A stretch of 45,753 nucleotides of DNA, taken from the IMG/VR virus record IMGVR_UViG_2061766007_003026. One strand, 5' to 3'. The notes under the pieces are model-generated. The model was not told the origin of the DNA. It did no database searches and worked only from the letters and a program-made list of their open reading frames with translations. How positions within the stretch are numbered: the stretch's first letter is position 1; each line of letters begins with the position of its first letter. This DNA is from an uncultured virus (IMG/VR IMGVR_UViG_2061766007_003026). Taxonomy: Duplodnaviria; Heunggongvirae; Uroviricota; Caudoviricetes. Shown here piece after piece: positions 1 through 45,753 of this stretch. A program made the translations under genes and the position numbers.

Positions 1-69
1 GAGCCTAATCAACTATGGGTTCAAGGGGTTTCCTCAAACCCACCGGTCTTTAGCCGGTGGGTAGTTGAT
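1..69 (-). ncRNA. 5' part of an IscB omega-RNA / HEARO-like RNA (left end of an IS200/IS605-superfamily element); the rest lies outside the window
   Basis: Minus strand reads ATCAACTA-CCCACCGGCTAAAGACCGGTGGG-TTTGAGGAAACCCCTTGAACCCA-TAGTTGAT-TAGGCTC: IS-end palindrome plus ATCAACTA/TAGTTGAT stem typical of the HEARO 5' end. Confidence 0.7.
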
Positions 70-84
70 TGTTCCGTTCCTTAT

Positions 85-537
85 TTAGTAGGATGGCTTG
101 GGTGATTTCTTCCATTCCTCCGATATTTCCTGCATCCATTTCCACACAACGCCCAGGTCCTTGCAAGAAGTCGAACGCATGTCGTAATTCCGGTCGACAT
201 ACATTCCACCCGGGGCGATGACCACGCGGCTATTCTTCGCGGTGTCGTACCCGAAGTCAACCGTGAACGCGATTGTCCCGTTCCTGTGTGCATGCATTGA
301 CCATCCGCCGGTGTCCTCGATGTCGGACATGCGGCTGACTATGCCCCGAGCGAGGAGTATGACGTCCTTGCTGAAGCTCATCGCGTTGTCGCCGTCCCAG
401 CCCTCGGGCCTTTCGGCGTACTTGTCGAGCTCCTCGTACATGTCCTTGATTTTTCCCTTCTCGTTGGGCCCGGTGGCCCATATCAGGAACACAAAGAATC
501 CGAGGGACGCGAGTATAGTGAAAACTATATACAGCAT
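85..537 (-). CDS. Hypothetical protein with N-terminal transmembrane helix; paralog of 586..1011
   Basis: Hydrophobic N-terminus; shares W[DN]Gx[NE]A, GGW and VWKWM motifs with the neighbour; promoter motif directly upstream. Confidence 0.75.
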   Translation of the reverse strand: MLYIVFTILASLGFFVFLIWATGPNEKGKIKDMYEELDKYAERPEGWDGDNAMSFSKDVILLARGIVSRMSDIEDTGGWSMHAHRNGTIAFTVDFGYDTAKNSRVVIAPGGMYVDRNYDMRSTSCKDLGVVWKWMQEISEEWKKSPKPSY

Positions 538-541
538 AACC

Positions 542-553
542 CAAATATAGCAA
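542..553 (-). promoter_or_regulatory. Repeated promoter element TTGCTATATTTG (also 3323, 7017, 18498, 18573, 25312, 25665, 28525, variant 36777)
   Basis: Eight near-identical intergenic copies plus a variant, most immediately upstream of minus-strand genes or tRNAs; contains TAnnTTTG, the Bacteroidota-type -7 element. Confidence 0.75.
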
Positions 554-555
554 AA

Positions 556-580
556 ATCCGCCGGGAAATCCGGCGGATTC
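556..580. terminator. Intrinsic terminator-like hairpin
   Basis: AATCCGCCGG-GAAAT-CCGGCGGATT followed by a T-run on the minus strand. Confidence 0.6.
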
Positions 581-585
581 TACAC

Positions 586-1011
586 TTATTTGAAACGGCG
601 CCTTCGTCGCATCCATTTCCATACGTTACATATGTCGGTCTCGGTCCGTTCAATCCCATCGCATTCCAATACATAGGAATTCTCGGTTACCTCCACGAAA
701 CAATCGAGCTTCTTGGAACAATGCTCGAACATTATGTTGCCGTCTGCTACCGGGAACACCTCCCATCCGCCCGTAGTGCCGGACATCTCCATGCTGCGGA
801 GGATGTTCCAGGCCATGCTGATGGTCTTCTTGGAAATAGGCTTGGCCTCATACCCGTTCCAGTCTTCGTCTAGGAACGCAAAGAGTTCCAGTTTCCTGCG
901 AACAGTGGCTATGCGGTCGGACTCTGTCTTGGAGCGTTCCTCCCGGAAGCTCCAGAACATGCCCATCCCTATTACGGCGGCCACTACCACCACTATCACT
1001 ATCGTGGTCAT
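586..1011 (-). CDS. Hypothetical membrane-anchored protein; paralog of 85..537
   Basis: N-terminal TM segment, GAGGGG RBS, shared motifs. Confidence 0.75.
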   Translation of the reverse strand: MTTIVIVVVVAAVIGMGMFWSFREERSKTESDRIATVRRKLELFAFLDEDWNGYEAKPISKKTISMAWNILRSMEMSGTTGGWEVFPVADGNIMFEHCSKKLDCFVEVTENSYVLECDGIERTETDICNVWKWMRRRRRFK

Positions 1012-1033
1012 CTCCCCCTCCCAGACAGCTAGT

Positions 1034-1276
1034 TTATCTGAGGTCCTTTCTCAGCTCCCCGAGACCGTCGACTATTTCCCTGGACAGCGCCTGCATTTCC
1101 GGCATGGACTGGGTGAATCCCCTCAGTTCCACCGTGTATGAACGGCAGGGCATGTCCCCGTCGCACGAGTGCAGCGTGATGACCTGCCTGTGCTCGAACG
1201 CGCCGGCGACAAAGTACACCGCCAAGGCGACTACCACGATTAACCCTAATACTTGTAAGAACGTACGGTGCGTCAC
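1034..1276 (-). CDS. Small hypothetical membrane protein
   Basis: AGAGGA RBS, N-terminal hydrophobic helix. Confidence 0.6.
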   Translation of the reverse strand: MTHRTFLQVLGLIVVVALAVYFVAGAFEHRQVITLHSCDGDMPCRSYTVELRGFTQSMPEMQALSREIVDGLGELRKDLR

Positions 1277-1319
1277 GTAATTTTTCCTCTGGTTTGACTG
1301 TCCGGATGCATTTCCCTAG

Positions 1320-1402
1320 CGGAGGACGAGGGACTCGAACCCCCAAGCGGTCGCCCGCGGCGGATTTCAAATCCGCTGACTTACCAATTAGCCTAGTCCT
1401 CC
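1320..1402 (-). tRNA. tRNA-Ser(TGA)
   Basis: Cloverleaf GGAGGAC/GTCCTCC, long variable arm, loop TT-TGA-AA; trailer CTA. Confidence 0.92.
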
Positions 1403-1412
1403 AAACAAACTG

Positions 1413-1598
1413 CTAGAAGTACTGGCTCCGTGAGCGGTTGCGCTTTTCCGCCTCGTTCTTCCCGCGTTCCCTGGCAATCTTCTTCAGGTCCACCCCGCAT
1501 TGCCTGGCGAAAGACCTGGCGGTCTTGTTCTGCTTTGCCCAGCGGGCGTCCTTCTGTTCCTGTGTCTCTTCTACAAATTCGTTCTTGTCTTTTCTCAT
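1413..1598 (-). CDS. Small basic hypothetical protein
   Basis: GAGGT RBS, 61-aa ORF between RNA genes. Confidence 0.6.
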   Translation of the reverse strand: MRKDKNEFVEETQEQKDARWAKQNKTARSFARQCGVDLKKIARERGKNEAEKRNRSRSQYF

Positions 1599-1778
1599 TT
1601 CGTTACCTCACCAGGTAAACTATTCCATTCTATCCAAAAGCTACCGGTACAGGATTTTCGCCTGCATCTCCCGCGGTGTGCTGTCTTCCCTGCCGGGTGG
1701 TTTACACCATTCTGCTGCCGCCGGCGTCCTAAGCACGGGCGATATTAACGCCCGCTCGTTTAGACGAACCGATTATAG

Positions 1779-1850
1779 TAGCGCTGCCGGGAATCGAACC
1801 CGAATCTACAGATTGAGAATCTGGCGAACTGGCCGTTATTCTACAGCGCC
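1779..1850 (-). tRNA. tRNA-Glu(CTC)
   Basis: Cloverleaf, loop TT-CTC-AA; trailer CTA. Confidence 0.9.
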
Positions 1851-2216
1851 ATAAAACCCCGAGTACGTATATAAAACATTACAATATGGGACAAGTGCTC
1901 GGGGCCACCGTTCCCAATTGCTGCACCTGAGCTATATAGCATGTTCCCTGGCAGTGCCTACGTCAAAGGGTCCATGCCTCTCGCAGTCCGTCCGGGAATC
2001 ACCATCGCAACATGGCTATTCCGGTCACCCGCCAACCGTTTTCTCCAAGACATATGACTTCCTTGACTTAGGAAACCAGTCCATCATGAAGAATTGCTTT
2101 TTCGATGACCTTCCGCATTCACCAGGCAGTCACCTACTTGTCCAACAGGTCAGTCACTCCCGTTCCCAGGTCGACTGTGATTCGCTACATCTTGCGGCAT
2201 GTAGCTAACCGCGATA

Positions 2217-2289
2217 AGCCAGATAAGGGACTTGAACCCCTGACCGTCTGCTTACAAAGCAGCTGCTCTACCAACTGAGCTAATCTGGC
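2217..2289 (-). tRNA. tRNA-Thr(TGT)
   Basis: Canonical cloverleaf, loop TT-TGT-AA. Confidence 0.92.
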
Positions 2290-2290
2290 G

Positions 2291-2644
2291 GATTTACCCG
2301 GTGCAAGTCCCCTCGCTATGACTTCCACGTTGCTCCCTTATGGTACCGTTCTTGGGGGAACAGAGATGGCTTGTCCTTACGTGCCGGGTGCACGTCGGCG
2401 ACCTTTTGGCGGGCTTCTTGCACATAGTTGCTGGATTTGCCTACCCGGGACCTGGATGAGTGCCCGGGCTTAGCCCCACTATCAACATTGGACTCGTGCC
2501 TTAACCGTCCTTCGCCCGCGTATTCGCGACAGCTTTCGCAGTAGCGCGTTACCGCCGTTGTTTTTCCCTTGTGCGGGAAAATCTTATCGAAACTCAAAAT
2601 CCCGTGACTTATCCGGTACGGGAACCCGCCAGCACCTTACGATA
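2291..2644 (-). ncRNA. 3' part of a large structured ncRNA candidate (other parts at 9514-9788, 10090-10189, 10729-10882)
   Basis: No credible ORF, many hairpins; 2541-2644 is nearly identical to 9515-9617; abuts tRNA-Thr. Confidence 0.55.
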
Positions 2645-2695
2645 NNNNNNNNNNACCGAGCTTGCTCTTGTCGTTGTCGATTAAAGTCGTCGCCA

Positions 2696-2845
2696 TTATT
2701 TATCCTTTCGTTTAACCGCGTTGCCCCATGGACGGGATACGCGCACGGTTTCAGGGGGCTTTCTGAAGCAGTCCTTACACTCGGGGCCACCCGGGGTCAT
2801 ATAGTAACACCCATTCAATTTCTTTCCGCATATATGGCATTCCAT
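2696..2845 (-). CDS. 49-aa zinc-finger protein (absent from the ORF track)
   Basis: MECHICGKKLNGCYYMTPGGPECKDCFRKPPETVRVSRPWGNAVKRKDK*; CxxC...CxxC, AGGA RBS, TAATG overlap with the next gene. Confidence 0.65.
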   Translation of the reverse strand: MECHICGKKLNGCYYMTPGGPECKDCFRKPPETVRVSRPWGNAVKRKDK

Positions 2846-3339
2846 ATCGATTTCCTATGGGGATACGGGATTACCATTGTGTAGGCTTATCCATTACGGA
2901 GTCTCCTCGGAGTCTCCTGACGAAAAACACTCCGGNNNNNNNNNNAGGTAGGGAAATTCCCCATGAACCACCATATGATGACTCCGGGGCTAACCGGTCT
3001 CCGCAACGCCAAATGCGGGACATTTTATCATCAGTATCATCGAAAAATGCCAAAAGCGTTTACCTGAGCCTGTCTGTATCGGTCACTGGCAGTCGACTGG
3101 CTGAATTTGAGCGGNNNNNNNNNNGACCATCGCGATGGTATAATCATCGAAACTTGAAAAGCGTCAGCCGGTCACATTTCTAGGAGAGTGACATATGAAC
3201 CTTGGTCGCTTAAACGGTCCGACTCCAACCGTTCCCGGCAGCGCTCCGGGTCGCACGGGGGTTATTTGGACGCCATCAACATCCTTATTCGCCCGTCCAA
3301 GTTGATTTCCCTGGACTTATTACAAATATAGCAAAAATG

Positions 3340-3346
3340 ATAAACT
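3340..3346 (+). promoter_or_regulatory. Repeated ATAAACT element, putative phage late promoter (also 4443+, 8127+, 30068+, 36820+, 1031-, 11384-, 13432-, 21077-, 30050-, 31929-, 36795-, 42104-)
   Basis: 13 copies, each about 18-125 nt upstream of a co-oriented gene start; analogous to the T4 late promoter TATAAATA. Confidence 0.65.
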
Positions 3347-3370
3347 CCGGATGTAGTTAAGGAGAATCTT

Positions 3371-4275
3371 ATGCCGAAATTCGATTTCAGGAACGGAATG
3401 ATGATGCCAAGACCGGAACGCCCGGTAGCCCCCCTCGTGGACTGGATTGTACTAAAGACGGGTGCCGACCGGACCAGGATTGACAACATCATCAGGGCCA
3501 ACCGGCATAACCGGCTTGTAATGATGGCGCTATCCGGGGACTACCTGTCCAGGTGTATGCTTCTAAAGCAAATCGGGACCCAATACGAGCTTCCCGGCGG
3601 ATTCGATAAGGCGAACACTCCGGGTGAAGTCGAGGAAGCCGCCAAGCGGTGCAAGGAAGCCCACGAATGCATCGCAAAATGCGCCCGCCCGTTAATCAAG
3701 CCCGAGCAGGTAAATGCAAACCCAGTCGACGAGGCTATGGATGCCGCCTTCGGTAACCCCCTTGTTGAAGTCGTGCAGTACCGCAAGGGGCACAAGAACT
3801 CGAAGGGCGAGGATGCCCCGTGGGTAATCGTGTCATGCAAGACCAAGAAGATACTTTCCTCGCACAAGTCCAAGAAGAAAGCTGACAAACACCTGCAGCA
3901 GATGGAATACTACAAGCATGCAAAAACAGAATCCCTGAGNNNNNNNNNNTGAGGGAAGCCCTCAGGGAAGGATATCGGGTGCTACTCGGGGAGGATGACT
4001 TGGTCACCCGTGGCGGTATCCTGAACGAGAGTATGACACCGGGAAACCTGGAACTGGTAAAGTACTTCCATAACCTCGACATAGAAGGGGAAGAGAATGA
4101 CCGGCCACNNNNNNNNNNGATAGTGTCCTGCAAGACCAAGAAGATACTTTCCTCGCACAAGTCCAAGGAGAAGGCTGACGAGCACCTGCAGCAGATGGAA
4201 TACTACAAGCATGCAAAAACAGAATCCCTGAGGGAAACCCTCAGGGAAGGATATCTGGCGCTACTCGGCGACTAG
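3371..4275 (+). CDS. Hypothetical phage protein (overlapping allelic fragments across gaps), C-terminal WVIVSCKTKKILSSH...HLQQMEYYKH motif
   Basis: AAGGAG RBS; identical C-terminal block seen twice around N gaps; stop at 4275. Confidence 0.65.
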
Positions 4276-4461
4276 GTTATTGTATGTCTTCCCAGGAGTC
4301 GTTCCTGAGCTGATAGTTGATTTCCGGGATGGTCACCTCGTCGTGCTCCGTGTAGCAGTGGTCGTCACCCAAATCTACTTAAATCTATCGGCCGTTTGAT
4401 AACTTTTAGGTTGACATTCAGTATAAAATTTTGTACATTATTATAAACTTAATACAGATAG

Positions 4462-4561
4462 GTTCAATGAATTAGTGGCTTTCTTCATTGAACGACAATG
4501 AGAGACCATTTATGATGGCTCGTTTGATGCTGAAAGCCACAAAAAGTATCGAACGAGCCAT
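4462..4561 (+). promoter_or_regulatory. Two-hairpin kissing-loop leader RNA upstream of tnpB
   Basis: Hairpin-1 loop GTGGCTTTC is complementary to hairpin-2 loop GAAAGCCAC. Confidence 0.7.
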
Positions 4562-4572
4562 TTCTGTATTGT

Positions 4573-6546
4573 ATGAGCAAGCACTGTTGGACCTTGAAGG
4601 ATAAGTTTGAATCGTTGTTCTCCGCTGCGTTCTATCCTATGTTTTTGTCCGACACGAAGCGAGATGAAATCATCCACCGTGCTGAGGAAATTCGTGCAGT
4701 CCGCAACGACATATCGGAGATATTTTTCTCGGATATGCTCGGCTTCCAGGATATGAGCAAGTTCGAGGCGTTCAACTTCTTTAATCCGACATTCAATACA
4801 AGGCTGTCTAGTCACTACTTGAAGAAGGCAATCGAAGATGTATGGAGGGCCTATCAGCTCCGGTTCGATGCCATCCGCAAGAAGATTGAGTTCGTCAAGG
4901 TAGAAGAACTTGTACCATCGTTCTACAAGATAAATACCAAAGGGCACAAGAAAGGCGACCTTAAATCCATAGAACGGCATACCAAGAAGACAGAACTTAC
5001 GAAGGTACTGACTTGGCTTGCCCGTTACGGCAAGGATGAAACCGTCTATTGGCTTGAATCCGTCATTCCGACCGCAGTAGAAGCAAAACGGAAGTTCTAC
5101 AGAATAATCCTTGAAAAGATACACCGGTTCGGTTTCGACCGCCTCATGCGGTTAGCTCTCTCGCGACGAACTGCTGTATTTTCCGAATACGAGAAGAGGG
5201 GCAAGATTACCTTTGAGTCGCTCTCCTTCAGCGGAAGAAGCCGTATCANNNNNNNNNNTCAAATTCTACCACTTGTAGATTGTTGTAGATTTCTGTCAAC
5301 GGTCGATAGCCAAGGTGGTCACGGCAGCGGACTGAAAATCCGACTATGTAGGTTCGGTTCCTACTCCTCCCACTATGCACCATTAGCTCAGTTGGTTTTA
5401 GAGCAGATGCCTCTTAAGCATCGGGTCCAAGGTTCAAGTCCTTGATGGTGCACTAACNNNNNNNNNNTTGAAGTATCATGGGATTGGGATGACCAAGGTT
5501 ACCGTGGTGACAGCAAGAACACGTTATGTATTCCTTTCAAGTACAACAAGGCATACCACCGTTCATTAAACCGCTATTGTAACGGACGTGATACAACCTA
5601 TACTATGGTTGTTAGAGGCAAGGATATCCATGTAGTTCTCGCCCGTAACGGCTACCGCTATAAGAATACTGNNNNNNNNNNAGTCCGAGGAAAGGACATC
5701 CATGTAGTCCTCGCAAGGGACGGCTACCGCTATAAGAATACTGACGAGATTACCGAAGAAAATACCATTGGAATTGATGTAAATTCCAAGCACAACATGT
5801 TCGCATTGAGTACGGGTGAGTTCATCCCGAACGATGATGCCTTGATTGCCGACCTAGAAACCGAACTGCTCAAGATAGACCAGAAACAGAAGAACTACAA
5901 TGCCCGGTTTACCAAGGACGATGAACATGATGCGTTCAAGATTTCCAAGAAGGACAAGACTTGTATAGTGGCTATTACGAACAAATTGAACGAGTCTAAC
6001 AAGCGGACTATCGCTAACCTCTGTAAGACATTTGCTACTAAGGGAATCAAGCACATTGCAATGGAAAACCTTGACGGTTTCCAAGGGAGCAGACTCCATG
6101 CTGATGATTCAAAAGGATTTAATCTGGGAAGGTTGCATCTAAGGACTGGACTGTCCTCATTGAAGGACGAATTCATCCACATTGCGCCTCATTACGGACT
6201 ACTTGTATCGCTTGTACAGCCCGATTATACTTCGAAGATGTGTGGCGAGTGCGGTTGTATCGACGACCGGAACCGCCAGACACAAGAAGAATTTTACTGT
6301 GTTGAATGCCATCATGCGGAGAATGCCGACATTCATTCAGCCAAGAATATTAAATTCCGCCTTACCTCGACCGTGTTAAGAGGGAACCTGCTCGAAAGAG
6401 CAGGGGATAGCGGATATAGGTACTTCCAGCCGAAGAGCTTGTCCAGGTGGCAAGTAAGGACGTGCCTAGAAAAATGCCGTTGCGATGGATTGTTTAAACA
6501 GTCCGTAGAAAATCGTTCAATTCTTACGATGAGTAAGTTTGTGTAG
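4573..6546 (+). CDS. tnpB: TnpB-family RNA-guided nuclease (split by assembly gaps: 4573-5248, 5468-5671, 5682-6546)
   Basis: RuvC-I IGIDVN, RuvC-II IAMENL, YTSKMCGECG...FYCVECH zinc finger, RuvC-III NADIHSAKNI. Confidence 0.88.
5259..5302 (+). mobile_element. Right end of a second, related IS607-like element abutting tRNA-Phe
   Basis: TGTAGATTGTTGTAGATTTCTGTCAACGG resembles TGTAGATTTTAGGCAACGG at 6542-6560. Confidence 0.55.
5300..5372 (+). tRNA. tRNA-Phe(GAA) with a mismatched acceptor stem
   Basis: Loop CT-GAA-AA, D and T arms present; acceptor CGGTCGA/TCCTCCC has 3 mismatches; trailer CTA. Confidence 0.65.
5377..5452 (+). tRNA. tRNA-Lys(CTT)
   Basis: Canonical cloverleaf; trailer CTA. 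Confidence 0.92.
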
Positions 6547-6675
6547 ATTTTAGGCAACGGTCTCCTTGATGACCTTACTGATGTCCAGCTCGTCGGAATT
6601 TCTGTTTCGCGATGTCGTCGAATACCGCCTGGTCCTCGGGTGTCACCGGGTTCATCGTTTTCACGTCTTTCTTCA

Positions 6676-6996
6676 TCAAAAATCATTCTCGCAGGTAAAT
6701 GTGAACTGCTTCTGGGAAAACTCCCCGGAACGCACCGAGACCAGCTTGGACTTGTTTTCCTGGATGAGGTACATATCTCGGCATTTCCACTGCACTCCGC
6801 TGCCGAAGAAATCGGTGTCATAATTGCAGCGTCCATTTACCGAAAGCTGACTATTCTTTTCAACACCTTTCTGGGCGAAATGCGCAAGTGTGTCACCGCT
6901 GCTGATATTGATGATTACGAAATCCGTGCAACGGGTAGCGGACGATACCGCATAAGCGGCCAATAGGCCAATGATAATTTTCTTGATTGTCTTCAT
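6676..6996 (-). CDS. Hypothetical secreted protein
   Basis: Signal-peptide-like N-terminus MKTIKKIIIGLLAAYAVSSA; promoter motif at 7017. Confidence 0.7.
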   Translation of the reverse strand: MKTIKKIIIGLLAAYAVSSATRCTDFVIINISSGDTLAHFAQKGVEKNSQLSVNGRCNYDTDFFGSGVQWKCRDMYLIQENKSKLVSVRSGEFSQKQFTFTCENDF

Positions 6997-7054
6997 ATTT
7001 ATGTTCCTTGTTTCTACAAATATAGCAAAAATGCCCGGACGGCGCCGGGCTTGC

Positions 7055-7309
7055 TCATTTCAGTTCTTTAAGAAGGGGGCATCGGTTGGGAATATCGAAC
7101 TCCCATTCGTATTTCGCCTGGGTCCTGCACCGGTTCTTCCCGTGGGAAGTTTTTTCAACCTCGTAGCTCGCGGTGTTGATGTTGAAGTTCCCCAGTCCGC
7201 AATACTGGCGCCACGAGTGGCCACCCTTGCCCCGGTCGGTTTCACGGAAATGGGGGCACTGTTCGCACCCGGTTATCCCGAACTTTCGCTTTATTTCTTC
7301 CTTGGTCAT
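7055..7309 (-). CDS. Small Cys-rich hypothetical protein
   Basis: CEQCPH...C...IPNRCPL pattern; ATGA overlap with the upstream gene. Confidence 0.7.
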   Translation of the reverse strand: MTKEEIKRKFGITGCEQCPHFRETDRGKGGHSWRQYCGLGNFNINTASYEVEKTSHGKNRCRTQAKYEWEFDIPNRCPLLKELK

Positions 7310-7623
7310 CCTGATATCCTTTCTTCGCTATTTTCGGTTTCGGCAACTATTGTGACGGATAGATACGGCATCATTACCACGCCAGTATTGACAATACCTC
7401 CTCTGTAAGGTTTTCCCTTGTAGGTTACTAGAGCAACATCTGGCTTGGCGTAAATGTCCGAATAGAGTTTAATCCGGGCTTCCTCGGGAAGATTCCGCAT
7501 ATCATCCAGTGTATGCGTATCTTCGCATCGCGTTTTGCACAGTATACGGCGAATGAAATGCAATGATATTGCAACGTAGCATGCAATGTATATATCTTCC
7601 AGTGTATTTTTCATTGTACACAT
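7306..7623 (-). CDS. Hypothetical protein
   Basis: 105-aa ORF coupled to 7055..7309. Confidence 0.55.
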   Translation of the reverse strand: MCTMKNTLEDIYIACYVAISLHFIRRILCKTRCEDTHTLDDMRNLPEEARIKLYSDIYAKPDVALVTYKGKPYRGGIVNTGVVMMPYLSVTIVAETENSEERISG

Positions 7624-7660
7624 ATGAAGAATTCATCCAATATTTTAATTNNNNNNNNNN

Positions 7661-7684
7661 CCGGTTCAAGTCCGACTTGGGAGA
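7661..7684 (+). tRNA. tRNA 3' fragment (5' part in gap)
   Basis: T-arm CGG-TTCAAGT-CCG plus acceptor strand; trailer CTA. Confidence 0.6.
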
Positions 7685-7696
7685 CTACAAAGGACT

Positions 7697-7729
7697 ATGA
7701 ATATGAAACGAAAATACAAACGATTATGA
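7697..7729 (+). CDS. 10-aa mini-ORF MNMKRKYKRL upstream of tRNA-Lys(TTT)
   Basis: AAGGA RBS; same length, position and CGA-TTA-TGA ending as 19769..19801. Confidence 0.6.
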   Translation: MNMKRKYKRL

Positions 7730-7759
7730 TGGTGACAACTGCCTTACCAGTTGCTAAAT

Positions 7760-7831
7760 GCGAGCTTAGTTTAACTGGTAGAATAGTGGACTTTTAATCC
7801 TCGGATGTGGAATCGTTCTCCGCAGCTCGCA
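7760..7831 (+). tRNA. tRNA-Lys(TTT), atypical T-loop ATCGTTC
   Basis: GCGAGCT/AGCTCGC acceptor, loop CT-TTT-AA. Confidence 0.85.
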
Positions 7832-7835
7832 CTTT

Positions 7836-7906
7836 GTACCTATATTGTAGTGGTAACAAGGCGGTCTTCCAAACCGCAATCGCCAGTTCGAACCTGGCTA
7901 GGTACT
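7836..7906 (+). tRNA. tRNA-Gly(TCC)
   Basis: Cloverleaf, U73; trailer CTA. Confidence 0.88.
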
Positions 7907-7915
7907 CTAATTTAT

Positions 7916-8000
7916 AGCTCTGTGGCGGAATTGGCAATACGCGGCGCACTCAAAATGCGTTGTCCGAAAGGACATGTGGGTTCGACTCCCACTTGAGCTA
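7916..8000 (+). tRNA. tRNA-Leu(CAA)
   Basis: Long variable arm, loop CT-CAA-AA; trailer CTA. Confidence 0.9.
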
Positions 8001-8009
8001 CTATTCTAT

Positions 8010-8093
8010 CGGCATGTGGAGTAACTGGTAGCCTCGCTAGATTCAGAGTCTAGTGGCCGAAAGGCCGTGAGGGTTCAAGTCCCTCTTTGCCGA
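8010..8093 (+). tRNA. tRNA-Leu(CAG)
   Basis: Long variable arm, loop TT-CAG-AG. Confidence 0.88.
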
Positions 8094-8135
8094 CGCTTTT
8101 ATAAGAAATGAAATAATTTAGGATATATAAACTGG

Positions 8136-8236
8136 TATATAGAACGGCTTGGTGGAACTCGTCGCTCTATACAAAACGAATTTTAGATGTCCTCGGTGTA
8201 TGCAGAGTTCCACAATATTGCTATACCGAGGACATT
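8136..8236 (+). promoter_or_regulatory. Two-hairpin kissing-loop leader RNA upstream of a homing endonuclease
   Basis: Loop GTGGAACTC pairs with loop GAGTTCCAC; homolog at 20978-21072. Confidence 0.75.
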
Positions 8237-8252
8237 CTTTATTGAGGTTTGT

Positions 8253-9437
8253 ATGTCTGCATCAAAACCATGTAATTGTCCTAAATGTGGAGCCCATTTT
8301 GAAAGTATATCTGCTATGAATCGGCATCGCATTGCGGTGCATGGTTTAAGTAAAATTGCTCAGAAGCCGTATAGTTGGGAATGTCCGATTTGCCATATAT
8401 TATGTAAGACATCCGCAGAATTACGTCGTCACCGTCCTACTGTACATGGAAAATATTGTTACCAGAGTAAATCTAGTAATGGTAGTTCGTTGCCTACATG
8501 GGCGTGTAAATATTGTGGCATCATAGTTAATTCTCGGCGTAAATTGTATGAGCATTATAAGGAATGTATTGAAAAGGAAAAACAACCGACCGATTCACGT
8601 GGTCGAGTTATTAATTATGACGGGTTACGTAAAAGTCAAGAAACTAAAAAACAACGCAAGGCATTAGGCGTATATAAACCACGCCTCGTATCAACGAGTA
8701 CAAGAGCTAAATTACGTGATTGTAGAAAGCAATATTTAGCAACCCATCGAGTTAAATATAATTGGACTGGACCACTAAATACATTAAGTTATGCAGAGCA
8801 ATATTTTTATGATATTGTTGAGAAGCGGTGCAAATTTATTCATTGGGTAAATAATTTACGTATCAGTTATTATAAATTGGATTTTGCAAACCTTGATACT
8901 AAAGTCTATTTTGAAGTTGATGGCGAACAACATTATGATGAATATGGATTATATCATGATAAGCAGCGTACCGAACGATTAGAACAATTTGGGTGGAAAT
9001 TAATTGGCAGAGTGCGATGGAAGCTGTTTTCTCGGTTATCTGACATTGAAAAACATGCATATATTGATACACTATTGAATGCCTTTATGTCGAATGAATA
9101 TCATACGATTGACTCATTACATGATTCTCCGACAGTTATTACGTCTAAACGGCAATTACAACATGCCCAACAACTCGCACAAGCTACACTAGAAGGCCGA
9201 GTTGATAAAAATGGGCATATACTTGGTAATGCTAACAGTATGGATGAATGGGTTCGTCGGAAGAATTTAATATTAACGTGTGGTGTTGATATTTCTAAAT
9301 TTGGGTGGGTTGAAAAGGTTATACGGTGTACTGGATTAACTAAACGAATGATTGAAAATACCTTAAAGAAATTTAATAAAGAATTTGATGGTAAATATTT
9401 TAGGCGTAAATATAATCCAGTTGACTGCAAACCATAA
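8253..9437 (+). CDS. Free-standing homing endonuclease: C2H2 zinc fingers plus DUF559/Vsr-like PD-(D/E)xK domain
   Basis: Three CxxC(...H) fingers; LDF...FEVDGEQH...R...GWKL motif; AT-rich; GAGG RBS before ATG 8253. Confidence 0.8.
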   Translation: MSASKPCNCPKCGAHFESISAMNRHRIAVHGLSKIAQKPYSWECPICHILCKTSAELRRHRPTVHGKYCYQSKSSNGSSLPTWACKYCGIIVNSRRKLYEHYKECIEKEKQPTDSRGRVINYDGLRKSQETKKQRKALGVYKPRLVSTSTRAKLRDCRKQYLATHRVKYNWTGPLNTLSYAEQYFYDIVEKRCKFIHWVNNLRISYYKLDFANLDTKVYFEVDGEQHYDEYGLYHDKQRTERLEQFGWKLIGRVRWKLFSRLSDIEKHAYIDTLLNAFMSNEYHTIDSLHDSPTVITSKRQLQHAQQLAQATLEGRVDKNGHILGNANSMDEWVRRKNLILTCGVDISKFGWVEKVIRCTGLTKRMIENTLKKFNKEFDGKYFRRKYNPVDCKP

Positions 9438-9454
9438 ATGAACTATATTTATTT

Positions 9455-9503
9455 TGAGCCGTGGTGCAATTGGTAGCACGCAAGATTTTGAGTCTTGATG
9501 TTG
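9455..9503 (+). tRNA. tRNA-Gln(TTG), 5' part (3' end in gap)
   Basis: D-arm and CAAGA-TT-TTG-AG-TCTTG. Confidence 0.8.
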
Positions 9504-9513
9504 NNNNNNNNNN

Positions 9514-9788
9514 CGTAGCGCGTTACCGCCGTTGTTTTCCCTTGTGCGGGAAAATCTTATCGAAACGCAAAATCCCGTGACTTATCCGGTACGGGAACCC
9601 GCCAGCACCTTACGATACCGGGAAACCCGGCACCCCGCCATATTGTACCTTAGGCGAGTCTGGAGCCTTGTAACCCTAAGGGGTGTCAGGCTGATGCTAC
9701 GTCCGGGAGCGTCCTCCCGGCTGGTCCTCAAACTTTGTCCCGTGCGTTGATTTAGCGCTCGCTTGCCGGCCTAGCAAGCCTATCAGGG
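9514..9788 (-). ncRNA. Central part of the large structured ncRNA candidate
   Basis: Overlaps 2541-2644 and (inverted) 10834-10882; shares a ~120-nt module with 16502-16641. Confidence 0.55.
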
Positions 9789-9798
9789 NNNNNNNNNN

Positions 9799-9990
9799 AG
9801 AGATATGCACTTGGTCCCGGGCTTTATTCCTCTCGCTTGACCCAGGCAACGACGTGCTACCGATTAAGCAGCAGCGGCGTAGGCGAATGCATTGTCAGCA
9901 TTTATCTTTTCGGTCCGTTTTTACGAAGCCACAGACCAACTTCGTGTGAGGTCTCCACAGTCCGATGCCTAGTCGAAACCAAGCACCCCC
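9799..9990 (-). ncRNA. ssrA: tmRNA, 5' half (allele; tag ADNAFAYAAAA)
   Basis: GGGGGTGCTTGGTTTCGAC start, resume context ATAAAT-GCT, tag ending AA-stop. Confidence 0.9.
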
Positions 9991-10007
9991 CGAAGAGATT
10001 TGCTTCA

Positions 10008-10079
10008 TCGGAGTAGCCGGATTCGAACCGACGACATTCTGCTCCCAAAGCAGACGCTCTACCAGGCTGAGCTACACTC
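10008..10079 (-). tRNA. tRNA-Pro(TGG) (first 2 nt in gap)
   Basis: Loop TT-TGG-GA, canonical arms. Confidence 0.88.
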
Positions 10080-10188
10080 NNNNNNNNNNACAGGGTAGCG
10101 TTTTTCCGATTTGCGCCAAAGTTAAACTGTAACTTCTGCCAATCACTTCATCGGGAAGCGATACATGGAACGCCTGCGCTACAAAATT

Positions 10189-10265
10189 GTGGCACTGAAA
10201 TCGAATCAGCAACACACGACTCCACCCATAGGGATATGCCGCCGCTCTACCATTGGCGTAACCAC
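10189..10265 (-). pseudogene. Degenerate tRNA-like element
   Basis: D-loop CAATGGTAGAGC and T-arm GCTGA-TTCGATT-TCAGT present; 5-bp acceptor, no canonical anticodon loop. Confidence 0.45.
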
Positions 10266-10322
10266 TTTCACGCCGGGGTTCCATGATTTGCAATGTTCCC
10301 CGCGCGCCGGGGAACACTACAC

Positions 10323-10643
10323 TTATTCTGGCGCCCTCACCAGGGTGCCTAAATTGCATCTGCCATGTTTCTTAGCAATCGTCTCCAGGCAGGCATCCCA
10401 CCTGCTGTCGCCGACTACCGAGGAAATCGACCACGCCCCGCAATCAGGGTCGTAATTCATGTCCTCCGTCAAGTATAGCTTGCACGACATGTTCGGGAAC
10501 GTACGCATCATGTTCTCGAACGCGACCATTTCCGCATACACGTCAGCGATTTTCGCCAGGTCGACGGACTCGTATACCGTATAGTTCACGCGCTTCTCGT
10601 CCTGGTAGAGTATCGCGTAATGTCTAGTCTCTTCGTTATCCAT
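10323..10643 (-). CDS. Hypothetical protein (allelic fragment at 10893-11069)
   Basis: 106-aa ORF; second copy nearly identical, mostly synonymous changes. Confidence 0.75.
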   Translation of the reverse strand: MDNEETRHYAILYQDEKRVNYTVYESVDLAKIADVYAEMVAFENMMRTFPNMSCKLYLTEDMNYDPDCGAWSISSVVGDSRWDACLETIAKKHGRCNLGTLVRAPE

Positions 10644-11072
10644 ATACTAAATCCCCTTGTTCTGCGGTCCCGCCAGGCTGTGCCTCTGCATCTCCGCCCT
10701 GGGCCTGTACATGTTGAGNNNNNNNNNNTGCAAATCGGAAAAACCCTACCGTGAAGTGGTGAAAGACATAAGCCATGTAAAGGTAGTTAGTTTGGCAGTG
10801 AGATGCTAGGTGGGAAAACTGCCCGTCACGGTCCCCTGATAGGCTTGCTAGGCCGGCAAGCGAGCGCTAAATCAACGCACGGNNNNNNNNNNGGTCAAGT
10901 ATAGCTTGCACGACATGTTCGGGAACGTATGCATCATGTTCTCGAACGCGACCATGTCCGCATACACGTCAGCGATGCTCGCCAGGTCGACGGACTCGTA
11001 TACCGTGTAGTTCACGCGCTTCTCGTCCTGGTAGAGTATCGCGTAATGTCTAGTCTCCTCGTTATCCATTTA

Positions 11073-11366
11073 CTAAATCCCCTTATTCTGCGGCCCCGCC
11101 AGGCTGTGCCTCTGCATCTCCGCCCTGGGCCTGTACATGTTGAGTTCCTTCAGTGTCTTCTCCAGGTCGGAGAACTTGCATTCGACAGAAGCGTTCCCGC
11201 TGGACGTCACCGTGGCGACCTCGCGCTTCATGTCGTACTTAATCCAGGTAACCTCCCCGGTCTCCGGGTTCACGTACCTGGTACTCTCCAGTTCCGACGC
11301 GTGCATGCCCTCGAGGTACCCTTCAACGTACCGGAACTTCCACACGGCAAATACCGATAAATCCAT
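11073..11366 (-). CDS. Hypothetical protein; homolog of 13117..13413
   Basis: WKFR[YF][VI]EGYL...CKF..LEKTLK.L.MYR...RHSLAGPQ shared; GAGG RBS. Confidence 0.8.
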   Translation of the reverse strand: MDLSVFAVWKFRYVEGYLEGMHASELESTRYVNPETGEVTWIKYDMKREVATVTSSGNASVECKFSDLEKTLKELNMYRPRAEMQRHSLAGPQNKGI

Positions 11367-11597
11367 ATAACTACCTCGTTTCGAGTTTATCCAGTGTCGG
11401 CCCGGCTGCCCGCCTCCTGGAGGGACTCCGTTGCAGGCGCTACCGCCGCGAATCTACTGGTGCCCTCATGGCCTTTCGACTTGTCGGCGACGTCTCTACC
11501 TACGCGACGGTGCATCCTGCCGGTATTTCCCCGGTTTCCCGGCGGGCGGCCGGAAAGAATGCGGATACAGGCGGGGATTCCCGGGAGTATCCGGTAG

Positions 11598-11670
11598 TAT
11601 CCCTGTCGTGACTCGAACACAAATCTACGGTTTAGGAAACCGTGGCTCTATCCGGTTGAGCTACAAGGAC
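11598..11670 (-). tRNA. tRNA-Arg(CCT)
   Basis: Loop TT-CCT-AA; trailer CTA. Confidence 0.88.
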
Positions 11671-11675
11671 ATATA

Positions 11676-11763
11676 TCGAGCTACGAGGAGTTGAACCTCT
11701 CCGCACCGCCCTGGTGTCTTTTACGCGGCCCGGGTTATGAGTCCGGCCCAAGGAAATAGCTCG
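11676..11763 (-). tRNA. Non-canonical tRNA-like gene, anticodon CAT, no D-arm, long variable arm
   Basis: Acceptor CGAGCTA/TAGCTCG, CCGGA-CT-CAT-AA-CCCGG, T-loop TTCAACT; D region reduced to TTTCCTTGGG. Confidence 0.55.
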
Positions 11764-11834
11764 TTTAGTTTTTTATAGAAGTGGCTCTCTTCTTCTGAAG
11801 TGTGCATACCGGTTAGCATGCACACTTCAAACTG

Positions 11835-12638
11835 TTAAACTTCATAGAGTTCCCCGGTAAATTCGGAGTATCTATAGAACTTGCACCCAAGCTTTTTCTT
11901 GATTGTGGCCTCACGGATAATGTCTTTCTCCGGTCGAGCCACACCCTCCAAATGATGCTTGTTCTCGTCATACTCGACCACGATATTGAGTTCTTTGTCA
12001 TATGCATCTATCGAATATCTATCTACCCGTATTTCGCCGCCGTTCATTGCATGGACCAGGTGCCAGCCGCGCTCGGCATTCAGCTTGTCAAAATAATTGC
12101 ATGCCTTGATGCTATACCTTGGGCCTCCCGCAGTTTTCTCGAGATATTGCATGGTAGAATCATGCATCTTCCGCTTGGTCTCTTCAGTATGCTTCAGTCC
12201 TGCAAACGTAGGCATCAATTCTCCATTGGCATATAGTGTTCTTGATGTTTCGGCATACTTGCGAACCCGGTCATCGGTAGACGCTGTCAGCCCCTTATTC
12301 CATGCTGAACGTGTTCCATTATGCACCGACTCATTGTATGCTATGCTATTACCCCGTAATATGTTATACGACCGAATATCCATGTTTGGATTTAGCTTGC
12401 ATAATCTTTCATGATTAACCAACGAGTTGCCACTCTTCCGTACATCCCCGCAAAACCTACATATAAACGGGCCTTCCGACTGGGTATATTTTCGCGGTCC
12501 CCTGTATCCGGGTCGCCCTATTAGTTTACCATCTTTATTACTCTGCTTGCCACAGAATATTCTCTTGCAATGGTCAGAGCAGAATCGCCCGCTTCCATAT
12601 GTTCCATCATGCTCGATGCCACATTGTTCACATGTCAT
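11835..12638 (-). CDS. Free-standing homing endonuclease-like protein (zinc fingers, NUMOD3-like KHTEETKRKM, PD-(D/E)xK-type IDAYD...VEYDE..H)
   Basis: Motifs in translation; GGAGGA RBS; tRNA 5'-half remnant upstream (12662-12704); hairpin downstream (11796-11829). Confidence 0.75.
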   Translation of the reverse strand: MTCEQCGIEHDGTYGSGRFCSDHCKRIFCGKQSNKDGKLIGRPGYRGPRKYTQSEGPFICRFCGDVRKSGNSLVNHERLCKLNPNMDIRSYNILRGNSIAYNESVHNGTRSAWNKGLTASTDDRVRKYAETSRTLYANGELMPTFAGLKHTEETKRKMHDSTMQYLEKTAGGPRYSIKACNYFDKLNAERGWHLVHAMNGGEIRVDRYSIDAYDKELNIVVEYDENKHHLEGVARPEKDIIREATIKKKLGCKFYRYSEFTGELYEV

Positions 12639-12907
12639 GGATAGTCCTCCGGTTTATATCACAAAACTATATCACCTTTGCTCTAACCGATTGAGCTAAA
12701 CCATTATTCTAAACTCGGTGCCCGGGGACGCCTTGAACTGCCTCCACCGACCGTTTTACTCCGCCAACTACCGGGTATACTGGCGGAAACCTTTCGTATA
12801 CATCAATGATGTTAACTGAAGGAACGGGCCCCTTGCCGTTTCATCATCCTCCCCAAGGGTGGACTCCACGGCCGTAAATTTCCCGGGTGCATAGGTATTG
12901 TTTCTAG

Positions 12908-12967
12908 TGTCACGGGGTGGAATCGAACCACCATCTCACCCCTGCTGCAGTCAGAGATGCGCTACCA
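12908..12967 (-). tRNA. Partial tRNA-like gene with 7-bp anticodon stem and loop ACTGCAG (allele of 13895..13971)
   Basis: ATCTCTG-ACTGCAG-CAGGGGT; same T-stem and acceptor strand as 13895; trailer CTA. Confidence 0.6.
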
Positions 12968-13116
12968 NNNNNNNNNNCCTTTAACCAGGCTACGTCTGCC
13001 ACTTCCGTCACAGTAATCGTTTCATTGTTTCTTCCGTTTCTGCTCACGCAGGAAACGCTTCAAAGCCCGCTCGAACGCGGGGTTTGACTTTAGTGATACG
13101 CCTTTCATTGATACCT

Positions 13117-13413
13117 CTACGGTTTCTCCTCGTCATGCTGCGGTCCGGCCAGGCTGTGTCTCTCGCCCAATGGCCGCTCCCGGTACATCCCGAGGTCCTT
13201 CAGTGTCTTTTCAAGTTCGCCGAACTTGCAGTCCAGCGTGAGGCCCTCCCGCTCGATAGTGGCGACATCCTTGGCGGTGTCATACCTAATCCATGCTGTA
13301 TCCGACGTCCGGTGGTCGACATACTTCGTGGTATGCACGTCGTACGCGTGCATATCCTGCAGGTACCCTTCGATAAACCTGAATTTCCATATAGAAAACG
13401 ACGTGATGTCCAT
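13117..13413 (-). CDS. Hypothetical protein; homolog of 11073..11366
   Basis: Clear amino-acid similarity; GGAG RBS; ATAAACT upstream. Confidence 0.8.
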   Translation of the reverse strand: MDITSFSIWKFRFIEGYLQDMHAYDVHTTKYVDHRTSDTAWIRYDTAKDVATIEREGLTLDCKFGELEKTLKDLGMYRERPLGERHSLAGPQHDEEKP

Positions 13414-13445
13414 AATTTACTCCAGTTACGAAGTTTATTCTGTAG

Positions 13446-13534
13446 AGGAGGGTACAGGATTCGAACCTGTGGGGGCTTTTTGGGCCCCTCCCCGTTAGCA
13501 CCGGGGTGCGATAGACCAACTCTGCCAACCCTCC
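13446..13534 (-). tRNA. tRNA-Ser(GCT)
   Basis: Long variable arm, loop GT-GCT-AA; trailer CTA. Confidence 0.88.
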
Positions 13535-13545
13535 TTATGTCTTAG

Positions 13546-13618
13546 TATCCCGACCACGACTCGAACGTGGAATCAGTCCTTAGGAGGGACTAGTTATATC
13601 CTGTTTAACTATCGAGAC
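13546..13618 (-). tRNA. tRNA-Arg(CCT)
   Basis: Loop CT-CCT-AA; trailer CTA. Confidence 0.9.
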
Positions 13619-13634
13619 AAGATGAGAAGCTTAG

Positions 13635-13708
13635 GGTGCACAGCCGGTTTCGAACCGACAACAGCCGGCTCCACAAGCCGGGGCTCTACCAGTTGAGCTA
13701 TGCGCACC
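13635..13708 (-). tRNA. tRNA-His(GTG)
   Basis: G-1:C73 encoded, loop TT-GTG-GA; trailer CTA. Confidence 0.92.
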
Positions 13709-13720
13709 ATGAAACTTTAG

Positions 13721-13796
13721 TACCTCCTCCAGGGCTCGAACCTGGGACCTCCGCGTTCGTAGCGCGACGCTCTAAATCCTACTGAGCTAAGGAGGC
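13721..13796 (-). tRNA. tRNA-Arg(ACG)
   Basis: Loop CT-ACG-AA; trailer CTA. Confidence 0.92.
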
Positions 13797-13806
13797 GAAA
13801 CAGTAG

Positions 13807-13880
13807 TGGACCGGCCTGGACTTGAACCAGGGACCAACGGGTTATGAGTCCGCCGCTCTAACCAGCTGAGCTACCGGTCC
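13807..13880 (-). tRNA. tRNA with CAT anticodon (Ile2-like or elongator Met)
   Basis: Canonical cloverleaf, loop CT-CAT-AA; trailer CTA. Confidence 0.88.
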
Positions 13881-13894
13881 AAAATTCCTGTTAG

Positions 13895-13971
13895 TGTCAC
13901 GGGGTGGATTCGAACCACCATCTCATGCCGGCTGCAGTCCAGGCATGCGCTACCAGTTAAGCTACCGCAAC
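13895..13971 (-). tRNA. Non-canonical tRNA with extended anticodon arm (loop ACTGCAG)
   Basis: Acceptor GTTGCGG/CCGTGAC, D-loop and T-arm present, ATGCC(T)GG-ACTGCAG-CCGGCAT; trailer CTA. Confidence 0.65.
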
Positions 13972-14019
13972 GTGGTGGGAACGGCGATATCCTAGCTTCT
14001 AGAACGCGTCATCGCCCGG

Positions 14020-14510
14020 TTCCCTCTCGGTGTCCTTGCAGGGACTGTACTCATTCCGCCGATGCGGAAACCATCCGGCTCACTCCCAACCGGCTAGGCC
14101 ACTGTAACCAGTGTGGCCAACGGGTCCTTAATGCTCCACGTTACCAGGACGTAGCCGCACTCTGTCTTGTTTTACGTCGTTTCGACGGGCGCACCCGACG
14201 TCGGAACTTGCCGGTGCATACCCGGCTCGTCCCTAATGGGCTCCCGCAATTTAAACCTAGGCTAATCACGGGTACACCCAAACTAGAATCTCGACGGCGC
14301 ATTACTGGACTATCCTTGACGCATTCCCAGCCTCTATACGCAACTTATGCTACTGCACTAGCCCCAAAGGATATACCTGCACGGGCTTACTTACCTCATC
14401 TCCGTCGAGACTTTTCAAACACACTCCCGGATATAGTGCCGGGCTATCACTTTACGCCACGAGGCCGGTACGCGGTCCTCGTTGCAACCCTTGCCCCGAA
14501 AGGGAGGGAA
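14020..14510 (-). ncRNA. OLE-like large structured RNA
   Basis: Closing stem TTCCCTC/GAGGGAA; ordered motifs AAGTCT, GTAAGTA, GTAGCAT, GTTGCGT, GGAATG, GGATAGTCC, TAGGTTTAAA recalled from the OLE 5' half; covarying allele at 15236-15548. Confidence 0.6.
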
Positions 14511-14517
14511 TGAAAAA

Positions 14518-14605
14518 TGGTGGTGCGGCTTTTTTCACGCCACTTAAGCCCACAGCACTGTTGCTAGCATTGTCGTGCCGGGTAGTTGCCAGCTACCATC
14601 TCACC
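14518..14605 (-). ncRNA. Small multi-stem RNA family A (also 15103-15171, 15560-15642, 15651-15720)
   Basis: Covarying 5-bp stem with 7-nt C[CTA]G[AG]CA[AC] loop in four copies. Confidence 0.6.
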
Positions 14606-14611
14606 ATGTAG

Positions 14612-14685
14612 TCGGAGTAGCGTGATTTGGACACGCGACCCTCGGTTCCCAAAACCGATGCTCTACCAGGCTGAGCTACACTCCG
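14612..14685 (-). tRNA. tRNA-Pro(TGG), T-loop TCCAAAT
   Basis: Loop TT-TGG-GA; trailer CTA. Confidence 0.88.
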
Positions 14686-14817
14686 GAAACCGCACGGGTC
14701 AGCCGTGTTAACCCGTCACGGCCTTTAGAGCGCCCCCGAATAGATTTGCGCTTTCTACCGGAGATATCGCGGTACTTACTCCGGAAACCCCGGTGGCTAC
14801 ACCAGGGAAATATCATC

Positions 14818-14892
14818 TGCCCCAGACCGGGGTCGAACCGGTAACCACCACCTTCGGAGAGTGGTACTCTAATCCAATTGAGCTACCGGGGC
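14818..14892 (-). tRNA. tRNA-Arg(CCG)
   Basis: Loop CT-CCG-AA. Confidence 0.88.
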
Positions 14893-15235
14893 TAAATTCT
14901 AGGTACCTCCCGGAGACAACCGGGAGGAACCACGGCGTTGCCTCCAGTGCAGGACTGGCGCATACCGCCAAGCACGTCCGCCTCCCGGTGTCCACATGGA
15001 ATCACCGGTGGCGTCAAGGGTTTGCCCGGTTGTCCCCGGCCGGGCGCCGGGAGCCTCCCGGTTGGCCCNNNNNNNNNNTACCCCGAAAGGAAGGGAATGA
15101 AAGACGCCGTCCTTTTATGACGTTTGGACGATTGGCTTGCGCCAAGAAGCTTGTCGGGCTCCATTCCGCGTAATTTAGTGGAGGTGAGGGGAGTCGAACC
15201 CCTGTCCTAAACGCCATTCCGTTTCNNNNNNNNNN

Positions 15236-15548
15236 GGGACTTTCCGGTGCATACTCGGGTCGTCCCTAATGGGCTCCACGCAATTTAAACCTAGGCTAAT
15301 CACGGGTACACCCAAACTAAGAGTCTCGCCGGCGCATTACTGGGCTATCCTTTACGCATTCCCAGCCGCTATTCCGCAACTTATGCTACTGCACTAGCCC
15401 CAAAAGGATATACCTTGGACGGGCTTACTTCCATCATCTCCGGCGATACCATTTAAACACACTCCCGGTTATAGTGCCGGGCTATCACTTTACGCCTCGT
15501 GGCCGGTACGCGGTCCGCGTGGCAACCCTTACCCCGAAAGGGCGGGAA
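15236..15548 (-). ncRNA. Second allele (5' part) of the OLE-like RNA
   Basis: Colinear with 14203-14510, with compensatory substitutions. Confidence 0.6.
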
Positions 15549-16022
15549 GAAAAAGAAAGTGGCGCGACTTTTTATGACGTTTGGCCCATTGTACAGTCCG
15601 CTAGCAGTGGAGTACAAGGAAATTGTCGGTTTCCATCTCGCCTTGTATAAGACGCTGTCCTTTTATGACGTTTGGACGATTGGCTTGCGCCAAGAAGCGT
15701 GTCTGGCTCCATTCCGCGTAATGTTGTCGGGGATACCGTTACTACGTGGGTTTCAACGCCACACGGCGTCCCCTGTGTCCCCGCACGGAGTAGTAGTCCG
15801 ATGGAGGAGCAGTAATGTTGTCCCCTGCCTTCGCGGACACCGGAACCACTCGAAACCGTATGTCCGTTCTACCCGTGCTGAAAGGGCGGTCCTACCGGCA
15901 GCAGGACTTGAAAATTAGTGCATGCCCGCGGTCCACCTTCATCCGCCAGTATTTAGTCACCCCGGACGTGACAATGGGCTCAGGAGCATCGGGAATGACC
16001 CGTACTCACATGCATGCAATAG

Positions 16023-16381
16023 TGGAGGTGAGGGGAGTCGAACCCCTGTCCTAAACGCCATTCCGTTTCAACCGTATCACAATCCATCGTTTTGGGCCCT
16101 GACCTGTTGCCCGGGGAGATGTATCCTTGAGGGGTCCTGGTCCAGTGTAAGATAGCCGGTCTACGACCAGTAACTCACGGCTAAATTCGGGACTTATCTA
16201 CTTGGTCCCGGGCTTTATTCATCCCACTTGGCCCGGGCAACGGCGTGCTACCGATTAAGCAGCAACGGCGTAGGCGAATGCATTGTCAGCATTTATCTTT
16301 TCGGTCCGTTTTTACGAAGCCACAGACCAACTTCGTGTGAGGTCTCCACAGTCCGATGCCCAGTCGAAACCAAGCACCCCC
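16023..16381 (-). ncRNA. ssrA: tmRNA, complete (tag ADNAFAYAVAA); 3' fragment of another allele at 15179-15225
   Basis: GGGGGTG/CACCTCC acceptor with G3:U70 and A73, T-loop TTCGACT, internal tag ORF; trailer CTA. Confidence 0.95.
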
Positions 16382-16387
16382 GAAGAG

Positions 16388-16460
16388 CTCCGGCTCGCCG
16401 GCTCGAACGGCGGACCCCATCATTACGAATGATGTGCTCTACCAACTGAGCTAAGCCGGA
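16388..16460 (-). tRNA. tRNA-Thr(CGT)
   Basis: Loop TT-CGT-AA. Confidence 0.88.
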
Positions 16461-16646
16461 AAAAGGTTCCGCTCACACACCCGGAGAGCGGAAATCCGTC
16501 CGCACCATACGATACCGGTGTTGCCCGGCACCCCGCCATATTGTACCTTAGGCAGGTCGGAACCCGTATAGCCGCTTTTTGCTACCAGGGGAGGTAACGG
16601 CGTCAGGGTGGAGCTACGTCCGGGAGCGTCCTCCCGGCTGGACTGG

Positions 16647-16820
16647 TGACACAGGCCCCGTATTTTGATGTTCGCGGGAAGTACCTGAACCTGGATGCAG
16701 AACAAGCGGCCTTGCTTGCGTCAACCCTTCTAATGATATTGGCGCATGCCCCGGTTCTTGATGTTCGAGCAGGAAGTACCTGAACCTGGATACATGTACA
16801 AGCGGCCTTGCTTGCGCCAA
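16647..16820 (-). repeat. Two tandem ~80-nt structured RNA units (family B)
   Basis: Shared core CGCAAGCAAGGCCGCTTGT...ATCCAGGTTCAGGTACTTCC...CGAACATCAA; terminal stems GGCGCA/TGCGCC vs GACGCA/TGTGTC. Confidence 0.65.
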
Positions 16821-16832
16821 AAGTTTCTGTAG

Positions 16833-16908
16833 TGTCCCGGACAGGATTCGAACCTGCGACCTCCACCTTCGGAGGGTGGCACTCTGAATCCGGCTGAGCT
16901 ACCGGGAC
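16833..16908 (-). tRNA. tRNA-Arg(CCG)
   Basis: Loop CT-CCG-AA; trailer CTA. Confidence 0.92.
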
Positions 16909-16920
16909 TTAAAATAAGAT

Positions 16921-17169
16921 GCGTACCCGGGAAGTAAGTCAACCATCAAACGAGGAACTTCGTTTGGGCACGCAAATTCGTGTACGCGGATTGGCACCAA
17001 TCATCAACCCACAACGAAGAATACGTCCGGGTACACAATAAAAACGACACTGGCGGTAAATCGGTGTTGCAGACCAAGCTTCAGATAGGAACCGCCTTGG
17101 TGTCTAAAAAGCGGGCGCGGGGAGTAAGTCACTGATGTTGGAAGTTTCAATAGGAACTCCCTTTGCGCC
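16921..17169 (-). repeat. Three ~55-nt stem-bulge-stem RNA units (family C: 16921-16973, 17046-17104, 17114-17169)
   Basis: Stem-[AC]AA-stem(GT)-TCCT...GA[CT]TT-(AC)stem, stems differ in sequence but pair. Confidence 0.6.
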
Positions 17170-17178
17170 TAAAAGTAT

Positions 17179-17461
17179 GACACAGCCGTCTCCCGCGAGA
17201 ATCACGCCGGGCCTTCCGTGACTTTCGTTAATTCCCCGTCACGGGTCGGCCCACGGGATTTCATGTTCGGCCGTTACCCTAGAGCACATACCGGAAACAG
17301 GGACTGAGTCCACCAGCTTCCGGAGACCACCTTCTCTATGCCGCCAAGTGCGTCCTAACACATGGCATCATTTTTGCTGACCCCCGTAGAGCGTCCGCCG
17401 GAAAATTATCCGGCGGCAGGAACATGCTCTCGGGCGGTTCGCCTCCCCGGGCGACTGTGTC
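17179..17461 (-). ncRNA. ~283-nt structured RNA candidate
   Basis: Closing stem GACACAGTCG/CGGCTGTGTC, multiple internal hairpins, no credible ORF. Confidence 0.5.
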
Positions 17462-17480
17462 TTTAAAGGTTTGCCGTCCC

Positions 17481-17570
17481 AATCTACGGCCGGAATCGAA
17501 CCGGCGTCTCCCGGCCTGGTTAGCCGGGCGCTCTGACGAGGCCTCGTCCACCTTGCTAAGCTACGTGGCC
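17481..17570 (-). pseudogene. tRNA-like element with a hairpin inserted in the D-loop, enlarged anticodon loop and broken acceptor
   Basis: TAGCTTAG...AGAGC, GACGAGGCCTCGTC insert, T-arm GCCGG-TTCGATT-CCGGC. Confidence 0.5.
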
Positions 17571-17694
17571 ATGGGAACGGCGGTCATTTTCTATAGGTAC
17601 CAAACGGTTTTGCTGGTGCGTCGGGGCCCTAATCCGAAAATGACTTAATAGCGCCGCGCCGGGGACGTCTCCCCGGCACTTCCGTCGCAATCAA

Positions 17695-17770
17695 CAGGAC
17701 AGAACCGGACTCGAACCGGTGTCCCGGGTTGTTTCCGCCCGAGCTCTACCTCCTGAGCTTACCCACCCAG
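17695..17770 (-). pseudogene. Degenerate tRNA-like element
   Basis: AGCTCAGGAGGTAGAGC and ACCGG-TTCGAGT-CCGGT intact; G:U-rich acceptor, 9-nt anticodon loop. Confidence 0.45.
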
Positions 17771-17793
17771 TCTTAGCGACGGCAAAATCATAG

Positions 17794-17898
17794 TTGCCAA
17801 ACCAGGACTCGAACCTGGACGCCCTTTCGCGCGAGGACCGGGGACTTGCATTCCCCTGCGTCTAACGGCATCGTCGATGCACTTTCCGCCATTTGGCA
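17794..17898 (-). tRNA. Leu-type tRNA body with GCA (Cys) anticodon and a D-loop hairpin insertion
   Basis: Perfect acceptor TGCCAAA/TTTGGCA, A73, long variable arm, GGGGA-AT-GCA-AG-TCCCC; trailer CTA. Confidence 0.7.
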
Positions 17899-17974
17899 AT
17901 GAACAATAACGCAGGTCCCCAGTGTTCCCAAAGGTGAACGTCGGAACAACCGGGGGCCTGGTTTGAAACTATAG

Positions 17975-18047
17975 TAGCGGGAGTCGGACTCGAACCGACG
18001 ACCTCGAGGTTATGGGCCTCGCGAGCTACCAACTGCTCCATCCCGCG
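17975..18047 (-). tRNA. Initiator tRNA-fMet(CAT)
   Basis: C1:U72 mismatch, CGCGGGATGGAGCAG start; trailer CTA. Confidence 0.9.
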
Positions 18048-18057
18048 ATAAATATCG

Positions 18058-18130
18058 TAGCGATGCCGGGATTCGAACCCGAGTTCCAGGAATGAAAATC
18101 CTGTGTCCTAGGCCTCTAGACGACATCGCC
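18058..18130 (-). tRNA. tRNA-Glu(TTC)
   Basis: Loop TT-TTC-AT. Confidence 0.9.
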
Positions 18131-18446
18131 ATGCGAACGGTGTGAGCGGGACGGGGGACCTCGATACAACCAAAAAGGAGAAGGGTAATGGAACTAACCC
18201 TATACATCCGCCCGTCCCGGCTCACGCCGAACTCATTAGTTAATTTCCCTTGTCTTCCTGAGCAGAAGACACCTCCCGGTTGCGAACCCGGGCGCACTCA
18301 CGTTTATGCTAAAGGTATCTCACTACGCCAAGTGCGTAGCTTCGGGCGGGAAGCCTCCCGCCGGGGTAAGATTTCGTAAAACCTTCAAAATGCGAGTGGA
18401 CTATCGTTGTCCACAACGCGCAGTTTAACCTGAACTGCAAAGGAAA

Positions 18447-18490
18447 CGCATCCGAACTGTCAATCTTCTGGGGAACCTCACGGGCTTCCC
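18447..18490 (-). promoter_or_regulatory. Hairpin + AGATTGACAGTTCGGATGCG element (second copy 21657-21700), boxB/boxA-like
   Basis: 20-nt exact repeat 3' of hairpins of unrelated sequence; this copy lies just downstream of the promoter at 18498. Confidence 0.5.
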
Positions 18491-18629
18491 GGTGTACCAA
18501 ATATAGCAATTTTCTGCGAAAACGTCAACCTGGTGGTTTTTGTTTATATCTTGGTACGATATTCTTGCTAACCAAATATAGCAAAAATCGACCCGAGTGG
18601 AGTCCTTTCTGCTAAACCTGGTCAAATAG

Positions 18630-18703
18630 AGCACTCGGAGGGACTCGAACCCCCGCATGGGGGCTTTGCAGGCCCCCGCCTTAATCCACTTGGCTACGAG
18701 TGC
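18630..18703 (-). tRNA. tRNA-Cys(GCA)
   Basis: U73, loop CT-GCA-AA; trailer CTA. Confidence 0.92.
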
Positions 18704-18709
18704 GTATAG

Positions 18710-18791
18710 TGTCGGGAACAGGACTTGAACCTGCACGAGTTTCCCCACTGGCCTCTCAGACCAGCGCGTCTACCAATTCCACCACCCCGAC
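18710..18791 (-). tRNA. tRNA-Leu(GAG)
   Basis: Long variable arm; trailer CTA. Confidence 0.92.
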
Positions 18792-18801
18792 ATATCCCGG
18801 G

Positions 18802-19239
18802 TCATCCCCGGAAAAGCTGGTACTTTCTGCTGAGTGCATGGCTCACGTCGTCCGGCAGCGGCCTAAACCATATACCCACCCTACAGTAGCCGTTGCCGTT
18901 CTCGTCGGTCGACTCCGGGGTAAGCTCGGTAAGACACGCGTCGTCTATGAAGCCGTAGTCTGCATCCTTGACAAGGCCGAGTTCCTTGGCGACTTCCTCC
19001 ACCTTCATGAGGTGGGTGAGGTTCTTCGCCTCGCACACGGTCTTCACGAACAGCCCGCGGACATACTCGTCCATCGTGGCTGAATCCAGTTCGAACTTGA
19101 CGGAGTATGAGTCGCCTTCCTTCGTCGCACTTCGGGAGATGAGGCGTGTCCAGAAACCTTCGGCGCAATGGGCTACCATCGCCGAAAGCTTACCCTTGGA
19201 CAGGTCCAGGTCCTTGCGAATTATGAAGAGTCTTCTCAT
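18802..19239 (-). CDS. pth2: Peptidyl-tRNA hydrolase, Pth2 family
   Basis: IIRKDLDLSKGKLSAMVAH, KTVC, IDDACLTEL, GIWFRP...YQLF match Pth2 motifs; GGAGGA RBS. Confidence 0.88.
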   Translation of the reverse strand: MRRLFIIRKDLDLSKGKLSAMVAHCAEGFWTRLISRSATKEGDSYSVKFELDSATMDEYVRGLFVKTVCEAKNLTHLMKVEEVAKELGLVKDADYGFIDDACLTELTPESTDENGNGYCRVGIWFRPLPDDVSHALSRKYQLFRG

Positions 19240-19258
19240 ATATCCTCCGATGTCTTAG

Positions 19259-19340
19259 TCCCGCAGGCAGGACTCGAACCTGCACACCTTTCGGCATGCG
19301 CTCCTAAGGCGCACGCGTCTACCAGTTCCGCCACTGCGGG
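19259..19340 (-). tRNA. tRNA-Leu(TAG)
   Basis: Long variable arm, loop CT-TAG-GA; trailer CTA. Confidence 0.92.
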
Positions 19341-19343
19341 ATA

Positions 19344-19414
19344 TTGGCCAACCAGGTCTCGAACCCAGCCCTGGTGACTCAAAATCACCCGTGCTACCGC
19401 TACACCATAAGCCA
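19344..19414 (-). tRNA. tRNA-Gln(TTG)
   Basis: U1:A72, loop TT-TTG-AG. Confidence 0.85.
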
Positions 19415-19418
19415 ATTA

Positions 19419-19492
19419 TGGCGACACCAAGACTCGAACTTGGAACCAACAGATTAGAAATCTGTCGCTCTAATCCATTGAGCTATGCCGTC
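19419..19492 (-). tRNA. tRNA-Arg(TCT)
   Basis: Loop TT-TCT-AA. Confidence 0.88.
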
Positions 19493-19502
19493 AATCGTTT
19501 AG

Positions 19503-19578
19503 TCCCCGGAGAAGGAATCGAACCTTCAGATGTCGGCGATTTTGAGTCGCCCGCCTATGCCAGTTCGGCTACCCGGGG
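19503..19578 (-). tRNA. tRNA with CAA (Leu) anticodon but short variable region
   Basis: GGCGA-CT-CAA-AA-TCGCC; variable region only GACATCT; trailer CTA. Confidence 0.8.
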
Positions 19579-19584
19579 ATGATA

Positions 19585-19656
19585 AGCGAATATCCGACAA
19601 CGATTCGGAAACTACAGCTTGGAGGGCTGTCGTGTTGCCAATTACACCATATTCGC
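19585..19656 (-). tRNA. tRNA-Gly(TCC), C33 and T-loop ATCGTTG
   Basis: GCGAATA/TATTCGC, U73, loop CC-TCC-AA. Confidence 0.8.
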
Positions 19657-19660
19657 ATAG

Positions 19661-19732
19661 TGCGGGTGGGGAATTTCGAAATCCCGACCCACGTATTAAA
19701 AGTACGTTGCTCTTCCTCTGAGCTACACCCGC
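19661..19732 (-). tRNA. tRNA-Lys(TTT)
   Basis: Loop CT-TTT-AA; trailer CTA. Confidence 0.88.
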
Positions 19733-19768
19733 AGAGTGCAGTTGATAAGAGCATGGCAACTGCAACCA

Positions 19769-19801
19769 TCATAATCGGGTGCGTTTAAGAATCTTCTTCA
19801 T
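19769..19801 (-). CDS. 10-aa mini-ORF MKKILKRTRL upstream of tRNA-Lys(TTT)
   Basis: AGGAGGT RBS; counterpart of 7697..7729. Confidence 0.6.
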   Translation of the reverse strand: MKKILKRTRL

Positions 19802-19816
19802 CGTGTGTACCTCCTA

Positions 19817-19900
19817 TCGGCGATATCGGGCTCGAACCGATACGCACGCAAGTGCCCCGGATTTTAAGACCGGGTTGTCTACCTATTCCAGCAATCGCCG
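19817..19900 (-). tRNA. tRNA-Leu(TAA)
   Basis: Long variable arm, loop CT-TAA-AA. Confidence 0.88.
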
Positions 19901-19913
19901 GAGTTTCCGTTAG

Positions 19914-19993
19914 TCTCGACGGCAAGACTCGGACTTGCACGCATATGCACCGGCTCCTGAAGCCGGCGGGTCTACCAGTTCCCCCACGTCGAG
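19914..19993 (-). tRNA. tRNA-Leu(CAG), T-loop TCCGAGT
   Basis: Loop TT-CAG-GA; trailer CTA. Confidence 0.85.
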
Positions 19994-19997
19994 ATAG

Positions 19998-20960
19998 TTA
20001 AATAATTCTATTAGATTTTCGCCGATGCACCACCGACTTCAACTCATCAAAATGTTCAACAGTTTTATATATTTGCTGACGAGTCAAATCAGTGGTAGCG
20101 GCCACTTTAGACACCCATCCGGGTTTAGTCAAATCAACACCACTATTGAGTATTTTATTCTTTCTGTTATTCCACTCGGCTTTGGTTAATTTTCGAACGC
20201 AATCCCAGCCTAAAACGTTTTGTTCAACACCCAGCTGACGTCTCCGTTGCTTAGCTTCTTCAAGGCGTTCTTTATGGGTTTTGTATAGCGGAACAGTTAT
20301 ATCACCGCATCCAGATAAAAATTTGTCCAACATCGCCTCAAATTCTTGCTTATGAGTCAGTATATATCCCCATTTTATCCGTAATACTAGCCAACCGTCG
20401 TTATGTAACAACTTATCCTTCTTCTCATCGCTTTTTTGCTGTTTCTCATATCTATGCAAATCACCATCGAGTTCTATACACAAGCGTTTATCTGGCCACG
20501 AAAAATCTAGGTAATAACCATGAAAGGGCAATTCGGTCTTATAGTCTACATTCTCAGTCCATCCATATTTATTGAATAACAGCCCAATTAGCCACAACTC
20601 TGGGTATGAATGCTTAACGTATTTTCTATTCTGATACGATGGAGCAATCCCTAATTCATGACGTCGTTTCATCCGTTCAGAGCATTTAGCACGAAATTCG
20701 GGTGTTTGTGTAAATCCTCGACTTCCGGGTTTATTCGGCTTTCTATTGGGGTTATGTTTACACCGTAATTCGTGATTTGCAATGCCACTCTTAGTCGTAT
20801 TCCAGGTAGTTCCACAATATTGACACGTCCGGGCAGCAATTACACATGCCACTGTTTTTCCATCAATGTGATGACAATCTAGCTTATGTTGTTGTAATTG
20901 TCGACGAGATTTTAAAATTTCTTGACAATACGGGCATTTCCATTCATAATGTAATCTCAT
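19998..20960 (-). CDS. Free-standing homing endonuclease (zinc fingers plus DUF559/Vsr-like domain); homolog of 8253..9437
   Basis: YLDF...IELDGDLH...D..L...GWLVLRIKW; shared C-terminal W..RKN.IL..GVD..K.GWV.KV domain. Confidence 0.8.
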   Translation of the reverse strand: MRLHYEWKCPYCQEILKSRRQLQQHKLDCHHIDGKTVACVIAARTCQYCGTTWNTTKSGIANHELRCKHNPNRKPNKPGSRGFTQTPEFRAKCSERMKRRHELGIAPSYQNRKYVKHSYPELWLIGLLFNKYGWTENVDYKTELPFHGYYLDFSWPDKRLCIELDGDLHRYEKQQKSDEKKDKLLHNDGWLVLRIKWGYILTHKQEFEAMLDKFLSGCGDITVPLYKTHKERLEEAKQRRRQLGVEQNVLGWDCVRKLTKAEWNNRKNKILNSGVDLTKPGWVSKVAATTDLTRQQIYKTVEHFDELKSVVHRRKSNRII

Positions 20961-20977
20961 AATAAACCCCAATAAAG

Positions 20978-21072
20978 AATGTCCTCAGTATAGCAATATT
21001 GTGGCACTCTGCATATACCGAGGACATTAAACTTTATCAAGATTAAATTGCGAGTGCCACCTAGCAATCTAA
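20978..21072 (-). promoter_or_regulatory. Two-hairpin kissing-loop leader RNA
   Basis: Loop GTGGCACTC pairs with loop GAGTGCCAC (compensatory relative to 8136-8236). Confidence 0.75.
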
Positions 21073-21121
21073 TAGTAGTTTATATAGCCAAATATACATA
21101 ATATTATTTCGAAAGTCAATA

Positions 21122-21196
21122 AGCGAGCACCGGGGTTTGAACCCGGAAAATCTCCACCATGGCAAGGTGGCGTGTTACCAGTTACACCATGCTCGC
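21122..21196 (-). tRNA. tRNA-Gly(GCC)
   Basis: Loop TT-GCC-AT, U73. Confidence 0.88.
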
Positions 21197-21209
21197 ATAA
21201 AAATTTTAG

Positions 21210-21254
21210 TTGCCGGTGATGGATTCGAACCACCGAATAAAGGCTTCAGAGGCC
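21210..21254 (-). tRNA. tRNA-Gln(CTG), 3' part
   Basis: GGC-CT-CTG-AA-GCC, T-arm; trailer CTA. Confidence 0.75.
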
Positions 21255-21300
21255 NNNNNNNNNNGACCAATTGATATAGATGAGAATACGAACAAACTAA

Positions 21301-21372
21301 TGGATACATACCGGGGTCGAACCGGTATCCCCCGGATGCGGACCGAGAATTCTACCATTGAACTAATGACCC
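21301..21372 (-). tRNA. tRNA-Ala(CGC) with bulged acceptor stem
   Basis: G3:U70, A73; GGGTCAT/ATG(T)ATCC; loop TC-CGC-AT. Confidence 0.75.
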
Positions 21373-21379
21373 AAAATAG

Positions 21380-21562
21380 TGGACCGCACCGGCATCGAAC
21401 CGGCCTCGCATGAACCCCAGTCCCGTAATGTCCGTATCCCGTCATGCCGGAACACTGTCGCCGGCAACGGCGACGGTTGGTTCCTAGGAATACGGATAGA
21501 TTACTATCTGTCCAGGCAGTGCCCATCGGGTAGTTGCTACCTACCCTTGCTTCTAGCAGCCC
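21380..21562 (-). ncRNA. 183-nt RNA with an alanyl-tRNA-like acceptor/T-arm domain and a large structured insert
   Basis: GGGCTGC/GCGGTCC with G3:U70 and A73, T-arm GCCGG-TTCGATG-CCGGT; trailer CTA. Confidence 0.75.
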
Positions 21563-21571
21563 ATAATATAC

Positions 21572-21645
21572 TGGACACATATCGGGGTCGAACCGATGAC
21601 CTCCTGAGTGCAAATCAGGCGCTCTACCAACTGAGCTAATGGCCC
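21572..21645 (-). tRNA. tRNA-Ala(TGC) with bulged acceptor stem
   Basis: G3:U70; GGGCCAT/ATG(T)GTCC; loop TT-TGC-AC. Confidence 0.85.
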
Positions 21646-21705
21646 ATAAAACATATCGCATCCGAACTGTCAATCTGCTGCAAGGCTGCTCGAACCTTGC
21701 GTTAA

Positions 21706-21778
21706 TGGAAGCGAAGGAAATCGAATCCTTCTCAACGATGCTGCCAGCATCATTCGCCACCTTGGAACATGCGCCCCC
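21706..21778 (-). tRNA. tRNA-Ala(GGC), atypical D-arm
   Basis: GGGGGCG/CGCTTCC with G3:U70; loop CT-GGC-AG. Confidence 0.75.
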
Positions 21779-21792
21779 GAATGGTTAAACGG

Positions 21793-21826
21793 AAAGGGCG
21801 GTTGCTTGCTGATGCAACCGCCCTTT
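21793..21826. terminator. Intrinsic terminator-like hairpin
   Basis: AAAGGGCGGTTGC...GCAACCGCCCTTTT. Confidence 0.6.
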
Positions 21827-21847
21827 TCGTCTNNNNNNNNNNTTTTA

Positions 21848-21919
21848 AGCGTCTATCCGGGCTCGAACCGGAGACAATGGAATGGAAATCCATTATGTTA
21901 CCAACTACACCATAGACGC
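21848..21919 (-). tRNA. tRNA-Gly(TCC)
   Basis: GCGTCTA/TAGACGC, loop TT-TCC-AT. Confidence 0.88.
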
Positions 21920-21923
21920 GCAT

Positions 21924-22727
21924 TTAGTCATATACATTAACAAGGGACTGGTCAGATGTAAACAATTTTCCCTGTTTACTTATATTGGAGTACACTGGAA
22001 TATATTTAATAAACCGTTTTGTTAATGCAACAACAGAGAGATTCACATCAGTCTCGCGACAGAATTGTGATATAGATGTATAATGACCAGAATGAAATCG
22101 ATTCCAAAGAACATAAGTTGTGTTACGTGTTGCCGCTTCACGCTTCTGGTACATTTCATCCGGAGTACCACATATTTTGCCATGTTTCAATGTTATCGGG
22201 CGCTTTGTGGATATAGACCATATATTTGGCCTTGCTATAGTTCGATTGAACCAATTTCTACCGGGTATCCATCTATCACCAGGATAAGAAAAGAATTGCA
22301 TGGTCTCGCCATTATCTATATTAGTATACCATTTTGAACCATAGAGCGAATTTCCCTTACCGGATTGCCTTTTTGATATCACTTTGCCATTTAGTCGAGC
22401 CAACTCAATTCGTAACTTTTCGTATTCAGTCGCACTCATACATACCTCTGGTATATCCTTTCTGGTACTCATCCGCCACAACGCATATATCATTTTACTG
22501 TAGCCAGCAGACCCAGGTTTATAAATTTTAGTCAACAGATGGTGGCAAATATAGTGTTCTTTTGCCGTTAATAAAACTTTATTCGTGGCATTATCTGAAC
22601 CACCAACCGACTTTGGCAGTATATGATGCATTTCAAAATACATTCCTGATTTATGCATTGCCCTCCTACTTACATAATCCGCTCGGGCAAGTAAGACAAT
22701 GCTCATGTATATCCGGTTATAGTTCAT
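21924..22727 (-). CDS. HNH homing endonuclease
   Basis: EMHHILPKSVGGSDNATNKVLLTAKEHYICHHLL; AT-rich; likely start MNYNRIY. Confidence 0.85.
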   Translation of the reverse strand: MNYNRIYMSIVLLARADYVSRRAMHKSGMYFEMHHILPKSVGGSDNATNKVLLTAKEHYICHHLLTKIYKPGSAGYSKMIYALWRMSTRKDIPEVCMSATEYEKLRIELARLNGKVISKRQSGKGNSLYGSKWYTNIDNGETMQFFSYPGDRWIPGRNWFNRTIARPNIWSISTKRPITLKHGKICGTPDEMYQKREAATRNTTYVLWNRFHSGHYTSISQFCRETDVNLSVVALTKRFIKYIPVYSNISKQGKLFTSDQSLVNVYD

Positions 22728-22750
22728 CCTTATCCAATATAGTATTTTTA

Positions 22751-22804
22751 TGCAAGCTGCGGAGAACGATTCCACATCCGAGGATTAAAAGTCCACTATT
22801 CTAC
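22751..22804 (-). tRNA. tRNA-Lys(TTT), 3' part; allele of 7760..7831
   Basis: Identical to 7778-7831 except one acceptor-stem base. Confidence 0.8.
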
Positions 22805-22814
22805 NNNNNNNNNN

Positions 22815-25250
22815 CTCGGCATTTACTGCGTCAAGGAGGTCATGCACGGCATCTTCCAGTTCGTCCGCATAGTCATCGGCACGGAAATACTTGAAGGAAC
22901 CATCCGGTCCGAACTTGCGGCAGAACTTCTTTACCTCAGTTTCATTCATCTTGTCCACTCCGTCGAGAGACAGGAGGATAGGCCTTGCAAGCATCGGCTT
23001 GGCTTCATCAATAGCGAACGGCTTGGCCTCTTGCCGAATCTCTTCCGGGAATGCGAACCCGAACTTTTTCATTGCGAATTCCATAGACGGCAGACGGATA
23101 TTCAGGGGAGGGACGGCAGCGTTGAGGTCAAACCCGAAGCCGTCATCTTGCGGCGGCTGTTGCGGTGCATTACCGTCATCCGTATCTGCCGGGTCTTCAA
23201 CTGGTTCCTCAGTGTCTTCATCCGCACCCTGCCCGGCATCAACTACCCGAGGTGCAACAACGATACGGTCAAGTAGCGCATTCGTCGTCTGGGTATCGTA
23301 CTTGCGTTCCATCTTGCCGTCAATAAGTTCCTCGAATACAAGGCCCTTCAGGTCATCGACCGCATCTTCCTTTGACACGACGCCTTCGCGTGTAACAAAG
23401 ACAGCGTTCTCGTCCTTGGATATACCGTTTCCATGGCTGAACCTGAACTTGGCCCCCTTCGCGATAGCCATGCTCAGGAACTCGAACAAGGTAGGGACAC
23501 GCCAGCCTGCAGGGATTGCATGCAGCACAGTCTTTGCACTGTAGAATACAAAGTTCCTATCGGCATCCAGGTCGTTCACCAGAATCCTCTGCTTGCCTTC
23601 ATTGAGGGTTTTCCAGCGAGTCTTGTCAAAGCCAAGCGGGGTAATCATCTCAAGGGCGCTGTACTCATCAACAAACACGCCGCAGTAATTGTCGTCACTG
23701 TACATGACATACTTTCCGTCCTTGTCCAGCTTGTTCTCGCCGGGGTCGATTGTGTCTGCACGCCATTGACGGTAATTATCGCATGCCTGCTGATAGGCAT
23801 GGCTCTCGTACGAATCGTAGTTGCCGGAATCGCTCATCTTGCACACGTCGGAAGACAGGTACACCTTTGCGTGGCCGTTACGGTCGATGTCAATGGATGT
23901 AAGCGGCATGAACTTGTTGATGCATACCGGGTCCGGTATAACTCGTTCGTCGTCCACTTCCCCATTATGCGGAATCTCATCCATATCGATTTCCATATCG
24001 ACCGCCGGGTGATAGACAACTCCTCCGTTGCCTACAGTGAGGCGACTTTCGGACTCATAGCGGAGACCCTTCTTCGAATGCAGGTCATCAAAACAATACC
24101 AGTCATACTCAAGAGCCTTGCGGTTGTCGGCAACCCCGGTGCTCTCACGGATATCCGGGACCGATATATAGGATATGGGGTCAAGCATCCATTCGCGGTT
24201 CCCGATTACCTCCGTGCGGTATGCGCGGCCATCCCTCCCGTCAACGAACTTGCGCTCACGCGTACTGCACTTTGCGTTCACCGCATGGGTTATCTTGTCT
24301 GCTAGTTTCTTCGCCCAGCTAAGGCATACCTTGTTGTCCTTCTGGCGGGCGCGTTTCATTACGGACTCAACGTGGTTGTAGTCCCTCTTGCTGAACGGGG
24401 GACACAGCTTGTAGAACGGGCCGCCCATGAGTTCAGACAGTTCCCTTTCGGAATACTTGTTGTCGCCCTTGCGTTCGTCGATATTGTCGTGAGAGTGGTT
24501 CCAGCGGTTGTTCACGTGCATGAGACGGCCATCGGGACCGATATCGATGCCGAGCATGGACTCGCCATACAGCGGGTCGTCTTCCGTCATCGTCTCGAAG
24601 CCGGGCAGTACCGCAAGATACAGCTTCACCATGGAAATCCTGGAGTTGCCCTTGGAATCAGTCTTTCGGCTGTAGGAATACGCCTTGAACATGTGCTTGG
24701 AACCGAGGTGGCACCAGTTATGCGGGGCGGTGTACTGGTAATACTTGCTGGCCGTGACAAACGAGTCCAGCCAGATTACCTTGTATCTACGCGGGCCGTA
24801 CTTGATTCTGCCGAGCTCGCGCTTCAGTTCCTTCCAGTTACCGGACACGGTACTGCCAAAGCGGTCGACGAGGTCCTTGAACGAGAGTTCCTTGCCGTCG
24901 ATTGCGATGTGGCGGGTAAACTCGGTAAAGTGCGCGATAGAGATGATACGTACGAAGTCGCGGAGGTCTGCAAGCTGGCGGAAGTCCTCGTCGCCTGTAC
25001 CGAAGAGGAGCTCCCCGTATGCGATACGGGCAAGCCCCGGGGCGAACTTAATCTTGCACTGGCCGTCACGGAAGAACTGCCTGCGGAGTTCCTCGTAACA
25101 TGCACGGGTCCATGACGATATATTCCTGTTGAACGCAATCTCGGTATAGATGCGGCGGATTTCGTTCACGTTCGGAAGGGAAAGAAGCACCTTCTTGGTG
25201 TATCGGTATGCGTCGCCCTCGCTTCCCGGGCCAAGTTCCTTTTCACTCAT
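22815..25250 (-). CDS. Large protein, N-terminal domain paralogous to 28582..30033, degenerate FISUMP-like domain (C-terminus in gap)
   Basis: KFAPGLARIAYGEL, NNRWNH, GG.FY.LCPP shared; FVDGRDGRAYRTEVIGNREWM and IPAGWRVPT resemble the Fib_succ_major domain. Confidence 0.75.
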
Positions 25251-25325
25251 GATAGCCTTGATAGTTATGGTTTAACGATATAGAAATGGGTAGGCACTTA
25301 TAGGCCTACCCCAAATATAGCAAAA

Positions 25326-25580
25326 AGTTGGCGTTCATGCGCAACATCTGTGCAGGCCAGGTTTTGCACGCACCGCGACGGAGGCGACACCGTCGACCGC
25401 ACCGCAAGCCGTTTAGACTCCTCGCGGAGGGCCACAGCACAGGACAGCATCAAGCCAAGCGCAGCGCCAGGCCCGACCCGCACGTTTCACGGAGCCCTAG
25501 GTGGCTCTCCTGTCCCCAGTTTCGAACCTAGGAACATTCGAATGGCCAACTCCGCGTGATGCGGCGCATGTACGCCAACT
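25326..25580 (-). ncRNA. ~255-nt structured RNA candidate directly downstream of tRNA-Gly(CCC)
   Basis: Terminal inverted repeat AGTTGGCGT(A)CATGCGC/GCGCATG(A)ACGCCAACT; GC-rich internal hairpins. Confidence 0.55.
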
Positions 25581-25583
25581 TAG

Positions 25584-25656
25584 AGCGGGAAAGGGGACTC
25601 GGACCCCCGACATCCACCTTGGGAAGGTGGCGCTCTACCAACTGAGCTATTCCCGC
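25584..25656 (-). tRNA. tRNA-Gly(CCC)
   Basis: Loop TT-CCC-AA; promoter at 25665; trailer CTA. Confidence 0.9.
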
Positions 25657-25717
25657 TGATATACCAAATATAGCAAAAATCTCCTGGCGTGGAGGCGGGT
25701 ACCGCGAAAAAAGTGAA

Positions 25718-25945
25718 TTATTTCTTCAGGATTTTCACGTCCCCGGTGATATCCAGGATTTTCCCGTTGAGGAAATACACCCGGACGAACCGCTTCCCGG
25801 TCAGGTCTACGCTGTACTCCGCCTTCCTCACGTCGTTGAGCACGTAGGTGTAGCAGAAGCTCGGGCGGCACACCTCCACCTTGACGGGCTTCCCGGCGAA
25901 TACTGAACATGTGAGCAGTGCCAATACAATCAGAATCTTCTTCAT
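25718..25945 (-). CDS. Small secreted hypothetical protein
   Basis: MKKILIVLALLTCSVFA signal peptide; GGAG RBS. Confidence 0.7.
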   Translation of the reverse strand: MKKILIVLALLTCSVFAGKPVKVEVCRPSFCYTYVLNDVRKAEYSVDLTGKRFVRVYFLNGKILDITGDVKILKK

Positions 25946-26025
25946 ATCATTATCTCCAATTGTAAGTTTAGCGAAACACAAAATGCCGCCCGCCAGGGAC
26001 GGCATTCCGGATGATTCAATACGTG

Positions 26026-26187
26026 TCACCTGTGTATCTCGTACTGCACGTCCCCGCATGTTGCGGTCGAGTCGGTCGACGTACACCACGCGTCAGCGCC
26101 GGTCTCTCCGGCGGAGCACCCGAGAAAACATACGTTCATCACGGCGAGCAGGAGCACCAGGACAATCGCGATTATGTATCCCTTCAT
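26026..26187 (-). CDS. Small putative lipoprotein
   Basis: MKGYIIAIVLVLLLAVMNVCFLGC lipobox-like; follows the ligase. Confidence 0.5.
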   Translation of the reverse strand: MKGYIIAIVLVLLLAVMNVCFLGCSAGETGADAWCTSTDSTATCGDVQYEIHR

Positions 26188-26194
26188 GGCGCAC

Positions 26195-28519
26195 TCACTT
26201 GAGCAGGTCCAGGAACTGCTGCAGGGTTTCCGGGGTGTACACCGTAATCTCCTGGCCGGCCTTCCTGAGCTCGTCAATCTTCTGTACCTTGGACGGACCG
26301 GCGTTGTCTCCCATGAGCACCACGTTGCACTTCTTGGTAATGGAAGAACAGATGGTACCGCCGTTGGCAACGACCATGTCCTTGAAAACGTCTCGGTCGA
26401 GCTTCTCGAACGTGCCGGTCATGATGCACACCTTCCCGGCGAGCTTCGCAGACTGCACTTCCTTCACGTTCTGGGCGACACCCCATGTAGCGAACTCGGT
26501 AAGGGCACCCTCATACTTGGTGACGAACTCGCAGAACTTCCCGGAGATTACCGGGGAGATACCCGCCTTCTGGGCACGGTAGCAGAAGTCGTCGATGAAC
26601 CCGGTAGGGTCGCCATCCTGATAGATACGGATGAAGCCGCCGGCATCATGGACACACTTGGCCACGGCAGGTGCTACCTGGTGACCTAGGCCAGGAATGG
26701 ATAAGCCTTCGATAAGCTGATGGAGGTAGTTTCCCTTCGACTTGTCGATGCTCTGCAGGAGTTTCTTCGCACCGGCTTCAGTCTTGCCGCATGCGTCCAT
26801 GATGTCCTGTATGGTCAACGTGTAGAAGTCCGTAAAGAAGCGGAGCTTGCCTGCCTCCAGCAGCTGTTCCACTATCGACTCGCCGATACCCATGATGTTC
26901 ATGCATTCACGGGATACGAAGTTGGCGAGCTTGCCGCCAATCTGTGTACGGCATTCCTCGTTGGAGCATACCCAGGCGACCAGTTCCTTGCCTTCATTGT
27001 TCACCTGGCACTTCAGTTCCCCGCCGCAGCACGGGCAGGTAACCGGACGGAGGTAGCGTTCATATGCCTTCTCCGTATCATTCGCGGGAACCCACGGCTT
27101 GACNNNNNNNNNNGCATGCGCGGGTCCAGGAAGAAATATTCCTGTTGAACGCAATCTCGGTATAGATGCGGCGGATTTCGTTCACNNNNNNNNNNATGCG
27201 GAATCTTGTCCTTGTCGCACTTGGTACGCTCGACTTCGTAGGTATCCTTGGAGCGACTGGTCTCGGAACACTTCACGAGTTCCGGGATGATTTCGCCGGC
27301 CTTACGGATNNNNNNNNNNGTGTGGAATCTTGGCCTTGTCGCACGCGGCACGCTCGACTTCGTAGGTATCCTTGGAGCGGCATGTCTCGGAACACTTCAC
27401 GAGTTCCGGGATGATTTCGCCGGCCTTACGGATTACTACATGGCAACCCTTGTGCAGGCCGAGATAGTCGACGAGGTCCCAGTTGTGCAGGGAGCAACGC
27501 GATACCGTCGTCATTGCCAGATGCACCGGCTTGATGATGGCGACAGGAGTGATTGCGCCGGACATGCCGATGGACTGCTCGATGTCAAGCAGCTCGGTCT
27601 CCTTTTCCTCCGGCGGGAACTTGTATGCACGGTAGAAGTTCGGGGACTTCGCGGTGTATCCGAAGCGCTTCTGGTCTTCCTTGTCGTCCACCTTCAGCAC
27701 GACGCCGTCAATTGTATAGGGCTGCTCGAAACGCTTCTCGCGCATCTTCTCGGCCAGCGCCACGACGTCGTCTACGTTGTCTGCAACCCAGTGTTCAGGC
27801 ACCTCGAAACCCATCGCCTGCAGGTCAACGATGTCCGCATCCTGGAAACGGTTGGGACTCCCCTTGACGATGAGGTATGCGACGAACGACAGTCCGCGCG
27901 ATTCCACCTCGTCGGGGTCGTGCGACTTCAACGTGCCCGATGCGCCGTTCCTGGGGTTGGCAAACGCCTTCTTTCCTTCGGCAATCAGCTGGTCGTTGAT
28001 TGGTTCAAAGTCCGCGTATTTCCATACGGTCTCGCCGCGGATTTCCACTTCGTCGAGCCACGGAATCCTGGTAAGCACGCCCTTCACCCGGAGCGCATTC
28101 TCGAACACGGAGTCGCCAACGTTGTCCTTGCCACGGGTAATCGCGTCAACCAGCTGGCCATCACGGAACTTCAGGGCAAGGCTCAGGCCATCCAGCTTGT
28201 ATTCGCCTTCCAGACGCTTGACTCCGTTGTTGAACATCATGGTGGCCCATTCACGGGTCTCCTCGATACCGTTGGAGTTGGCGATTGAAATCATCGGGAT
28301 TTCGTGCTTCACCTTGCGGAATCCGTCAGCCCCGTCCTCCACATGGCGCGTTGGCGAGGTATCCAGGATTACACTGGGGTTTGCCGCCTCGAATTCCTTT
28401 AGGAGGATGTAATTCTTGTCGTATACGTCGTCCGGTACGGACGGCGTGCCAGCGGCGTATTCCCTTGCCCATTGGGTGAGAACGTCGCACATCTCTGCAT
28501 ACTGCTTGAAGTCTATCAT
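26195..28519 (-). CDS. ligA: NAD+-dependent DNA ligase (fragmented by gaps and allelic overlaps at 27104-27319)
   Basis: EYKLDG adenylation motif, EIRGE, ANPRNGASG, IDGVVLK, AYKFP, IRKAGEIIPE, C4 zinc finger, HhH, C-terminal BRCT. Confidence 0.95.
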
Positions 28520-28581
28520 ATCCCCAAATATAGCAAAAAGGCCGCCCGGCGGCGACCTTCCATAATTTCATGACGGGAGAA

Positions 28582-30033
28582 CTACGCATCCCTGACAAGA
28601 CGGACCGACAGTCCGACCATGTCCCCTATGCTAGTACTGGCCCCGGTGTAATTGTAGCTTAATTCAACATAGCGGGCCCAGTCGAAACTGTCTTCATACC
28701 TGTCACTGGTCCAGAAGAATGCGAAATGCCGCTTACATCCCACGCCCCTACGACCATGATAGAGGTCGTACTTTCCGGCCGGTTTCGCGTCGAACCCGTA
28801 CGTGTCGAACCCGTTTCCGTTTTCATCATCGTCCGGTCTCCATCCTTCGGTCGACTTGAGGTTGAGCCCCGCCTTTTTATAACCTCCGCATGTCTCTATG
28901 AGCTTGTCCCAGTCGTCCATGGAAGGGAGACGCCAGCCGTTTCCGTACGCGGCAGCCGCTTCCTTTGCGGCATCCCAGGTAAAGTAGGTCTCGTCGCCGA
29001 CGTGGAATATCCCGCGCCTCCTGTTCGTACGCATCTGCAGGTTGTGGCTCATCCATACCTGGTCGCCGATGCGTATCGAGTCGTTGTCGATGCGCTCGAC
29101 ATTCCGTTCCGGCATTGCCATGGGCGGGCACAGCTCGAACACGTTCCCCCCGAGGACGTTGGACAGCCGGGTGGCGTCCATCGCCTGGTCGGAACCGCCG
29201 TTGGCATGGTTCCACCGGGTCGTCACCGCCCGCAGCGTGCCCCACGGGTCTACTATGATGGATATGAGAGACAATCCGTAGCTGTCAAGCGGCGCGTCCG
29301 GGCCCTTTACGGGTTTCAGCCGCCTGAAGTTCGGCCTGTACGCGAAATATACCCTGTTCATCCCGTCGGCGGTGTACGAACGCCACATGTTCTCCATGTG
29401 GGTGATGCACCACGGGGAATCCGGGTTAGTGTACTTGAAGAATTTCGTCGCGCTCTTGTAGTCCGGAATCTCCTTTATTACATAGTCGCTTGCCTGGTAA
29501 TCAGTCGATGCGAGTTTCTCCTTGAGTTCGTCGTCGGCCTTCTGCACGACAGTACCGAACCGCGTCTCCAGTTCATCGTAGGACATGCCGTTGAGGTCGC
29601 CGTCATACTCGCCGGCGTGTCCGTCGGAAATCAGCTTGACAATCTTCTTGAGTGAAGCCAGCTTCCGGCTGTCCTGGCCACGGTTCTCCAGCTTGAGTTC
29701 CCCGTATGCAATCCTGGTGACCCCCGGTTCGAACTTCTGGTTCGCACCGTCATGGAAGAACATGTTCCTGATTGTGCGCTCTAAATACTCGATGTATGTC
29801 TGCTGCTTCCCGCTCATGGTCAGCACGGGGTTCCCGGCGTCGTCCACGGCAATGTCGTCCCATCTGGATGCAAGCTGCGGGAACAGGCTGCGGATAACGT
29901 TCTTGGACTTGTGCGTGGCTACTGAGGCCACGTCCTCGAACAGGGCGCAGTATGCCTCGGTAAGTACATTGCGGCACAATGTGTTTCCCGGGATTTCACT
30001 CAGCAATTCTCTCAATACGTCCATGGTAACCAT
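28582..30033 (-). CDS. Protein with C-terminal Fibrobacter succinogenes major paralogous (FISUMP) domain
   Basis: IRIGDQVWMSHNL, YFTWDAA, GWRLPSMDDW, LKSTEGW, GFDAKPAG, AFFWTS, GLSVRLVRD. Confidence 0.85.
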   Translation of the reverse strand: MVTMDVLRELLSEIPGNTLCRNVLTEAYCALFEDVASVATHKSKNVIRSLFPQLASRWDDIAVDDAGNPVLTMSGKQQTYIEYLERTIRNMFFHDGANQKFEPGVTRIAYGELKLENRGQDSRKLASLKKIVKLISDGHAGEYDGDLNGMSYDELETRFGTVVQKADDELKEKLASTDYQASDYVIKEIPDYKSATKFFKYTNPDSPWCITHMENMWRSYTADGMNRVYFAYRPNFRRLKPVKGPDAPLDSYGLSLISIIVDPWGTLRAVTTRWNHANGGSDQAMDATRLSNVLGGNVFELCPPMAMPERNVERIDNDSIRIGDQVWMSHNLQMRTNRRRGIFHVGDETYFTWDAAKEAAAAYGNGWRLPSMDDWDKLIETCGGYKKAGLNLKSTEGWRPDDDENGNGFDTYGFDAKPAGKYDLYHGRRGVGCKRHFAFFWTSDRYEDSFDWARYVELSYNYTGASTSIGDMVGLSVRLVRDA

Positions 30034-30096
30034 CCGCTTCGATATCCATAGTTTATGCGGCACCCGAATAAACTGCAATAAAACAGGGGTATAATT

Positions 30097-30969
30097 ATGA
30101 AGAATATAGCTATCAGCGTAAACGGGGGCGGCGCACTGGGCATCGGTCCACTTGCCTTCATGTGTAGGCTCGAATCAGACCCGGCCTTTGTCGGCCAGAC
30201 AATTTTCAAGCGGTCGTCGGCATTCGCCGGAACATCCACAGGCGCAATCATCGCCGCCTGCCTGGCGGAAGGGAAATCAGCCCATGACACCTTCGAGCTG
30301 TACCGAAAGAACCTGAAGAAAATCTTCACGAAATATCCATGGTACAAGAGGATGACCGCCGGTTGCCCGACCTACGACAACAGCAACCTGAAGAAACTGT
30401 TGAAGGCAGAGCTTGCCGGATGCTGCAGCGACTGGCAGAAGCCTGTATTCATCACCACCACGTTCATGAACGGTCCGAGCGTCGAGAAAGTGTGGGACAC
30501 CGGTGACGTGTCAGTCCCCAAGTGGTTCGCCGTACTGACCTCCACTGCGGCACCCACCTACTTCGACGTCATCGTGGACAACGGAAAGAGCTTCTGCGAC
30601 GGCGGAATGTGGTGCAACGACCCAATCATGACACTGCAGGCCGGTATGGAAAAGGCCGGCAAGAAGAACTACAAGATTCTGTCGTTCGATACCGGTATGA
30701 CCGTACCCAACACGGACTCCGGAAACAAGACTCTGCTAGGCTGGGGAGAATACATCCTAAAGAACTGGGTTGCCCGCGCCGGTATGTCCAACTACTACGA
30801 GGCCTGTGCCAACATCGGCGAGAAGAACGTCTTCCGTGTATCCCCGTCTATTTCCAAGCCAATCGAGATGGACGACACGTCGGACAAGACCGTGCAGAAG
30901 GTCATCGACCTCTGGGATGCCGAGTACGACAAGGTGAAAGCCAAGCTGCTCGAATTCATGAACAAGTAA
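30097..30969 (+). CDS. Patatin-like phospholipase
   Basis: NGGGALG, GTSTG nucleophile elbow, AAPTYF, DGG. Confidence 0.92.
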   Translation: MKNIAISVNGGGALGIGPLAFMCRLESDPAFVGQTIFKRSSAFAGTSTGAIIAACLAEGKSAHDTFELYRKNLKKIFTKYPWYKRMTAGCPTYDNSNLKKLLKAELAGCCSDWQKPVFITTTFMNGPSVEKVWDTGDVSVPKWFAVLTSTAAPTYFDVIVDNGKSFCDGGMWCNDPIMTLQAGMEKAGKKNYKILSFDTGMTVPNTDSGNKTLLGWGEYILKNWVARAGMSNYYEACANIGEKNVFRVSPSISKPIEMDDTSDKTVQKVIDLWDAEYDKVKAKLLEFMNK

Positions 30970-30984
30970 GCTTCCTGCATGCCA

Positions 30985-31017
30985 AAAAGAAAGGCGGTGG
31001 ATTTCCACCGCCTTTTA
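30985..31017. terminator. Bidirectional terminator between convergent genes
   Basis: AAAGGCGGTGGA-TT-TCCACCGCCTTTT. Confidence 0.75.
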
Positions 31018-31020
31018 AAA

Positions 31021-31605
31021 TTATTGGGCCGCTCCACCGGCACCACCTCCGCCATCGGCATACCCGACGTCGGTTCCCTGGTAGTCCAGAGGATTGGTAA
31101 TAGTGTACCCGCAGCGCATCGGCATCGTGCAGTTGGGCACTCCCATGAACAGGCGTTCCTGCTGGTTCCGCTTGCCGGTCCTGGAAAGTTCATCCATGAC
31201 CGCGTTGTTGTACTTCCCGAAGTTTGCGGGGGTAGGCGTACCTGCAGTCCTGCCGTGGAGAAGCGCACTGTTGAGCTGTCCCTTCTTGAACTGGGCAAAG
31301 TCCGGGACTTCCCATTTTTCCTTCGCGGTCTCCTCGCCGGTGTCCCTGGTGCAAGTGCCGTTGATGATGGTGTTCACCTGGGCAGGGCACACGTCCGGCT
31401 GGTTAGTGCCGGAAGCGGCGTGCGGGACCACGTGCATGAATCCCTTGTAGTCGATTGCCGGGGTCTGCCTGGTGGCGGACGCGGGCATGAACTGCTGTTC
31501 CAGGAACAGCTTCCGGTAAATCTTCACTGCCTCGAGCACGGTCGGGGACTGGGTTTCCCGGTACATGTCGTCCATGAACTTGAGTATGGCGTTATGCCGT
31601 TGCAT
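31021..31605 (-). CDS. Hypothetical protein (possible virion/head protein)
   Basis: 194-aa ORF coupled to 31592..31906; N-terminal LEA...LFLE motif. Confidence 0.7.
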   Translation of the reverse strand: MQRHNAILKFMDDMYRETQSPTVLEAVKIYRKLFLEQQFMPASATRQTPAIDYKGFMHVVPHAASGTNQPDVCPAQVNTIINGTCTRDTGEETAKEKWEVPDFAQFKKGQLNSALLHGRTAGTPTPANFGKYNNAVMDELSRTGKRNQQERLFMGVPNCTMPMRCGYTITNPLDYQGTDVGYADGGGGAGGAAQ

Positions 31606-31906
31606 TCGTAGTCCCCTGCTGAGTGCCGGTCACCCCGTTCGTATCCTTGGATGCAACACCGAGAGTATCCCGGAGGTTACGCACCTTGTCATCGGCCGTC
31701 TTTGCCGCATCCTGTGCGCTCTTGAGCTGGGCAGGGATGGTGTCGGCCTCGTCGCTCTTGACAAGGTTGTCCACGTTTACCGGGATGGTCTCGCCATCCT
31801 CGAACATTGCGGTGAACGCGGCCGATACGCTCTCGGCGAAATAACCCGGGGCATCCCCGCATGACTTGACTACGGCCCTATGGAGTACATCGATGTTTCT
31901 GAGCAT
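31592..31906 (-). CDS. Hypothetical protein (possible virion/head protein)
   Basis: ATAAACT upstream; FAES...AMFE motif. Confidence 0.7.
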   Translation of the reverse strand: MLRNIDVLHRAVVKSCGDAPGYFAESVSAAFTAMFEDGETIPVNVDNLVKSDEADTIPAQLKSAQDAAKTADDKVRNLRDTLGVASKDTNGVTGTQQGTTNATA

Positions 31907-31984
31907 AGTTCATCCCCCTTACTGGAACAGTTTATACAGAAAGGCCCCACGTACCGGGGGCCTTTAAGGGACGTACCGCCAAAA

Positions 31985-33112
31985 TCAGCGAAGTATCAGC
32001 GAGAGCACGACAATTACCAGCGACAGCAGGGATACCGCCAGGGGGATATACTGCTTCGCCCTGTCGTGCATGACGAGGATGGCAATCTGGTGTCGAAGCC
32101 CGGAAATGCGCTCGTCGCTGTAGTCCCTGACGCTGTCGCACTTCTCGTCCATCGCCTTCATCGCGTCGACGACCATCGCGTCCATCTCGGCCAGCTTCTT
32201 CTCGTTGGAGTTGGCCTTCGCCAGGGCCTGCACGGCCGCTCCGTGGACCTTCATGCTGAAGTCCGAAATCCTGCTTATGGTGTTCGCCATCACCTTGACC
32301 ACGCGGAGTGACGCCGGGGCTTCCAGGGCTTCCCCGTTCGGCCCGTTCATCTGCTCGCGCAGGTCGTCGTCGCCGGACATCATGTCGGCAGCGCCTTCGA
32401 ACATGCCGTCGAGCCCGTCCTCTCCCACCTCTATCGAGCCGCAGGCTCCGAGTCCATCGGTCTGCGACAGGAACTTCGGCATGTCGTAGTCGTACTTGCC
32501 GAAAACCTCCCAGCTCTGCAGGATGGTGTTGATGAGGCGCTCGAGTTCCTTCTGGGAGTTCGACGTGAGCTCGTCCTCGGTGGGCTCGTTCATCTCCACC
32601 TCCATGCGGCTGATTTCGTCGTCCAGGTCGGCGTCGCTGATGGATAGCCCGGCATTCTTCTTCATGCCCACCAGGAACATGTCCGGGTAGATTTCGGTAT
32701 ACTTGTCGTAGACCCAGCCGCGGAAGGACGGCACCTTGGACTCGCATTCCGACGCGGAACATCCGCACAGGACGACATAGAAGCTCGATATCCCGTCACA
32801 GTCAAGCACCGACTTGTAGTTCTTGCTGTCAAGGAACACGCTGGTCTTTATGCCGCTGCCGCTCTCGCCGAGACGCTCGACCACGCGGCGGAACAGCCAG
32901 TTCCCGGTAATCGGGACTACCGTGGGGCACAGGGCGAGGATACCGGGAATCGCCCCGGATTCGGCCATCGTGTCGGTCATTACGGCCACCTGCCCGTAGA
33001 ACACGTCCGTCAGTTCGGCCGTATCCCACAGTTTCTTCCTGCAGAAGATGTTGGCGTCGTCAAAGTCCTGCTTCTCGCAGTCATAGCTCATTATGATGTT
33101 AATTTGCCCCAT
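31985..33112 (-). CDS. Hypothetical acidic protein with coiled coil and C-terminal TM helix
   Basis: 375-aa ORF ending PLAVSLLSLVIVVLSLILR. Confidence 0.75.
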   Translation of the reverse strand: MGQINIIMSYDCEKQDFDDANIFCRKKLWDTAELTDVFYGQVAVMTDTMAESGAIPGILALCPTVVPITGNWLFRRVVERLGESGSGIKTSVFLDSKNYKSVLDCDGISSFYVVLCGCSASECESKVPSFRGWVYDKYTEIYPDMFLVGMKKNAGLSISDADLDDEISRMEVEMNEPTEDELTSNSQKELERLINTILQSWEVFGKYDYDMPKFLSQTDGLGACGSIEVGEDGLDGMFEGAADMMSGDDDLREQMNGPNGEALEAPASLRVVKVMANTISRISDFSMKVHGAAVQALAKANSNEKKLAEMDAMVVDAMKAMDEKCDSVRDYSDERISGLRHQIAILVMHDRAKQYIPLAVSLLSLVIVVLSLILR

Positions 33113-33524
33113 ACTTCACGTCAATCGTTACGTAGTTCATCTTGTAGTCGGTAATTACGTTGTCCTTATCAGTATCTCCGATACCGACGGGCATATACCT
33201 CACTTCGCCGGCCTCGATACTCTTCATGAGAAGTGAACCGTACTTGTTATTCTTCACATCAAAGTCAACCTTGAGGGCACCGTTGTCCACAGTGGCATCA
33301 GTCGATACGGCCATGGCATGTTCCGGCCAGGAATAGCATACCGGTATTTGCTTCGCCCTACGTTCCAGCGGGGATACTTCCTCGATGGTAACTGGGTTTG
33401 TTTTAATATCCGCGCACAGCTTATCAAGAAGTTCCTGCGGGTATATATGTCCATTGCGGGTCGGCTGACCGGCGACCAGCAGCTCAACCTGTATGTGCCC
33501 CAACGGCTTCTTAGCTCTTGGCAT
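33099..33524 (-). CDS. T4 gp21-like prohead protease paralog, probably inactive
   Basis: TRNGHIYPQELL and KYGSLLMKSIEAG...VGIG resemble gp21-family motifs; the GELxHP and SSRG catalytic motifs are not seen. Confidence 0.5.
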   Translation of the reverse strand: MPRAKKPLGHIQVELLVAGQPTRNGHIYPQELLDKLCADIKTNPVTIEEVSPLERRAKQIPVCYSWPEHAMAVSTDATVDNGALKVDFDVKNNKYGSLLMKSIEAGEVRYMPVGIGDTDKDNVITDYKMNYVTIDVKYGAN

Positions 33525-33816
33525 CTGCTTCCTTCCTCCATTCGGCGAGGTCGGCGTTCATGCCGACTTCCTCAAGCGTCCTTTCCAGTGCAAGCCTGCG
33601 CCTGCTCCAGTAGTCGGTGGACGCCTTCATCAGGAGGAGCCGCACTTCAGGACCGGTCTCCTTCGCCTTGATGATTGCGACCGCCTGGTCGTACATGCGG
33701 CGGCAAAGCATCCATTCCGCCTTCAGCTTGTCCTTGTCGCCGAGCAGCACGTTGTACAGGTTGTACTGTTCGTCGGTAAAGGACGCCTTAATCTTTTCAA
33801 TCTTCTTCATGTCCAT
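33511..33816 (-). CDS. Hypothetical protein
   Basis: MDMKKIEKIK... coupled by TAATG to the upstream nuclease gene. Confidence 0.7.
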   Translation of the reverse strand: MDMKKIEKIKASFTDEQYNLYNVLLGDKDKLKAEWMLCRRMYDQAVAIIKAKETGPEVRLLLMKASTDYWSRRRLALERTLEEVGMNADLAEWRKEADAKS

Positions 33817-34956
33817 TAGAACACACTCCCCTGGTCGACTAGGCCGAGCTGCTGCGCACGCATGGCCAGCATCTGCGTCACCTCGTTGCTGAAATCCTGC
33901 ACCGGGAACATCTGCTGCGTGGGTGCCTCGCTGGAGAACCAGCACAGGTAGCACTTGCCGATAGGAATGCCCGTGGCTTCGGTGAACAGGTGCTTGTACA
34001 TGCAGAGCTGCATGGAATACTTGTGGTATTCGCAGTTGGCGAGATGTCCGAACGGCGGGTTGAACTTGAAATTCGAGTCGAGGTTGAACTTCTCGTTGGA
34101 CTTCCAGTCCCAAATCTGGAACTCGTTCGCCTTCTTGTTCCAGAAAATCTGGTCGACGATTCCGCACACCATGTACTTGGGGGAACCGATGACCTGTTCG
34201 GAAACAACAGGAATCAGCTTGCCCCGGATAGACTCACGGAACTGGTCTACCTGGAGAATGATGCGGTTGTAGCGTTCCCTTATGGGGTCTTCCGTATCGT
34301 TCGGAAATGCCTCCTTGATGGAAGCGTCGTCATACCTGTAGAACTTGTTTGCCATGGCGGCTTCGATGTACGAGTGTACCCTGACGCCGAGCTCGGTGGA
34401 AATCTTGGCCTTGCGCTTCCACATAGCCTTTACTTCCTCGGCGGTTACCGTCTTGCCTTGCTCGGCAGACATCTTCTGCGCGGTTATAGGTGCCTGCGCA
34501 TCGGAGTCAAACGGCGGAATGTATGACTCCACCAGCTTGTTCACACCAAGCAGCTTCACCGCGTTGATGGTGAACGTACTCCACTTCGTATCGGCNNNNN
34601 NNNNNAGTATCGTTCGGGAATGCCTCCTTGATGGAAGCATCGTCGTACCTGTAGAACTTGTTTGCCATGGCGGCTTCGATGTACGAGTGTACCCTGACGC
34701 CGAGCTCGGTGGAAATCTTGGCCTTGCGCTTCCACATGGCCTTCACTTCCTCGGCGGTTACCGTCTTTCCTTGCTCGGCAGACATCTTCTGTGCGGTTAT
34801 CGGTGCCTGCGCATCAGCGTCGAACGGCGGAATGTATGACTCCACCAGCTTGTTCACGCCAAGCAGCTTCACCGCGTTGATGGTGAACGTACTCCACTTC
34901 GTATCGGCCTTAATCATGCCGAATGCGTTGTCAACTCTTTCGAAAAACTCGTGCAT
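33816..34956 (-). CDS. PD-(D/E)xK exonuclease (RecB/Cas4-like); two overlapping allelic fragments around the gap at 34596
   Basis: GVRVHSYIE, SE.VI, CGIVD, IWDWKS, YSMQLCMY motifs. Confidence 0.8.
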
Positions 34957-35011
34957 CGTGTTTCCTCATCTTTTAAACTAATTCAAAAGGCCGTCGTGCG
35001 GCGGCCTAGTG

Positions 35012-35488
35012 TCATTTCACGTTCCAATCGACCAGGTGGATGTACCTGGCCCCTATCCTGTATCCGTCAGGTACGTCGGGTACCGCCTTGAGCGACTCGG
35101 CCAGGCTCTTGTCCCACAGTTCCTCCAGGGCGTCCTTGATTGCGTCCTCCAGCGTACAGCTGATGGCGCAGTCGATTACCATGTCGGGCTTGGTCTTCTT
35201 GGCGTTGAACGCGTCCGGGTACTCCTTGGTGAGAATCTTCTTCCACTTCTTCACCACTTCCGACGGTGCGCTGTATTCGGGGATTACCCTGGCCTCCGCG
35301 GCGTTCGGGTCCAACCCCTGGAAACCCTTGACGTACGCCGGGAGATACTGGGAAAGCTCGTCGGGAACTTCCAGCGTCAAGTCGACGGAATATGCCTTGA
35401 GCGGGAGCATGGTCGGCATGTCCCTCTCAAGGTCCTTGAGCATGTACTGTACGGTGAACTTGCTTACTGTTACGTCAGCGAAAGCCAT
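35012..35488 (-). CDS. Hypothetical protein
   Basis: 158-aa ORF in operon; terminator-like hairpin at 34988-35007. Confidence 0.7.
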   Translation of the reverse strand: MAFADVTVSKFTVQYMLKDLERDMPTMLPLKAYSVDLTLEVPDELSQYLPAYVKGFQGLDPNAAEARVIPEYSAPSEVVKKWKKILTKEYPDAFNAKKTKPDMVIDCAISCTLEDAIKDALEELWDKSLAESLKAVPDVPDGYRIGARYIHLVDWNVK

Positions 35489-35490
35489 CG

Positions 35491-36526
35491 TTACCCCGCC
35501 TTCATGAGCTTCATGAGCATCTTGGCGGTAACCGGGGACGTGACCAGCATCGTGTTGAACGACTCGATGAAGGCCTTCACGCGGTCAACCGATACCGGAT
35601 GCGACATGAACTTGTTCTTCCTGGCGCTACCGTTGGTGATGTACTCGGAATGCTTACCGGAAAGCCACACGAACGAAACGTCGAGCACGACTGCACCGAT
35701 TGCGCCGGCATAGCCGTTGCCGATTGACTGAGCCACGGAAGAGGCAAACATGTCCGCACAGCGTTCGTTGTTGCGGGACACGGAGTTCTGTTCCGGTGTA
35801 CCGATATGCCCGAGGCATGCATGTCCGAGCTCGTGGCCGATGAGACCGACGAGAATGGCGATTGCGTACATCCTGACAACTTCCTCGCGGTGACCATCGC
35901 ACTGGATGGAGAATTCGTCGATAAAGCGCTGTACAAAGTCGCTGCCGGCTTCGAACGAGGTCAACCTCGCCGACGCCCAAGCAAGCATCTTCTTNNNNNN
36001 NNNNTCCAAGGCATGCATGGCCGAGCTCGTGGCCGATGAGACCGACTAGAATGGCGATTGCATACATCCTGACAACTTCCTCGCGGTGACCATCGCACTG
36101 GATGGAGAACTCGTCGATAAATCGCTGCACAAAGTCGCTACCGGCTTCGAACGAGGTCAACCTCGCCGACGCCCAAGCAAGCATCTTCTTGGCCTCACCC
36201 ATCTTGTGGGTGCGGTCGATGTACTCGCACACATGGGCCAGCATGTTTACCCACCGTAGCATACCGGTGTAGATTGACAGGATATGCGTGTACTGGTTCC
36301 AGTCTACCACCGGGTAATACTGGTTCAGGTGGTTCCTGACAGCATCGGTGAGCCTTCCGCACGACGCGTTGATGTCATCCGTATCGCGGACAGTTAGGTA
36401 CGTGCTCTCGACAATGGACCTGTAGTTCTTGTTGTCGGCAATGAACTCGCACGACTTGCACTGCGCGAAGGCAGTCTCGCAGTCCTTGTCGGTTACATAA
36501 TAGGACGTTCCTGATTTGTGAGACAT
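35491..36526 (-). CDS. Zinc metallopeptidase (HExxH, M48-like); allelic overlap across the gap at 35995
   Basis: IGHELGHACLGH and downstream ERCAD...SHP motifs; likely start MSHKSGT. Confidence 0.75.
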
Positions 36527-36759
36527 CTCGGTATTCCTCTTTCGTCTAGGACAGCAATCACCCTTCCCGGGATTTCCGACGGGCGAGCTGCCTTGTTGAT
36601 GGCTTCCTTGATTTCCGGGGCAGTGCGTGCGCGGTTCCATACGGACCATTCCTTGTCGGTCATGTCGCCGCGGTTCACGTTGACGATTCCGTAACTGCCC
36701 GCCGAGAAAAGCGGGACGACCACGTAATCTGCTGCAAAGTCTTCAATCCTGGCATTCAT
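36493..36759 (-). CDS. Hypothetical protein
   Basis: 88-aa ORF downstream of both promoter motifs. Confidence 0.65.
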   Translation of the reverse strand: MNARIEDFAADYVVVPLFSAGSYGIVNVNRGDMTDKEWSVWNRARTAPEIKEAINKAARPSEIPGRVIAVLDERGIPRCLTNQERPIM

Positions 36760-36854
36760 AAATGAACCCTCTCTGGTAAATATAGCATAAATCTAGTTTA
36801 TTGGCGTCGGAAATACGGTATAAACTTACGAAAAAGTGAAAAGTTGGGTACCTT

Positions 36855-37430
36855 ATGTACACTATCGAAGACATACAGAGGATGAGTGGAACCAAGGACA
36901 AGGCCCTGGCCGAAGCGCTGTTCGCCGGCCTCGGCACGGCCTCGACGGGCAGGCCCCTCGAGGAGGGAGTCCTCGGTAAACTCCTGACGATTGGCGCCCT
37001 GGTGGCCGGCACGATATTCTCCGGCTGCGCCGGCAACGTCCAGAAGCCCGGCTCCCACGAGCATGTCCTGACCATCCCGGAAAACGTCCCGGTGAACGCG
37101 GATTCCGTCAACCAGCTGGCCCTGGACATCGCCAACGGCATCGTCGACGAGATGGCCGACTCCAACAGCGTCACGTCCACCCAGTCGTGGAAGGCTGCCA
37201 AGGACATCTACGGCAAGCTCGTGAAGGACAACCGCAAGGACCTGGCCGACATGTTCGCCAGGACAATCAACCGGAAGAAGAACGAGCTGTTCAACGCNNN
37301 NNNNNNNATCCACCCAGTCGTGGAAGGCCGCCAAGGACATCTACGGCAAGCTCGTGAAGGACAACCGCAAGGACCTGGCTGACATGTTCGCCAGGACAAT
37401 CAACCGGAAGAAGAACGAGCTGTTCAACGC
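36855..37430 (+). CDS. Hypothetical protein with internal lipobox-like segment (gapped, allelic repeat)
   Basis: LAEALF...PLEEG followed by hydrophobic stretch and FSGC; ATAAACT upstream. Confidence 0.6.
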
Positions 37431-37606
37431 NNNNNNNNNNGGTCCAGCTGTGGGTAGACAACGCGGGAGAAGAACCCAACGAACAGGGCGANNNNNNNNN
37501 NCCCTCCCTGCTGCGACGACAAGGAGTACAACAACAACGACCTTCAGAACTACGAGTACCGCGGCCCCGTGTACAACGAGGAAACCGGCATGCTGGAGTA
37601 CAACTA

Positions 37607-38296
37607 ATGCGGAACCTTTTCGAGAGCATCAACAAGATGGATGCCGCCCTCGTCCTGTGCGAGGCGATAGGCGACACCCAGGAAGCCCCGGTGGAACAGC
37701 CGTCGCTTGACCCGGAGAGGTTCAAGGCCTACGTCAAGTCCCCCTCCGACATCGAGGAGGGCACCCTCCGCGACATCGCCGCAGTCATCGACGGGAAGAA
37801 CGACATCACCCCGCCGCCGGACAACACCGTCCCCGTGGCGACCCCGAGCACGGTGGACAGGCTGCTCAACTCCGTCACCATCGTGTACATCACCGACAAC
37901 GACTTCCCCGTGGCCGCCGCCAACCTCATCGACCCGACCAGGGAGGACTACCGGGGCGTGGTGCCAATCAAGTACTACAGCCTCCTGAGCGGCTACAACC
38001 TCGACGGGCGCGTCCAGCAGGAATTCTTCGCCGTGGCCGAGGAATACCGCAACCACGGCCTGGGGGAGGAACTCAGGGCCCAGATTAACGCCCTGGACAC
38101 CCCCACTTTCATCGTCGTGGACACCACCGACAAGGACTGCATCGAGGGCCTGGCGAAGAGCGGATACCAGTTCATCGCCCAGGTGGACGACGAGACCGCC
38201 AAGTATCCTGTCCAGCTGTGGGTAGACAACGCGGGGGAAGAACCCAACGAACAGGGCGAGGAACCTGAAGTTCCGGACAGTTTTGATGTAATTTAG
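37607..38296 (+). CDS. Acidic protein with a GNAT-like acetyl-CoA-binding motif
   Basis: FFAVAEEYRNHGLGEEL resembles GNAT motif A; LAKSGYQ resembles motif B. Confidence 0.55.
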   Translation: MRNLFESINKMDAALVLCEAIGDTQEAPVEQPSLDPERFKAYVKSPSDIEEGTLRDIAAVIDGKNDITPPPDNTVPVATPSTVDRLLNSVTIVYITDNDFPVAAANLIDPTREDYRGVVPIKYYSLLSGYNLDGRVQQEFFAVAEEYRNHGLGEELRAQINALDTPTFIVVDTTDKDCIEGLAKSGYQFIAQVDDETAKYPVQLWVDNAGEEPNEQGEEPEVPDSFDVI

Positions 38297-38300
38297 TAGC

Positions 38301-38531
38301 ATGATTGCTAGAGTCAAAGACGACCAGTACCTCAACATCTTCGAGGTGGTTTGGCTGTTCCTCGCGGCCGAGTTCATCATATCGATGAACTTCCTCAGGC
38401 TGTACGACATCGACACCGACGAGTGGCACTACCGGAGAATCTTCTGGGTCATCGCCGGGTTATGCCTCACAATCCCGGTCCTGGCGAGCTGCCTGTTCGC
38501 CACGTTCGCCGCGATAAAGTACCTGTGGTAG
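38301..38531 (+). CDS. Small two-TM membrane protein
   Basis: Two hydrophobic segments. Confidence 0.65.
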   Translation: MIARVKDDQYLNIFEVVWLFLAAEFIISMNFLRLYDIDTDEWHYRRIFWVIAGLCLTIPVLASCLFATFAAIKYLW

Positions 38532-38535
38532 AGCC

Positions 38536-38835
38536 ATGACACCCGAGAAGCTGCTGGAAATCAACCCGAAGCTGGTAAAGGTGGCCTCCTTCATGAAGGA
38601 GCACCCGGAATGCACCGTGCGCTTCTGGGATGACGGCACGGTCGACATAACCCTTCCCAAGTCGGTTACGCTCGACTCGTTCCTCGGGCAGTTCATCTGT
38701 CCGTCCTGCGGGGAACCCACGGGAGGTCCCGGGATTTCCGGGAGGGACATAAAGGGAACCTTCCGCGAGTGCGGTGACTGCGGAATCAGGTTCTTCATTC
38801 ACAACATGGTAAAATTCGGCGGGACGCCTACCTGA
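38536..38835 (+). CDS. Zinc-ribbon protein
   Basis: CPSCG...CGDCG. Confidence 0.7.
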   Translation: MTPEKLLEINPKLVKVASFMKEHPECTVRFWDDGTVDITLPKSVTLDSFLGQFICPSCGEPTGGPGISGRDIKGTFRECGDCGIRFFIHNMVKFGGTPT

Positions 38836-38852
38836 GGCGCTCGGCTATTGCG

Positions 38853-40467
38853 CCGCACGTTACGGTGAATACGCCATCATAAGTGGTGTCCGGTGCCGGC
38901 ATCCGGCCAGACATTGGTGCAGCTGTACCGGCCGCCTTCATTNNNNNNNNNNTGTAAATACACCATCATAAGTGGTGTCCTGTGCCGGCATCCGGCCAGA
39001 CATTGGTGCAGCTGTACCGGCCGCCTTCATTATGAATGTCGCCATGCCAAGCCATCGCATGCCACTATTCGGAAGTGCAGTGCATGTCCAGGAACCGGGA
39101 ATTGTAATTTTTTCAACATGGTTTCCTATGGTCAGTTCAAGTTCATGCAACGTAGGCACAGGCGCAACCGACTGTGCACCGACTCCACCGGTAACTTCAA
39201 CCATGATGTTCATTGTAACCAGATAGATGCCGTCTTGAACCAACGACCCAATCGACCCAAGCGAAGAAGCTACGGTTCGCATTACAGCCGTCCCGGAACC
39301 AATACTCTCTTGGTTCGGCAACGCATTATCGATAGTGCTCCATCGTGTACTTCCATAATTGGACTGGGTCGTTGCCGAGTCGGCAGTAAGGACAAACTGT
39401 CCGGCAGACAATGGAGCACTTGGCAGCGTGGCCTGCACGATATGGTTGAAATCATATCGTATCGTTCCCACACCAGGTACATCCGTCATGCCCTGATATG
39501 AAATGTCAGCATTGCTGTCGACAAATGCGAGCTTCGCCATATCATGCTTGTGGTCGGCGGCCGACACCAGAATATATGGATGCTCACTGTCCACAGAGGT
39601 ATGCCCGGCGGATTTCTGGGTTCCTATAGATGTGCTGCTGTTCCCTATCCGCACAAGACCGGCAATATCAGTGTTCGTACCCTTTTCCGCGGGGGTGTGC
39701 GGCAAAGTATAAGATTGCTGCACTATGCTGGATACATGTCCTGTACTGTCAACAGTTAGTGTTGGGGTATATAATGACCCGCCAAACGACAACGCAGGCT
39801 CGGATGCAGGTACCGGTGCATCAACATTGGTGTTCTGGCTCAACGTATGCACAAGCTTATACGGCTTTCTACTCGTAATCGATAATATAGAGTCCGTATG
39901 TGCAGCCGGTGTTCCGATATTGATATCAATTTGCCTATGATATGCTCCAGTCGACGGATTTATGGTATCACTAACAACTGTACCCTGACCGTTAGAGAAT
40001 CCATGACGGTCTGATAGCGAATGGTAGACATCATACCATTCCTGTATATCCATGGAATCAGTGTATGCGTACCTATAAAATGCATCGGGCTGTCCACTTC
40101 TTTCCACCTTAAAGATAAGGTTCATGTTGCCGTAATATTGTTCACCCACATTAGGTAGGCATTCCCTCGGGTCGCCGCTACCTGAATACGTGCGAGTAAC
40201 TAGAAGTTCGCCGGAAGAAACCGAGGATGGCAAGAACGCAGCCGGTACTTTCCGGTTCGGGCTAAGAAGAATCAATCGGCTTAATGGCACGCTATACGAA
40301 TCATCAGGTTCAACGGATGAATCCCTCGCATCAAATGCTGTACACCATTTACTTGCCACCGACGAGCTCATCAGTGTTCCGATTGGGTCAACCCCACCCT
40401 GAGTTTCCTCGAACTGATTAAGCTCGCGTATCCTCTTGTGGGTTCTCTTGTAGATTATCGGGTCCAT
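38853..40467 (-). CDS. Putative tail fibre/structural protein; paralog of 40470..42080 (3' end repeated across the gap)
   Basis: S/T/G-rich; TVDSTGHV, GLVRIG, AADHKH motifs shared with the neighbour. Confidence 0.65.
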
Positions 40468-40469
40468 TC

Positions 40470-42080
40470 CTACTTAACCTCTGCAATTTGTACGCTACTG
40501 TCAGTAGTAATATTCCACGATGACCGGCCTGTATTCAACCGGAGTCTCGCTGATGTATGGCCGTTAGATACCGAGAATATGATGCATCCGTTTATATAGT
40601 TTGGCACGCCAGTAATTGAGCCATCCAGATAATAGCGATACTCCGCCACACTTGTCCACTGGGAATCGGCGCCGGTCTGTACCATTACAGCGGCATCTTC
40701 AATAAACGTGGTCGCCGACGAATGTGAGAACCCGAAGTTAAAGCACACGACATATGCCTTGCCTGCCTTCAGCCCGCCAAATTCGGTTTGCGCAACCGTC
40801 ATGCTACCGCCATGAGTTTCCGTTGATGTATCGAATGGCACGGTGACCGGAGAGGTGCCACACGTACATCCGCTAGCAACCTTCACAAATGCATACTCTG
40901 GCGTAAATACGTTATCGGGATTTTTCCAGACGGCCCGCATATTAGAAGCAGAATCTCCTTCGCTGACCAACAGTTGTCCGGCAGCAGTAGGCCCATTAGC
41001 CGGGAGAGTAGCCTTCAAAATATTCTTGAAACTATATTCGATATCCGAACCAGCACCCGTATATTCCAATCTCCCATTTTGGAAATTGGTTGAATCATTG
41101 ATATTTTCCAGAATCAAATGGGATGCGGCATGGACATGGTCGGCGGCGGCAACCTTTACATAAGGACTCGGTGTCGTTGTACCTGCCGATTTTTGCTGGC
41201 CTATATTTTGTATGTCATCGGTACTGCCTATCTTTACCAATCCCTCGGTAGATAGTGAAGCCGCCGTAGCAGGCACAGTCAGCGAATACGGAGTGACTGC
41301 GGTAACATGGCCAGTCGAGTTAACGGTAAATGCATCTACGGCGAATGTGCCGCCAAACGTCAACTGAGACGATTGCGGAGGGGTTGGATACGTCCCGGCA
41401 GTCACACCACTAGTAGCATGCGAAAGTTTGCCATTGCTGATTAAGAGACTATTATGGGTATTGGTTTCCGCCGCAGGGGCACCGATAACAATATCAACGG
41501 CCCTGGTGTATGAGCCATCGTTATCAGATACTACCGTCCCGGCACCATTTATCATGACTAAGTCACTCGGAATAGGAACGAAACTACCTGTTTCGGATTC
41601 AGTTCCAACATCAGCATTGTCATCCGGCACATATCTATACTGAGTGTAGATTGGCTTTCCATCCTGGTCTTCATCACTTACATCCCGGTATATAGTACTA
41701 ATGTCCGGCCGCCGTTCATCTCCTACCGGGGGGCCAGGGCATACATATACCAGCTGCTCCCCGCTGACGGTAGTAGTGAATGTCCATTTTCCGGTACCTG
41801 TATCATGCACCATTTGTCCATTAAGAATCTCGTCCATCTGGTGAGGTAACATGGATTGCGGAACGGTACGGCTATCAGTCAGCAAGCCAATTCGGCTTAC
41901 CGGTATACGCTTTGTACCCTGGTCTACCAAGTCTTCCTGATTGGCGGTATCACTATCAGGGACAATGTAGTCCACCGCCATGGCCCACTTTGCTGCTTCA
42001 ACAGTGGACTCTATGAGCTCGTTAACGCCGTCCTCCAAGCTACCCAGCGCGGAAATTCGTTCTTGTTCAATCTGTGCCAT
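40470..42080 (-). CDS. Putative tail fibre/structural protein
   Basis: TVNSTGHV, GLVKIG, AADHVH; ATAAACT upstream. Confidence 0.7.
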   Translation of the reverse strand: MAQIEQERISALGSLEDGVNELIESTVEAAKWAMAVDYIVPDSDTANQEDLVDQGTKRIPVSRIGLLTDSRTVPQSMLPHQMDEILNGQMVHDTGTGKWTFTTTVSGEQLVYVCPGPPVGDERRPDISTIYRDVSDEDQDGKPIYTQYRYVPDDNADVGTESETGSFVPIPSDLVMINGAGTVVSDNDGSYTRAVDIVIGAPAAETNTHNSLLISNGKLSHATSGVTAGTYPTPPQSSQLTFGGTFAVDAFTVNSTGHVTAVTPYSLTVPATAASLSTEGLVKIGSTDDIQNIGQQKSAGTTTPSPYVKVAAADHVHAASHLILENINDSTNFQNGRLEYTGAGSDIEYSFKNILKATLPANGPTAAGQLLVSEGDSASNMRAVWKNPDNVFTPEYAFVKVASGCTCGTSPVTVPFDTSTETHGGSMTVAQTEFGGLKAGKAYVVCFNFGFSHSSATTFIEDAAVMVQTGADSQWTSVAEYRYYLDGSITGVPNYINGCIIFSVSNGHTSARLRLNTGRSSWNITTDSSVQIAEVK

Positions 42081-42106
42081 ATTCTACCGTCAATTCCTCT
42101 AAAAGT

Positions 42107-45100
42107 TTATTCGCGACCCGCGCCGTACGATACGGCGAGCACGGTATTCTCATGCGGCCCCACCTGTATGTCGCCCGTGTCCATCAGATGCGTGGTGTCA
42201 TTGCGCCGTGCATATACCATGCTGCGCTTGCTGAGGTCAGCATCCGGGATATCGGTGTCCGGAATATGGTATTCCGGGTTTCCCTTGTGCGGATAGTCGT
42301 ACTGNNNNNNNNNNGCCTGCCCCGTACGATACGGCGAGCACAGTATTCTCATGCGGCCCCACCTGTATATCGCCGGTGTCCATCAGTTGAGTAGTGCCAT
42401 TGCGCCGTGCATATACCATGCGGCGCTTGCTGAGGTCAGCATCTGGGATATCAGTGTCCGGAATATGGTATTCCGGGTTTCCCTTGTGCGGATAGTCGTA
42501 CTGTCCCCAAAGGACAGCATCCGACATGATACCCCCGGTTTCTCCCCATGTCCATTCGCCATGGTCCTTGTAGTATCTCGGGATGTCGCCCACGTTCGCG
42601 GCGCCTGTTGCTGGACGCAGGAACTCCCGGACGCTCCAGAAGTTCGCGTGCGGCATCGAGGCGATTGACTCCGCCGTAGAAGTCCNNNNNNNNNNTATGT
42701 CGCCCACGTTCGCGGCGCCAGTGGCTGGACGCAGGAACTCCCGGACGCTCCAGAAGTTCGCATGCGGCATCGAGGCGATTGACTCCGCAGTAGACGTCCC
42801 CTCCTTGTTCACGGGAGCGTTCAGGCCGAGACCGCCGTCGGCCACCGGGAGATACGGGAACATCAGCGGGCATTTCCCGTTGGCGTCCTTGTGCATCACC
42901 GAGCGGACCAGTGACGGGTTGATGTCCAGCGGGCAGTACTCCTCGTACGTATGCATCAACGGGGCCTGCCACTTCGCGGACACGCATTCCGGGCGAGACC
43001 ATAGTCTCTTTCCGTCGACAGTCTGGTCGAGCGCCTTCGCGCCGTAAAGCGGGCTCAGGTAGGATACCGGTGCCTGCCTGTAGTCCATGCAGTACCAGCG
43101 GCCGGCATCCTCGGAGAATGCGAACTTCATGAACACACGGATGTAGCTGACCGAATACGGGTCGTTCTCGGTAGCGAACGGCGCCAGAGTATTGTAGTCG
43201 TCCTTCACGCTGTACGGAGGTACGCTGCAGTTCAGCGAAAGGGCCTTGTCCGCGCTGCTGAACTCAATCCTGTTCATGTTCATGTCGGAGAACTCATCAC
43301 CGACAATGAACGCGTCGGACGCATAGATACCGCGGCTCGCCGCGTCGCACTCAGGGTCATACCAGTGCATCCTGGTAAGATAGGCCGTATCAGGTGACGG
43401 CGTCGCCGGGCTTGTCACCTTCACTCGGTAACTGTCCCAGTTTCTGACTGCAAGCCGCGCAGCATAGCCAGGAACATAGTCCTTGAGGAACAATGCCAGA
43501 GAATCGTCGGTCGGCATCGTCGTGGCTATGAAGTAATCCGCACCGTTCCAGTCAATAGCAGTCAGTACCCTGTAGTATCCGTACGCATCGGCCATGATGA
43601 ACGGTAGCTGGTCNNNNNNNNNNCGGGCCTTGTCCGCGCTGCTGAATTCAATCCTGTTCATGTTCATGTCGGAGAACTCGTTGCCGACAATGAACGCATC
43701 GGACGCATATATGCCGCGGCTTGCCGCATCGCAGTCCGGGTCATACCATTTCATCCTGGTCAAGTACGTAGTGTCCCCTGACTCGGATGCGCCGTTTTCG
43801 ACCTTCACCCTGTAGCTGTCCCAGTTGCGCACGGCTAGACGGGCTGCATAGCTGGGAACGTATTCCTTCAGAAACATCGCCAGGTCGTCATCGGTAGGCA
43901 TGGTGGTGGCAATGAACTCCTCGTCTCCTTCCCAGCCATTCAGGATTTTGTAATACCCGTACGCATCGGCCATGATGAACGGAAGTTGGTCTACATTGTC
44001 GCTAAACGCGTCGTAGTCATTTACGCCTACGGTCGGCACCGGTATGTTGTCCGGCGATACAATCTTCGTGAACGCGTCGATTGCGTCAAGNNNNNNNNNN
44101 NNNNNNNNNNNNNNNNNNNNNNNNNNNNNNNNNNNNNNNNNNNNNNNNNNNNNNNNNNNNNNNNNNNNNNNNNNNNNNNNNNNNNNNNNNNNNNNNNNNN
44201 NNNNNNNNNNNNNNNNNNNNNNNNNNNNNNNNNNNNNNNNNNNNNNNNNNNNNNNNNNNNNNNNNNNNNNNNNNNNNNNNNNNNNNNNNNNNNNNNNNAA
44301 CGGTGTCATCCATCTTTCCTATGCACGCCTTTACTATGCTGTTGCTCATCGGCCACGCCTCGGTTCCGGTAGAGGAAGCGACCTCGCACGGCACCTCCTC
44401 GGTGCGTGTCGTCGTGTCGAATGTACCGTAGTCATACGGGTTGCCGCTGTAGTATGAATACTTGGAGTTATCCCTGTATGGGTAAGCGCCCAGGATGGGG
44501 GAAAGCGGTTCCCCGGTATACTCGTCCGTCCCGGCCGCAGCCAGGAANNNNNNNNNNTGGGTGTAATCAATGCCGCCCGTGCTCGGGACAGGTATATTGT
44601 CCGGAGATACAATCTTGGTGAACGCGTCGATTGCGTCAAGCCAGGATATGTCAGTCCCCGAACGGTGCGCCTGCGGCTGCAGGATGTCGTCTATGTCACT
44701 GAAGTCGATTGCGTGCAGTTCCGCCGAGCGGTACAGCTCCTCCACGGTNNNNNNNNNNAGGGTGTAATCAATGCCGCCCGTGCTCGGTACAGGTATGTTG
44801 TCCGGCGATACAATCTTCGTGAACGCGTCGATTGCGTCAAGCCAGGATATGTCCGTCCCCGAACGGTGCGCCTGCGGCTGCAGGATGTCGCCTATGTCGC
44901 TGAAGTCGATTGCGTGCAGTTCCGCCGAGCGGTACAGCTCCTCCACGGTNNNNNNNNNNTCGTCGGTGCGTCAGCGCCCACGGGAACGTATTAGTGGTGG
45001 TCGGGTAGACCGTCGCCACAATCTGCCGCTGGTCGTTCTTTGGAACATATTGGTTATCGCGATTCTTTTCGAACAGCACATGGTGTCTGTCGTTAGAGCC

Positions 45101-45753
45101 GGTATCGGCNNNNNNNNNNTCTCGTAGTCGTTGCGGAGCGTCAGGCTGACCGTGCTGCCGAGGCTCGAATAGTCCGAAAGTGCCGACCCGTCCTTGCGTA
45201 TCTTGGCGTCAGTCACATAGGACGTGACTCCAGCCGCTCCGACATCCCCGAGCCTGGATACCCTGGCGTTCCTGTAGTCCTCGGCCAGCATCTTCACCGC
45301 GGCAAGCGCACGGCGTACTGGCTGGGCCTTCGATTTCCTGGACACGCTGACGTCCGGGTCCATGACGACCGTGAGCAACGCCCCTATGATTGATAGTCTG
45401 TCGTTCTCCTGGGAATTCCAGGATGCCGTGCTGTACATGTCCAGCGGNNNNNNNNNNGACGCCGGCACCGACATCTCCGAGCCTGGATACCCTGGCGTTC
45501 CTGTAGTCCTCGGCCAGCATCTTAACCGCGGCAAGAGCACGGCGTACGGGCTGGGCCTTCGATTTCCTGGAAACGCTGGCGTCCGGGTCCATGACGACCG
45601 TGAGCAGCGCCCCTATGATTGATAGCCTGTCGTTCTCCTGGGAATTCCAGGATGTCGTGCTGTACATGTCCAGCGGGTAGTCCTCGGGAGTCAGCGATTC
45701 GGACATCGGGATGCTTTCAAGGATTGACCGGTTCATCCTGTAAACCCTGGCGA
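42107..45753 (-). CDS. Very large putative structural protein; C-terminal part, broken into overlapping allelic fragments; begins outside the window
   Basis: Open minus-strand frames in the contig pieces; duplicated blocks flank the gaps; stop at 42107. Confidence 0.6.

Follow-up and report, generated by a model that had tools for sequence, protein, structure and literature searches.

CTA in place of CCA behind the tRNA and tmRNA genes of an uncultured virus, a trailer habit shared in looser form by the Fibrobacter family

The tRNA array and its trailers

The window, i.e. the whole 45,753-nucleotide stretch of DNA from an uncultured virus (IMG/VR IMGVR_UViG_2061766007_003026), contains 38 genes according to ARAGORN, 37 for tRNAs and one for a tmRNA. 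Rfam, used with its own framing, gave 39 tRNA matches, two of which (5300-5372 and 17481-17570) are absent from the ARAGORN list. The genes are given below with their strand, the base at position 73 and the trailer, i.e. positions 74-76.

1320..1402, minus: tRNA-Ser(tga), G73 then CTA (ARAGORN)
1779..1850, minus: tRNA-Glu(ctc), A73 then CTA (ARAGORN)
2217..2289, minus: tRNA-Thr(tgt), T73 then TAT (ARAGORN)
5300..5372, plus: tRNA, Rfam only (41.3 bits), A73 then CTA
5377..5452, plus: tRNA-Lys(ctt), A73 then CTA (ARAGORN)
7760..7831, plus: tRNA-Lys(ttt), A73 then CTT, separated from the following tRNA by 4 bases
7836..7906, plus: tRNA-Gly(tcc), T73 then CTA (ARAGORN)
7916..8000, plus: tRNA-Leu(caa), A73 then CTA (ARAGORN)
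8010..8093, plus: tRNA-Leu(cag), A73 then CGC (ARAGORN)
10008..10081, minus: tRNA-Pro(tgg), 5' end lost to an N run that cuts the gene, A73 then TGA (Rfam framing)
11598..11670, minus: tRNA-Arg(cct), A73 then CTA (ARAGORN)
13446..13534, minus: tRNA-Ser(gct), T73 then CTA (ARAGORN)
13546..13618, minus: tRNA-Arg(cct), A73 then CTA (ARAGORN)
13635..13707, minus: tRNA-His(gtg), G at -1 upstream, C73 then CTA
13721..13796, minus: tRNA-Arg(acg), A73 then CTA (ARAGORN)
13807..13880, minus: tRNA-Met(cat), A73 then CTA (ARAGORN)
13895..13971, minus: tRNA-Ser(gga), A73 then CTA (ARAGORN)
14612..14685, minus: tRNA-Pro(tgg), A73 then CTA (ARAGORN)
14818..14892, minus: tRNA-Arg(ccg), A73 then GAT (ARAGORN)
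15176..15313, minus: tmRNA-like fragment (29.7 bits) spanning an N run, CTA at 15178-15176
16020..16381, minus: tmRNA, tag ADNAFAYAVAA, A73 at 16023 then CTA (16020-16022)
16388..16460, minus: tRNA-Thr(cgt), G73 then CTC (ARAGORN)
16833..16908, minus: tRNA-Arg(ccg), A73 then CTA (ARAGORN)
17481..17570, minus: weak tRNA match, Rfam only (33.8 bits), T73 then GGG
17975..18047, minus: tRNA-Met(cat), A73 then CTA (ARAGORN)
18058..18130, minus: tRNA-Glu(ttc), A73 then CGA
18630..18703, minus: tRNA-Cys(gca), T73 then CTA (ARAGORN)
18710..18791, minus: tRNA-Leu(gag), A73 then CTA, spacer CTATAC to tRNA-Cys
19259..19340, minus: tRNA-Leu(tag), A73 then CTA (ARAGORN)
19344..19414, minus: tRNA-Gln(ttg), A73 then TAT, with no other base before the following tRNA (Rfam framing)
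19419..19492, minus: tRNA-Arg(tct), A73 then TAA, spacer TAAT (Rfam framing)
19503..19578, minus: tRNA-Leu(caa), A73 then CTA (ARAGORN)
19585..19656, minus: tRNA-Gly(tcc), T73 then TAT (ARAGORN)
19661..19732, minus: tRNA-Lys(ttt), A73 then CTA, spacer CTAT
19817..19900, minus: tRNA-Leu(taa), A73 then TAG (ARAGORN)
19914..19993, minus: tRNA-Leu(cag), A73 then CTA (ARAGORN)
21122..21196, minus: tRNA-Gly(gcc), T73 then TAT (ARAGORN)
21302..21372, minus: tRNA-Ala(cgc), ATT in both programs, A73-TTA if shifted one base
21573..21645, minus: tRNA-Ala(tgc), AGT in both programs, A73-GTA if shifted one base
21848..21919, minus: tRNA-Gly(tcc), T73 then TAA, then an N run
25584..25656, minus: tRNA-Gly(ccc), T73 then CTA

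The CTA of the tmRNA stands where the Rfam model has CCA, and the 3' end of the tmRNA-like fragment is a repeat of the tmRNA 3' end. Both tRNA-Ala genes have poor acceptor stems (5 of 7 pairs) under the ARAGORN and the Rfam framings, the shifted trailers being read from the printed letters. The shortest spacers of the array measure 3-6 bases (TAT, TAAT, CTAT, CTATAC). The tRNA genes are interspersed with frames for homing-type endonucleases (8187-9437, 19998-20972 and 21924-22775). Of two stems ending in A-CCA, the one at 14518-14605 resembles a terminator, its hairpin being followed by five T's, and the second is a hairpin immediately upstream of tRNA-Ser(gga).

Of the 38 ARAGORN genes, 23 (22 tRNAs and the tmRNA) have CTA at positions 74-76 and none has CCA. 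The remaining trailers were TAT (three genes) and, once each, CTT, CGC, CTC, CGA, GAA, GAT, ATC, AAT, TAG, ATT, AGT and TAA. Since CTA makes up 0.95% of the trinucleotide positions on the same strand, the binomial probability of at least 23 occurrences in 38 genes is about 4e-37. C was found at position 74 in 27 genes and A at position 76 in 26; position 75 was T in 27, A in 8, G in 3 and never C, and position 77 was without bias (A 13, T 13, C 8, G 4). In the Rfam framing, N73 is followed by CTA in 23 of 39 tRNAs, or in 25 of 41 ends when the tmRNA and the second tmRNA 3' end are included, and seven more tRNAs have TA directly after N73 (TAT 4, TAA 2, TAG 1). These counts bear out a preliminary description of this DNA, which had reported CTA enrichment and no CCA-ended gene, and whose named coordinates (1320, 1779, 5372, 5452, 7906, 8000, six from 13446 to 13895, 16023, 17975, 18630 and 25584) are all correct. 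Its hand count, 30 of 48, gave the right share of about 60%, but its absolute numbers exceed those of any automated count.

Trailers in a close relative

The motif was also followed in G001, a 27%-complete relative that is 96% identical to the window (94-100% over long array segments). Its trailers read CTA in 22 of 34 genes and CGA in 4; C is absent from position 75 in all 34, and in all 72 genes of the window and G001 together. C-T/G-A is kept in G001 before unrelated downstream sequence. Seven orthologues swap trailers between the window and G001 (Glu-ttc CGA/CTA, Met CTA/CGA, tmRNA CTA/CGA, Ser-tga CTA/CGA, Thr-cgt CTC/CGA, Thr-tgt TAT/CTA, Pro-tgg CTA/GTA), and the six bases compared past position 76 differ. 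Immediately behind tRNA 3' ends, the two genomes differ in a mosaic pattern.

The phage tRNA bodies are diverse, with a median best identity among themselves of 0.70 and only one pair above 0.75; compared with the best host tRNA, identity is 65-89%. This diversity, together with the retention of the motif before unrelated sequence in G001, supports the conclusion that CTA reflects neither drift, which had been judged unlikely from the outset, nor hitchhiking. The comparison also supports the view that trailer choice would be under selection rather than a matter of descent.

About 5 kb from its array, G001 carries a 418-residue frame with a PF01743 nucleotidyltransferase, whose best family is CCA tRNA nucleotidyltransferase (216.9 bits, below the 290-bit cut-off). 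In the phage lineage, a CCA-adding gene is known from G001 only. Neither a CCA-adding enzyme nor RNase Z was found in the window when 20 frames were compared with Pfam and 43 with PHROGs.

Trailers and processing enzymes in the Fibrobacter family

The Fibrobacter family likely comprises the rumen hosts of the phage, an assignment based on one Fib_succ_major domain, on ruminant-gut RNA libraries (contigs, in which RNA ends are not visible) and on the shared trailer habit. Among 44 tRNAs of G002 (titled Fibrobacter succinogenes), 29 have C74, 12 CGA, 5 CTA and 2 CCA; the 31 tRNAs of G078 comprise 21 with C74, 8 with CTA, 4 with CGA and 2 with CCA. The host habit is C74, G or T at position 75 and A76, against a CTA/CGA background of about 1%, and about one third of host tRNAs lack C74. 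Host tRNA genes with the motif are dispersed and single; these and the tmRNA genes with the motif are followed by A-rich runs and, apparently, terminators. For family tmRNA genes (29 of 30 loci), trailers were CTA 14, CGA 12, CTG 4, CTC 1 and ATA 1. A further 20 family tmRNAs, read from those that matched the phage no further than A73, all lack C74 (GAA 9, TAA 4, TAT 3, 4 others). CCA followed none of the 49 family tmRNA genes read, as against 17 of the best 30 tmRNA loci from the same phylum.

CTA had been put forward as a phage trait, to be checked against host tRNA genes. The hosts proved strongly enriched for CTA and CGA, and for C74 followed by a base other than C, so the motif is not confined to the phage and the family shares a looser form of it; yet CTA is rarer in the hosts (11% in G002 and 26% in G078, compared with about 60% in the phage). 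As the hosts are less uniform and many of their genes lack C74, host habit is not by itself enough to account for the uniformity of the phage.

The presence or absence of the enzymes, like the motif with its statistics and its occurrence in host genomes, was observed. Canonical RNase Z (TIGR02651) was above cut-off in none of four Fibrobacter genomes and none of 30 phylum genomes. A 296-residue host protein that retains the HxHxDH motif matches, over nearly its full length, rice RNase ZS1 (PDB 7xgt, 134 bits) and the tRNase Z of T. maritima (PDB 1ww1, 55 bits). Judging from these matches, the hosts carry a putative Thermotoga/plant-type (TM-type) RNase Z in place of the canonical one; of the two, it is the former that could perform the endonucleolytic cleavage considered earlier. 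Its orthologues occur in 39 of 41 family genomes and in 3 of 30 phylum genomes; these three also belong to the family sample, and none was found in the 27 phylum genomes outside it. A PF01743 nucleotidyltransferase is present in three of the four Fibrobacter genomes and RNase PH is above cut-off in all four, while the RNase P RNA of G078 retains the consensus CGGGUAGG stretch (GGU). In a Chlorobaculum genome, C74 was found in 13 of 13 sampled tRNAs and neither type of RNase Z was detectable, indicating that C74 retention does not require the TM-type enzyme.

Proposed maturation of a partial CCA end

CCA is the universal end of finished tRNA, and a tRNA with a CUA end cannot work. The trailer must therefore go and the CCA end be completed by a CCA-adding enzyme; addition after transcription, as anticipated in the preliminary description, must occur, and G001 has a nucleotidyltransferase of the appropriate type. 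We consider it probable that CTA is a lineage-typical partial-CCA trailer, which is removed before CCA is completed enzymatically. The phage genes encode C74 and A76 of the CCA end, and never C75, in what appears to be a tighter form of the family habit. Completion could be performed by the enzyme encoded by the hosts or by the phage lineage's own copy. Removal would most likely be due to the hosts' TM-type RNase Z, a type that published work describes as blocked neither by C74 nor by CCA and as shifting its cut site with bases 74-76. It may cut after N73 or after C74, and RNase PH or similar exonucleases may act as an alternative or as helpers. During 5' cutting of the tightly packed array, the GGU loop of RNase P could still be paired by C74 and, through G-U wobble, by U75. 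PMC1874595 describes G's of the RNase P L15 loop as pairing with C74 and C75, and cleavage of a G74 substrate as more than 100-fold slower. The cutting enzyme, the cut site and the RNase P pairing are inferred. The TM-type enzyme of T. maritima is also able to process full CCA, so the model leaves the avoidance of C75 unexplained.

We considered the possibility that CUA is the phage's own signal, either for maturation under phage control, by its own CCA-adding enzyme and perhaps an unrecognised nuclease, or as a shield from a host or defence nuclease. The higher CTA frequency in the window and G001 than in the two host genomes (5/44 and 8/31) agrees with this, as does the gene near the G001 array. 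Furthermore, the best host match with the same anticodon often has a different trailer (Ser-tga AAA, Pro-tgg TAC, Leu-gag GAA, Met CGA, His CTT, Cys CTC), and A76 is a discrete position in the phage but blends with a run of A-rich sequence in the hosts. Yet CTA and CGA are far above chance behind host tRNA and tmRNA genes too, which implies that the host machinery already copes with such ends. No phage nuclease of a tRNA-processing type was found in the window with Pfam or PHROGs, CGA stands beside CTA in G001, and an unsampled, mostly-CTA host would account for the uniformity equally well. We therefore regard a phage-specific signal as unlikely.

Similarly doubtful is a purely exonucleolytic removal, in which RNase P would split the array (helped by C74/U75-GGU pairing), RNase PH and other 3' exonucleases would trim the ends without RNase Z, and the CCA-adding enzyme would repair them. 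RNase PH in all four genomes, the GGU stretch of G078, the very short spacers, the Chlorobaculum genome and the ability of CCA-adding enzymes to complete partial ends, as reported in PMC3848588, are consistent with such a route. However, according to PMC7479834 the exonuclease route works with an encoded CCA in E. coli and B. subtilis, at least as well, and the total absence of C75 would then be unexplained. In addition, the distribution of the TM-type RNase Z among the genomes sampled follows the family that has lost the encoded CCA of its tmRNA.

The idea that the trailers are functionless, having come with captured host tRNAs or array copying and not yet decayed, was already disfavoured and seems very improbable. 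In its favour, acceptor stem and trailer of tRNA-Gly(ccc) at 25584..25656 are identical to those of host tRNA-Gly(gcc) (GCGGGAA/TTCCCGC-T-CTA), and an acceptor stem with CTA trailer is likewise shared for an initiator-like tRNA-Met and the tmRNA, but the three flanking bases are kept behind bodies that have diverged from the host and from each other, with no bias from position 77 onward, no C75 and different downstream bases in G001. A DNA-level signal, serving the exchange of tRNA cassettes by recombination or homing endonucleases or the avoidance of tRNA-CCA integrases, is just as remote; the endonuclease frames and the mosaic differences behind tRNA 3' ends would suit it, but in the hosts the motif also stands behind tmRNA genes and behind tRNA genes that are single and dispersed, and no repeat or site was seen beyond the three bases.

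The favoured reading, removal of a partial-CCA trailer followed by enzymatic completion, can be set beside other systems. The canonical RNase Z of B. subtilis is described as requiring U at the first trailer position, and C74 is presented in PMC3161902 as the strongest blocking base for tRNase Z. The T. maritima enzyme is reported to cleave both CCA and GUG precursors at a site that depends on which bases are there (PMC1540738). In P. acnes, cleavage between the two C's was observed, and CCA-adding enzymes fill in partial CCA ends (PMC3848588). In the account of PMC3161902, CCA does not block the TM-type tRNase Z, C74 or part of the CCA is encoded in many tRNA genes of chloroplasts, and the TM-type enzyme is proposed to accommodate these partial ends.

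Trailer bases of the phage tRNA array

The window comes from a large phage and its assembly is gapped (38 N runs, 37 of them of 10 N each). Its gene content includes homing-type endonucleases, a TnpB-like transposase frame, an NAD-dependent ligase and an exonuclease; most of its long frames have no family match in Pfam or PHROGs. ARAGORN called 37 tRNA genes and 1 tmRNA spanning 1319-25656, an array of about 25 kb, and Rfam called 39 tRNAs (at least 33.8 bits), the tmRNA and two tmRNA-like fragments. Judging from its source code, ARAGORN presumably stretches the end of a gene over whatever part of N-C-C-A exists, a behavior with which a check of acceptor-stem pairing was consistent. The discriminator base N73 was therefore placed by acceptor-stem pairing. 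The Rfam tRNA model stops at N73 and agrees with this placement except for Gln, Arg(tct) and the Pro gene cut by an N run.

CTA occupied positions 74-76 in 23 of the 38 ARAGORN genes. CCA, which is encoded there in genes of the E. coli type, was found in none of the 38, nor in any of the 34 genes scored in the viral relative G001. With the Rfam framing, 25 of 41 ends were followed by CTA (23 of the 39 tRNAs, plus the tmRNA and the duplicate of its 3' end at 15176-15178), and TA stood immediately behind N73 in 7 further tRNAs. Of the 38 genes, 27 had C and 5 had T at position 74; at position 75, T occurred in 27 and C in none, and position 76 was A in 26; position 77 was unbiased. The background share of CTA among trinucleotides of the same strand is 0.95% (P ~4e-37), and the CTA trailer is real and highly non-random. 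The preliminary description had counted CTA behind 30 of 48 ends; the automated calls reproduced this share but not the total, and every position at which CTA ends had been placed was correct.

The tightest tandem tRNAs are separated by spacers as short as TAT, TAAT or CTAT. tRNA-His has an extra G at -1 and a C73 that is followed by CTA. A possible base pairing between trailer and 5' leader was dropped, as the two sequences do not fit. The following features lie in or beside the array.

1-69 (-): weak HEARO RNA match at the window start (27 bits, far under the cut-off)
5605-6546 (+): TnpB/Cas12f-like transposase frame within the tRNA region (Pfam Cas12f1-like_TNB, PHROGs transposase)
8187-9437 (+), 19998-20972 (-) and 21924-22775 (-): homing-type endonuclease frames among the tRNA genes (DUF559 with zinc fingers; HNH)
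9695-9983 (-): tmRNA-like match (27.2 bits) spanning an N run
13973-14040 (-): stable hairpin GGGAAC..GGCGAT/ATCGCC..GTTCCC, then ACCAC, then the first base of tRNA-Ser(gga)
14518-14605 (-): hairpin with a 3' arm ending CACCACCA, then TTTTT
15176-15313 (-): tmRNA-like match (29.7 bits) spanning an N run
26195-28519 (-): NAD-dependent DNA ligase in two frames (adenylation + OB; BRCT), with N runs at 27104-27319 between them
28582-30078 (-): protein with a C-terminal Fib_succ_major domain

Two non-tRNA stems had been described as ending in A-CCA. Of these, the hairpin at 13973, whose ACCAC adjoins tRNA-Ser(gga), looks like a mini acceptor-stem mimic; the one at 14518 is most simply an intrinsic terminator. 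The match at 15176-15313 duplicates the tmRNA 3' end, CTA included; both tmRNA-like matches may be partial duplicates or assembly products. The two ligase frames are probably one gene split by assembly gaps.

Trailers in a viral relative and in Fibrobacter genomes

We considered the possibility that the trailers had hitchhiked on recent tRNA duplicates. Against a set of 75 host tRNAs, the best match of each phage tRNA has 65-89% identity. Compared with one another, they have a median best match of 0.70, and only two Arg(ccg) genes exceed 0.75. This low identity within the array rules out hitchhiking, since the CTA bases cannot be riding on recent copies, and it bears out the earlier view that CTA recurs across unrelated tRNA bodies and is unlikely to result from drift.

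The nearest relative found, G001, is a 75.5-kb viral contig (27% complete) that is 94-100% identical to the window across long array segments. Its 34 scorable genes, a count that leaves out two permuted-tmRNA calls, end in CTA in 22 cases and in CGA in 4, and 26 of them have C74. Seven window/G001 orthologues differ in their trailers, and the six bases compared past position 76 differ as well. Five of these seven swaps stay in C-T/G-A or C-T-C:

Window/G001 trailer swaps
Glu-ttc: CGA/CTA
Met: CTA/CGA
tmRNA: CTA/CGA
Ser-tga: CTA/CGA
Thr-cgt: CTC/CGA

As the downstream contexts differ, these swaps indicate that the motif was re-established, with position 75 moving between T and G but never to C. 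Among GenBank phages, blastn with 7.3 kb of the window returned tRNA-sized matches only. The 24-base tmRNA 3' end was rejected as a marker of related phages: it is too conserved, being present in at least 120 viral stretches from many lineages, and its value was confined to broad sampling.

Several observations bear on the host, which is probably a member of the Fibrobacter family. The Fib_succ_major domain of the protein at 28582-30078 matches many paralogues in 25 of 26 Fibrobacter-family genomes (31-49% identity); a protein-based search for host loci gave no match. Ruminant gut RNA libraries (19 runs from 10 studies) contain 5-30% of the words sampled from the window, and contigs from 4 such runs, 90-99% alike, cover parts of 16022-19416. 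Some of these contigs end at 16022, the C74 of the tmRNA, with adapter-like letters beyond, though contigs cannot reveal RNA ends. Because the evidence consists of contigs, because this stretch is common to host tmRNAs and because the libraries may contain DNA, we draw from it no inference on the cut site or on expression.

Fibrobacter genomes were reached via a published species primer. The 44 tRNAs of G002, a Fibrobacter succinogenes MAG, end in CGA (12), CTA (5), CTC (5), CTT (3), CTG (2) or CCA (2), among other trailers, and 29 of the 44 have C74. In G078, another genome of the family, the 31 distinct tRNAs from the best 30 loci of 57 hits comprise CTA 8, CTC 5, CGA 4, CTG 2 and CCA 2; C74 is present in 21 of the 31, and the tmRNA ends in CTA. 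The background frequencies are 0.8-0.95% for CTA and ~1.5% for CGA. At position 75, the phage prefers T, whereas G002 prefers G. The few host tRNA genes that encode full CCA (loci L041 and L063 of G002, L132 of G078) do not look typical. They comprise a second tRNA-Phe, carried by a contig of 3.4 kb, a tRNA-Gln whose acceptor, AGGAGAC, is unusual, and a tRNA-Ile next to a tRNA-Ala. Such genes could be of foreign origin or come from another operon type.

Among the tmRNA genes of the family, the 30 best matches to the phage tmRNA end, a set biased toward CTA, gave CTA 14, CGA 12, CTG 4, CTC 1, ATA 1 and CCA 0 at 29 loci, permuted calls being uncounted and two loci having two or three copies. The loci with tandem copies are L109 of G018 and L099 of G165, and the copies of G018 end in CTG, CTG and CTA. 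A further 20 family tmRNAs, in which the match ended at A73, had GAA (9), TAA (4), TAT (3) or other trailers (4). In the sample of the wider phylum, 17 of the 30 best tmRNA loci had a CCA end.

Taken together, the host tRNA and tmRNA counts indicate a family habit of N73, a C that may be missing, either G or T, and finally A. The phage trailer is the sharpest form of this habit, and CTA can no longer be regarded as a trait peculiar to the phage. The preliminary description had proposed host trailers as the test of a lineage habit: C74 and CTA/CGA are indeed enriched in the hosts, although CTA itself is rarer there than in the phage. In the hosts, A76 runs on into an A-rich stretch (positions 76-79), which is probably the front of terminators. 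The idea that A76 is a mere piece of such a run fits the hosts but not the phage, in which position 77 is unbiased. The trailer is a conserved near-CCA, common to hosts and phage, in which CCA itself is not encoded.

Processing enzymes and wider pattern

No CCA-adding enzyme was found in the frames of the window, but the search that had been suggested did yield a PF01743 protein in the relative G001 and in 3 of 4 Fibrobacter genomes. In G001 it is a 418-aa nucleotidyltransferase encoded ~5 kb past the array (PF01743, 102-105 bits), whose best NCBIfam match is a CCA tRNA nucleotidyltransferase (216.9 bits, under the 290-bit cut-off). The best NCBIfam families for the G001 and Fibrobacter PF01743 proteins are all CCA nucleotidyltransferases, all under their cut-offs. 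A search for relatives of the G001 enzyme returned G001 alone.

No genome, whether among the 4 from Fibrobacter or the 30 of the phylum sample, had a canonical RNase Z (TIGR02651) scoring over the cut-off; the enzyme was present in the controls G228 and G229 (Lachnospiraceae, Blastocatellia). Fibrobacter has a 296-aa metallo-beta-lactamase protein whose best structure matches are rice RNase ZS1 (PDB 7xgt, 134 bits, E 4.5e-38) and T. maritima tRNase Z (PDB 1ww1, 55 bits, E 6.4e-14). It aligns to both over near its full length, with HxHxDH kept. TIGR02650 has the best E-value among the RNase Z families, at a score of 55.6 that is far under the cut-off of 507. By these sequence comparisons, Fibrobacter has a putative short RNase Z of the Thermotoga/plant (TM) type, and not the canonical one. 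Orthologues were found in 39 of 41 family genomes (53-100% identity) and in 3 of the 30 of the phylum sample, all three also within the family sample. RNase PH is present in 4 of 4 Fibrobacter genomes; in G002 (contig 73, 2554-3351), a tRNA-Met gene lies ~50 bases upstream of the start of its gene. G078 has an RNase P RNA of type A that keeps the consensus CGGGUAGG stretch containing the GGU loop.

For ordinary tRNase Z, C74 is reported as the strongest blocking base, an effect that C or U in the following position strengthens (PMC3161902); B. subtilis RNase Z requires U as the first trailer base (PMC11649783). A canonical RNase Z would therefore meet few trailers less favorable than CUA, in keeping with the absence of this enzyme from the hosts. 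The window genes do not present the trailer of a canonical substrate, U first and free of C74, since their first trailer base is more often C (27 of 38) than T (5 of 38). The TM-type enzyme is described as unblocked by CCA (PMC3161902), and that of T. maritima as cleaving both CCA and GUG precursors, at a site that moves with the bases present (PMC1540738). According to PMC1874595, C74 and C75 base-pair with two G's in the loop of RNase P, and having G at position 74 slows cleavage of the substrate >100-fold. CCA-adding enzymes supply the missing part only, and P. acnes is reported to cut between the two C's (PMC3848588).

As far as gene content can tell, the predicted TM-type RNase Z and exonucleases would be the only activities available for trailer removal, with a putative CCA-adding enzyme at hand. 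In the most likely mechanism, RNase P would split up the array by means of C74, perhaps aided by a wobble pair between U75 and G. The TM-type RNase Z would cleave after N73 or C74, or exonucleases would trim the end, and the nucleotidyltransferase would then add CCA or CA. A full encoded CCA would in principle be manageable for the TM-type enzyme or RNase PH. No phage-specific reading is required, though one of them retains some probability.

A further reading, which we regard as rather unlikely, is that base 75 acts as a register switch for the TM-type RNase Z, with a lineage code that the phage has sharpened. The arrival of the TM-type enzyme in the Fibrobacter family would have been accompanied by the loss of the encoded CCA, leaving as the selected code C74, G or U at 75, and A76. 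C74 would preserve the pairing with RNase P, and a non-C75 would direct the nuclease to cut before it rather than after position 76. Phages would have copied the code, sharpened it to CUA and acquired the use of their own CCA-adding enzyme, so that maturation of ~40 tRNAs would come under phage control. If this were true, a lineage's 3' processing would be legible in the three bases that follow its tRNA genes, and these would also give a clue to phage hosts.

The wider pattern was sampled in about 10 genomes and 8 arrays; 80 viral loci were fetched with the tmRNA end. Two unrelated phage arrays have a lineage-typical base other than C at position 75, G in L222 and A in L193. In L222 (record G230; 185 kb, 91% complete), C74 is present in 41 of 41 tRNAs, with trailers CGA 13, CCA 7, CCG 4, CGG 3, CTA 3 and others, and the record has a PF01743 gene. 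In L193 (record G231), all 14 scored tRNAs have C74 (CAA 6, CAT 4, CCA 2, CTG 1, CTA 1). The presence of C74 throughout unrelated arrays, together with a lineage-typical position 75, suggests that the phenomenon may be general and overlooked. Five viral arrays are all or nearly all CCA, e.g. L179 (23/23), in whose record (74% complete) PF01743 had no match.

All 13 tRNAs sampled from a Chlorobaculum genome have C74 (CCA in 4), and RNase Z of either type was not found in this genome, which refutes the idea that retention of C74 is always tied to the TM-type enzyme. In a Lachnospiraceae genome that does carry canonical RNase Z, 2 of 11 tRNAs have C74 and none has CCA, and the two phylum genomes with a mid-scoring RNase Z-like match (148-152 bits) both have TTT behind the tmRNA. 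In this small sample, the trailer type thus tracked the nuclease set: C74 without canonical RNase Z (Fibrobacter family, Chlorobaculum), neither CCA nor a C74 bias with it (Lachnospiraceae), and a T-run on the tmRNA with the mid-scoring match. The data fit a rule linking C74 trailers to the lack of canonical RNase Z, in a sample too small for proof. If widely true, trailer bases could reveal processing pathways and pair tRNA-rich phages with hosts. The family and its phages would keep two thirds of CCA and strictly avoid its middle C, which current models of 3' processing do not predict, and they would offer a natural test of how positions 74-76 are recognized by the TM-type RNase Z, by RNase P and by the CCA-adding enzyme.

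Comparison with known systems

Phage T4 has a few tRNA genes without an encoded CCA, whose products depend for maturation on RNase BN/Z of E. coli together with the CCA-adding enzyme. The likeness lies in a phage tRNA cluster whose 3' ends would be trimmed and then rebuilt by a nucleotidyltransferase; to our knowledge, T4 has no uniform near-CCA motif. E. coli RNase Z/BN is described as removing ends such as CA, CU and CCU (PMC7479834). The large phages of Al-Shayeb et al. 2020 (PMC7162821) resemble ours in the tRNA array (37-39 tRNAs and a tmRNA over 25 kb) and in the CCA-adding-type gene, here in G001; the available text of that paper on large phages does not discuss the bases behind the discriminator. 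In the passages returned by our literature searches, CTA/CGA trailers were not described for any bacterium or phage, and the terms Fibrobacter, C74 and 'partial' are absent from Ardell and Hou 2016 (PMC5143459).

B. subtilis shares with the present system tRNA genes lacking an encoded CCA, endonucleolytic removal of the trailer beside the discriminator followed by CCA addition (PMC1874595, PMC11649783), a route that is only predicted here, and a UA dinucleotide near N73 (U74 A75 in trnSL-Ala1). There, however, the first trailer U sits in a pocket of the enzyme and is required for cutting, and a C in its place blocks (PMC11649783), whereas 27 of the 38 phage genes here begin the trailer with C, and no canonical RNase Z turned up in the host genomes searched. 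T. maritima appears by sequence to have the same type of enzyme (1ww1, 55 bits; TIGR02650 the best E-value), but it is reported to encode full CCA in 45 tRNAs, with no rebuilding (PMC1540738, PMC7479834); CCA was found here in 0 of 38 phage genes and in 2 of 44 and 2 of 31 host genes.

A close parallel is provided by chloroplasts, in which many tRNA genes encode C74 or a partial CCA, chiefly C74, a short TM-type RNase Z has been proposed to accommodate them, and a nucleotidyltransferase completes the end (PMC3161902, Fan et al. 2011). The Fibrobacter enzyme likewise matches plant RNase ZS1 best. Unlike in chloroplasts, the trailer is found here in a bacterial family and its phage, tmRNA genes also carry the partial CCA, and the motif, known here from the genes, is sharper (C, T/G, A, with C75 essentially never present). 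The genes described here are therefore best filed as new, unusually strict partial-CCA tRNA genes, of a kind already known from chloroplasts.

Follow-up and report, generated by a model that had tools for sequence, protein, structure and literature searches.

The omega RNAs of TnpB nucleases overlap the 3' end of tnpB together with the right end of the transposon and finish in a guide. In phages, leaders that exert translational control have been documented upstream of the endonuclease genes I-TevI, I-TevII, I-TevIII, segB and Aeh1 mobE (PMC2988022). In the T4 arrangement, as that paper's account of these leaders gives it, the ribosome-binding site is buried in a single hairpin that also contains the late promoter, so that late transcripts escape (PMC2988022). 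For seg43(25) of Aeromonas phage 25, the same account describes a very stable hairpin that sits just upstream of the ribosome-binding site and does not cover it (PMC2988022).

The DNA analysed here, hereafter the window, is a stretch of 45,753 nt from an uncultured virus (IMG/VR IMGVR_UViG_2061766007_003026). It contains three homologous leaders, W1, W2 and W3, which share the order TATAAACT, short hairpin H1, long hairpin H2 and ATG (Table 1). In each leader, 9-nt stretches at the 3' end of the H1 loop (L1) and at the 5' end of the H2 loop (L2) are complementary to each other. The earlier note had claimed three sites with two hairpins and a 9-bp loop pairing upstream of a start codon, and all three were recovered as it had described them. 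The H1-H2 linker measures 15-25 nt, the H2 stems 14-17 bp and the H2 loop at least 13 nt, and the central loop triplet varies between the copies (CTT, AAC and CAC). The phage is a giant rumen phage, and its relatives form a rumen jumbo-phage clade.

Like the leaders of the T-even endonucleases as set out in PMC2988022, these combine a phage late-type promoter with a stable RNA structure immediately 5' of a selfish endonuclease gene, presumably to restrain its expression. Unlike in T4, the promoter is not within an inhibitory structure and lies upstream of two loop-paired hairpins, so that transcripts begun at this promoter include both hairpins; moreover, the tail of TnpB copies lacks a Shine-Dalgarno sequence, and one homologous family extends across unrelated nucleases and different phage groups. 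Compared by description, seg43(25) is similar in its stable hairpin next to an endonuclease gene start, but the hairpin is presented in that account as a single one without a loop-loop partner (PMC2988022). Our best explanation, which we hold at about even chances, is that a structured, conserved 5' leader RNA of no catalogued family forms, with a phage promoter, a portable cassette that limits the expression of selfish nuclease genes.

A search of Rfam 15 with the whole window at the gathering score returned tRNA and tmRNA only; positions 4300-8400 gave nothing relevant at E<=10, IS605-orfB and HEARO included, and neither did four distant members at E<=1. The earlier note, which had recognised no named family, was correct in this respect, and a literature search found no description of such a leader.

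Table 1. Positions of the leaders, their parts and the genes behind them, counted from the first base of the window.
Feature	Position	Strand	Remarks
W1 leader	4442-4575	+	
W1 sigma-70-like promoter TTGACA-17-TACATT	4411-4439	+	10/12 match, by consensus match only; directly 5' of W1 TATAAACT
W1 late-type promoter TATAAACT	4442-4449	+	
W1 H1	4462-4471/4484-4493	+	10 bp; 12-nt loop with L1 GTGGCTTTC at 4475-4483
W1 H2	4515-4531/4545-4561	+	17 bp; loop with L2 GAAAGCCAC at 4532-4540
W1 U-rich tail	4562-4572	+	directly after H2; ATG at 4573
Long TnpB-like gene behind W1	4573-6546	+	C-terminal part with TNB domain
W2 leader	8126-8255	+	
W2 promoter TATAAACT	8126-8133	+	
W2 H1	8138-8148/8161-8171	+	L1 GTGGAACTC at 8152-8160
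W2 H2	8187-8204/8219-8235	+	L2 GAGTTCCAC at 8205-8213; ATG at 8253
W2 tail after H2, TCTTTATTGAGG		+	contains Shine-Dalgarno sequence
C2H2 zinc-finger + DUF559 (Vsr-like fold) endonuclease behind W2	8253-9437	+	394 aa; DUF559 2.6e-07, zf-C2H2_4 8.4e-07
W3 leader	21084-20958	-	
W3 sigma-70-like promoter TTGACT-17-TATATT	21119-21091	-	
W3 promoter TATAAACT	21084-21077	-	
W3 H1	21071-21064/21051-21044	-	L1 GTGGCACTC at 21060-21052
W3 H2	21027-21014/20992-20979	-	L2 GAGTGCCAC at 21009-21001; ATG at 20960
Zinc-finger + DUF559 endonuclease behind W3	19998-20960	-	320 aa; DUF559 1.6e-09

Loop pairing and covariation

All three leaders fold better than their shuffled counterparts (z = -5.7, -4.5 and -5.7 for W1, W2 and W3, respectively), with 0 of 200 shuffles as good. 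A single 9-nt inverted repeat at such a spacing is not rare, the window holding 14 pairs as compared to 7.7 +/- 3.6 in simulated sequence; what exceeds chance is that homologous hairpins carry it in their loops three times at the same register, together with covariation over 35 relatives. These 35 related leaders were gathered, in sense orientation, from viral, metagenome and genome contigs, and H1, H2 and the loop-loop helix all covary among them. Paired cells amount to 94.6%, as compared to 61.9% in shuffles and 37-41% when the partners were slid; in the loop-loop helix 99.7% of cells are paired, and both sides change at 5 of its 9 positions. The covariation keeps both loops complementary, as would be expected of an intramolecular kissing-loop RNA. 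Among the loop pairs that we tabulated, 14 are fully Watson-Crick complementary, one more includes a G·U, and one, in a decayed remnant, has a single mismatch.

GTGG/CCAC and TC/GA are nearly invariant, which is in part an artefact of the search patterns; these imposed no constraint on the central loop triplet. Watson-Crick-complementary triplets were present in 14 of the 41 pattern matches of the viral scan, and these coincided exactly with the leaders that the model recognised; among the confirmed leaders of the metagenome scan, triplets were complementary in all 15. Three copies found solely by the covariance model covary in the loop "flanks" as well (GTGGTATTT/AAATACCAC, GTAGGATTT/AAATCCTAC and ACTGGCATTC/GAATGCCAGT). 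The tnpB stems had been taken to differ entirely from the others; this holds for H1, while H2 aligns with the other copies, and W1, a diverged homolog, reaches 109 bits under the model constructed from all six sequences. Judged by these comparisons, W1-W3 and their relatives represent a single family of homologous structured RNAs whose loop-loop pairing covaries.

An inverted repeat is present in the DNA too, as would be expected of a DNA-level element such as a protein-binding inverted repeat or a cruciform. However, the G·U pairs, of which there are many in the stems and, in one copy, one in the loop-loop helix, would be A·C mismatches if the opposite strand folded; the model scores differ strongly between the strands (23-26 bits for the opposite strand vs 105-109 bits for the sense strand); and orientation and spacing to promoter and start codon are fixed. 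Since the G·U pairs make the structure strand-specific, the element is an RNA, and the DNA-level reading is disfavoured as extremely improbable.

Promoter upstream of both hairpins

The motif TATAAACT is, by its distribution, a late-type promoter of the phage clade that lies outside the RNA. ATAAACT, previously assigned to the leader RNA, belongs to this promoter instead. The window contains 5 copies where 0.82 are expected, and a 355-kb relative (G002) has 58, of which 46 are directly upstream of genes, an ORF of 60 aa or longer beginning 10-42 nt behind them (background 0.15). In this relative change is tolerated at the first base alone, and the genes behind the motif include those for terminase, baseplate wedge, head closure, a virion protein and an amidase (lysis). 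The motif resembles TATAAATA of T4. Ordinary genes have a leader of ~20 nt behind TATAAACT, as compared to 102-118 nt in the nuclease leaders. The sigma-70-like promoter of W1 is kept in most relatives with the long-TnpB leader.

These promoters bear on a T4-style timing switch, in which transcripts reading through from upstream promoters or tRNA operons would form an extra helix that joins the promoter region to the start region and blocks translation, whereas transcripts begun at TATAAACT would lack its 5' strand and be translated late. Such a mechanism is documented for I-TevI, I-TevII, I-TevIII, segB and mobE (in the account of PMC2988022), and sigma-70-like promoters do lie directly upstream of W1 and W3. 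In W2, promoter-region RNA (GGAUAUAUAAACU) can pair with GGUUUGUAUGUCU and cover both Shine-Dalgarno sequence and AUG (-17 kcal/mol, z = -3.8); the corresponding W1 pairing, AAUACAGA/UCUGUAUU, has -12.7 kcal/mol and z = -1.9. Yet the extra helix reaches z <= -3 in 1 of 20 leaders and is no better than shuffles in 18, TATAAACT is upstream of H1, and hence of both hairpins, in all clade copies, and the spacer contains no variant of TATAAACT of the tolerated kind, in which the first base alone may vary. Neither W2 nor W3 has a sigma-70-like site inside, and that inside W1 is one 9/12 match. We therefore consider a timing switch improbable.

Nuclease genes behind the leader

Within the rumen jumbo-phage clade, a mobile nuclease follows every complete leader examined (two decayed remnants left out), the leader abutting its start codon at a fixed 10-25 nt. 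These nucleases comprise at least six TnpB lineages, zinc-finger/DUF559 endonucleases and one DUF7487 endonuclease, with TnpB the commonest partner gene. The frame of the W1 tnpB is broken at ~5249-5469 by two tRNA genes (5300-5372 and 5377-5453) that replace 57 nt. The earlier note's idea of one structured RNA common to unrelated mobile nucleases is borne out by homologous leaders with covarying loops.

The leader is, on the genomic comparison, not needed by the nuclease genes. Across five related contigs, 6 of the 16 TnpB genes have it and 10 do not; in a close relative the same long TnpB occurs without it, directly overlapping an upstream ORF; and another TnpB and an HNH endonuclease of G002 stand behind TATAAACT with a leader of 19-25 nt.

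A structured RNA linked to TnpB-type or HNH-type nucleases recalls the TnpB omega RNA, the IscB/HEARO RNA and the IS605-orfB motifs of Rfam; in contrast to these, the leader is 5' of tnpB, has no guide-like variable end and no Rfam match, and also occurs before protein-only endonucleases and small ORFs. Identity with a TnpB omega RNA was rejected, given the position 5' of the ORF and the 10 leaderless TnpB genes. The leader could still be an omega-RNA-like partner or guide scaffold, or a unit like the phi29 packaging RNA, which offers a parallel for two complementary loops within one RNA, with loops that would pair between molecules. The link to at least six TnpB lineages and the triplet differences among the window copies would suit such a role, but omega RNAs overlap the 3' end, protein-only endonucleases carry the same leader, and a linker of 15-25 nt should permit loop pairing within one molecule. 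We judge this very unlikely. The suggestion that the RNA is a partner of the nucleases is not supported, as the leader is common to protein-only endonucleases and to TnpB, of whose genes a minority have it, and distant members precede small non-nuclease ORFs.

The kissing domain might instead be a protein operator, used for nuclease autoregulation or bound by a shared phage or host RNA-binding protein. Unpaired and flanking bases are conserved beyond the need for pairing (UUAG/UUGG before L1, GC(A/U)GA before L2 and CCACAAWA after L2), although this conservation is inflated by the search patterns, and I-TevI represses its own gene, albeit by acting on DNA, in the account of PMC2988022. The sharing of the leader by TnpB, zinc-finger/DUF559 and DUF7487 genes and small ORFs argues against autoregulation by each product, and we find an operator quite unlikely.

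Start region and expression

The gap between H2 and the start codon is 10-13 nt in TnpB copies and ~18 nt in zinc-finger endonuclease copies. In 31 unique leaders, the 8 nt after H2 hold a mean of 4.55 T as compared to 2.64 expected. With its strong hairpin and U-rich tail, H2 recalls intrinsic terminators and attenuators, and the order of 5' hairpin, linker and terminal hairpin recalls terminator-ended bacterial small RNAs; unlike in terminators, the H2 loop is engaged in a 9-bp tertiary helix and a start codon follows within 10-25 nt. A simple terminator scan called none at W1, W2 or W3, the H2 loop of at least 13 nt being larger than in typical intrinsic terminators. The H2 tails resemble the tail of a terminator-like hairpin, identified by eye, at ~31941-31962 of the window.

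No Shine-Dalgarno sequence was found in the single-stranded tail of TnpB leaders, and in zinc-finger/DUF559 copies part of it is paired in a basal extension of H2. The predicted unpaired probability of the start region has a median of 0.32 in 15 leaders vs 0.55 in 48 ordinary late genes (Mann-Whitney p = 1.8e-8, a value that is overstated, as leaders of 100 nt and 20 nt are compared and the rows are related to each other). We infer that the terminator-like U-rich tail and the Shine-Dalgarno-poor start region of low predicted accessibility are the best new hints of limited expression.

In the proposed cassette, transcription is predicted to start a few bases after TATAAACT, which would place H1 at the extreme 5' end of the message. 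L1-L2 pairing would then lock H1 and H2 into one compact domain that may act in cis to keep nuclease output low. H2 and its U-tract might serve as an attenuator at which many transcripts stop, and in those that read through, the stable hairpin would abut or cover a weak or absent Shine-Dalgarno region and so allow few ribosome starts. The 5'-terminal structured domain may also protect the message from decay.

Distribution of the family

Distant members in Bacteroidales-type phages are followed by unrelated small non-nuclease ORFs of ~41-110 aa, and a sigma-70-like promoter of its own precedes one distant member (L083), behind which no ORF starts for ~120 nt, so that the function of the leader may not be nuclease-specific; in L083 it may stand alone. 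At a site upstream of nrdG, some alleles without endonuclease keep the leader, and a 1026-bp insertion/deletion starts just after H2 and the T-run. The mobile unit therefore does not always include the leader. In the endonuclease-free alleles it is decaying (promoter mutated to TATAACT, L1 mismatched, or the 5' half of H1 deleted), which suggests that it is not retained in its own right.

These distant members and the retained nrdG-site leaders, as well as the layout of bacterial small RNAs (5' hairpin, A/U-rich linker, strong hairpin with U-rich tail), would be compatible with a small RNA gene made up of promoter, H1 and a terminator formed by H2 and its U-tail. Its function would be in trans, for example binding of a phage or host protein, with nucleases settling behind it for the promoter and a conserved homing site. 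This is possible but doubtful, given the decay at the nrdG site, the fixed distance to a nuclease start codon in every complete jumbo-clade copy examined, and the finding that, of 120 pattern matches in cellular genomes, only one belongs to the family. We also regard as unlikely a free-standing phage RNA gene family that consists of promoter, 5' hairpin and terminator hairpin, is folded by a "private" kissing code and is repeatedly colonised behind its terminator by RNA-guided (TnpB) and protein-only homing nucleases. If this were true, promoter and terminator read-through would give nucleases a ready-made low-level expression switch, the conserved DNA would be their landing site, and the copy-specific triplets would prevent cross-pairing among copies expressed together.

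Among the zinc-finger/DUF559 leader copies, similarity begins ~10-12 nt upstream of the promoter, as judged by eye; in most long-TnpB copies it reaches at least 40-90 nt further, through the sigma-70-like promoter.

Leader architecture and covariation

Reading of the sequence at the three sites bore out the layout that the earlier note had claimed: in each of the leaders W1, W2 and W3, the word TATAAACT is followed by a short 5' hairpin (H1), and then, past a spacer, by a long second hairpin (H2), whose short U-rich tail leads to the ATG. The claimed loop pairing also holds, with L1 (nine bases on the 3' side of the H1 loop) being exactly complementary to L2 (nine bases on the 5' side of the H2 loop). 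All three leaders fold much better than their own shuffles (z = −5.7, −4.5 and −5.7 for W1, W2 and W3, respectively). Inverted repeats of 9 nt at such spacing occur 14 times in the window, as compared to 7.7 ± 3.6 in simulated sequence; since single 9-nt pairs are not unusual, the argument draws on the recurrence of the register and on the comparison of relatives, and not on any individual pair.

Coordinates of the leaders and of other features in the window
Feature	Coordinates	Strand	Details
W1 leader	4442-4575	+	ATG at 4573; L1/L2 GTGGCTTTC/GAAAGCCAC; followed by a long TnpB-like protein, frame broken in the window
W2 leader	8126-8255	+	ATG at 8253; L1/L2 GTGGAACTC/GAGTTCCAC; followed by a 394-aa C2H2 zinc-finger + DUF559 protein
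W3 leader	21084-20958	-	ATG at 20960; L1/L2 GTGGCACTC/GAGTGCCAC; followed by a 320-aa relative of the W2 protein
AUG at 5' foot of H2	4512/4515; 8187; 21027		W1; W2; W3
ORF from W2 H2-foot AUG	8187-9437		in frame with the endonuclease
Repeated words ahead of the sigma-70-like promoter	4350-4410		upstream of W1
tRNA genes	1300-25700		several anticodons duplicated
Interrupted stretch of W1 tnpB	5249-5469		
tRNA genes inside W1 tnpB	5300-5372; 5377-5453		
10-N masks at tRNA/tnpB junctions	5249-5258; 5458-5467		
In-frame TGA	5443-5445		left by the insertion
Tandem duplication in tnpB	5608-5672; 5682-5745		~54-65 nt
tmRNA	16020-16381	-	tag ADNAFAYAVAA; 103.6 bits
HNH-type homing endonuclease	21924-22775	-	phrog_655, 6.9e-31
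NAD-dependent DNA ligase, two ORFs	26195-27154; 27302-28519	-	profile positions 8-383 and 375-638 of 656

The final alignment consists of 36 rows, namely 35 sense-strand leaders (two decayed remnants among them) and one antisense W1 row; one locus, L347, is partly misaligned in loop 2. Paired cells make up 94.6% of the pairing cells in this alignment, as compared to 61.9% in shuffles and 37–41% when the partners were slid. Double-sided changes were found at 10/10 pairs of H1 and 15/15 pairs of H2, counts that lean towards the model because the alignment was fitted to it. The loop-loop helix, which lies outside the fitted model, is 99.7% paired and shows double-sided changes at 5 of its 9 pairs. 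Among the loop pairs tabulated, 14 are fully Watson-Crick complementary, one contains a G·U, and one has a single mismatch in a decayed remnant. G·U pairs are frequent and the opposite strand scores 4-5-fold lower with the model; these results therefore show an RNA element whose sense strand is that of the gene.

In most copies of the clade, H2 begins with an AUG at its 5' foot, which pairs with a CAU at the 3' foot. A conserved upstream ORF starting at this AUG was rejected: the AUG shares its frame with the endonuclease in W2, whereas reading of the sequence put it in another frame in W1 and W3.

Relatives in viral, metagenome and cellular contigs

Searches with sequence patterns and with covariance models, the latter a check that the earlier note had proposed, recovered relatives from viral, metagenome and cellular contigs, and tabulation of the downstream genes found mobile nucleases in the TATAAACT clade. 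A loop-2 motif search of viral contigs gave 5 loci, and the first model (R1, built from six leaders) retrieved an extra copy, which precedes an intact 454-aa TnpB and whose loop pair, GTGGAAGTC/GACTTCCAC, was new. Pattern scans left the central triplet of the loops free and fixed the flanks (GTGG..TC/GA..CCAC), so that flank conservation is partly built in. In viral contigs, the promoter-anchored pattern had 41 matches, 14 of them with Watson-Crick-complementary triplets and all 14 positive in the model run, which covered these alone; the other 27 were coding-like in appearance. Without the promoter the pattern matched viral contigs 24 times, with 13 Watson-Crick and 1 G·U complementary triplets, of which 4 were new, all model-positive, and the other 10 were leaders confirmed before.

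Metagenome contigs yielded at least 119 matches; among the matches listed, 19 were Watson-Crick and 2 G·U complementary, with 15 confirmed members and five loci (L104, L134, L177, L149 and L156) that gave no model hit. The locus L208 is a plain long simple hairpin, which has a complementary triplet yet is no member. Cellular genome contigs gave at least 120 matches with, among the matches listed, 5 Watson-Crick and 1 G·U complementary triplets, the sole member being L293 from a Muribaculaceae MAG and the others being judged by eye; L263, L269, L300 and L319 were non-members by eye with complementary triplets. Three copies beyond the reach of the patterns came from a run of the second model (R2) on five further large contigs, and the three covary in the flanks too (GTGGTATTT/AAATACCAC, GTAGGATTT/AAATCCTAC and ACTGGCATTC/GAATGCCAGT).

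Among public phages, neither megablast of positions 4300-9500 nor tblastn of the N-terminal part of TnpB gave a match, and tblastn of the W2 endonuclease matched solely Rhizobium-phage and uncultured-phage endonucleases, at 27-31% identity. A locus search based on the W3 endonuclease protein returned one marginal locus (L006), without a leader, and the model found no leader in the nearest record, G001, where reading of the sequence likewise showed none at the long TnpB or at the tRNA-island endonuclease.

A probable T4-late-type promoter word

The word ATAAACT had been taken in the earlier note as part of the RNA element. This was not borne out, as TATAAACT has the enrichment and the placement ahead of genes that characterize a promoter. 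It occurs 5 times in the window (0.82 expected), and the two copies outside the leaders lie 15-30 nt ahead of ordinary start codons, one of them after a terminator-like hairpin identified by eye. In G002, a 355-kb, 93%-complete relative, 46/58 copies are followed at 10-42 nt by the start of an ORF no shorter than 60 aa (background, 0.15). Of the one-base variants in this genome, those at the first base alone are tolerated (GATAAACT, 9/13; AATAAACT, 3/5), the others being at or near background with small counts. Nine of the 43 genes behind TATAAACT that were scanned had PHROG matches: two terminase large-subunit pieces, baseplate wedge, head closure, virion protein, amidase, HNH endonuclease, TnpB and a starvation-type regulator. 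The T4 late motif is TATAAATA. The enrichment, the first-base tolerance and the downstream phage genes therefore suggest that TATAAACT behaves like a T4-late-type promoter. Leaders behind it measure ~20 nt at ordinary genes, as compared to 102-118 nt at nuclease genes.

Most long-TnpB leaders (W1, L049, L020, L034, L044 and L180) have AAATCTAC(C)TAAA-like repeated words and then a conserved sigma-70-like promoter ahead of TATAAACT.

Genes behind the leader

The claim that unrelated selfish nucleases have the leader in common was upheld: within the TATAAACT clade, a mobile nuclease stands behind each complete leader examined. These genes include the long TnpB of W1 (at least 8 contigs), TnpB lineages of 454, 376, 438 and 417 aa and one starting MIVRSSSH, several zinc-finger/DUF559 endonucleases, and a 349-aa DUF7487 protein. 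The leader is not obligatory, being present at 6/16 TNB-domain genes in five related contigs. In G002, TATAAACT drives another TnpB and an HNH endonuclease with leaders of 19-25 nt; in G001 the same long TnpB overlaps the upstream ORF and has no leader, and a different, leaderless HNH endonuclease occupies the W3 site.

Members outside the clade follow the word TAnnTTTG, which we take to be the Bacteroidetes promoter motif, and have ORFs of ~41-110 aa downstream, which gave no hit to the families looked for. In the Bacteroidales-type loci L127, L199, L179 and L293 the leader is followed by a small basic peptide (MAKK...G.F.T.EYA.KHPKTTVKE.RP...), 41-43 aa if the ORF is complete, and in L158 by a different small basic ORF. 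The locus L083, a member of stand-alone appearance, has a sigma-70-like promoter, and ~120 nt past its RNA contain no ORF start. A segment ~60 nt downstream of H2 in this locus (CCACGAAGUUUGACC; within L083:1480-1700, minus strand) is complementary to the H1 5' arm and the start of L1, and the minimum-energy fold of this single sequence takes the CCACGAAGUUUGACC pairing in place of H1; this pairing could be an alternative structure.

A possible promoter-leader-gene cassette

Inspection by eye showed ~10-12 nt in common upstream of the promoter (AATTTAGGA) among zinc-finger/DUF559 copies, and divergence beyond; in most long-TnpB copies the similarity reaches at least 40-90 nt further upstream, through the sigma-70-like promoter, and in two it begins from TATAAACT itself. 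These limits fit a cassette made of promoter, leader and gene. Matters are otherwise upstream of nrdG, where two relatives lack the DUF7487 endonuclease but have the leader, and the 1026-bp difference between the alleles starts directly past H2 and the T run. In the endonuclease-free alleles the leader is decayed (TATAACT, an L1 mismatch, or loss of the H1 5' half), which suggests that it is retained solely while a nuclease follows.

Two endonuclease genes, at L045 (in G005) and L052 (in G002), have an identical leader and identical C-terminal 60-odd residues with different N-terminal zinc-finger regions, a mosaic that suggests recombination among cassettes.

Possible mode of action

The fold lies on the strand of the gene, between the promoter and the start codon. 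In T4, transcription starts ~6 nt past the promoter word; if this holds for TATAAACT, H1 would start at the 5' end, or no more than a few bases from it, in most classes. H2 has 14-17 bp plus extensions, and its U-rich tail contains 4.55 T per 8 nt versus 2.64 expected (31 unique leaders, rows related) and resembles the tail of the terminator-like hairpin of the window. TnpB copies have the start codon 10-13 nt after H2 with no Shine-Dalgarno sequence in the tail; in zinc-finger endonuclease copies this sequence is partly paired in the basal extension of H2. The start region of the leaders has a predicted openness of 0.32, as compared to 0.55 in 48 ordinary late genes, a crude control. From the U-rich tail, the absent or partly paired Shine-Dalgarno sequences and the low openness, we favour a cis element in which attenuation at H2 would limit nuclease output and poor initiation would lower it further; the kissing helix would serve to close off the large loop of H2, and the domain at the 5' terminus may shield the message. 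Overall, Shine-Dalgarno strength did not differ from that of ordinary late genes (p = 0.45 for all leaders, p = 0.056 for the TnpB subset), and a simple terminator scan of the leaders did not call H2.

As to other modes of action, a helix closing the promoter region onto the start region was no better than shuffles in 18/20 leaders, with 1-2/20 beating them. In the T4 scheme the late promoter is embedded within an inhibitory hairpin; this has no support in the clade, where the promoter is upstream of both hairpins and the spacer holds no tolerated variant. The earlier note had also offered the leader as an RNA partner of the nucleases, which we judge unlikely.

Relation to known systems

Phages that carry homing endonucleases and TnpB nucleases, both of which cut DNA, must restrain them. 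To our knowledge, such restraint was previously known solely from gene-specific T-even hairpins. These hairpins, which bury the ribosome-binding site of endonuclease genes (PMC2988022), are the closest documented system. The earlier note did not recognize the element as a named family, and indeed no Rfam 15 family matches it; full-text searches of the literature on homing-endonuclease late promoters and hairpins, TnpB in jumbo phages, and kissing phage leaders returned no account of such a leader. The leader is a real RNA family, probably undescribed, and a structural variant of a control already known at selfish phage nuclease genes, namely a leader RNA; its mechanism we infer. New here are the tie to many TnpB lineages, the position of the promoter, the terminator-like H2, and the distant members ahead of small ORFs.

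If this reading is correct, one portable promoter-plus-RNA module would serve RNA-guided and protein-only nucleases in rumen jumbo phages, with relatives in Bacteroidales-type phages, as a common control cassette shared among selfish genes. For structural biology, the leader provides a compact two-hairpin kissing domain backed by natural covariation, and a terminator-like hairpin, open to testing, in which a tertiary helix would close the large loop. It is a candidate for a new Rfam family.

Genomic surroundings in the window

The window represents a tRNA island of a large phage and encodes 38 tRNAs as well as a tmRNA. Its G+C content is 52% overall versus 37-46% near the nuclease genes, and the DNA runs containing its sequence come from ruminant gut samples. 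In one metatranscriptome run a contig spans 7829-9503, which is no evidence of transcription given possible DNA carry-over and uninformative contig ends; the same run has zero cover at 4300-4865, where the W1 leader and the start of its gene lie, which is no evidence of absence. A relative's contig joins 19880 to 21151 and skips the leader and endonuclease of W3 as well as one tRNA, which again is no evidence of absence.

An HNH-type homing endonuclease gene adjoins the W3 cassette, with no structured leader detected ahead of it. The NAD-dependent DNA ligase is represented by two ORFs with N masks in the gap between them, so that the split may be apparent only.

In the W1 tnpB, 57 nt (19 codons) of the intact relatives are replaced by ~225 nt with two tRNA genes, the exact junctions falling under N masks. 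The insertion leaves one in-frame TGA, the frame being otherwise open on either side, and the C-terminal part is alignable to intact TnpB and retains the TNB domain. The same gene contains a tandem duplication around an N mask, so that the peptide VRGKDIHVVLAR(N/D)GYRYKNT appears twice; relatives have a single copy.

Follow-up and report, generated by a model that had tools for sequence, protein, structure and literature searches.

Two copies of a compact module, each made of a Shine-Dalgarno (SD)-led mini-ORF, a nearly invariant stop region and a hairpin, lie directly upstream of tRNA-Lys(ttt) genes in a 45,753-nucleotide stretch of an uncultured virus (IMG/VR record IMGVR_UViG_2061766007_003026; hereafter the window). 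The module is conserved in related phages. Our preferred reading, held tentatively at a probability of about 0.4, is that it is a cis-acting ribosome-occupancy gauge for Lys/Arg/Leu decoding, tied to pre-tRNA-Lys. The features in the window are:

7661..7684, plus strand: 3' remnant of tRNA-Leu(taa), consisting of T-arm and 3' acceptor strand, with no mismatch to the 3' end of tRNA-Leu(taa) of related locus L220
7690..7694, plus strand: SD-like AAGGA of copy 1; ATG 7703 follows at 8 nt, ATG 7697 at 2 nt
7697..7729, plus strand: alternative in-frame reading of copy 1, from ATG 7697 to TGA 7729, MNMKRKYKRL*
7703..7729, plus strand: mini-ORF copy 1 (family A), MKRKYKRL*; the start used by family A relatives corresponds to 7703
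7721..7733, plus strand: copy 1 core CGATTATGATGGT, the last two sense codons, the stop and the next 4 nt
7736..7753, plus strand: copy 1 hairpin, 6-bp stem CAACTG (7736-7741)/CAGTTG (7748-7753), 6-nt loop CCTTAC, -5.8 kcal/mol
7760..7832, plus strand: tRNA-Lys(ttt), copy 1 type, tRNA call
7836..7907, plus strand: tRNA-Gly(tcc) of the copy 1 array, tRNA call
19817..19900, minus strand: tRNA-Leu(taa) of the copy 2 array, no encoded CCA, discriminator base 1 nt before the copy 2 SD
19810..19815, minus strand: SD AGGAGG of copy 2, ATG 8 nt downstream
19801..19769, minus strand: mini-ORF copy 2 (family B), from ATG 19801 to TGA 19769, MKKILKRTRL*
19765..19777, minus strand: copy 2 core CGATTATGATGGT, the same 13-mer as in copy 1
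19737..19764, minus strand: copy 2 hairpin, 8-bp stem TGCAGTTG (19764-19757)/CAACTGCA (19744-19737), 12-nt loop, -9.6 kcal/mol
19660..19732, minus strand: tRNA-Lys(ttt), copy 2 type
19585..19656, minus strand: tRNA-Gly(tcc) of the copy 2 array, tRNA call
18802..19239, minus strand: Pth2 (peptidyl-tRNA hydrolase) gene (PF01981, E 5.6e-10), in the same tRNA island and on the same strand, downstream of copy 2

Direct reading of the sequence confirmed what the earlier note had described at both loci, namely the two mini-ORFs, their common ending CGA-TTA-TGA-TGGT, and a hairpin followed by tRNA-Lys(ttt) and tRNA-Gly(tcc). Its claim of a strong ribosome-binding site stood for copy 2, with AGGAGG at 8-nt spacing, and failed for copy 1, which has AAGGA only. 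Because this AAGGA is spaced 8 nt from ATG 7703 (vs. 2 nt from ATG 7697) and same-family relatives (MKRKCKRL, MKRKSKRL) start at the former position, the copy 1 product is likely MKRKYKRL, of 8 codons and not 10. The equal 33-nt length proposed for the two copies is thus best regarded as a coincidence, and since the relatives have 7-10 codons, what is conserved is not a length of 10 codons.

Taken alone, SD-led ORFs of 5-12 codons are no rarity: 27 were counted on both strands of the window. The module as a whole is specific, unlike such a lone ORF. A covariance model built from the module and run over the window with filters off hit two places only (92.4 and 70.2 bits), with no further match in the window up to E = 10. 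The search for the mini-ORF upstream of tRNA-Lys in related phages, which the earlier note had proposed as a check, showed it to be conserved: 15 distinct forms were obtained from uncultured rumen-type phage contigs, some of them ~350 kb. The host of this giant rumen phage clade is probably Fibrobacter. Each related record carries one copy (G001, G002, G005, G006, G007, G008), whereas the huge phages G003 and G004, which are unrelated, yielded none (best E 0.34). A pattern for the exact core matched 14 tRNA-array loci among 37 metagenome stretches and 2 among 3 viral stretches, with 0 matches among 19 bacterial and archaeal genome stretches. For two other searches, the anchors were placed in the tRNAs and not in the module. 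The tRNA-Lys-anchored search (13 loci) returned two arrays in which Lys(ttt) directly follows Leu(taa), both module-bearing, and the tRNA-Leu-anchored search (20 loci) returned one module-bearing array, in the same record as one of those two. The diversity sampled is low, with three peptide families from one phage clade.

In all 15 distinct forms the module lies directly upstream of tRNA-Lys(UUU), and in 14 of them it lies downstream of tRNA-Leu(UAA). Copy 1 is the exception, having only the 3' tRNA-Leu remnant; the 5' part is absent upstream of a run of N, positions 7570-7650 do not align with the 5' half, and no tRNA was called at the remnant. The window also contains a third tRNA-Lys(UUU)-like piece without a module. 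Thus neither flank is strictly required. The divergence of the tRNAs beside a constant core, to which the earlier note had drawn attention, was borne out: the two tRNA-Lys genes are 68% identical and the 13-mer is unchanged between the copies. Between the window (W1) and related locus L002, conservation was 0.86 for the module vs. 0.61 for tRNA-Lys. Between L002 and related locus L219, it was 0.99 for tRNA-Lys and 0.79 for the module, and the peptide families are different. These comparisons support a linkage of the module to tRNA-Lys(UUU) that does not reflect hitch-hiking, with modules and tRNA-Lys types occurring in differing combinations. The same arrays also hold readers of CTT, TTG, TTA and AAA (Leu-gag, Leu-caa, Leu-taa and Lys-ttt). 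The link to the anticodon nuclease PrrC, which the earlier note based on tRNA-Lys(UUU) being its target, is context and no more; the ORFs scanned revealed neither an anticodon nuclease nor a tRNA-repair gene.

Several features argue that the mini-ORF is translated. Every form has GGAG or AAGGA 7-10 nt before the ATG, with variable intervening bases. On the opposing side, the same loose criterion assigned an SD to only 6 of the window's 15 long ORFs. ORFs of 7, 8, 9 and 10 codons, all in frame, share one stop position, which families A and B fill with TGA and family C with TAA. Within families, 7 synonymous and 3 non-synonymous base changes were counted, where the synonymous share expected was 0.26 (binomial p = 0.0046), the changes being few and the sequences related. 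This signature supports, at the sequence level, a translated mini-cistron of 7-10 codons. The peptides of all forms have the make-up M-K-[K/R]...K-R-(T-R)-L with 4-5 basic residues, and residue order and length (7-10) vary between families.

The end of the ORF appears to be constrained in another way. Across the forms, no variation was found in CGA-TTA, in the T and A of the stop, or in GGT. The family C core, CGATTATAAAGGT, differs from CGATTATGATGGT at two bases. Lys, Leu and Arg codons elsewhere in the mini-ORF do change synonymously, and a pattern left open to any Arg and Leu codon returned CGA TTA in 4 of 4 matches. These results suggest that the constraint on the last codons and the stop region acts at the nucleotide or codon level. 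The codons used are minor ones: in 18 long ORFs of the window, AAA has a 26% share among Lys codons, CGA a 12% share among Arg codons and TTA a 10% share among Leu codons. In the family consensus ORFs, 8 of the 10 Lys codons are AAA. Of the two flanking tRNAs, the downstream tRNA-Lys decodes AAA and the upstream tRNA-Leu decodes TTA. The A-ending minor codons could be a by-product of an AT-rich spacer (GC 0.37-0.43 vs. 0.52), and AAA directly after ATG favours initiation anyway.

The same translation signature would fit a functional micropeptide, an alternative already raised in the earlier note. The product would be a trans-acting cationic peptide of 7-10 residues, rich in Lys/Arg/Leu, acting on RNA, the ribosome or a host defence target. 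RNase Z and RNase P cuts at the tRNA-Leu 3' and tRNA-Lys 5' ends would free a 75-85-nt mRNA, with the hairpin as a 3' stabiliser only. The similar make-up of all forms favours this, as do the two different forms kept in the window's phage and the tRNAs without encoded CCA, whose distances of 1-11 nt and 3-10 nt from the module mean that processing would free the RNA. In the mitochondrial tRNA-punctuation model, coding stretches bounded by tRNAs are freed by tRNA processing; the module also has tRNAs on both sides, but it belongs to a phage, has bacterial-type SD-led translation, and its coding stretch is only 24-33 nt. The E. coli gene tpr is distal to its tRNAs and longer than the module peptide, whereas the module is internal to the tRNA array and encodes 7-10 residues. 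The likeness to tpr lies in its small, very basic, protamine-like product, encoded on the tyrT tRNA operon transcript according to the available part of the source (PMC3141248). A micropeptide fails to explain the invariant synonymous sites in the last two codons and the 4 nt past the stop, and residue length and order differ between families. Moreover, the hairpin is weak as an exonuclease block, and the strict place beside tRNA-Lys(UUU), kept through reshuffling, is needless for a free-standing gene. We regard the micropeptide as unlikely, though a serious candidate.

The six pairs of the hairpin core are intact in 15 of 15 forms. Two of them are changed on both sides (4 and 7 cells) with 0 unpaired cells, and paired cells amount to 90.8% vs. 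5.6-56% with the partner slid. L219 has one G-U pair, consistent with an RNA of the same strand as the tRNAs. The compensatory changes support selection on the hairpin. In every form the stem starts 7-9 nt past the stop's first base (9 nt in copy 1, 7 nt in copy 2); by contrast, loops vary from 5 to 13 nt and the gap between hairpin and tRNA-Lys from 3 to 10 nt. At -5.8 to -9.7 kcal/mol the hairpin is weak, and its single-sequence z of -1.1 to -1.3 is not significant. No terminator-like site was found after it. No conserved promoter was found, with a weak promoter-like match (9/12) at copy 1 and none at copy 2. Alternative pairings of the ORF region with the leader and tRNA-Lys, and of the 3' arm with tRNA-Lys, were no better than shuffles (z -2.3 to +1.2).

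The strongest conservation is of nucleotides, in an AU-rich single-stranded stretch with a hairpin behind it, and might also mark an untranslated structured spacer, with the 13-mer and hairpin as a site for an endoribonuclease or RNA-binding factor that splits the tRNA precursor and the ORF incidental. Some RNase E and RNase Y sites have this arrangement, and in the Rfam scan of the window no family besides tRNA and tmRNA reached the gathering score, which is in line with such a spacer. The conserved SD spacing, ATG and frame through three length changes would be left unexplained, as would the stop-preserving TGA-to-TAA switch and the synonymous excess, making this reading improbable.

Phage lambda bar minigenes consist of two codons. 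The module could act in a similar way as a short, well-initiated ORF whose hungry codons before the stop cause peptidyl-tRNA drop-off, tying up Leu-UAA, Arg-ICG and Lys-UUU, with the balance set by the phage's own Pth2 and tRNAs. As far as the available part of the source goes (PMC2490762), bar and synthetic minigenes join an SD to a tiny ORF that has rare codons ahead of its stop, and cause Pth-dependent drop-off; at 3-8 codons and with rare Arg codons preceding the stop, minigenes inhibit translation via peptidyl-tRNA, Pth counters this, and the effect declines as the ORF lengthens. Like bar, the module is phage-borne, and it has an SD, 7-10 codons and a stop that directly follows the minor CGA and UUA. 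A tmRNA gene is located close by, and the Pth2 gene of the tRNA island has a homologue on the module's strand in 5 of 5 related records searched. However, families B and C have 9-10 codons, though the effect falls with length in the part of PMC2490762 available, and the Pth2 linkage is loose, with 0.5 to 33 kb between gene and module among relatives. The conserved hairpin with its fixed spacing and the fixed place between two tRNA genes set the module apart from bar; the former is left unexplained, and sequestering phage-supplied tRNAs brings no clear benefit. We consider a minigene role quite improbable.

A relic or DNA-level element without RNA function (the 5' leftover of a lipoprotein-like gene with a basic stretch and, in a different frame, a hydrophobic one, a promoter, or a recombination or homing site) would draw on the copy 2 frame from ATGATG, which reads MMVAVAMLLSTALCGC... 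and with MKKILKRTRL resembles a signal peptide, on the homing-endonuclease-like genes flanking both arrays and on the promoter-like match at copy 1, but it is very improbable and largely refuted by a second frame that is not kept (loops of 5, 6, 12 and 13 nt shift it and family C lacks ATGATG), by the absence of a promoter-like site at copy 2, by an inverted repeat whose variable spacing and compensatory changes fit an RNA stem, and by conservation across deeply diverged arrays.

The ribosome-occupancy gauge that we prefer is close to the leader-peptide or ribosome-stalling sensor of the earlier note. That proposal gains from the conserved translated ORF, the selected hairpin, the tRNA-Lys(UUU) linkage and the fitting codons, and is weakened by the lack of a terminator, a conserved promoter or a significant alternative pairing. 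Similar to the attenuators of amino-acid operons (trpL, hisL, pheL, thrL, ilvL), the module has a short SD-led ORF ahead of the controlled gene, rich in the gauged codons, and a hairpin placed so that ribosome position decides its formation. Attenuator leader ORFs have roughly 14-30 codons, and that of the module, with 7-10, is much shorter. The module also differs in having one hairpin, with no terminator and no detectable antiterminator alternative, and in preceding a tRNA gene, inside the tRNA array and not at its head in 14 of 15 forms. Since no terminator, promoter or significant alternative pairing was found, the output step of the gauge is one that we infer.

In the proposed mechanism, the mini-ORF and hairpin are presumably transcribed with the neighbouring tRNAs as one unit, and ribosomes would load at a good SD starting 1-11 nt past the tRNA-Leu 3' end. 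They would read AAA for Lys, CGA for Arg and UUA for Leu, all minor codons ending in A, with AAA decoded by the tRNA encoded just downstream and UUA by that just upstream, and may pause on the mini-ORF before the frozen stop region. Because the stop's first base is followed 7-9 nt later by the stem, a terminating ribosome would have to open the hairpin, as would one at the last codons. A ribosome held earlier at a Lys codon, or RNA left untranslated, would leave it closed. Stalling may thereby alter tRNA-Lys expression or processing in these phages, the state of the hairpin setting how efficiently the downstream pre-tRNA-Lys matures or how long it survives.

The window is the tRNA island of a large phage, in which ARAGORN annotates 37 tRNA genes plus a tmRNA and Rfam gives 36 tRNA matches and the tmRNA. 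No family besides tRNA and tmRNA reached the gathering score of Rfam 15 in the whole window, the module included. The earlier note described a mini-ORF with a hairpin upstream of tRNA-Lys(UUU) at two places, and direct reading of the sequence confirmed both mini-ORFs at their positions. The elements of the two copies are as follows.

7690-7694, plus strand: SD-like AAGGA of copy 1
7697 and 7703, plus strand: candidate ATG starts of copy 1, with the stop TGA at 7727-7729
7736-7741 (CAACTG) with 7748-7753 (CAGTTG), plus strand: stem of copy 1
from 7760, plus strand: copy 1 array, tRNA-Lys(ttt), then Gly(tcc), Leu(caa) and Leu(cag)
19817, minus strand: end of tRNA-Leu(taa), upstream of copy 2
19815-19810, minus strand: SD AGGAGG of copy 2
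19801, minus strand: ATG of copy 2, with the stop TGA at 19771-19769
19764-19757 with 19744-19737, minus strand: stem of copy 2
from 19732, minus strand: copy 2 array, tRNA-Lys(ttt), then Gly(tcc), Leu(caa), Arg(tct), Gln(ttg) and Leu(tag)

When the two stretches are aligned with each other, their mean column identity is 69% and the 13-mer CGATTATGATGGT is invariant; identity between the two tRNA-Lys genes is 68%. Upstream of copy 1 (7570-7684, plus strand), tRNA-Leu(taa) is present only as its last 24-34 nt, and the bases ahead of the N run do not align with its 5' half. Copy 1, its Lys-Gly-Leu-Leu array and the endonuclease-like gene at 8187-9437 look like a cassette imported from a related phage. 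The window's phage has two modules, compared to one in the near-complete relatives.

An SD-led ORF of 5-12 codons is no rarity (the window has 27, both strands counted), and the case for the module therefore rests on relatives. Searched with the core pattern CGATTATGATGGTNNCANNTGC, the viral collection gave three stretches (2/3 inside tRNA arrays) and metagenomes gave 37 (14 inside tRNA arrays, 23 without any tRNA); with a loose 16-nt pattern, chance matches are among the matches listed. In one-genome-per-species contigs, none of the 19 stretches lay beside a tRNA, and a host origin of the module was rejected on this count and on the Fibrobacteraceae match described below. Anchors set in the tRNAs, outside the module, hit 13 and 20 viral loci. 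Both anchor-found arrays with Leu(taa) directly upstream of Lys(ttt) carry the module (three loci, of which L205 and L181 are in one record); the remaining loci are other arrays or chance matches without it. Two loci (L219 and L220) were added by relaxing the stop region of the pattern, and one (L235) from a search of 151 Fibrobacteraceae genomes, whose sole true match looks like a binned phage contig. In the window, the covariance model of the module, run with filters off, matched nothing but the two copies. It matched once in each of six related virus records, two of which are 348-355 kb long and 91-93% complete, and not at all in two unrelated huge phages. For cultured phages, a blastn comparison of the two arrays with 50,697 phage records yielded matches to single tRNAs only, never to the spacer. 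The earlier note had named lack of conservation in other relatives as one refuting outcome; the mini-ORF is kept in 15 distinct forms.

The module is better conserved than the tRNA-Lys that follows it (0.86 vs. 0.61 between copy 1 and L002; 0.95 vs. 0.77 between copy 2 and L129). L002 and L219 have tRNA-Lys genes 99% identical and modules of different families; module and tRNA-Lys have thus been combined in different ways. The tRNA-Lys(UUU) of this clade varies to an unusual degree, with a length of 72-94 nt, an enlarged D-loop and in some cases an extra small stem, as seen in the tRNA after the module at L002, L139, L154, L219, L220, L129, L142 and L185. ARAGORN misses that of L002 and labels those of L139 and L154 'Met' and 'Asp', respectively; the Rfam tRNA model matches all three, at 43-58 bits. 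Such strong divergence may reflect an arms race over tRNA-Lys. At locus L125 the tRNA has the anticodon CTT and otherwise differs at one visible base from that of copy 2. A third sequence like tRNA-Lys(UUU), which is of the copy 1 type and masked in part by an N run, lies at about 22752-22804 (minus strand) with no module upstream and abuts the end of an 821-aa ORF. It is followed by the spacer and homing-endonuclease gene that are also found in L130 (phrog_655, E 6.9e-31; ORF 21924-22775, minus strand). The partial Leu(taa) of copy 1 and this module-less piece weaken the case for strict dependence on the flanks.

Every form has an SD (GGAG or AAGGA) 7-10 nt ahead of the ATG, and the intervening bases vary. 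The peptides are MKRK[Y/C/S]KRL in family A (copy 1), MK[K/T]ILKRTRL in family B (copy 2), and MKKLKRL and MKKLKLKRL in family C. One stop position within the conserved core terminates ORFs of 7, 8, 9 and 10 codons, and the stop is TGA in families A and B and TAA in family C. Base changes inside families are synonymous in seven cases (e.g. CTT to TTG, CGC to CGT, AAA to AAG) and non-synonymous in three, against an expected synonymous share of 0.26 (binomial P = 0.0046; the numbers are small and the sequences related). These four features (SD, shared stop position, TGA and TAA stops, synonymous excess) point to a translated frame. For copy 1, ATG 7703 is the more probable start, judging by the SD spacing and by the relatives in family A, and gives MKRKYKRL; K and R make up 5/8 and 5/10 residues of the two window peptides. 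The region after the stop is non-coding, as loops of 5, 6, 12 and 13 nt shift any frame. These loop lengths, and the change of ATGATG in families A and B to ATAAAG in family C, rule out a second coupled ORF from ATGATG and a frameshift-split signal peptide. An alternative code in which TGA is sense was also ruled out, by a second TGA one codon later in copy 1 and by the TAA of family C; 6 of the window's 18 long ORFs end in TGA, which counts against it as well. In four RNA runs, contigs reached only 19250-19416 of the region (two other tRNAs).

The six core pairs of the stem are intact in every sequence, in 12 and then in 15 distinct forms, the second alignment (15 forms) being fitted to the covariance model and biased towards structure. 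At two core pairs both partners vary, between G-C and A-U (4 cells) and between C-G and U-A (7 cells), and unpaired intermediates are not seen; 90.8% of cells are paired as compared to 5.6-56% with the partner slid. The A-U/G-C exchange in both family A and family C suggests that the events were repeated. Single-sequence folds predict a weak stem (-5.8 to -9.7 kcal/mol, z -1.1 to -1.3) and an open ORF region. CGA-TTA, the T and A of the stop, GGT and GCC (5' arm end and loop opening) are invariant in the 15 forms, and synonymous change does occur at other codons of the same mini-ORF. A pattern open to any Arg and any Leu codon found CGA TTA in 4/4 matches, in a collection with few relatives. 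Loop length and the distances to both flanking tRNAs vary, and the stop's first base lies 7-9 nt ahead of the stem in all forms. The mRNA channel of the ribosome extends some twelve bases beyond the A-site codon on the 3' side. With this geometry and spacing, a ribosome at the last codons or the stop must open the stem. The invariant GGT (after the stop) and GCC (arm-loop junction) are 7 nt apart, as at 7731-7733 and 7741-7743 in the window, and 8 nt in L185; a tertiary contact of 2 bp would be one candidate reason.

Two pairings with the tRNA were tried and rejected. The stem arms (CARYTG) are similar to the D-loop (CAGYTGG) of tRNA-Lys, and both change together in family A. Pairing of the 3' arm with the D-loop, as in an attenuator-like switch, was rejected because the relation is reversed in L181 and duplex energies are no better than those of shuffles. 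A helix of the ORF bases CGCACCCG with the tRNA-Lys 5' acceptor strand appears in the minimum-energy folds of 6/8 family B forms, L142 and L185 being the exceptions. It does not differ significantly from shuffled sequences, and families A and C lack it. CACCCG, which arises through the additional six bases CGCACC of family B, is complementary to the acceptor GCGGGTG (19775-19783 with 19726-19732, minus strand). In L142, a silent C-to-T change fits GCGGGTA of its own tRNA.

The mini-ORFs have 3-4 Lys and 1-3 Leu per 7-10 codons. In the window's 18 long ORFs, the share of AAA among Lys codons is 26%, that of CGA among Arg codons 12% and that of TTA among Leu codons 10%; by these shares the last three codons of families A and C, AAA-CGA-TTA, are all minor. 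AAA accounts for 8 of the 10 Lys codons in the family consensus ORFs, against 26% in the long ORFs, a difference that an AT-rich spacer or a post-start AAA preference could also produce. Spacer GC is 0.37-0.43 vs. 0.52, and AT-richness alone could favour minor codons. The reader of AAA is the tRNA directly downstream and that of TTA the tRNA directly upstream; the CGA reader, tRNA-Arg(acg), is elsewhere in the window. For CTT and TTG of families B and C, the readers Leu(gag) and Leu(caa) are in the same arrays.

The surroundings of the arrays contain the following genes.

5605-6546, plus strand: TnpB-like ORF adjoining tRNA-Lys(ctt) (Cas12f1-like TNB domain, E 5.2e-12; PHROG transposase)
8187-9437, plus strand, and 19998-20972, minus strand: paralogous genes, each combining C2H2 zinc fingers with a DUF559/Vsr-like endonuclease domain, one at the edge of each module-bearing array
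16022-16381, minus strand: tmRNA, tag ADNAFAYAVAA
18802-19239, minus strand: Pth2-type peptidyl-tRNA hydrolase (PF01981, E 5.6e-10)
26195-27154 and 27302-28519, minus strand: NAD-dependent DNA ligase split over two ORFs, one carrying the adenylation and OB-fold domains, the other the C-terminal part with BRCT
28582-30078, minus strand: Fib_succ_major (Fibrobacter succinogenes major paralogous) domain protein (E 3.7e-17)

The paralogous zinc-finger genes look like homing endonucleases, and a further homing endonuclease lies near module-bearing arrays. L235 is a module-bearing tRNA array on contig 18 of a Fibrobacteraceae genome bin (G068); this and the Fib_succ_major protein hint at Fibrobacter as the probable host. 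Pth2 was found in all five related records searched, each time on the module's strand. In record G005 the gene is broken into two parts, residues 1-39 and 43-145, separated by about 160 nt.

The earlier note saw in the module a leader-peptide sensor, and that idea survives in part: the conserved frame, the marks of translation and the covarying hairpin support it, and terminator, shared promoter and significant alternative pairing are missing. An intrinsic terminator (GC stem and U tract) was found at neither copy, the bases after the stem not being U tracts. A sigma-70 -35/-10 search gave one weak match at copy 1 (9/12) and none at copy 2. The only conserved structure is the one hairpin, the tested pairings with the tRNA being no better than shuffles. 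Classical attenuation is excluded on these three grounds. In its working the module is closest to a leader-peptide attenuator, with which it shares a short SD-led ORF upstream of a gene (here with the SD 7-10 nt before the ATG), yet it lacks two of the defining features, alternative structures and a terminator.

Our main reading, to which we give a probability of about 0.4, is that the module is a cis device in which the ribosome's position on minor Lys, Arg and Leu codons sets hairpin closure; the output would be maturation or stability of pre-tRNA-Lys. This reading agrees with every feature observed. The hairpin would sit in the 5' leader of pre-tRNA-Lys, closed or open according to where the ribosome stands. 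Phage tRNA genes have been described as a means of countering defences that cut tRNAs, among which tRNA-Lys(UUU) is a prime target (PMC10264068, PMC11464382). A more specific form, which we hold to be rather unlikely, makes the module a gauge in the phage tRNA operon. A cistron of 7-10 codons, written in the minor A-ending codons AAA, CGA and UUA, would need wobble-modified tRNAs, two of them its direct neighbours. It would report failures of Lys, Arg and Leu decoding, for example following cleavage of tRNA-Lys(UUU) by a host anticodon nuclease. The hairpin would then control how well the phage's own replacement tRNA-Lys(UUU), which diversifies fast, matures or survives.

A rival reading, a cationic micropeptide acting in trans from an mRNA released by tRNA processing, has a limited chance of being right; it accounts for the marks of translation but leaves the frozen synonymous sites and the fixed stop-to-stem spacing unexplained. 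That the module is a processing site and not translated is quite unlikely; the frame carries the features that point to translation. A minigene that loads peptidyl-tRNA is very unlikely, although the island's Pth2 gene, kept in the relatives searched, and its tmRNA make the idea attractive. In form the module partly resembles bar-type minigenes, its 7-8-codon forms falling inside the 3-8 codons studied in PMC2490762 and its 9-10-codon forms outside. Its place is shared by tpr of the tyrT operon (PMC3141248). A relic or a site acting at the DNA level is hardly credible.

We found no description of a translated mini-ORF between phage tRNA genes in the full-text collection searched, which covers few subscription journals. 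To our knowledge, nothing is known of how phages control tRNA supply. As a translated sensor, the module would be a compact part of 80 nt, testable in any laboratory host. Should it make no more than a micropeptide, it would still be a gene under selection, 7-10 codons long and released by tRNA processing, and as such one of the shortest known; genes of this kind escape gene callers. The gauge, if true, would be leader-peptide logic acting on tRNA processing and not on transcription termination. A translated sensor within a tRNA operon, if true, would be a new layer of control.

Follow-up and report, generated by a model that had tools for sequence, protein, structure and literature searches.

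Small stable tRNA-like RNAs encoded in the tRNA clusters of phages T4 and T5 have been known for decades without a function. In the T4 annotation, rnaC (RNAC, species 1 RNA, 139 nt) and rnaD (119 nt) directly follow tRNA-Arg, and RNA1 and RNA2 appear in the T5 annotation under the description 'tRNA-like stable RNA with unknown functions'. For the tRNA-like RNAs of T4, the relevant passages of two publications (PMC3014915, PMC9697503) likewise give no known role. According to the passages that describe it, mycobacteriophage DS6A encodes a tag-less tmRNA comprising only the tRNA-like domain, and a similar molecule strongly inhibits the tmRNA of E. coli, perhaps through titration of SmpB (PMC4131195, PMC11915505).

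We analyzed a 45,753-nt stretch of DNA from an uncultured virus of the Caudoviricetes (the whole stretch is referred to below as the window), which comes from the large genome of an uncultivated phage. The proteins encoded next to the gene described here mostly belong to no family. The window contains 37 tRNA genes and, at 16022-16381, one tmRNA with the tag ADNAFAYAVAA, found by ARAGORN with the agreement of Rfam; the presence of a separate, real tmRNA had already been stated in the original prediction for this locus. The gene considered here is a tRNA-like RNA gene of this giant rumen phage, 183 nt in length, located at 21380-21562 on the minus strand, with RNA position 1 at 21562 and A73 at 21380. 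It is flanked, as predicted, by tRNA-Ala genes recognized both by ARAGORN and by Rfam on the same strand, tRNA-Ala(UGC) upstream (21573-21645, 10 nt away) and tRNA-Ala(CGC) downstream (21302-21372, 7 nt away). A further member of the cluster, tRNA-Ala(GGC) at 21706-21778 on the minus strand, has a weak, G.U-rich D stem; it is called by ARAGORN in the relaxed mode and missed by default tools. In the window, at least one true tRNA-Ala and a further two tRNA-like genes thus go unnoticed in the default annotation. DUF559 and HNH homing-endonuclease-like genes are found on either side of the Ala cluster, with a gene for NAD-dependent DNA ligase close by.

The element resembles T4 RNAC and T5 RNA1/RNA2 in its location inside a phage tRNA cluster, beside tRNAs and homing-endonuclease genes, and it shares with T4 rnaC and T5 RNA2 a canonical T arm, a closing strand and long extra arms in place of the anticodon arm. 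The closing strand is fully paired in T5 RNA2 (7/7) and imperfectly in T4 rnaC (5/7, with two U.U mismatches). However, alanine identity is found in neither of them (U.G at 3:70 and G73 in T5 RNA2, U73 in T4 rnaC), and at the T4 locus our covariance model R1, described below, finds only a T-arm-sized match (E 0.83), there being no sequence homology. The DS6A tmRNA, as far as its published description goes, is like the element phage-encoded, with an alanine-type acceptor and with neither an anticodon nor a tag reading frame; compared with that description, the members of the present family (118-183 nt) differ in their long arm, in the absence of tmRNA boxes and in a tRNA-Ala-like 5' end. Hence the claim that the RNA is new holds only in part: the gene is real and conserved, with an invariant alanine identity set, but T4 and T5 have annotated tRNA-like stable RNAs with no anticodon, and DS6A is reported to have a tmRNA-like gene that encodes no tag. 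Literature searches, as far as the publications are accessible, brought up no account of a long-armed family of this sort that is of the alanine type and derived from a tRNA. The element represents a small undescribed family, and phage RNAs of its general kind, though known, still lack an explanation.

The RNA starts with the acceptor strand GGGCUGC (RNA 1-7, 21556-21562), which forms seven of seven pairs, including G3.U70, with the 3' strand GCGGUCC (21381-21387; 21380-21387 with the discriminator A73), exactly as had been proposed. The T arm GCCGG-UUCGAUG-CCGGU (21388-21404) has five of five stem pairs and a loop, UUCGAUG, of the UUCRANN type; all 12 pairs of the tRNA frame (seven in the acceptor and five in the T stem) are present in this copy. 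The CUA trailer (21377-21379) also follows the L026 and L012 copies introduced below. Both the canonical T arm and the trailer had been anticipated, and both were found on the minus strand. The leader is UAU, with U at position -1; T at -1 is shared by 23 of the 37 tRNAs of the window, and CTA is found at or adjoining the 3' end in 22 of them.

Between the acceptor 5' strand and the T arm, all parts again being on the minus strand, the linker UAGAAGC (21549-21555), identical in L026 and matching the neighboring tRNA-Ala genes at U8, A9 and G10, is followed by a 23-nt stretch (21526-21548) seen in the window and in its nearest relative G001, a lineage-specific insertion with the hairpin GGGUAG-GUAGCAA-CUACCC, the loop of which reads AGC. 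Then come the conserved box UGGGCACUGC (21516-21525), its UGGG being kept in L026 and L012, and a long variable arm of about 110 nt (21405-21515), which replaces the anticodon arm and the variable loop. In the folds the arm carries the hairpins GAUAG/CUAUC (21495-21508) and GUCGCCG-UUGC-CGGCGAC (21457-21474), and within 21405-21515 it is closed by the alternative helices CGUAU/AUGCG and UCCUAG/CUGGGG. The original prediction had placed a GGGTAG/CTACCC hairpin and a long branched domain where a tRNA has its D and anticodon arms. The hairpin exists, but it is a 22-nt insertion absent from L026, L012 and L024; all the named word pairs of the domain exist as well, but its sequence and its individual helices are not conserved. 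In the minimum-free-energy fold, GGGUAG/CUACCC, GAUAG/CUAUC and GUCGCCG/CGGCGAC are formed, whereas AUGGGC/GUUCAU and UCCGUAUUCC/GGGAUACGGA are displaced by competing helices.

The place of the D arm is plausibly taken by the conserved UGGG linker in the role of the D loop. The UGGGCACUGC box is plausibly either a candidate D-loop analogue or the 5' strand of the AUGGGC/GUUCAU helix, and the tRNA elbow is probably kept via the UGGG-containing linker. L026 is able to form AAGC/GCUU around a UUGGGCACU loop; the window copy forms three of these four pairs with the 22-nt insertion inside the loop, and L012 has alternative folds. When the frame is enforced, every member folds into the acceptor, a 14-19-nt linker with UGGG, a long irregular rod, 0-2 nt and the T arm, with extra hairpins in the linker of the window copy; L026 and L012 are alternatively able to form a D-arm-like hairpin around UGGG. 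Both folds preserve the top half of a tRNA but not the half that decodes. No interior structure common to the members was found: the constrained folds differ, and the helices of the window and L026 copies are not conserved. The fold of the window copy (-77.3 kcal/mol) is better than those of shuffled sequences (z -2.89, 0/200 shuffles as good), while those of L026 (z -0.65, 48/200) and L012 (z -1.12, 25/200) are no better than shuffles.

Standard tools are silent on the element, in agreement with the prediction that it is neither a tRNA nor a tmRNA. ARAGORN in the default and intron modes makes no call there, and Rfam gives no match at the gathering score, nor at E<=10 over 21200-21850, the same being true for the L026 and L024 copies; weak Rfam matches to YrlA (E 0.5) and tmRNA_permuted (E 2) fall outside the element. 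Over 50 mononucleotide shuffles of the window, the full motif, a T arm plus a 7-bp closure spanning 96-320 nt, turned up at a rate of 0.18 per shuffled sequence; once a real T arm is given, however, 7-bp closures are common by chance, many spurious ones having been found. It is the conservation of the frame that settles the reality of the element.

Homologs were identified in four other phage sequences, with lengths of 183, 160, 119 and 118 nt, all of them in an Ala tRNA cluster. Relatives of the window were reached using as an anchor the 821-aa protein encoded just upstream of the array, which led to G002/L011, G003/L012 (47% identity) and 21 metagenome loci, and homologs were found with a script for T arms outside called tRNAs followed by direct reading. 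The nearest record, G001, is 97% identical in this region (549/567) and holds a 183-nt copy with eight differences, compared to 0/73 and 1/71 in the flanking tRNAs; none of the eight falls on the 24 paired positions of the frame, and in the hairpin loop GU is replaced by CC, leaving C at position 33. The 160-nt copy of L026, between Ala(ggc) and Ile, starts GGGCUGC-UAGAAGC-U-UGGGCACUGC, which is the window sequence minus the 22-nt AGC hairpin. The 119-nt copy of L012 (identical to L023), after Ala(cgc), represents the minimal form (98.1 bits with R1); the same member is found in G003, and the window copy is 64 nt longer than this form through insertions in the linker and the arm. The 118-nt copy of L024 has lost one G at the junction of the T stem and the acceptor and carries two helix-breaking changes, defects that reflect either decay or an assembly error.

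The Ala cluster is readable in seven related genomes: the element is present in five of them (the window, G001, L026, L012 and L024) and missing from two (L011/G002 and L021), the latter lacking it although its neighbor protein is 91% identical to that of the window. The absence from two of the seven means that the family is dispensable. Covariance model R1 scores the known copies at 93-162 bits (159.5 bits, E 3.9e-37, for the window copy) and finds one copy each in G001 and G003; it detects no copy in G002 (78% complete), the remaining loci or T4. In the phage sequence collection only the flanking tRNA-Ala matched, and 0 of 302 matching records cover at least 80% of the query; exact and degenerate patterns in viral contigs hit only G001 or G003; and protein-anchored scans of viral and genome contigs yielded nothing further. 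A pattern match in a Gaiellaceae MAG, with no T arm and no tRNAs nearby, was judged to be due to chance, about 0.5 such matches being expected by estimate. Of the 24 public runs listed, 20 contain at least part of the stretch; they come from 15 studies labeled as gut metagenomes (of cattle, sheep or goat, or unspecified), and two of the 20 are possibly the window's own source. A possible decayed partial paralog of the element is seen at 1901-1989 of the window.

This set of homologs, called for in the prediction together with covariation, allowed us to compare the frame with the arm. All 12 frame pairs are intact in four of the five members. G3.U70 and A73 do not vary in the family, and neither does G2-C71 in the four intact members, while three of the 12 pairs have changed on both sides: 6:67 is G-C or U.G, 49:65 is G.U or U.G, and 51:63 is C-G, G.U or U-A. 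The frame cells are paired in 98.3% of cases, compared to 86.0% in shuffles (1/500 reaching the observed value) and 37-60% with slid partners, and the covariation score is 0.367 versus 0.121 in shuffles (1/500). As this rests on five related sequences of three types and the shuffles ignore relatedness, we regard the covariation in these alignments as supportive rather than conclusive. The frame is kept across lineages whose 821-aa neighbor protein is only 47-49% identical to that of the window.

The arm varies from about 66 to about 110 nt, its individual helices not being common to the members. The arms of the window and L026 copies are homologous (z 5.9, 0/500 shuffles), those of the window and L012 are barely alignable (z 1.8, 29/500), and the value for L026 and L012 is z -1.2, the last two comparisons lying at chance level or close to it. 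Short boxes persist, namely UGGG in the linker and GCAAG(0-3 nt)GUCGAGAC in L012, L024 and L026, and in the window arm GUCG...CGAC is expanded into a hairpin. Complementary sites for the conserved box are not in excess in the window (four versus 2.8 expected; none for the longer box). The frame pairs persist although only one pair of copies, those of the window and L026, has strongly similar interiors, which points to constraint on the frame; the comparison indicates that selection acts on the frame and not on the arm, which suggests that the frame is the working part.

With respect to origin, up to nine of the first 10 nt match tRNA-Ala genes and only three match the phage tmRNA. The first ten nucleotides of the element are close to GGGCUGUUAG of tRNA-Ala, the likely ancestor, which is also alike in the T arm, G3.U70, A73, leader and trailer; the element differs from it in that there is no conserved anticodon arm, that the window copy has no 4-bp D stem and that tRNA models miss it. 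The likeness to tmRNA (RF00023) lies in the G3.U70 acceptor, the T arm and a single-stranded GG linker for the D stem, as well as in the layout, the order of 10 nt, helix 2, 1 nt and T arm in the Rfam consensus of tmRNA being the same as that of linker, rod, 0-2 nt and T arm in the element. However, the element is half the size of a tmRNA or less, as had been noted, and it contains neither pseudoknots nor a resume codon, a tag ORF or a stop; the predicted absence of a tag ending in Ala was borne out, as five sequences read in three frames each gave no ORF that is conserved and no peptide with Ala-Ala at its end. Also missing are the boxes of the tmRNA tRNA-like domain in the Rfam consensus, UUCGAC following the acceptor and GGAC preceding the T stem. 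On this evidence, the best reading is that the element derives from tRNA-Ala and not from tmRNA, the signs expected of a descent from tmRNA, of the DS6A type, being missing. An attP or integration remnant was considered as well and is unlikely, both acceptor strands being present, the gene lying in register in the array and no integrase being encoded nearby. Taken together, the comparisons support a real gene whose product would be neither a decoding tRNA nor a tmRNA.

We tentatively favor, with a probability of about 0.4, the reading of a non-decoding mimic of the top half of tRNA-Ala: the RNA would mature, and probably be charged with alanine, as tRNAs are, and its conserved frame would do the work of a mimic or competitor. 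A duplicated tRNA-Ala gene would have given rise to this functional mimic. The element would be transcribed together with the tRNA array, RNase P would cut the 5' end, and the 3' end would be trimmed and CCA added as for the neighbors, as the identical flanks suggest. The product would be a minihelix of acceptor and T arm, its elbow built from the T loop together with the conserved UGGG linker, and the long, insertion-tolerant arm would branch off with 0-2 nt left ahead of the T arm, in the layout of the tRNA-like domain and helix 2 of tmRNA. G3.U70 and A73 suffice for recognition by AlaRS. The alanine identity set of G3.U70, A73 and G2-C71 in a 7-bp acceptor stem makes the element a predicted AlaRS substrate, and by this sufficiency rule host AlaRS probably charges it through G3.U70 and A73. 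Most likely, the RNA would then compete for, or occupy, some host factor that recognizes tRNA-Ala or tmRNA by its top half.

As to the identity of this factor, G001-G003 encode no SmpB, AlaRS, FemAB-type transferase, aminoacyl-PG synthase C domain (LPG_synthase_C) or RqcH N domain (NFACT_N), positive controls having worked in the same searches; any partner of these kinds must therefore be a host protein. SmpB would be the leading candidate target by analogy with the tag-less tmRNA of DS6A, the alternatives being AlaRS, EF-Tu or a host enzyme directed at the acceptor end. The inhibition of tmRNA by a DS6A-like molecule is reportedly to be credited to Mao et al. 2009. Because the tmRNA sequence boxes are absent, SmpB binding is an analogy only. 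The element is independent of the phage tmRNA, as G003 (91% complete) carries it with no tmRNA detected. A more specific version, in which tRNA-Ala has converged on a tmRNA-like domain that is alanylated, binds host SmpB (and EF-Tu) and blocks or redirects host trans-translation, appears doubtful to us; it might, for instance, lead to the addition of a single alanine with no degradation tag, or keep SmpB off ribosomes stalled on phage messages. The phages of the window and G001 carry a full tmRNA, which would oppose a blocker of trans-translation. If true, this version would imply a second independent origin of a trans-translation RNA.

Two other explanations are the main rivals, both improbable in our view yet of some weight. 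The RNA might be a tRNA-scaffolded RNA or processing module, in which the frame serves only for excision and stabilization by tRNA-maturation enzymes; the effector would be the arm, through protein binding or pairing to a target, or else the element would do no more than punctuate the precursor. The short shared boxes in the arms of L012, L024 and L026 and the homology of the window and L026 arms would fit this, but the arm changes in length and does not conserve its helices, sites complementary to the conserved box are not enriched, the neighboring tRNAs have their own processing signals, and an invariant G3.U70/A73 is needless for a mere scaffold. It might instead be a decaying tRNA-Ala gene, its anticodon region broken by insertions, with no function of its own. 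The patchy distribution (5/7 genomes), the 1-nt deletion and two helix-breaking changes of L024, the fast-evolving arm that takes up insertions, the possible decayed paralog and the excess of changes between the window and G001 (8/183 in the element versus 0/73 and 1/71 in the flanking tRNAs) are all in line with decay. However, the frame of a pseudogene is expected to change as fast as its interior, whereas none of the eight differences between the window and G001 affects the 24 paired frame positions, and three types that are deeply diverged, their interiors hardly alignable at all, have retained the acceptor, the T arm, G3.U70 and A73, with pairs in which both sides have changed.

Less probable still are functions that make use of a charged alanine in another way. 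It is very unlikely that the RNA is a tag-less ribosome-rescue RNA, charged with alanine, escorted by host SmpB and giving its alanine to stalled ribosomes with no tag message, even though the layout of its top half is that of the tRNA-like domain and helix 2 of tmRNA, its identity is that of alanine, and G003 has the element but no detectable tmRNA; apparently CDS-less tmRNAs are mentioned for some plastids in the part of PMC11915505 concerned. Against rescue, no tmRNA boxes are present, no Rfam tmRNA model matches, including the permuted model restricted to the tRNA-like domain, the ancestry is that of tRNA-Ala, no phage SmpB was detected, and the ribosome would not be released in the absence of a resume codon and a stop. 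A dedicated alanine donor for non-ribosomal transfer (cell-wall cross-bridges, lipid alanylation or peptide modification) would explain alanine identity without the ability to decode. For Fem-type transferases and aminoacyl-PG synthases, recognition lies mainly in the acceptor arm, which also speaks for such a donor. We nevertheless find this scarcely probable, as G001-G003 have no gene of the FemAB, LPG_synthase_C, AlaRS or NFACT_N families and no protein neighbor is conserved, the genes downstream of the element varying among relatives between Ala, Ile and Asn tRNAs. An intron-containing tRNA-Ala (for example, AGC) spliced to a normal tRNA is largely refuted and seems just as remote. The hairpin of the window copy, with its 7-nt loop G-U-AGC-A-A, U33 and A37, could be taken as an AGC anticodon arm that would complete the GGC/UGC/AGC/CGC set, the GGC, UGC and CGC genes lying alongside, and ARAGORN in the relaxed armless mode calls 'Ala(agc)' there; this interpretation was rejected, since L026, L012 and L024 lack the insertion and position 33 is C in G001. 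Being a lineage-specific insertion, the hairpin is not an anticodon arm. Moreover, no internal deletion leaves both a D arm and an anticodon arm, no intron family of Rfam matches the element, and the intron mode of ARAGORN is empty. Splicing, named beforehand as what would refute the prediction, was not seen: contigs from four public runs over 21290-21830 show no joint inside the element. One of them, record 1 of RNA-library run X17 (235 nt, depth 6), covers 21331-21562 with no joint and ends at nucleotide 1. A variant from an RNA library has three extra letters in the stretch of the hairpin insertion; runs X18 and X20 do not span the element, X18 covering only 21350-21384. Contigs cannot prove RNA ends and the library may contain DNA, so that this is weak evidence for transcription without splicing.

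Standard annotation misses genes of this family, and the tRNA repertoires of large phages are consequently undercounted. For the long-known tRNA-like RNAs of phage tRNA clusters, the family adds a handle, an invariant alanine identity set on a selected frame while the rest drifts. Should the active part be the frame, mimics of the tRNA top half may be in routine use by phages against the translation of the host or its tRNA-directed systems.

The neighbourhood of the 183-nt element, the alanine-type tRNA-like gene that lacks an anticodon arm, contains tRNA-Ala genes with unusual acceptor stems. The 3' acceptor strand is 8 nt long in 11 of the 18 tRNA-Ala genes examined, including those at window positions 21302-21372 and 21573-21645 (minus strand) and tRNA-Ala genes in three related metagenomic phage loci (L011, L021 and L026). 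When read in the standard way, these genes have 5-6 acceptor pairs and C73, whereas seven pairs with G3.U70 and A73 require one bulged nucleotide, which separates pair 4:69 from 5:68 or sits a single position further towards the T stem. Canonical acceptor stems are found in the tRNA-Ala genes of the L012 and L024 lineages. A further gene, tRNA-Ala(GGC) at 21706-21778 (minus strand), was identified only by relaxed ARAGORN and was called neither by default ARAGORN nor by Rfam; it has G3.U70 and A73, and its weak D stem consists mostly of G.U pairs. The spacer 3' of this gene (window about 21650-21700, minus strand; L011, 12815-12870) contains a conserved hairpin whose UUCGAGCA loop is T-loop-like. 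Its stem is GCAAGG/CCUUGC in the window versus GCAGCG/CGUUGC in L011, one pair being altered on both sides.

A possible decayed partial paralogue of the 183-nt element lies at 1901-1989 (minus strand), where GGACUGCGAGAGGC...UAGGCACUGCCAGG is similar to the first 14 nt and the UGGG box of the element. This site has no T arm and no G3.U70, and R1, the covariance model of the element family, gives it 14 bits, with an E-value across all sources of 0.3.

The final ~50 nt of the tmRNA, comprising the T arm and the acceptor 3' strand, are duplicated exactly at 15179-15230 (minus strand), about 790 nt downstream of the end of the real tmRNA. Insertion of a DNA element into the 3' end of the tmRNA gene would leave such a duplicate. 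In G001, the nearest record to the window, ARAGORN also gives an overlapping 'permuted tmRNA' call. The NAD-dependent DNA ligase of the window appears to be split over two separate ORFs (27302-28519 and 26195-27154, minus strand), the first encoding the catalytic part (405 aa) and the second a BRCT-domain protein of 319 aa.

A second orphan tRNA-like gene, of 105 nt, is present at 17794-17898 (minus strand) and is kept in L010, L019 and L021. UGCCAAA/UUUGGCA forms its 7-bp closing stem, its T arm is canonical and its body expanded, and both A73 and a CUA trailer are present; default tools call nothing for it. Two orphan T arms conserved among relatives coincide with relaxed ARAGORN calls on the minus strand, tRNA-SeC(tca)-like at 17481-17570 and tRNA-Phe(aaa)-like at 17696-17768. 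Two more on this strand have A73-CUA ends: one belongs to a tRNA-like unit at 21200-21290, broken by a masked run of N, and the other is GGUGG-UUCGAUU-CCACC-CCGUGAC-A-CUA at 12908-12932.

The UCA anticodon of the tRNA-SeC(tca)-like gene could serve in stop-codon suppression, and the conserved 8-nt 3' acceptor strand of the tRNA-Ala genes might affect recognition by host enzymes.
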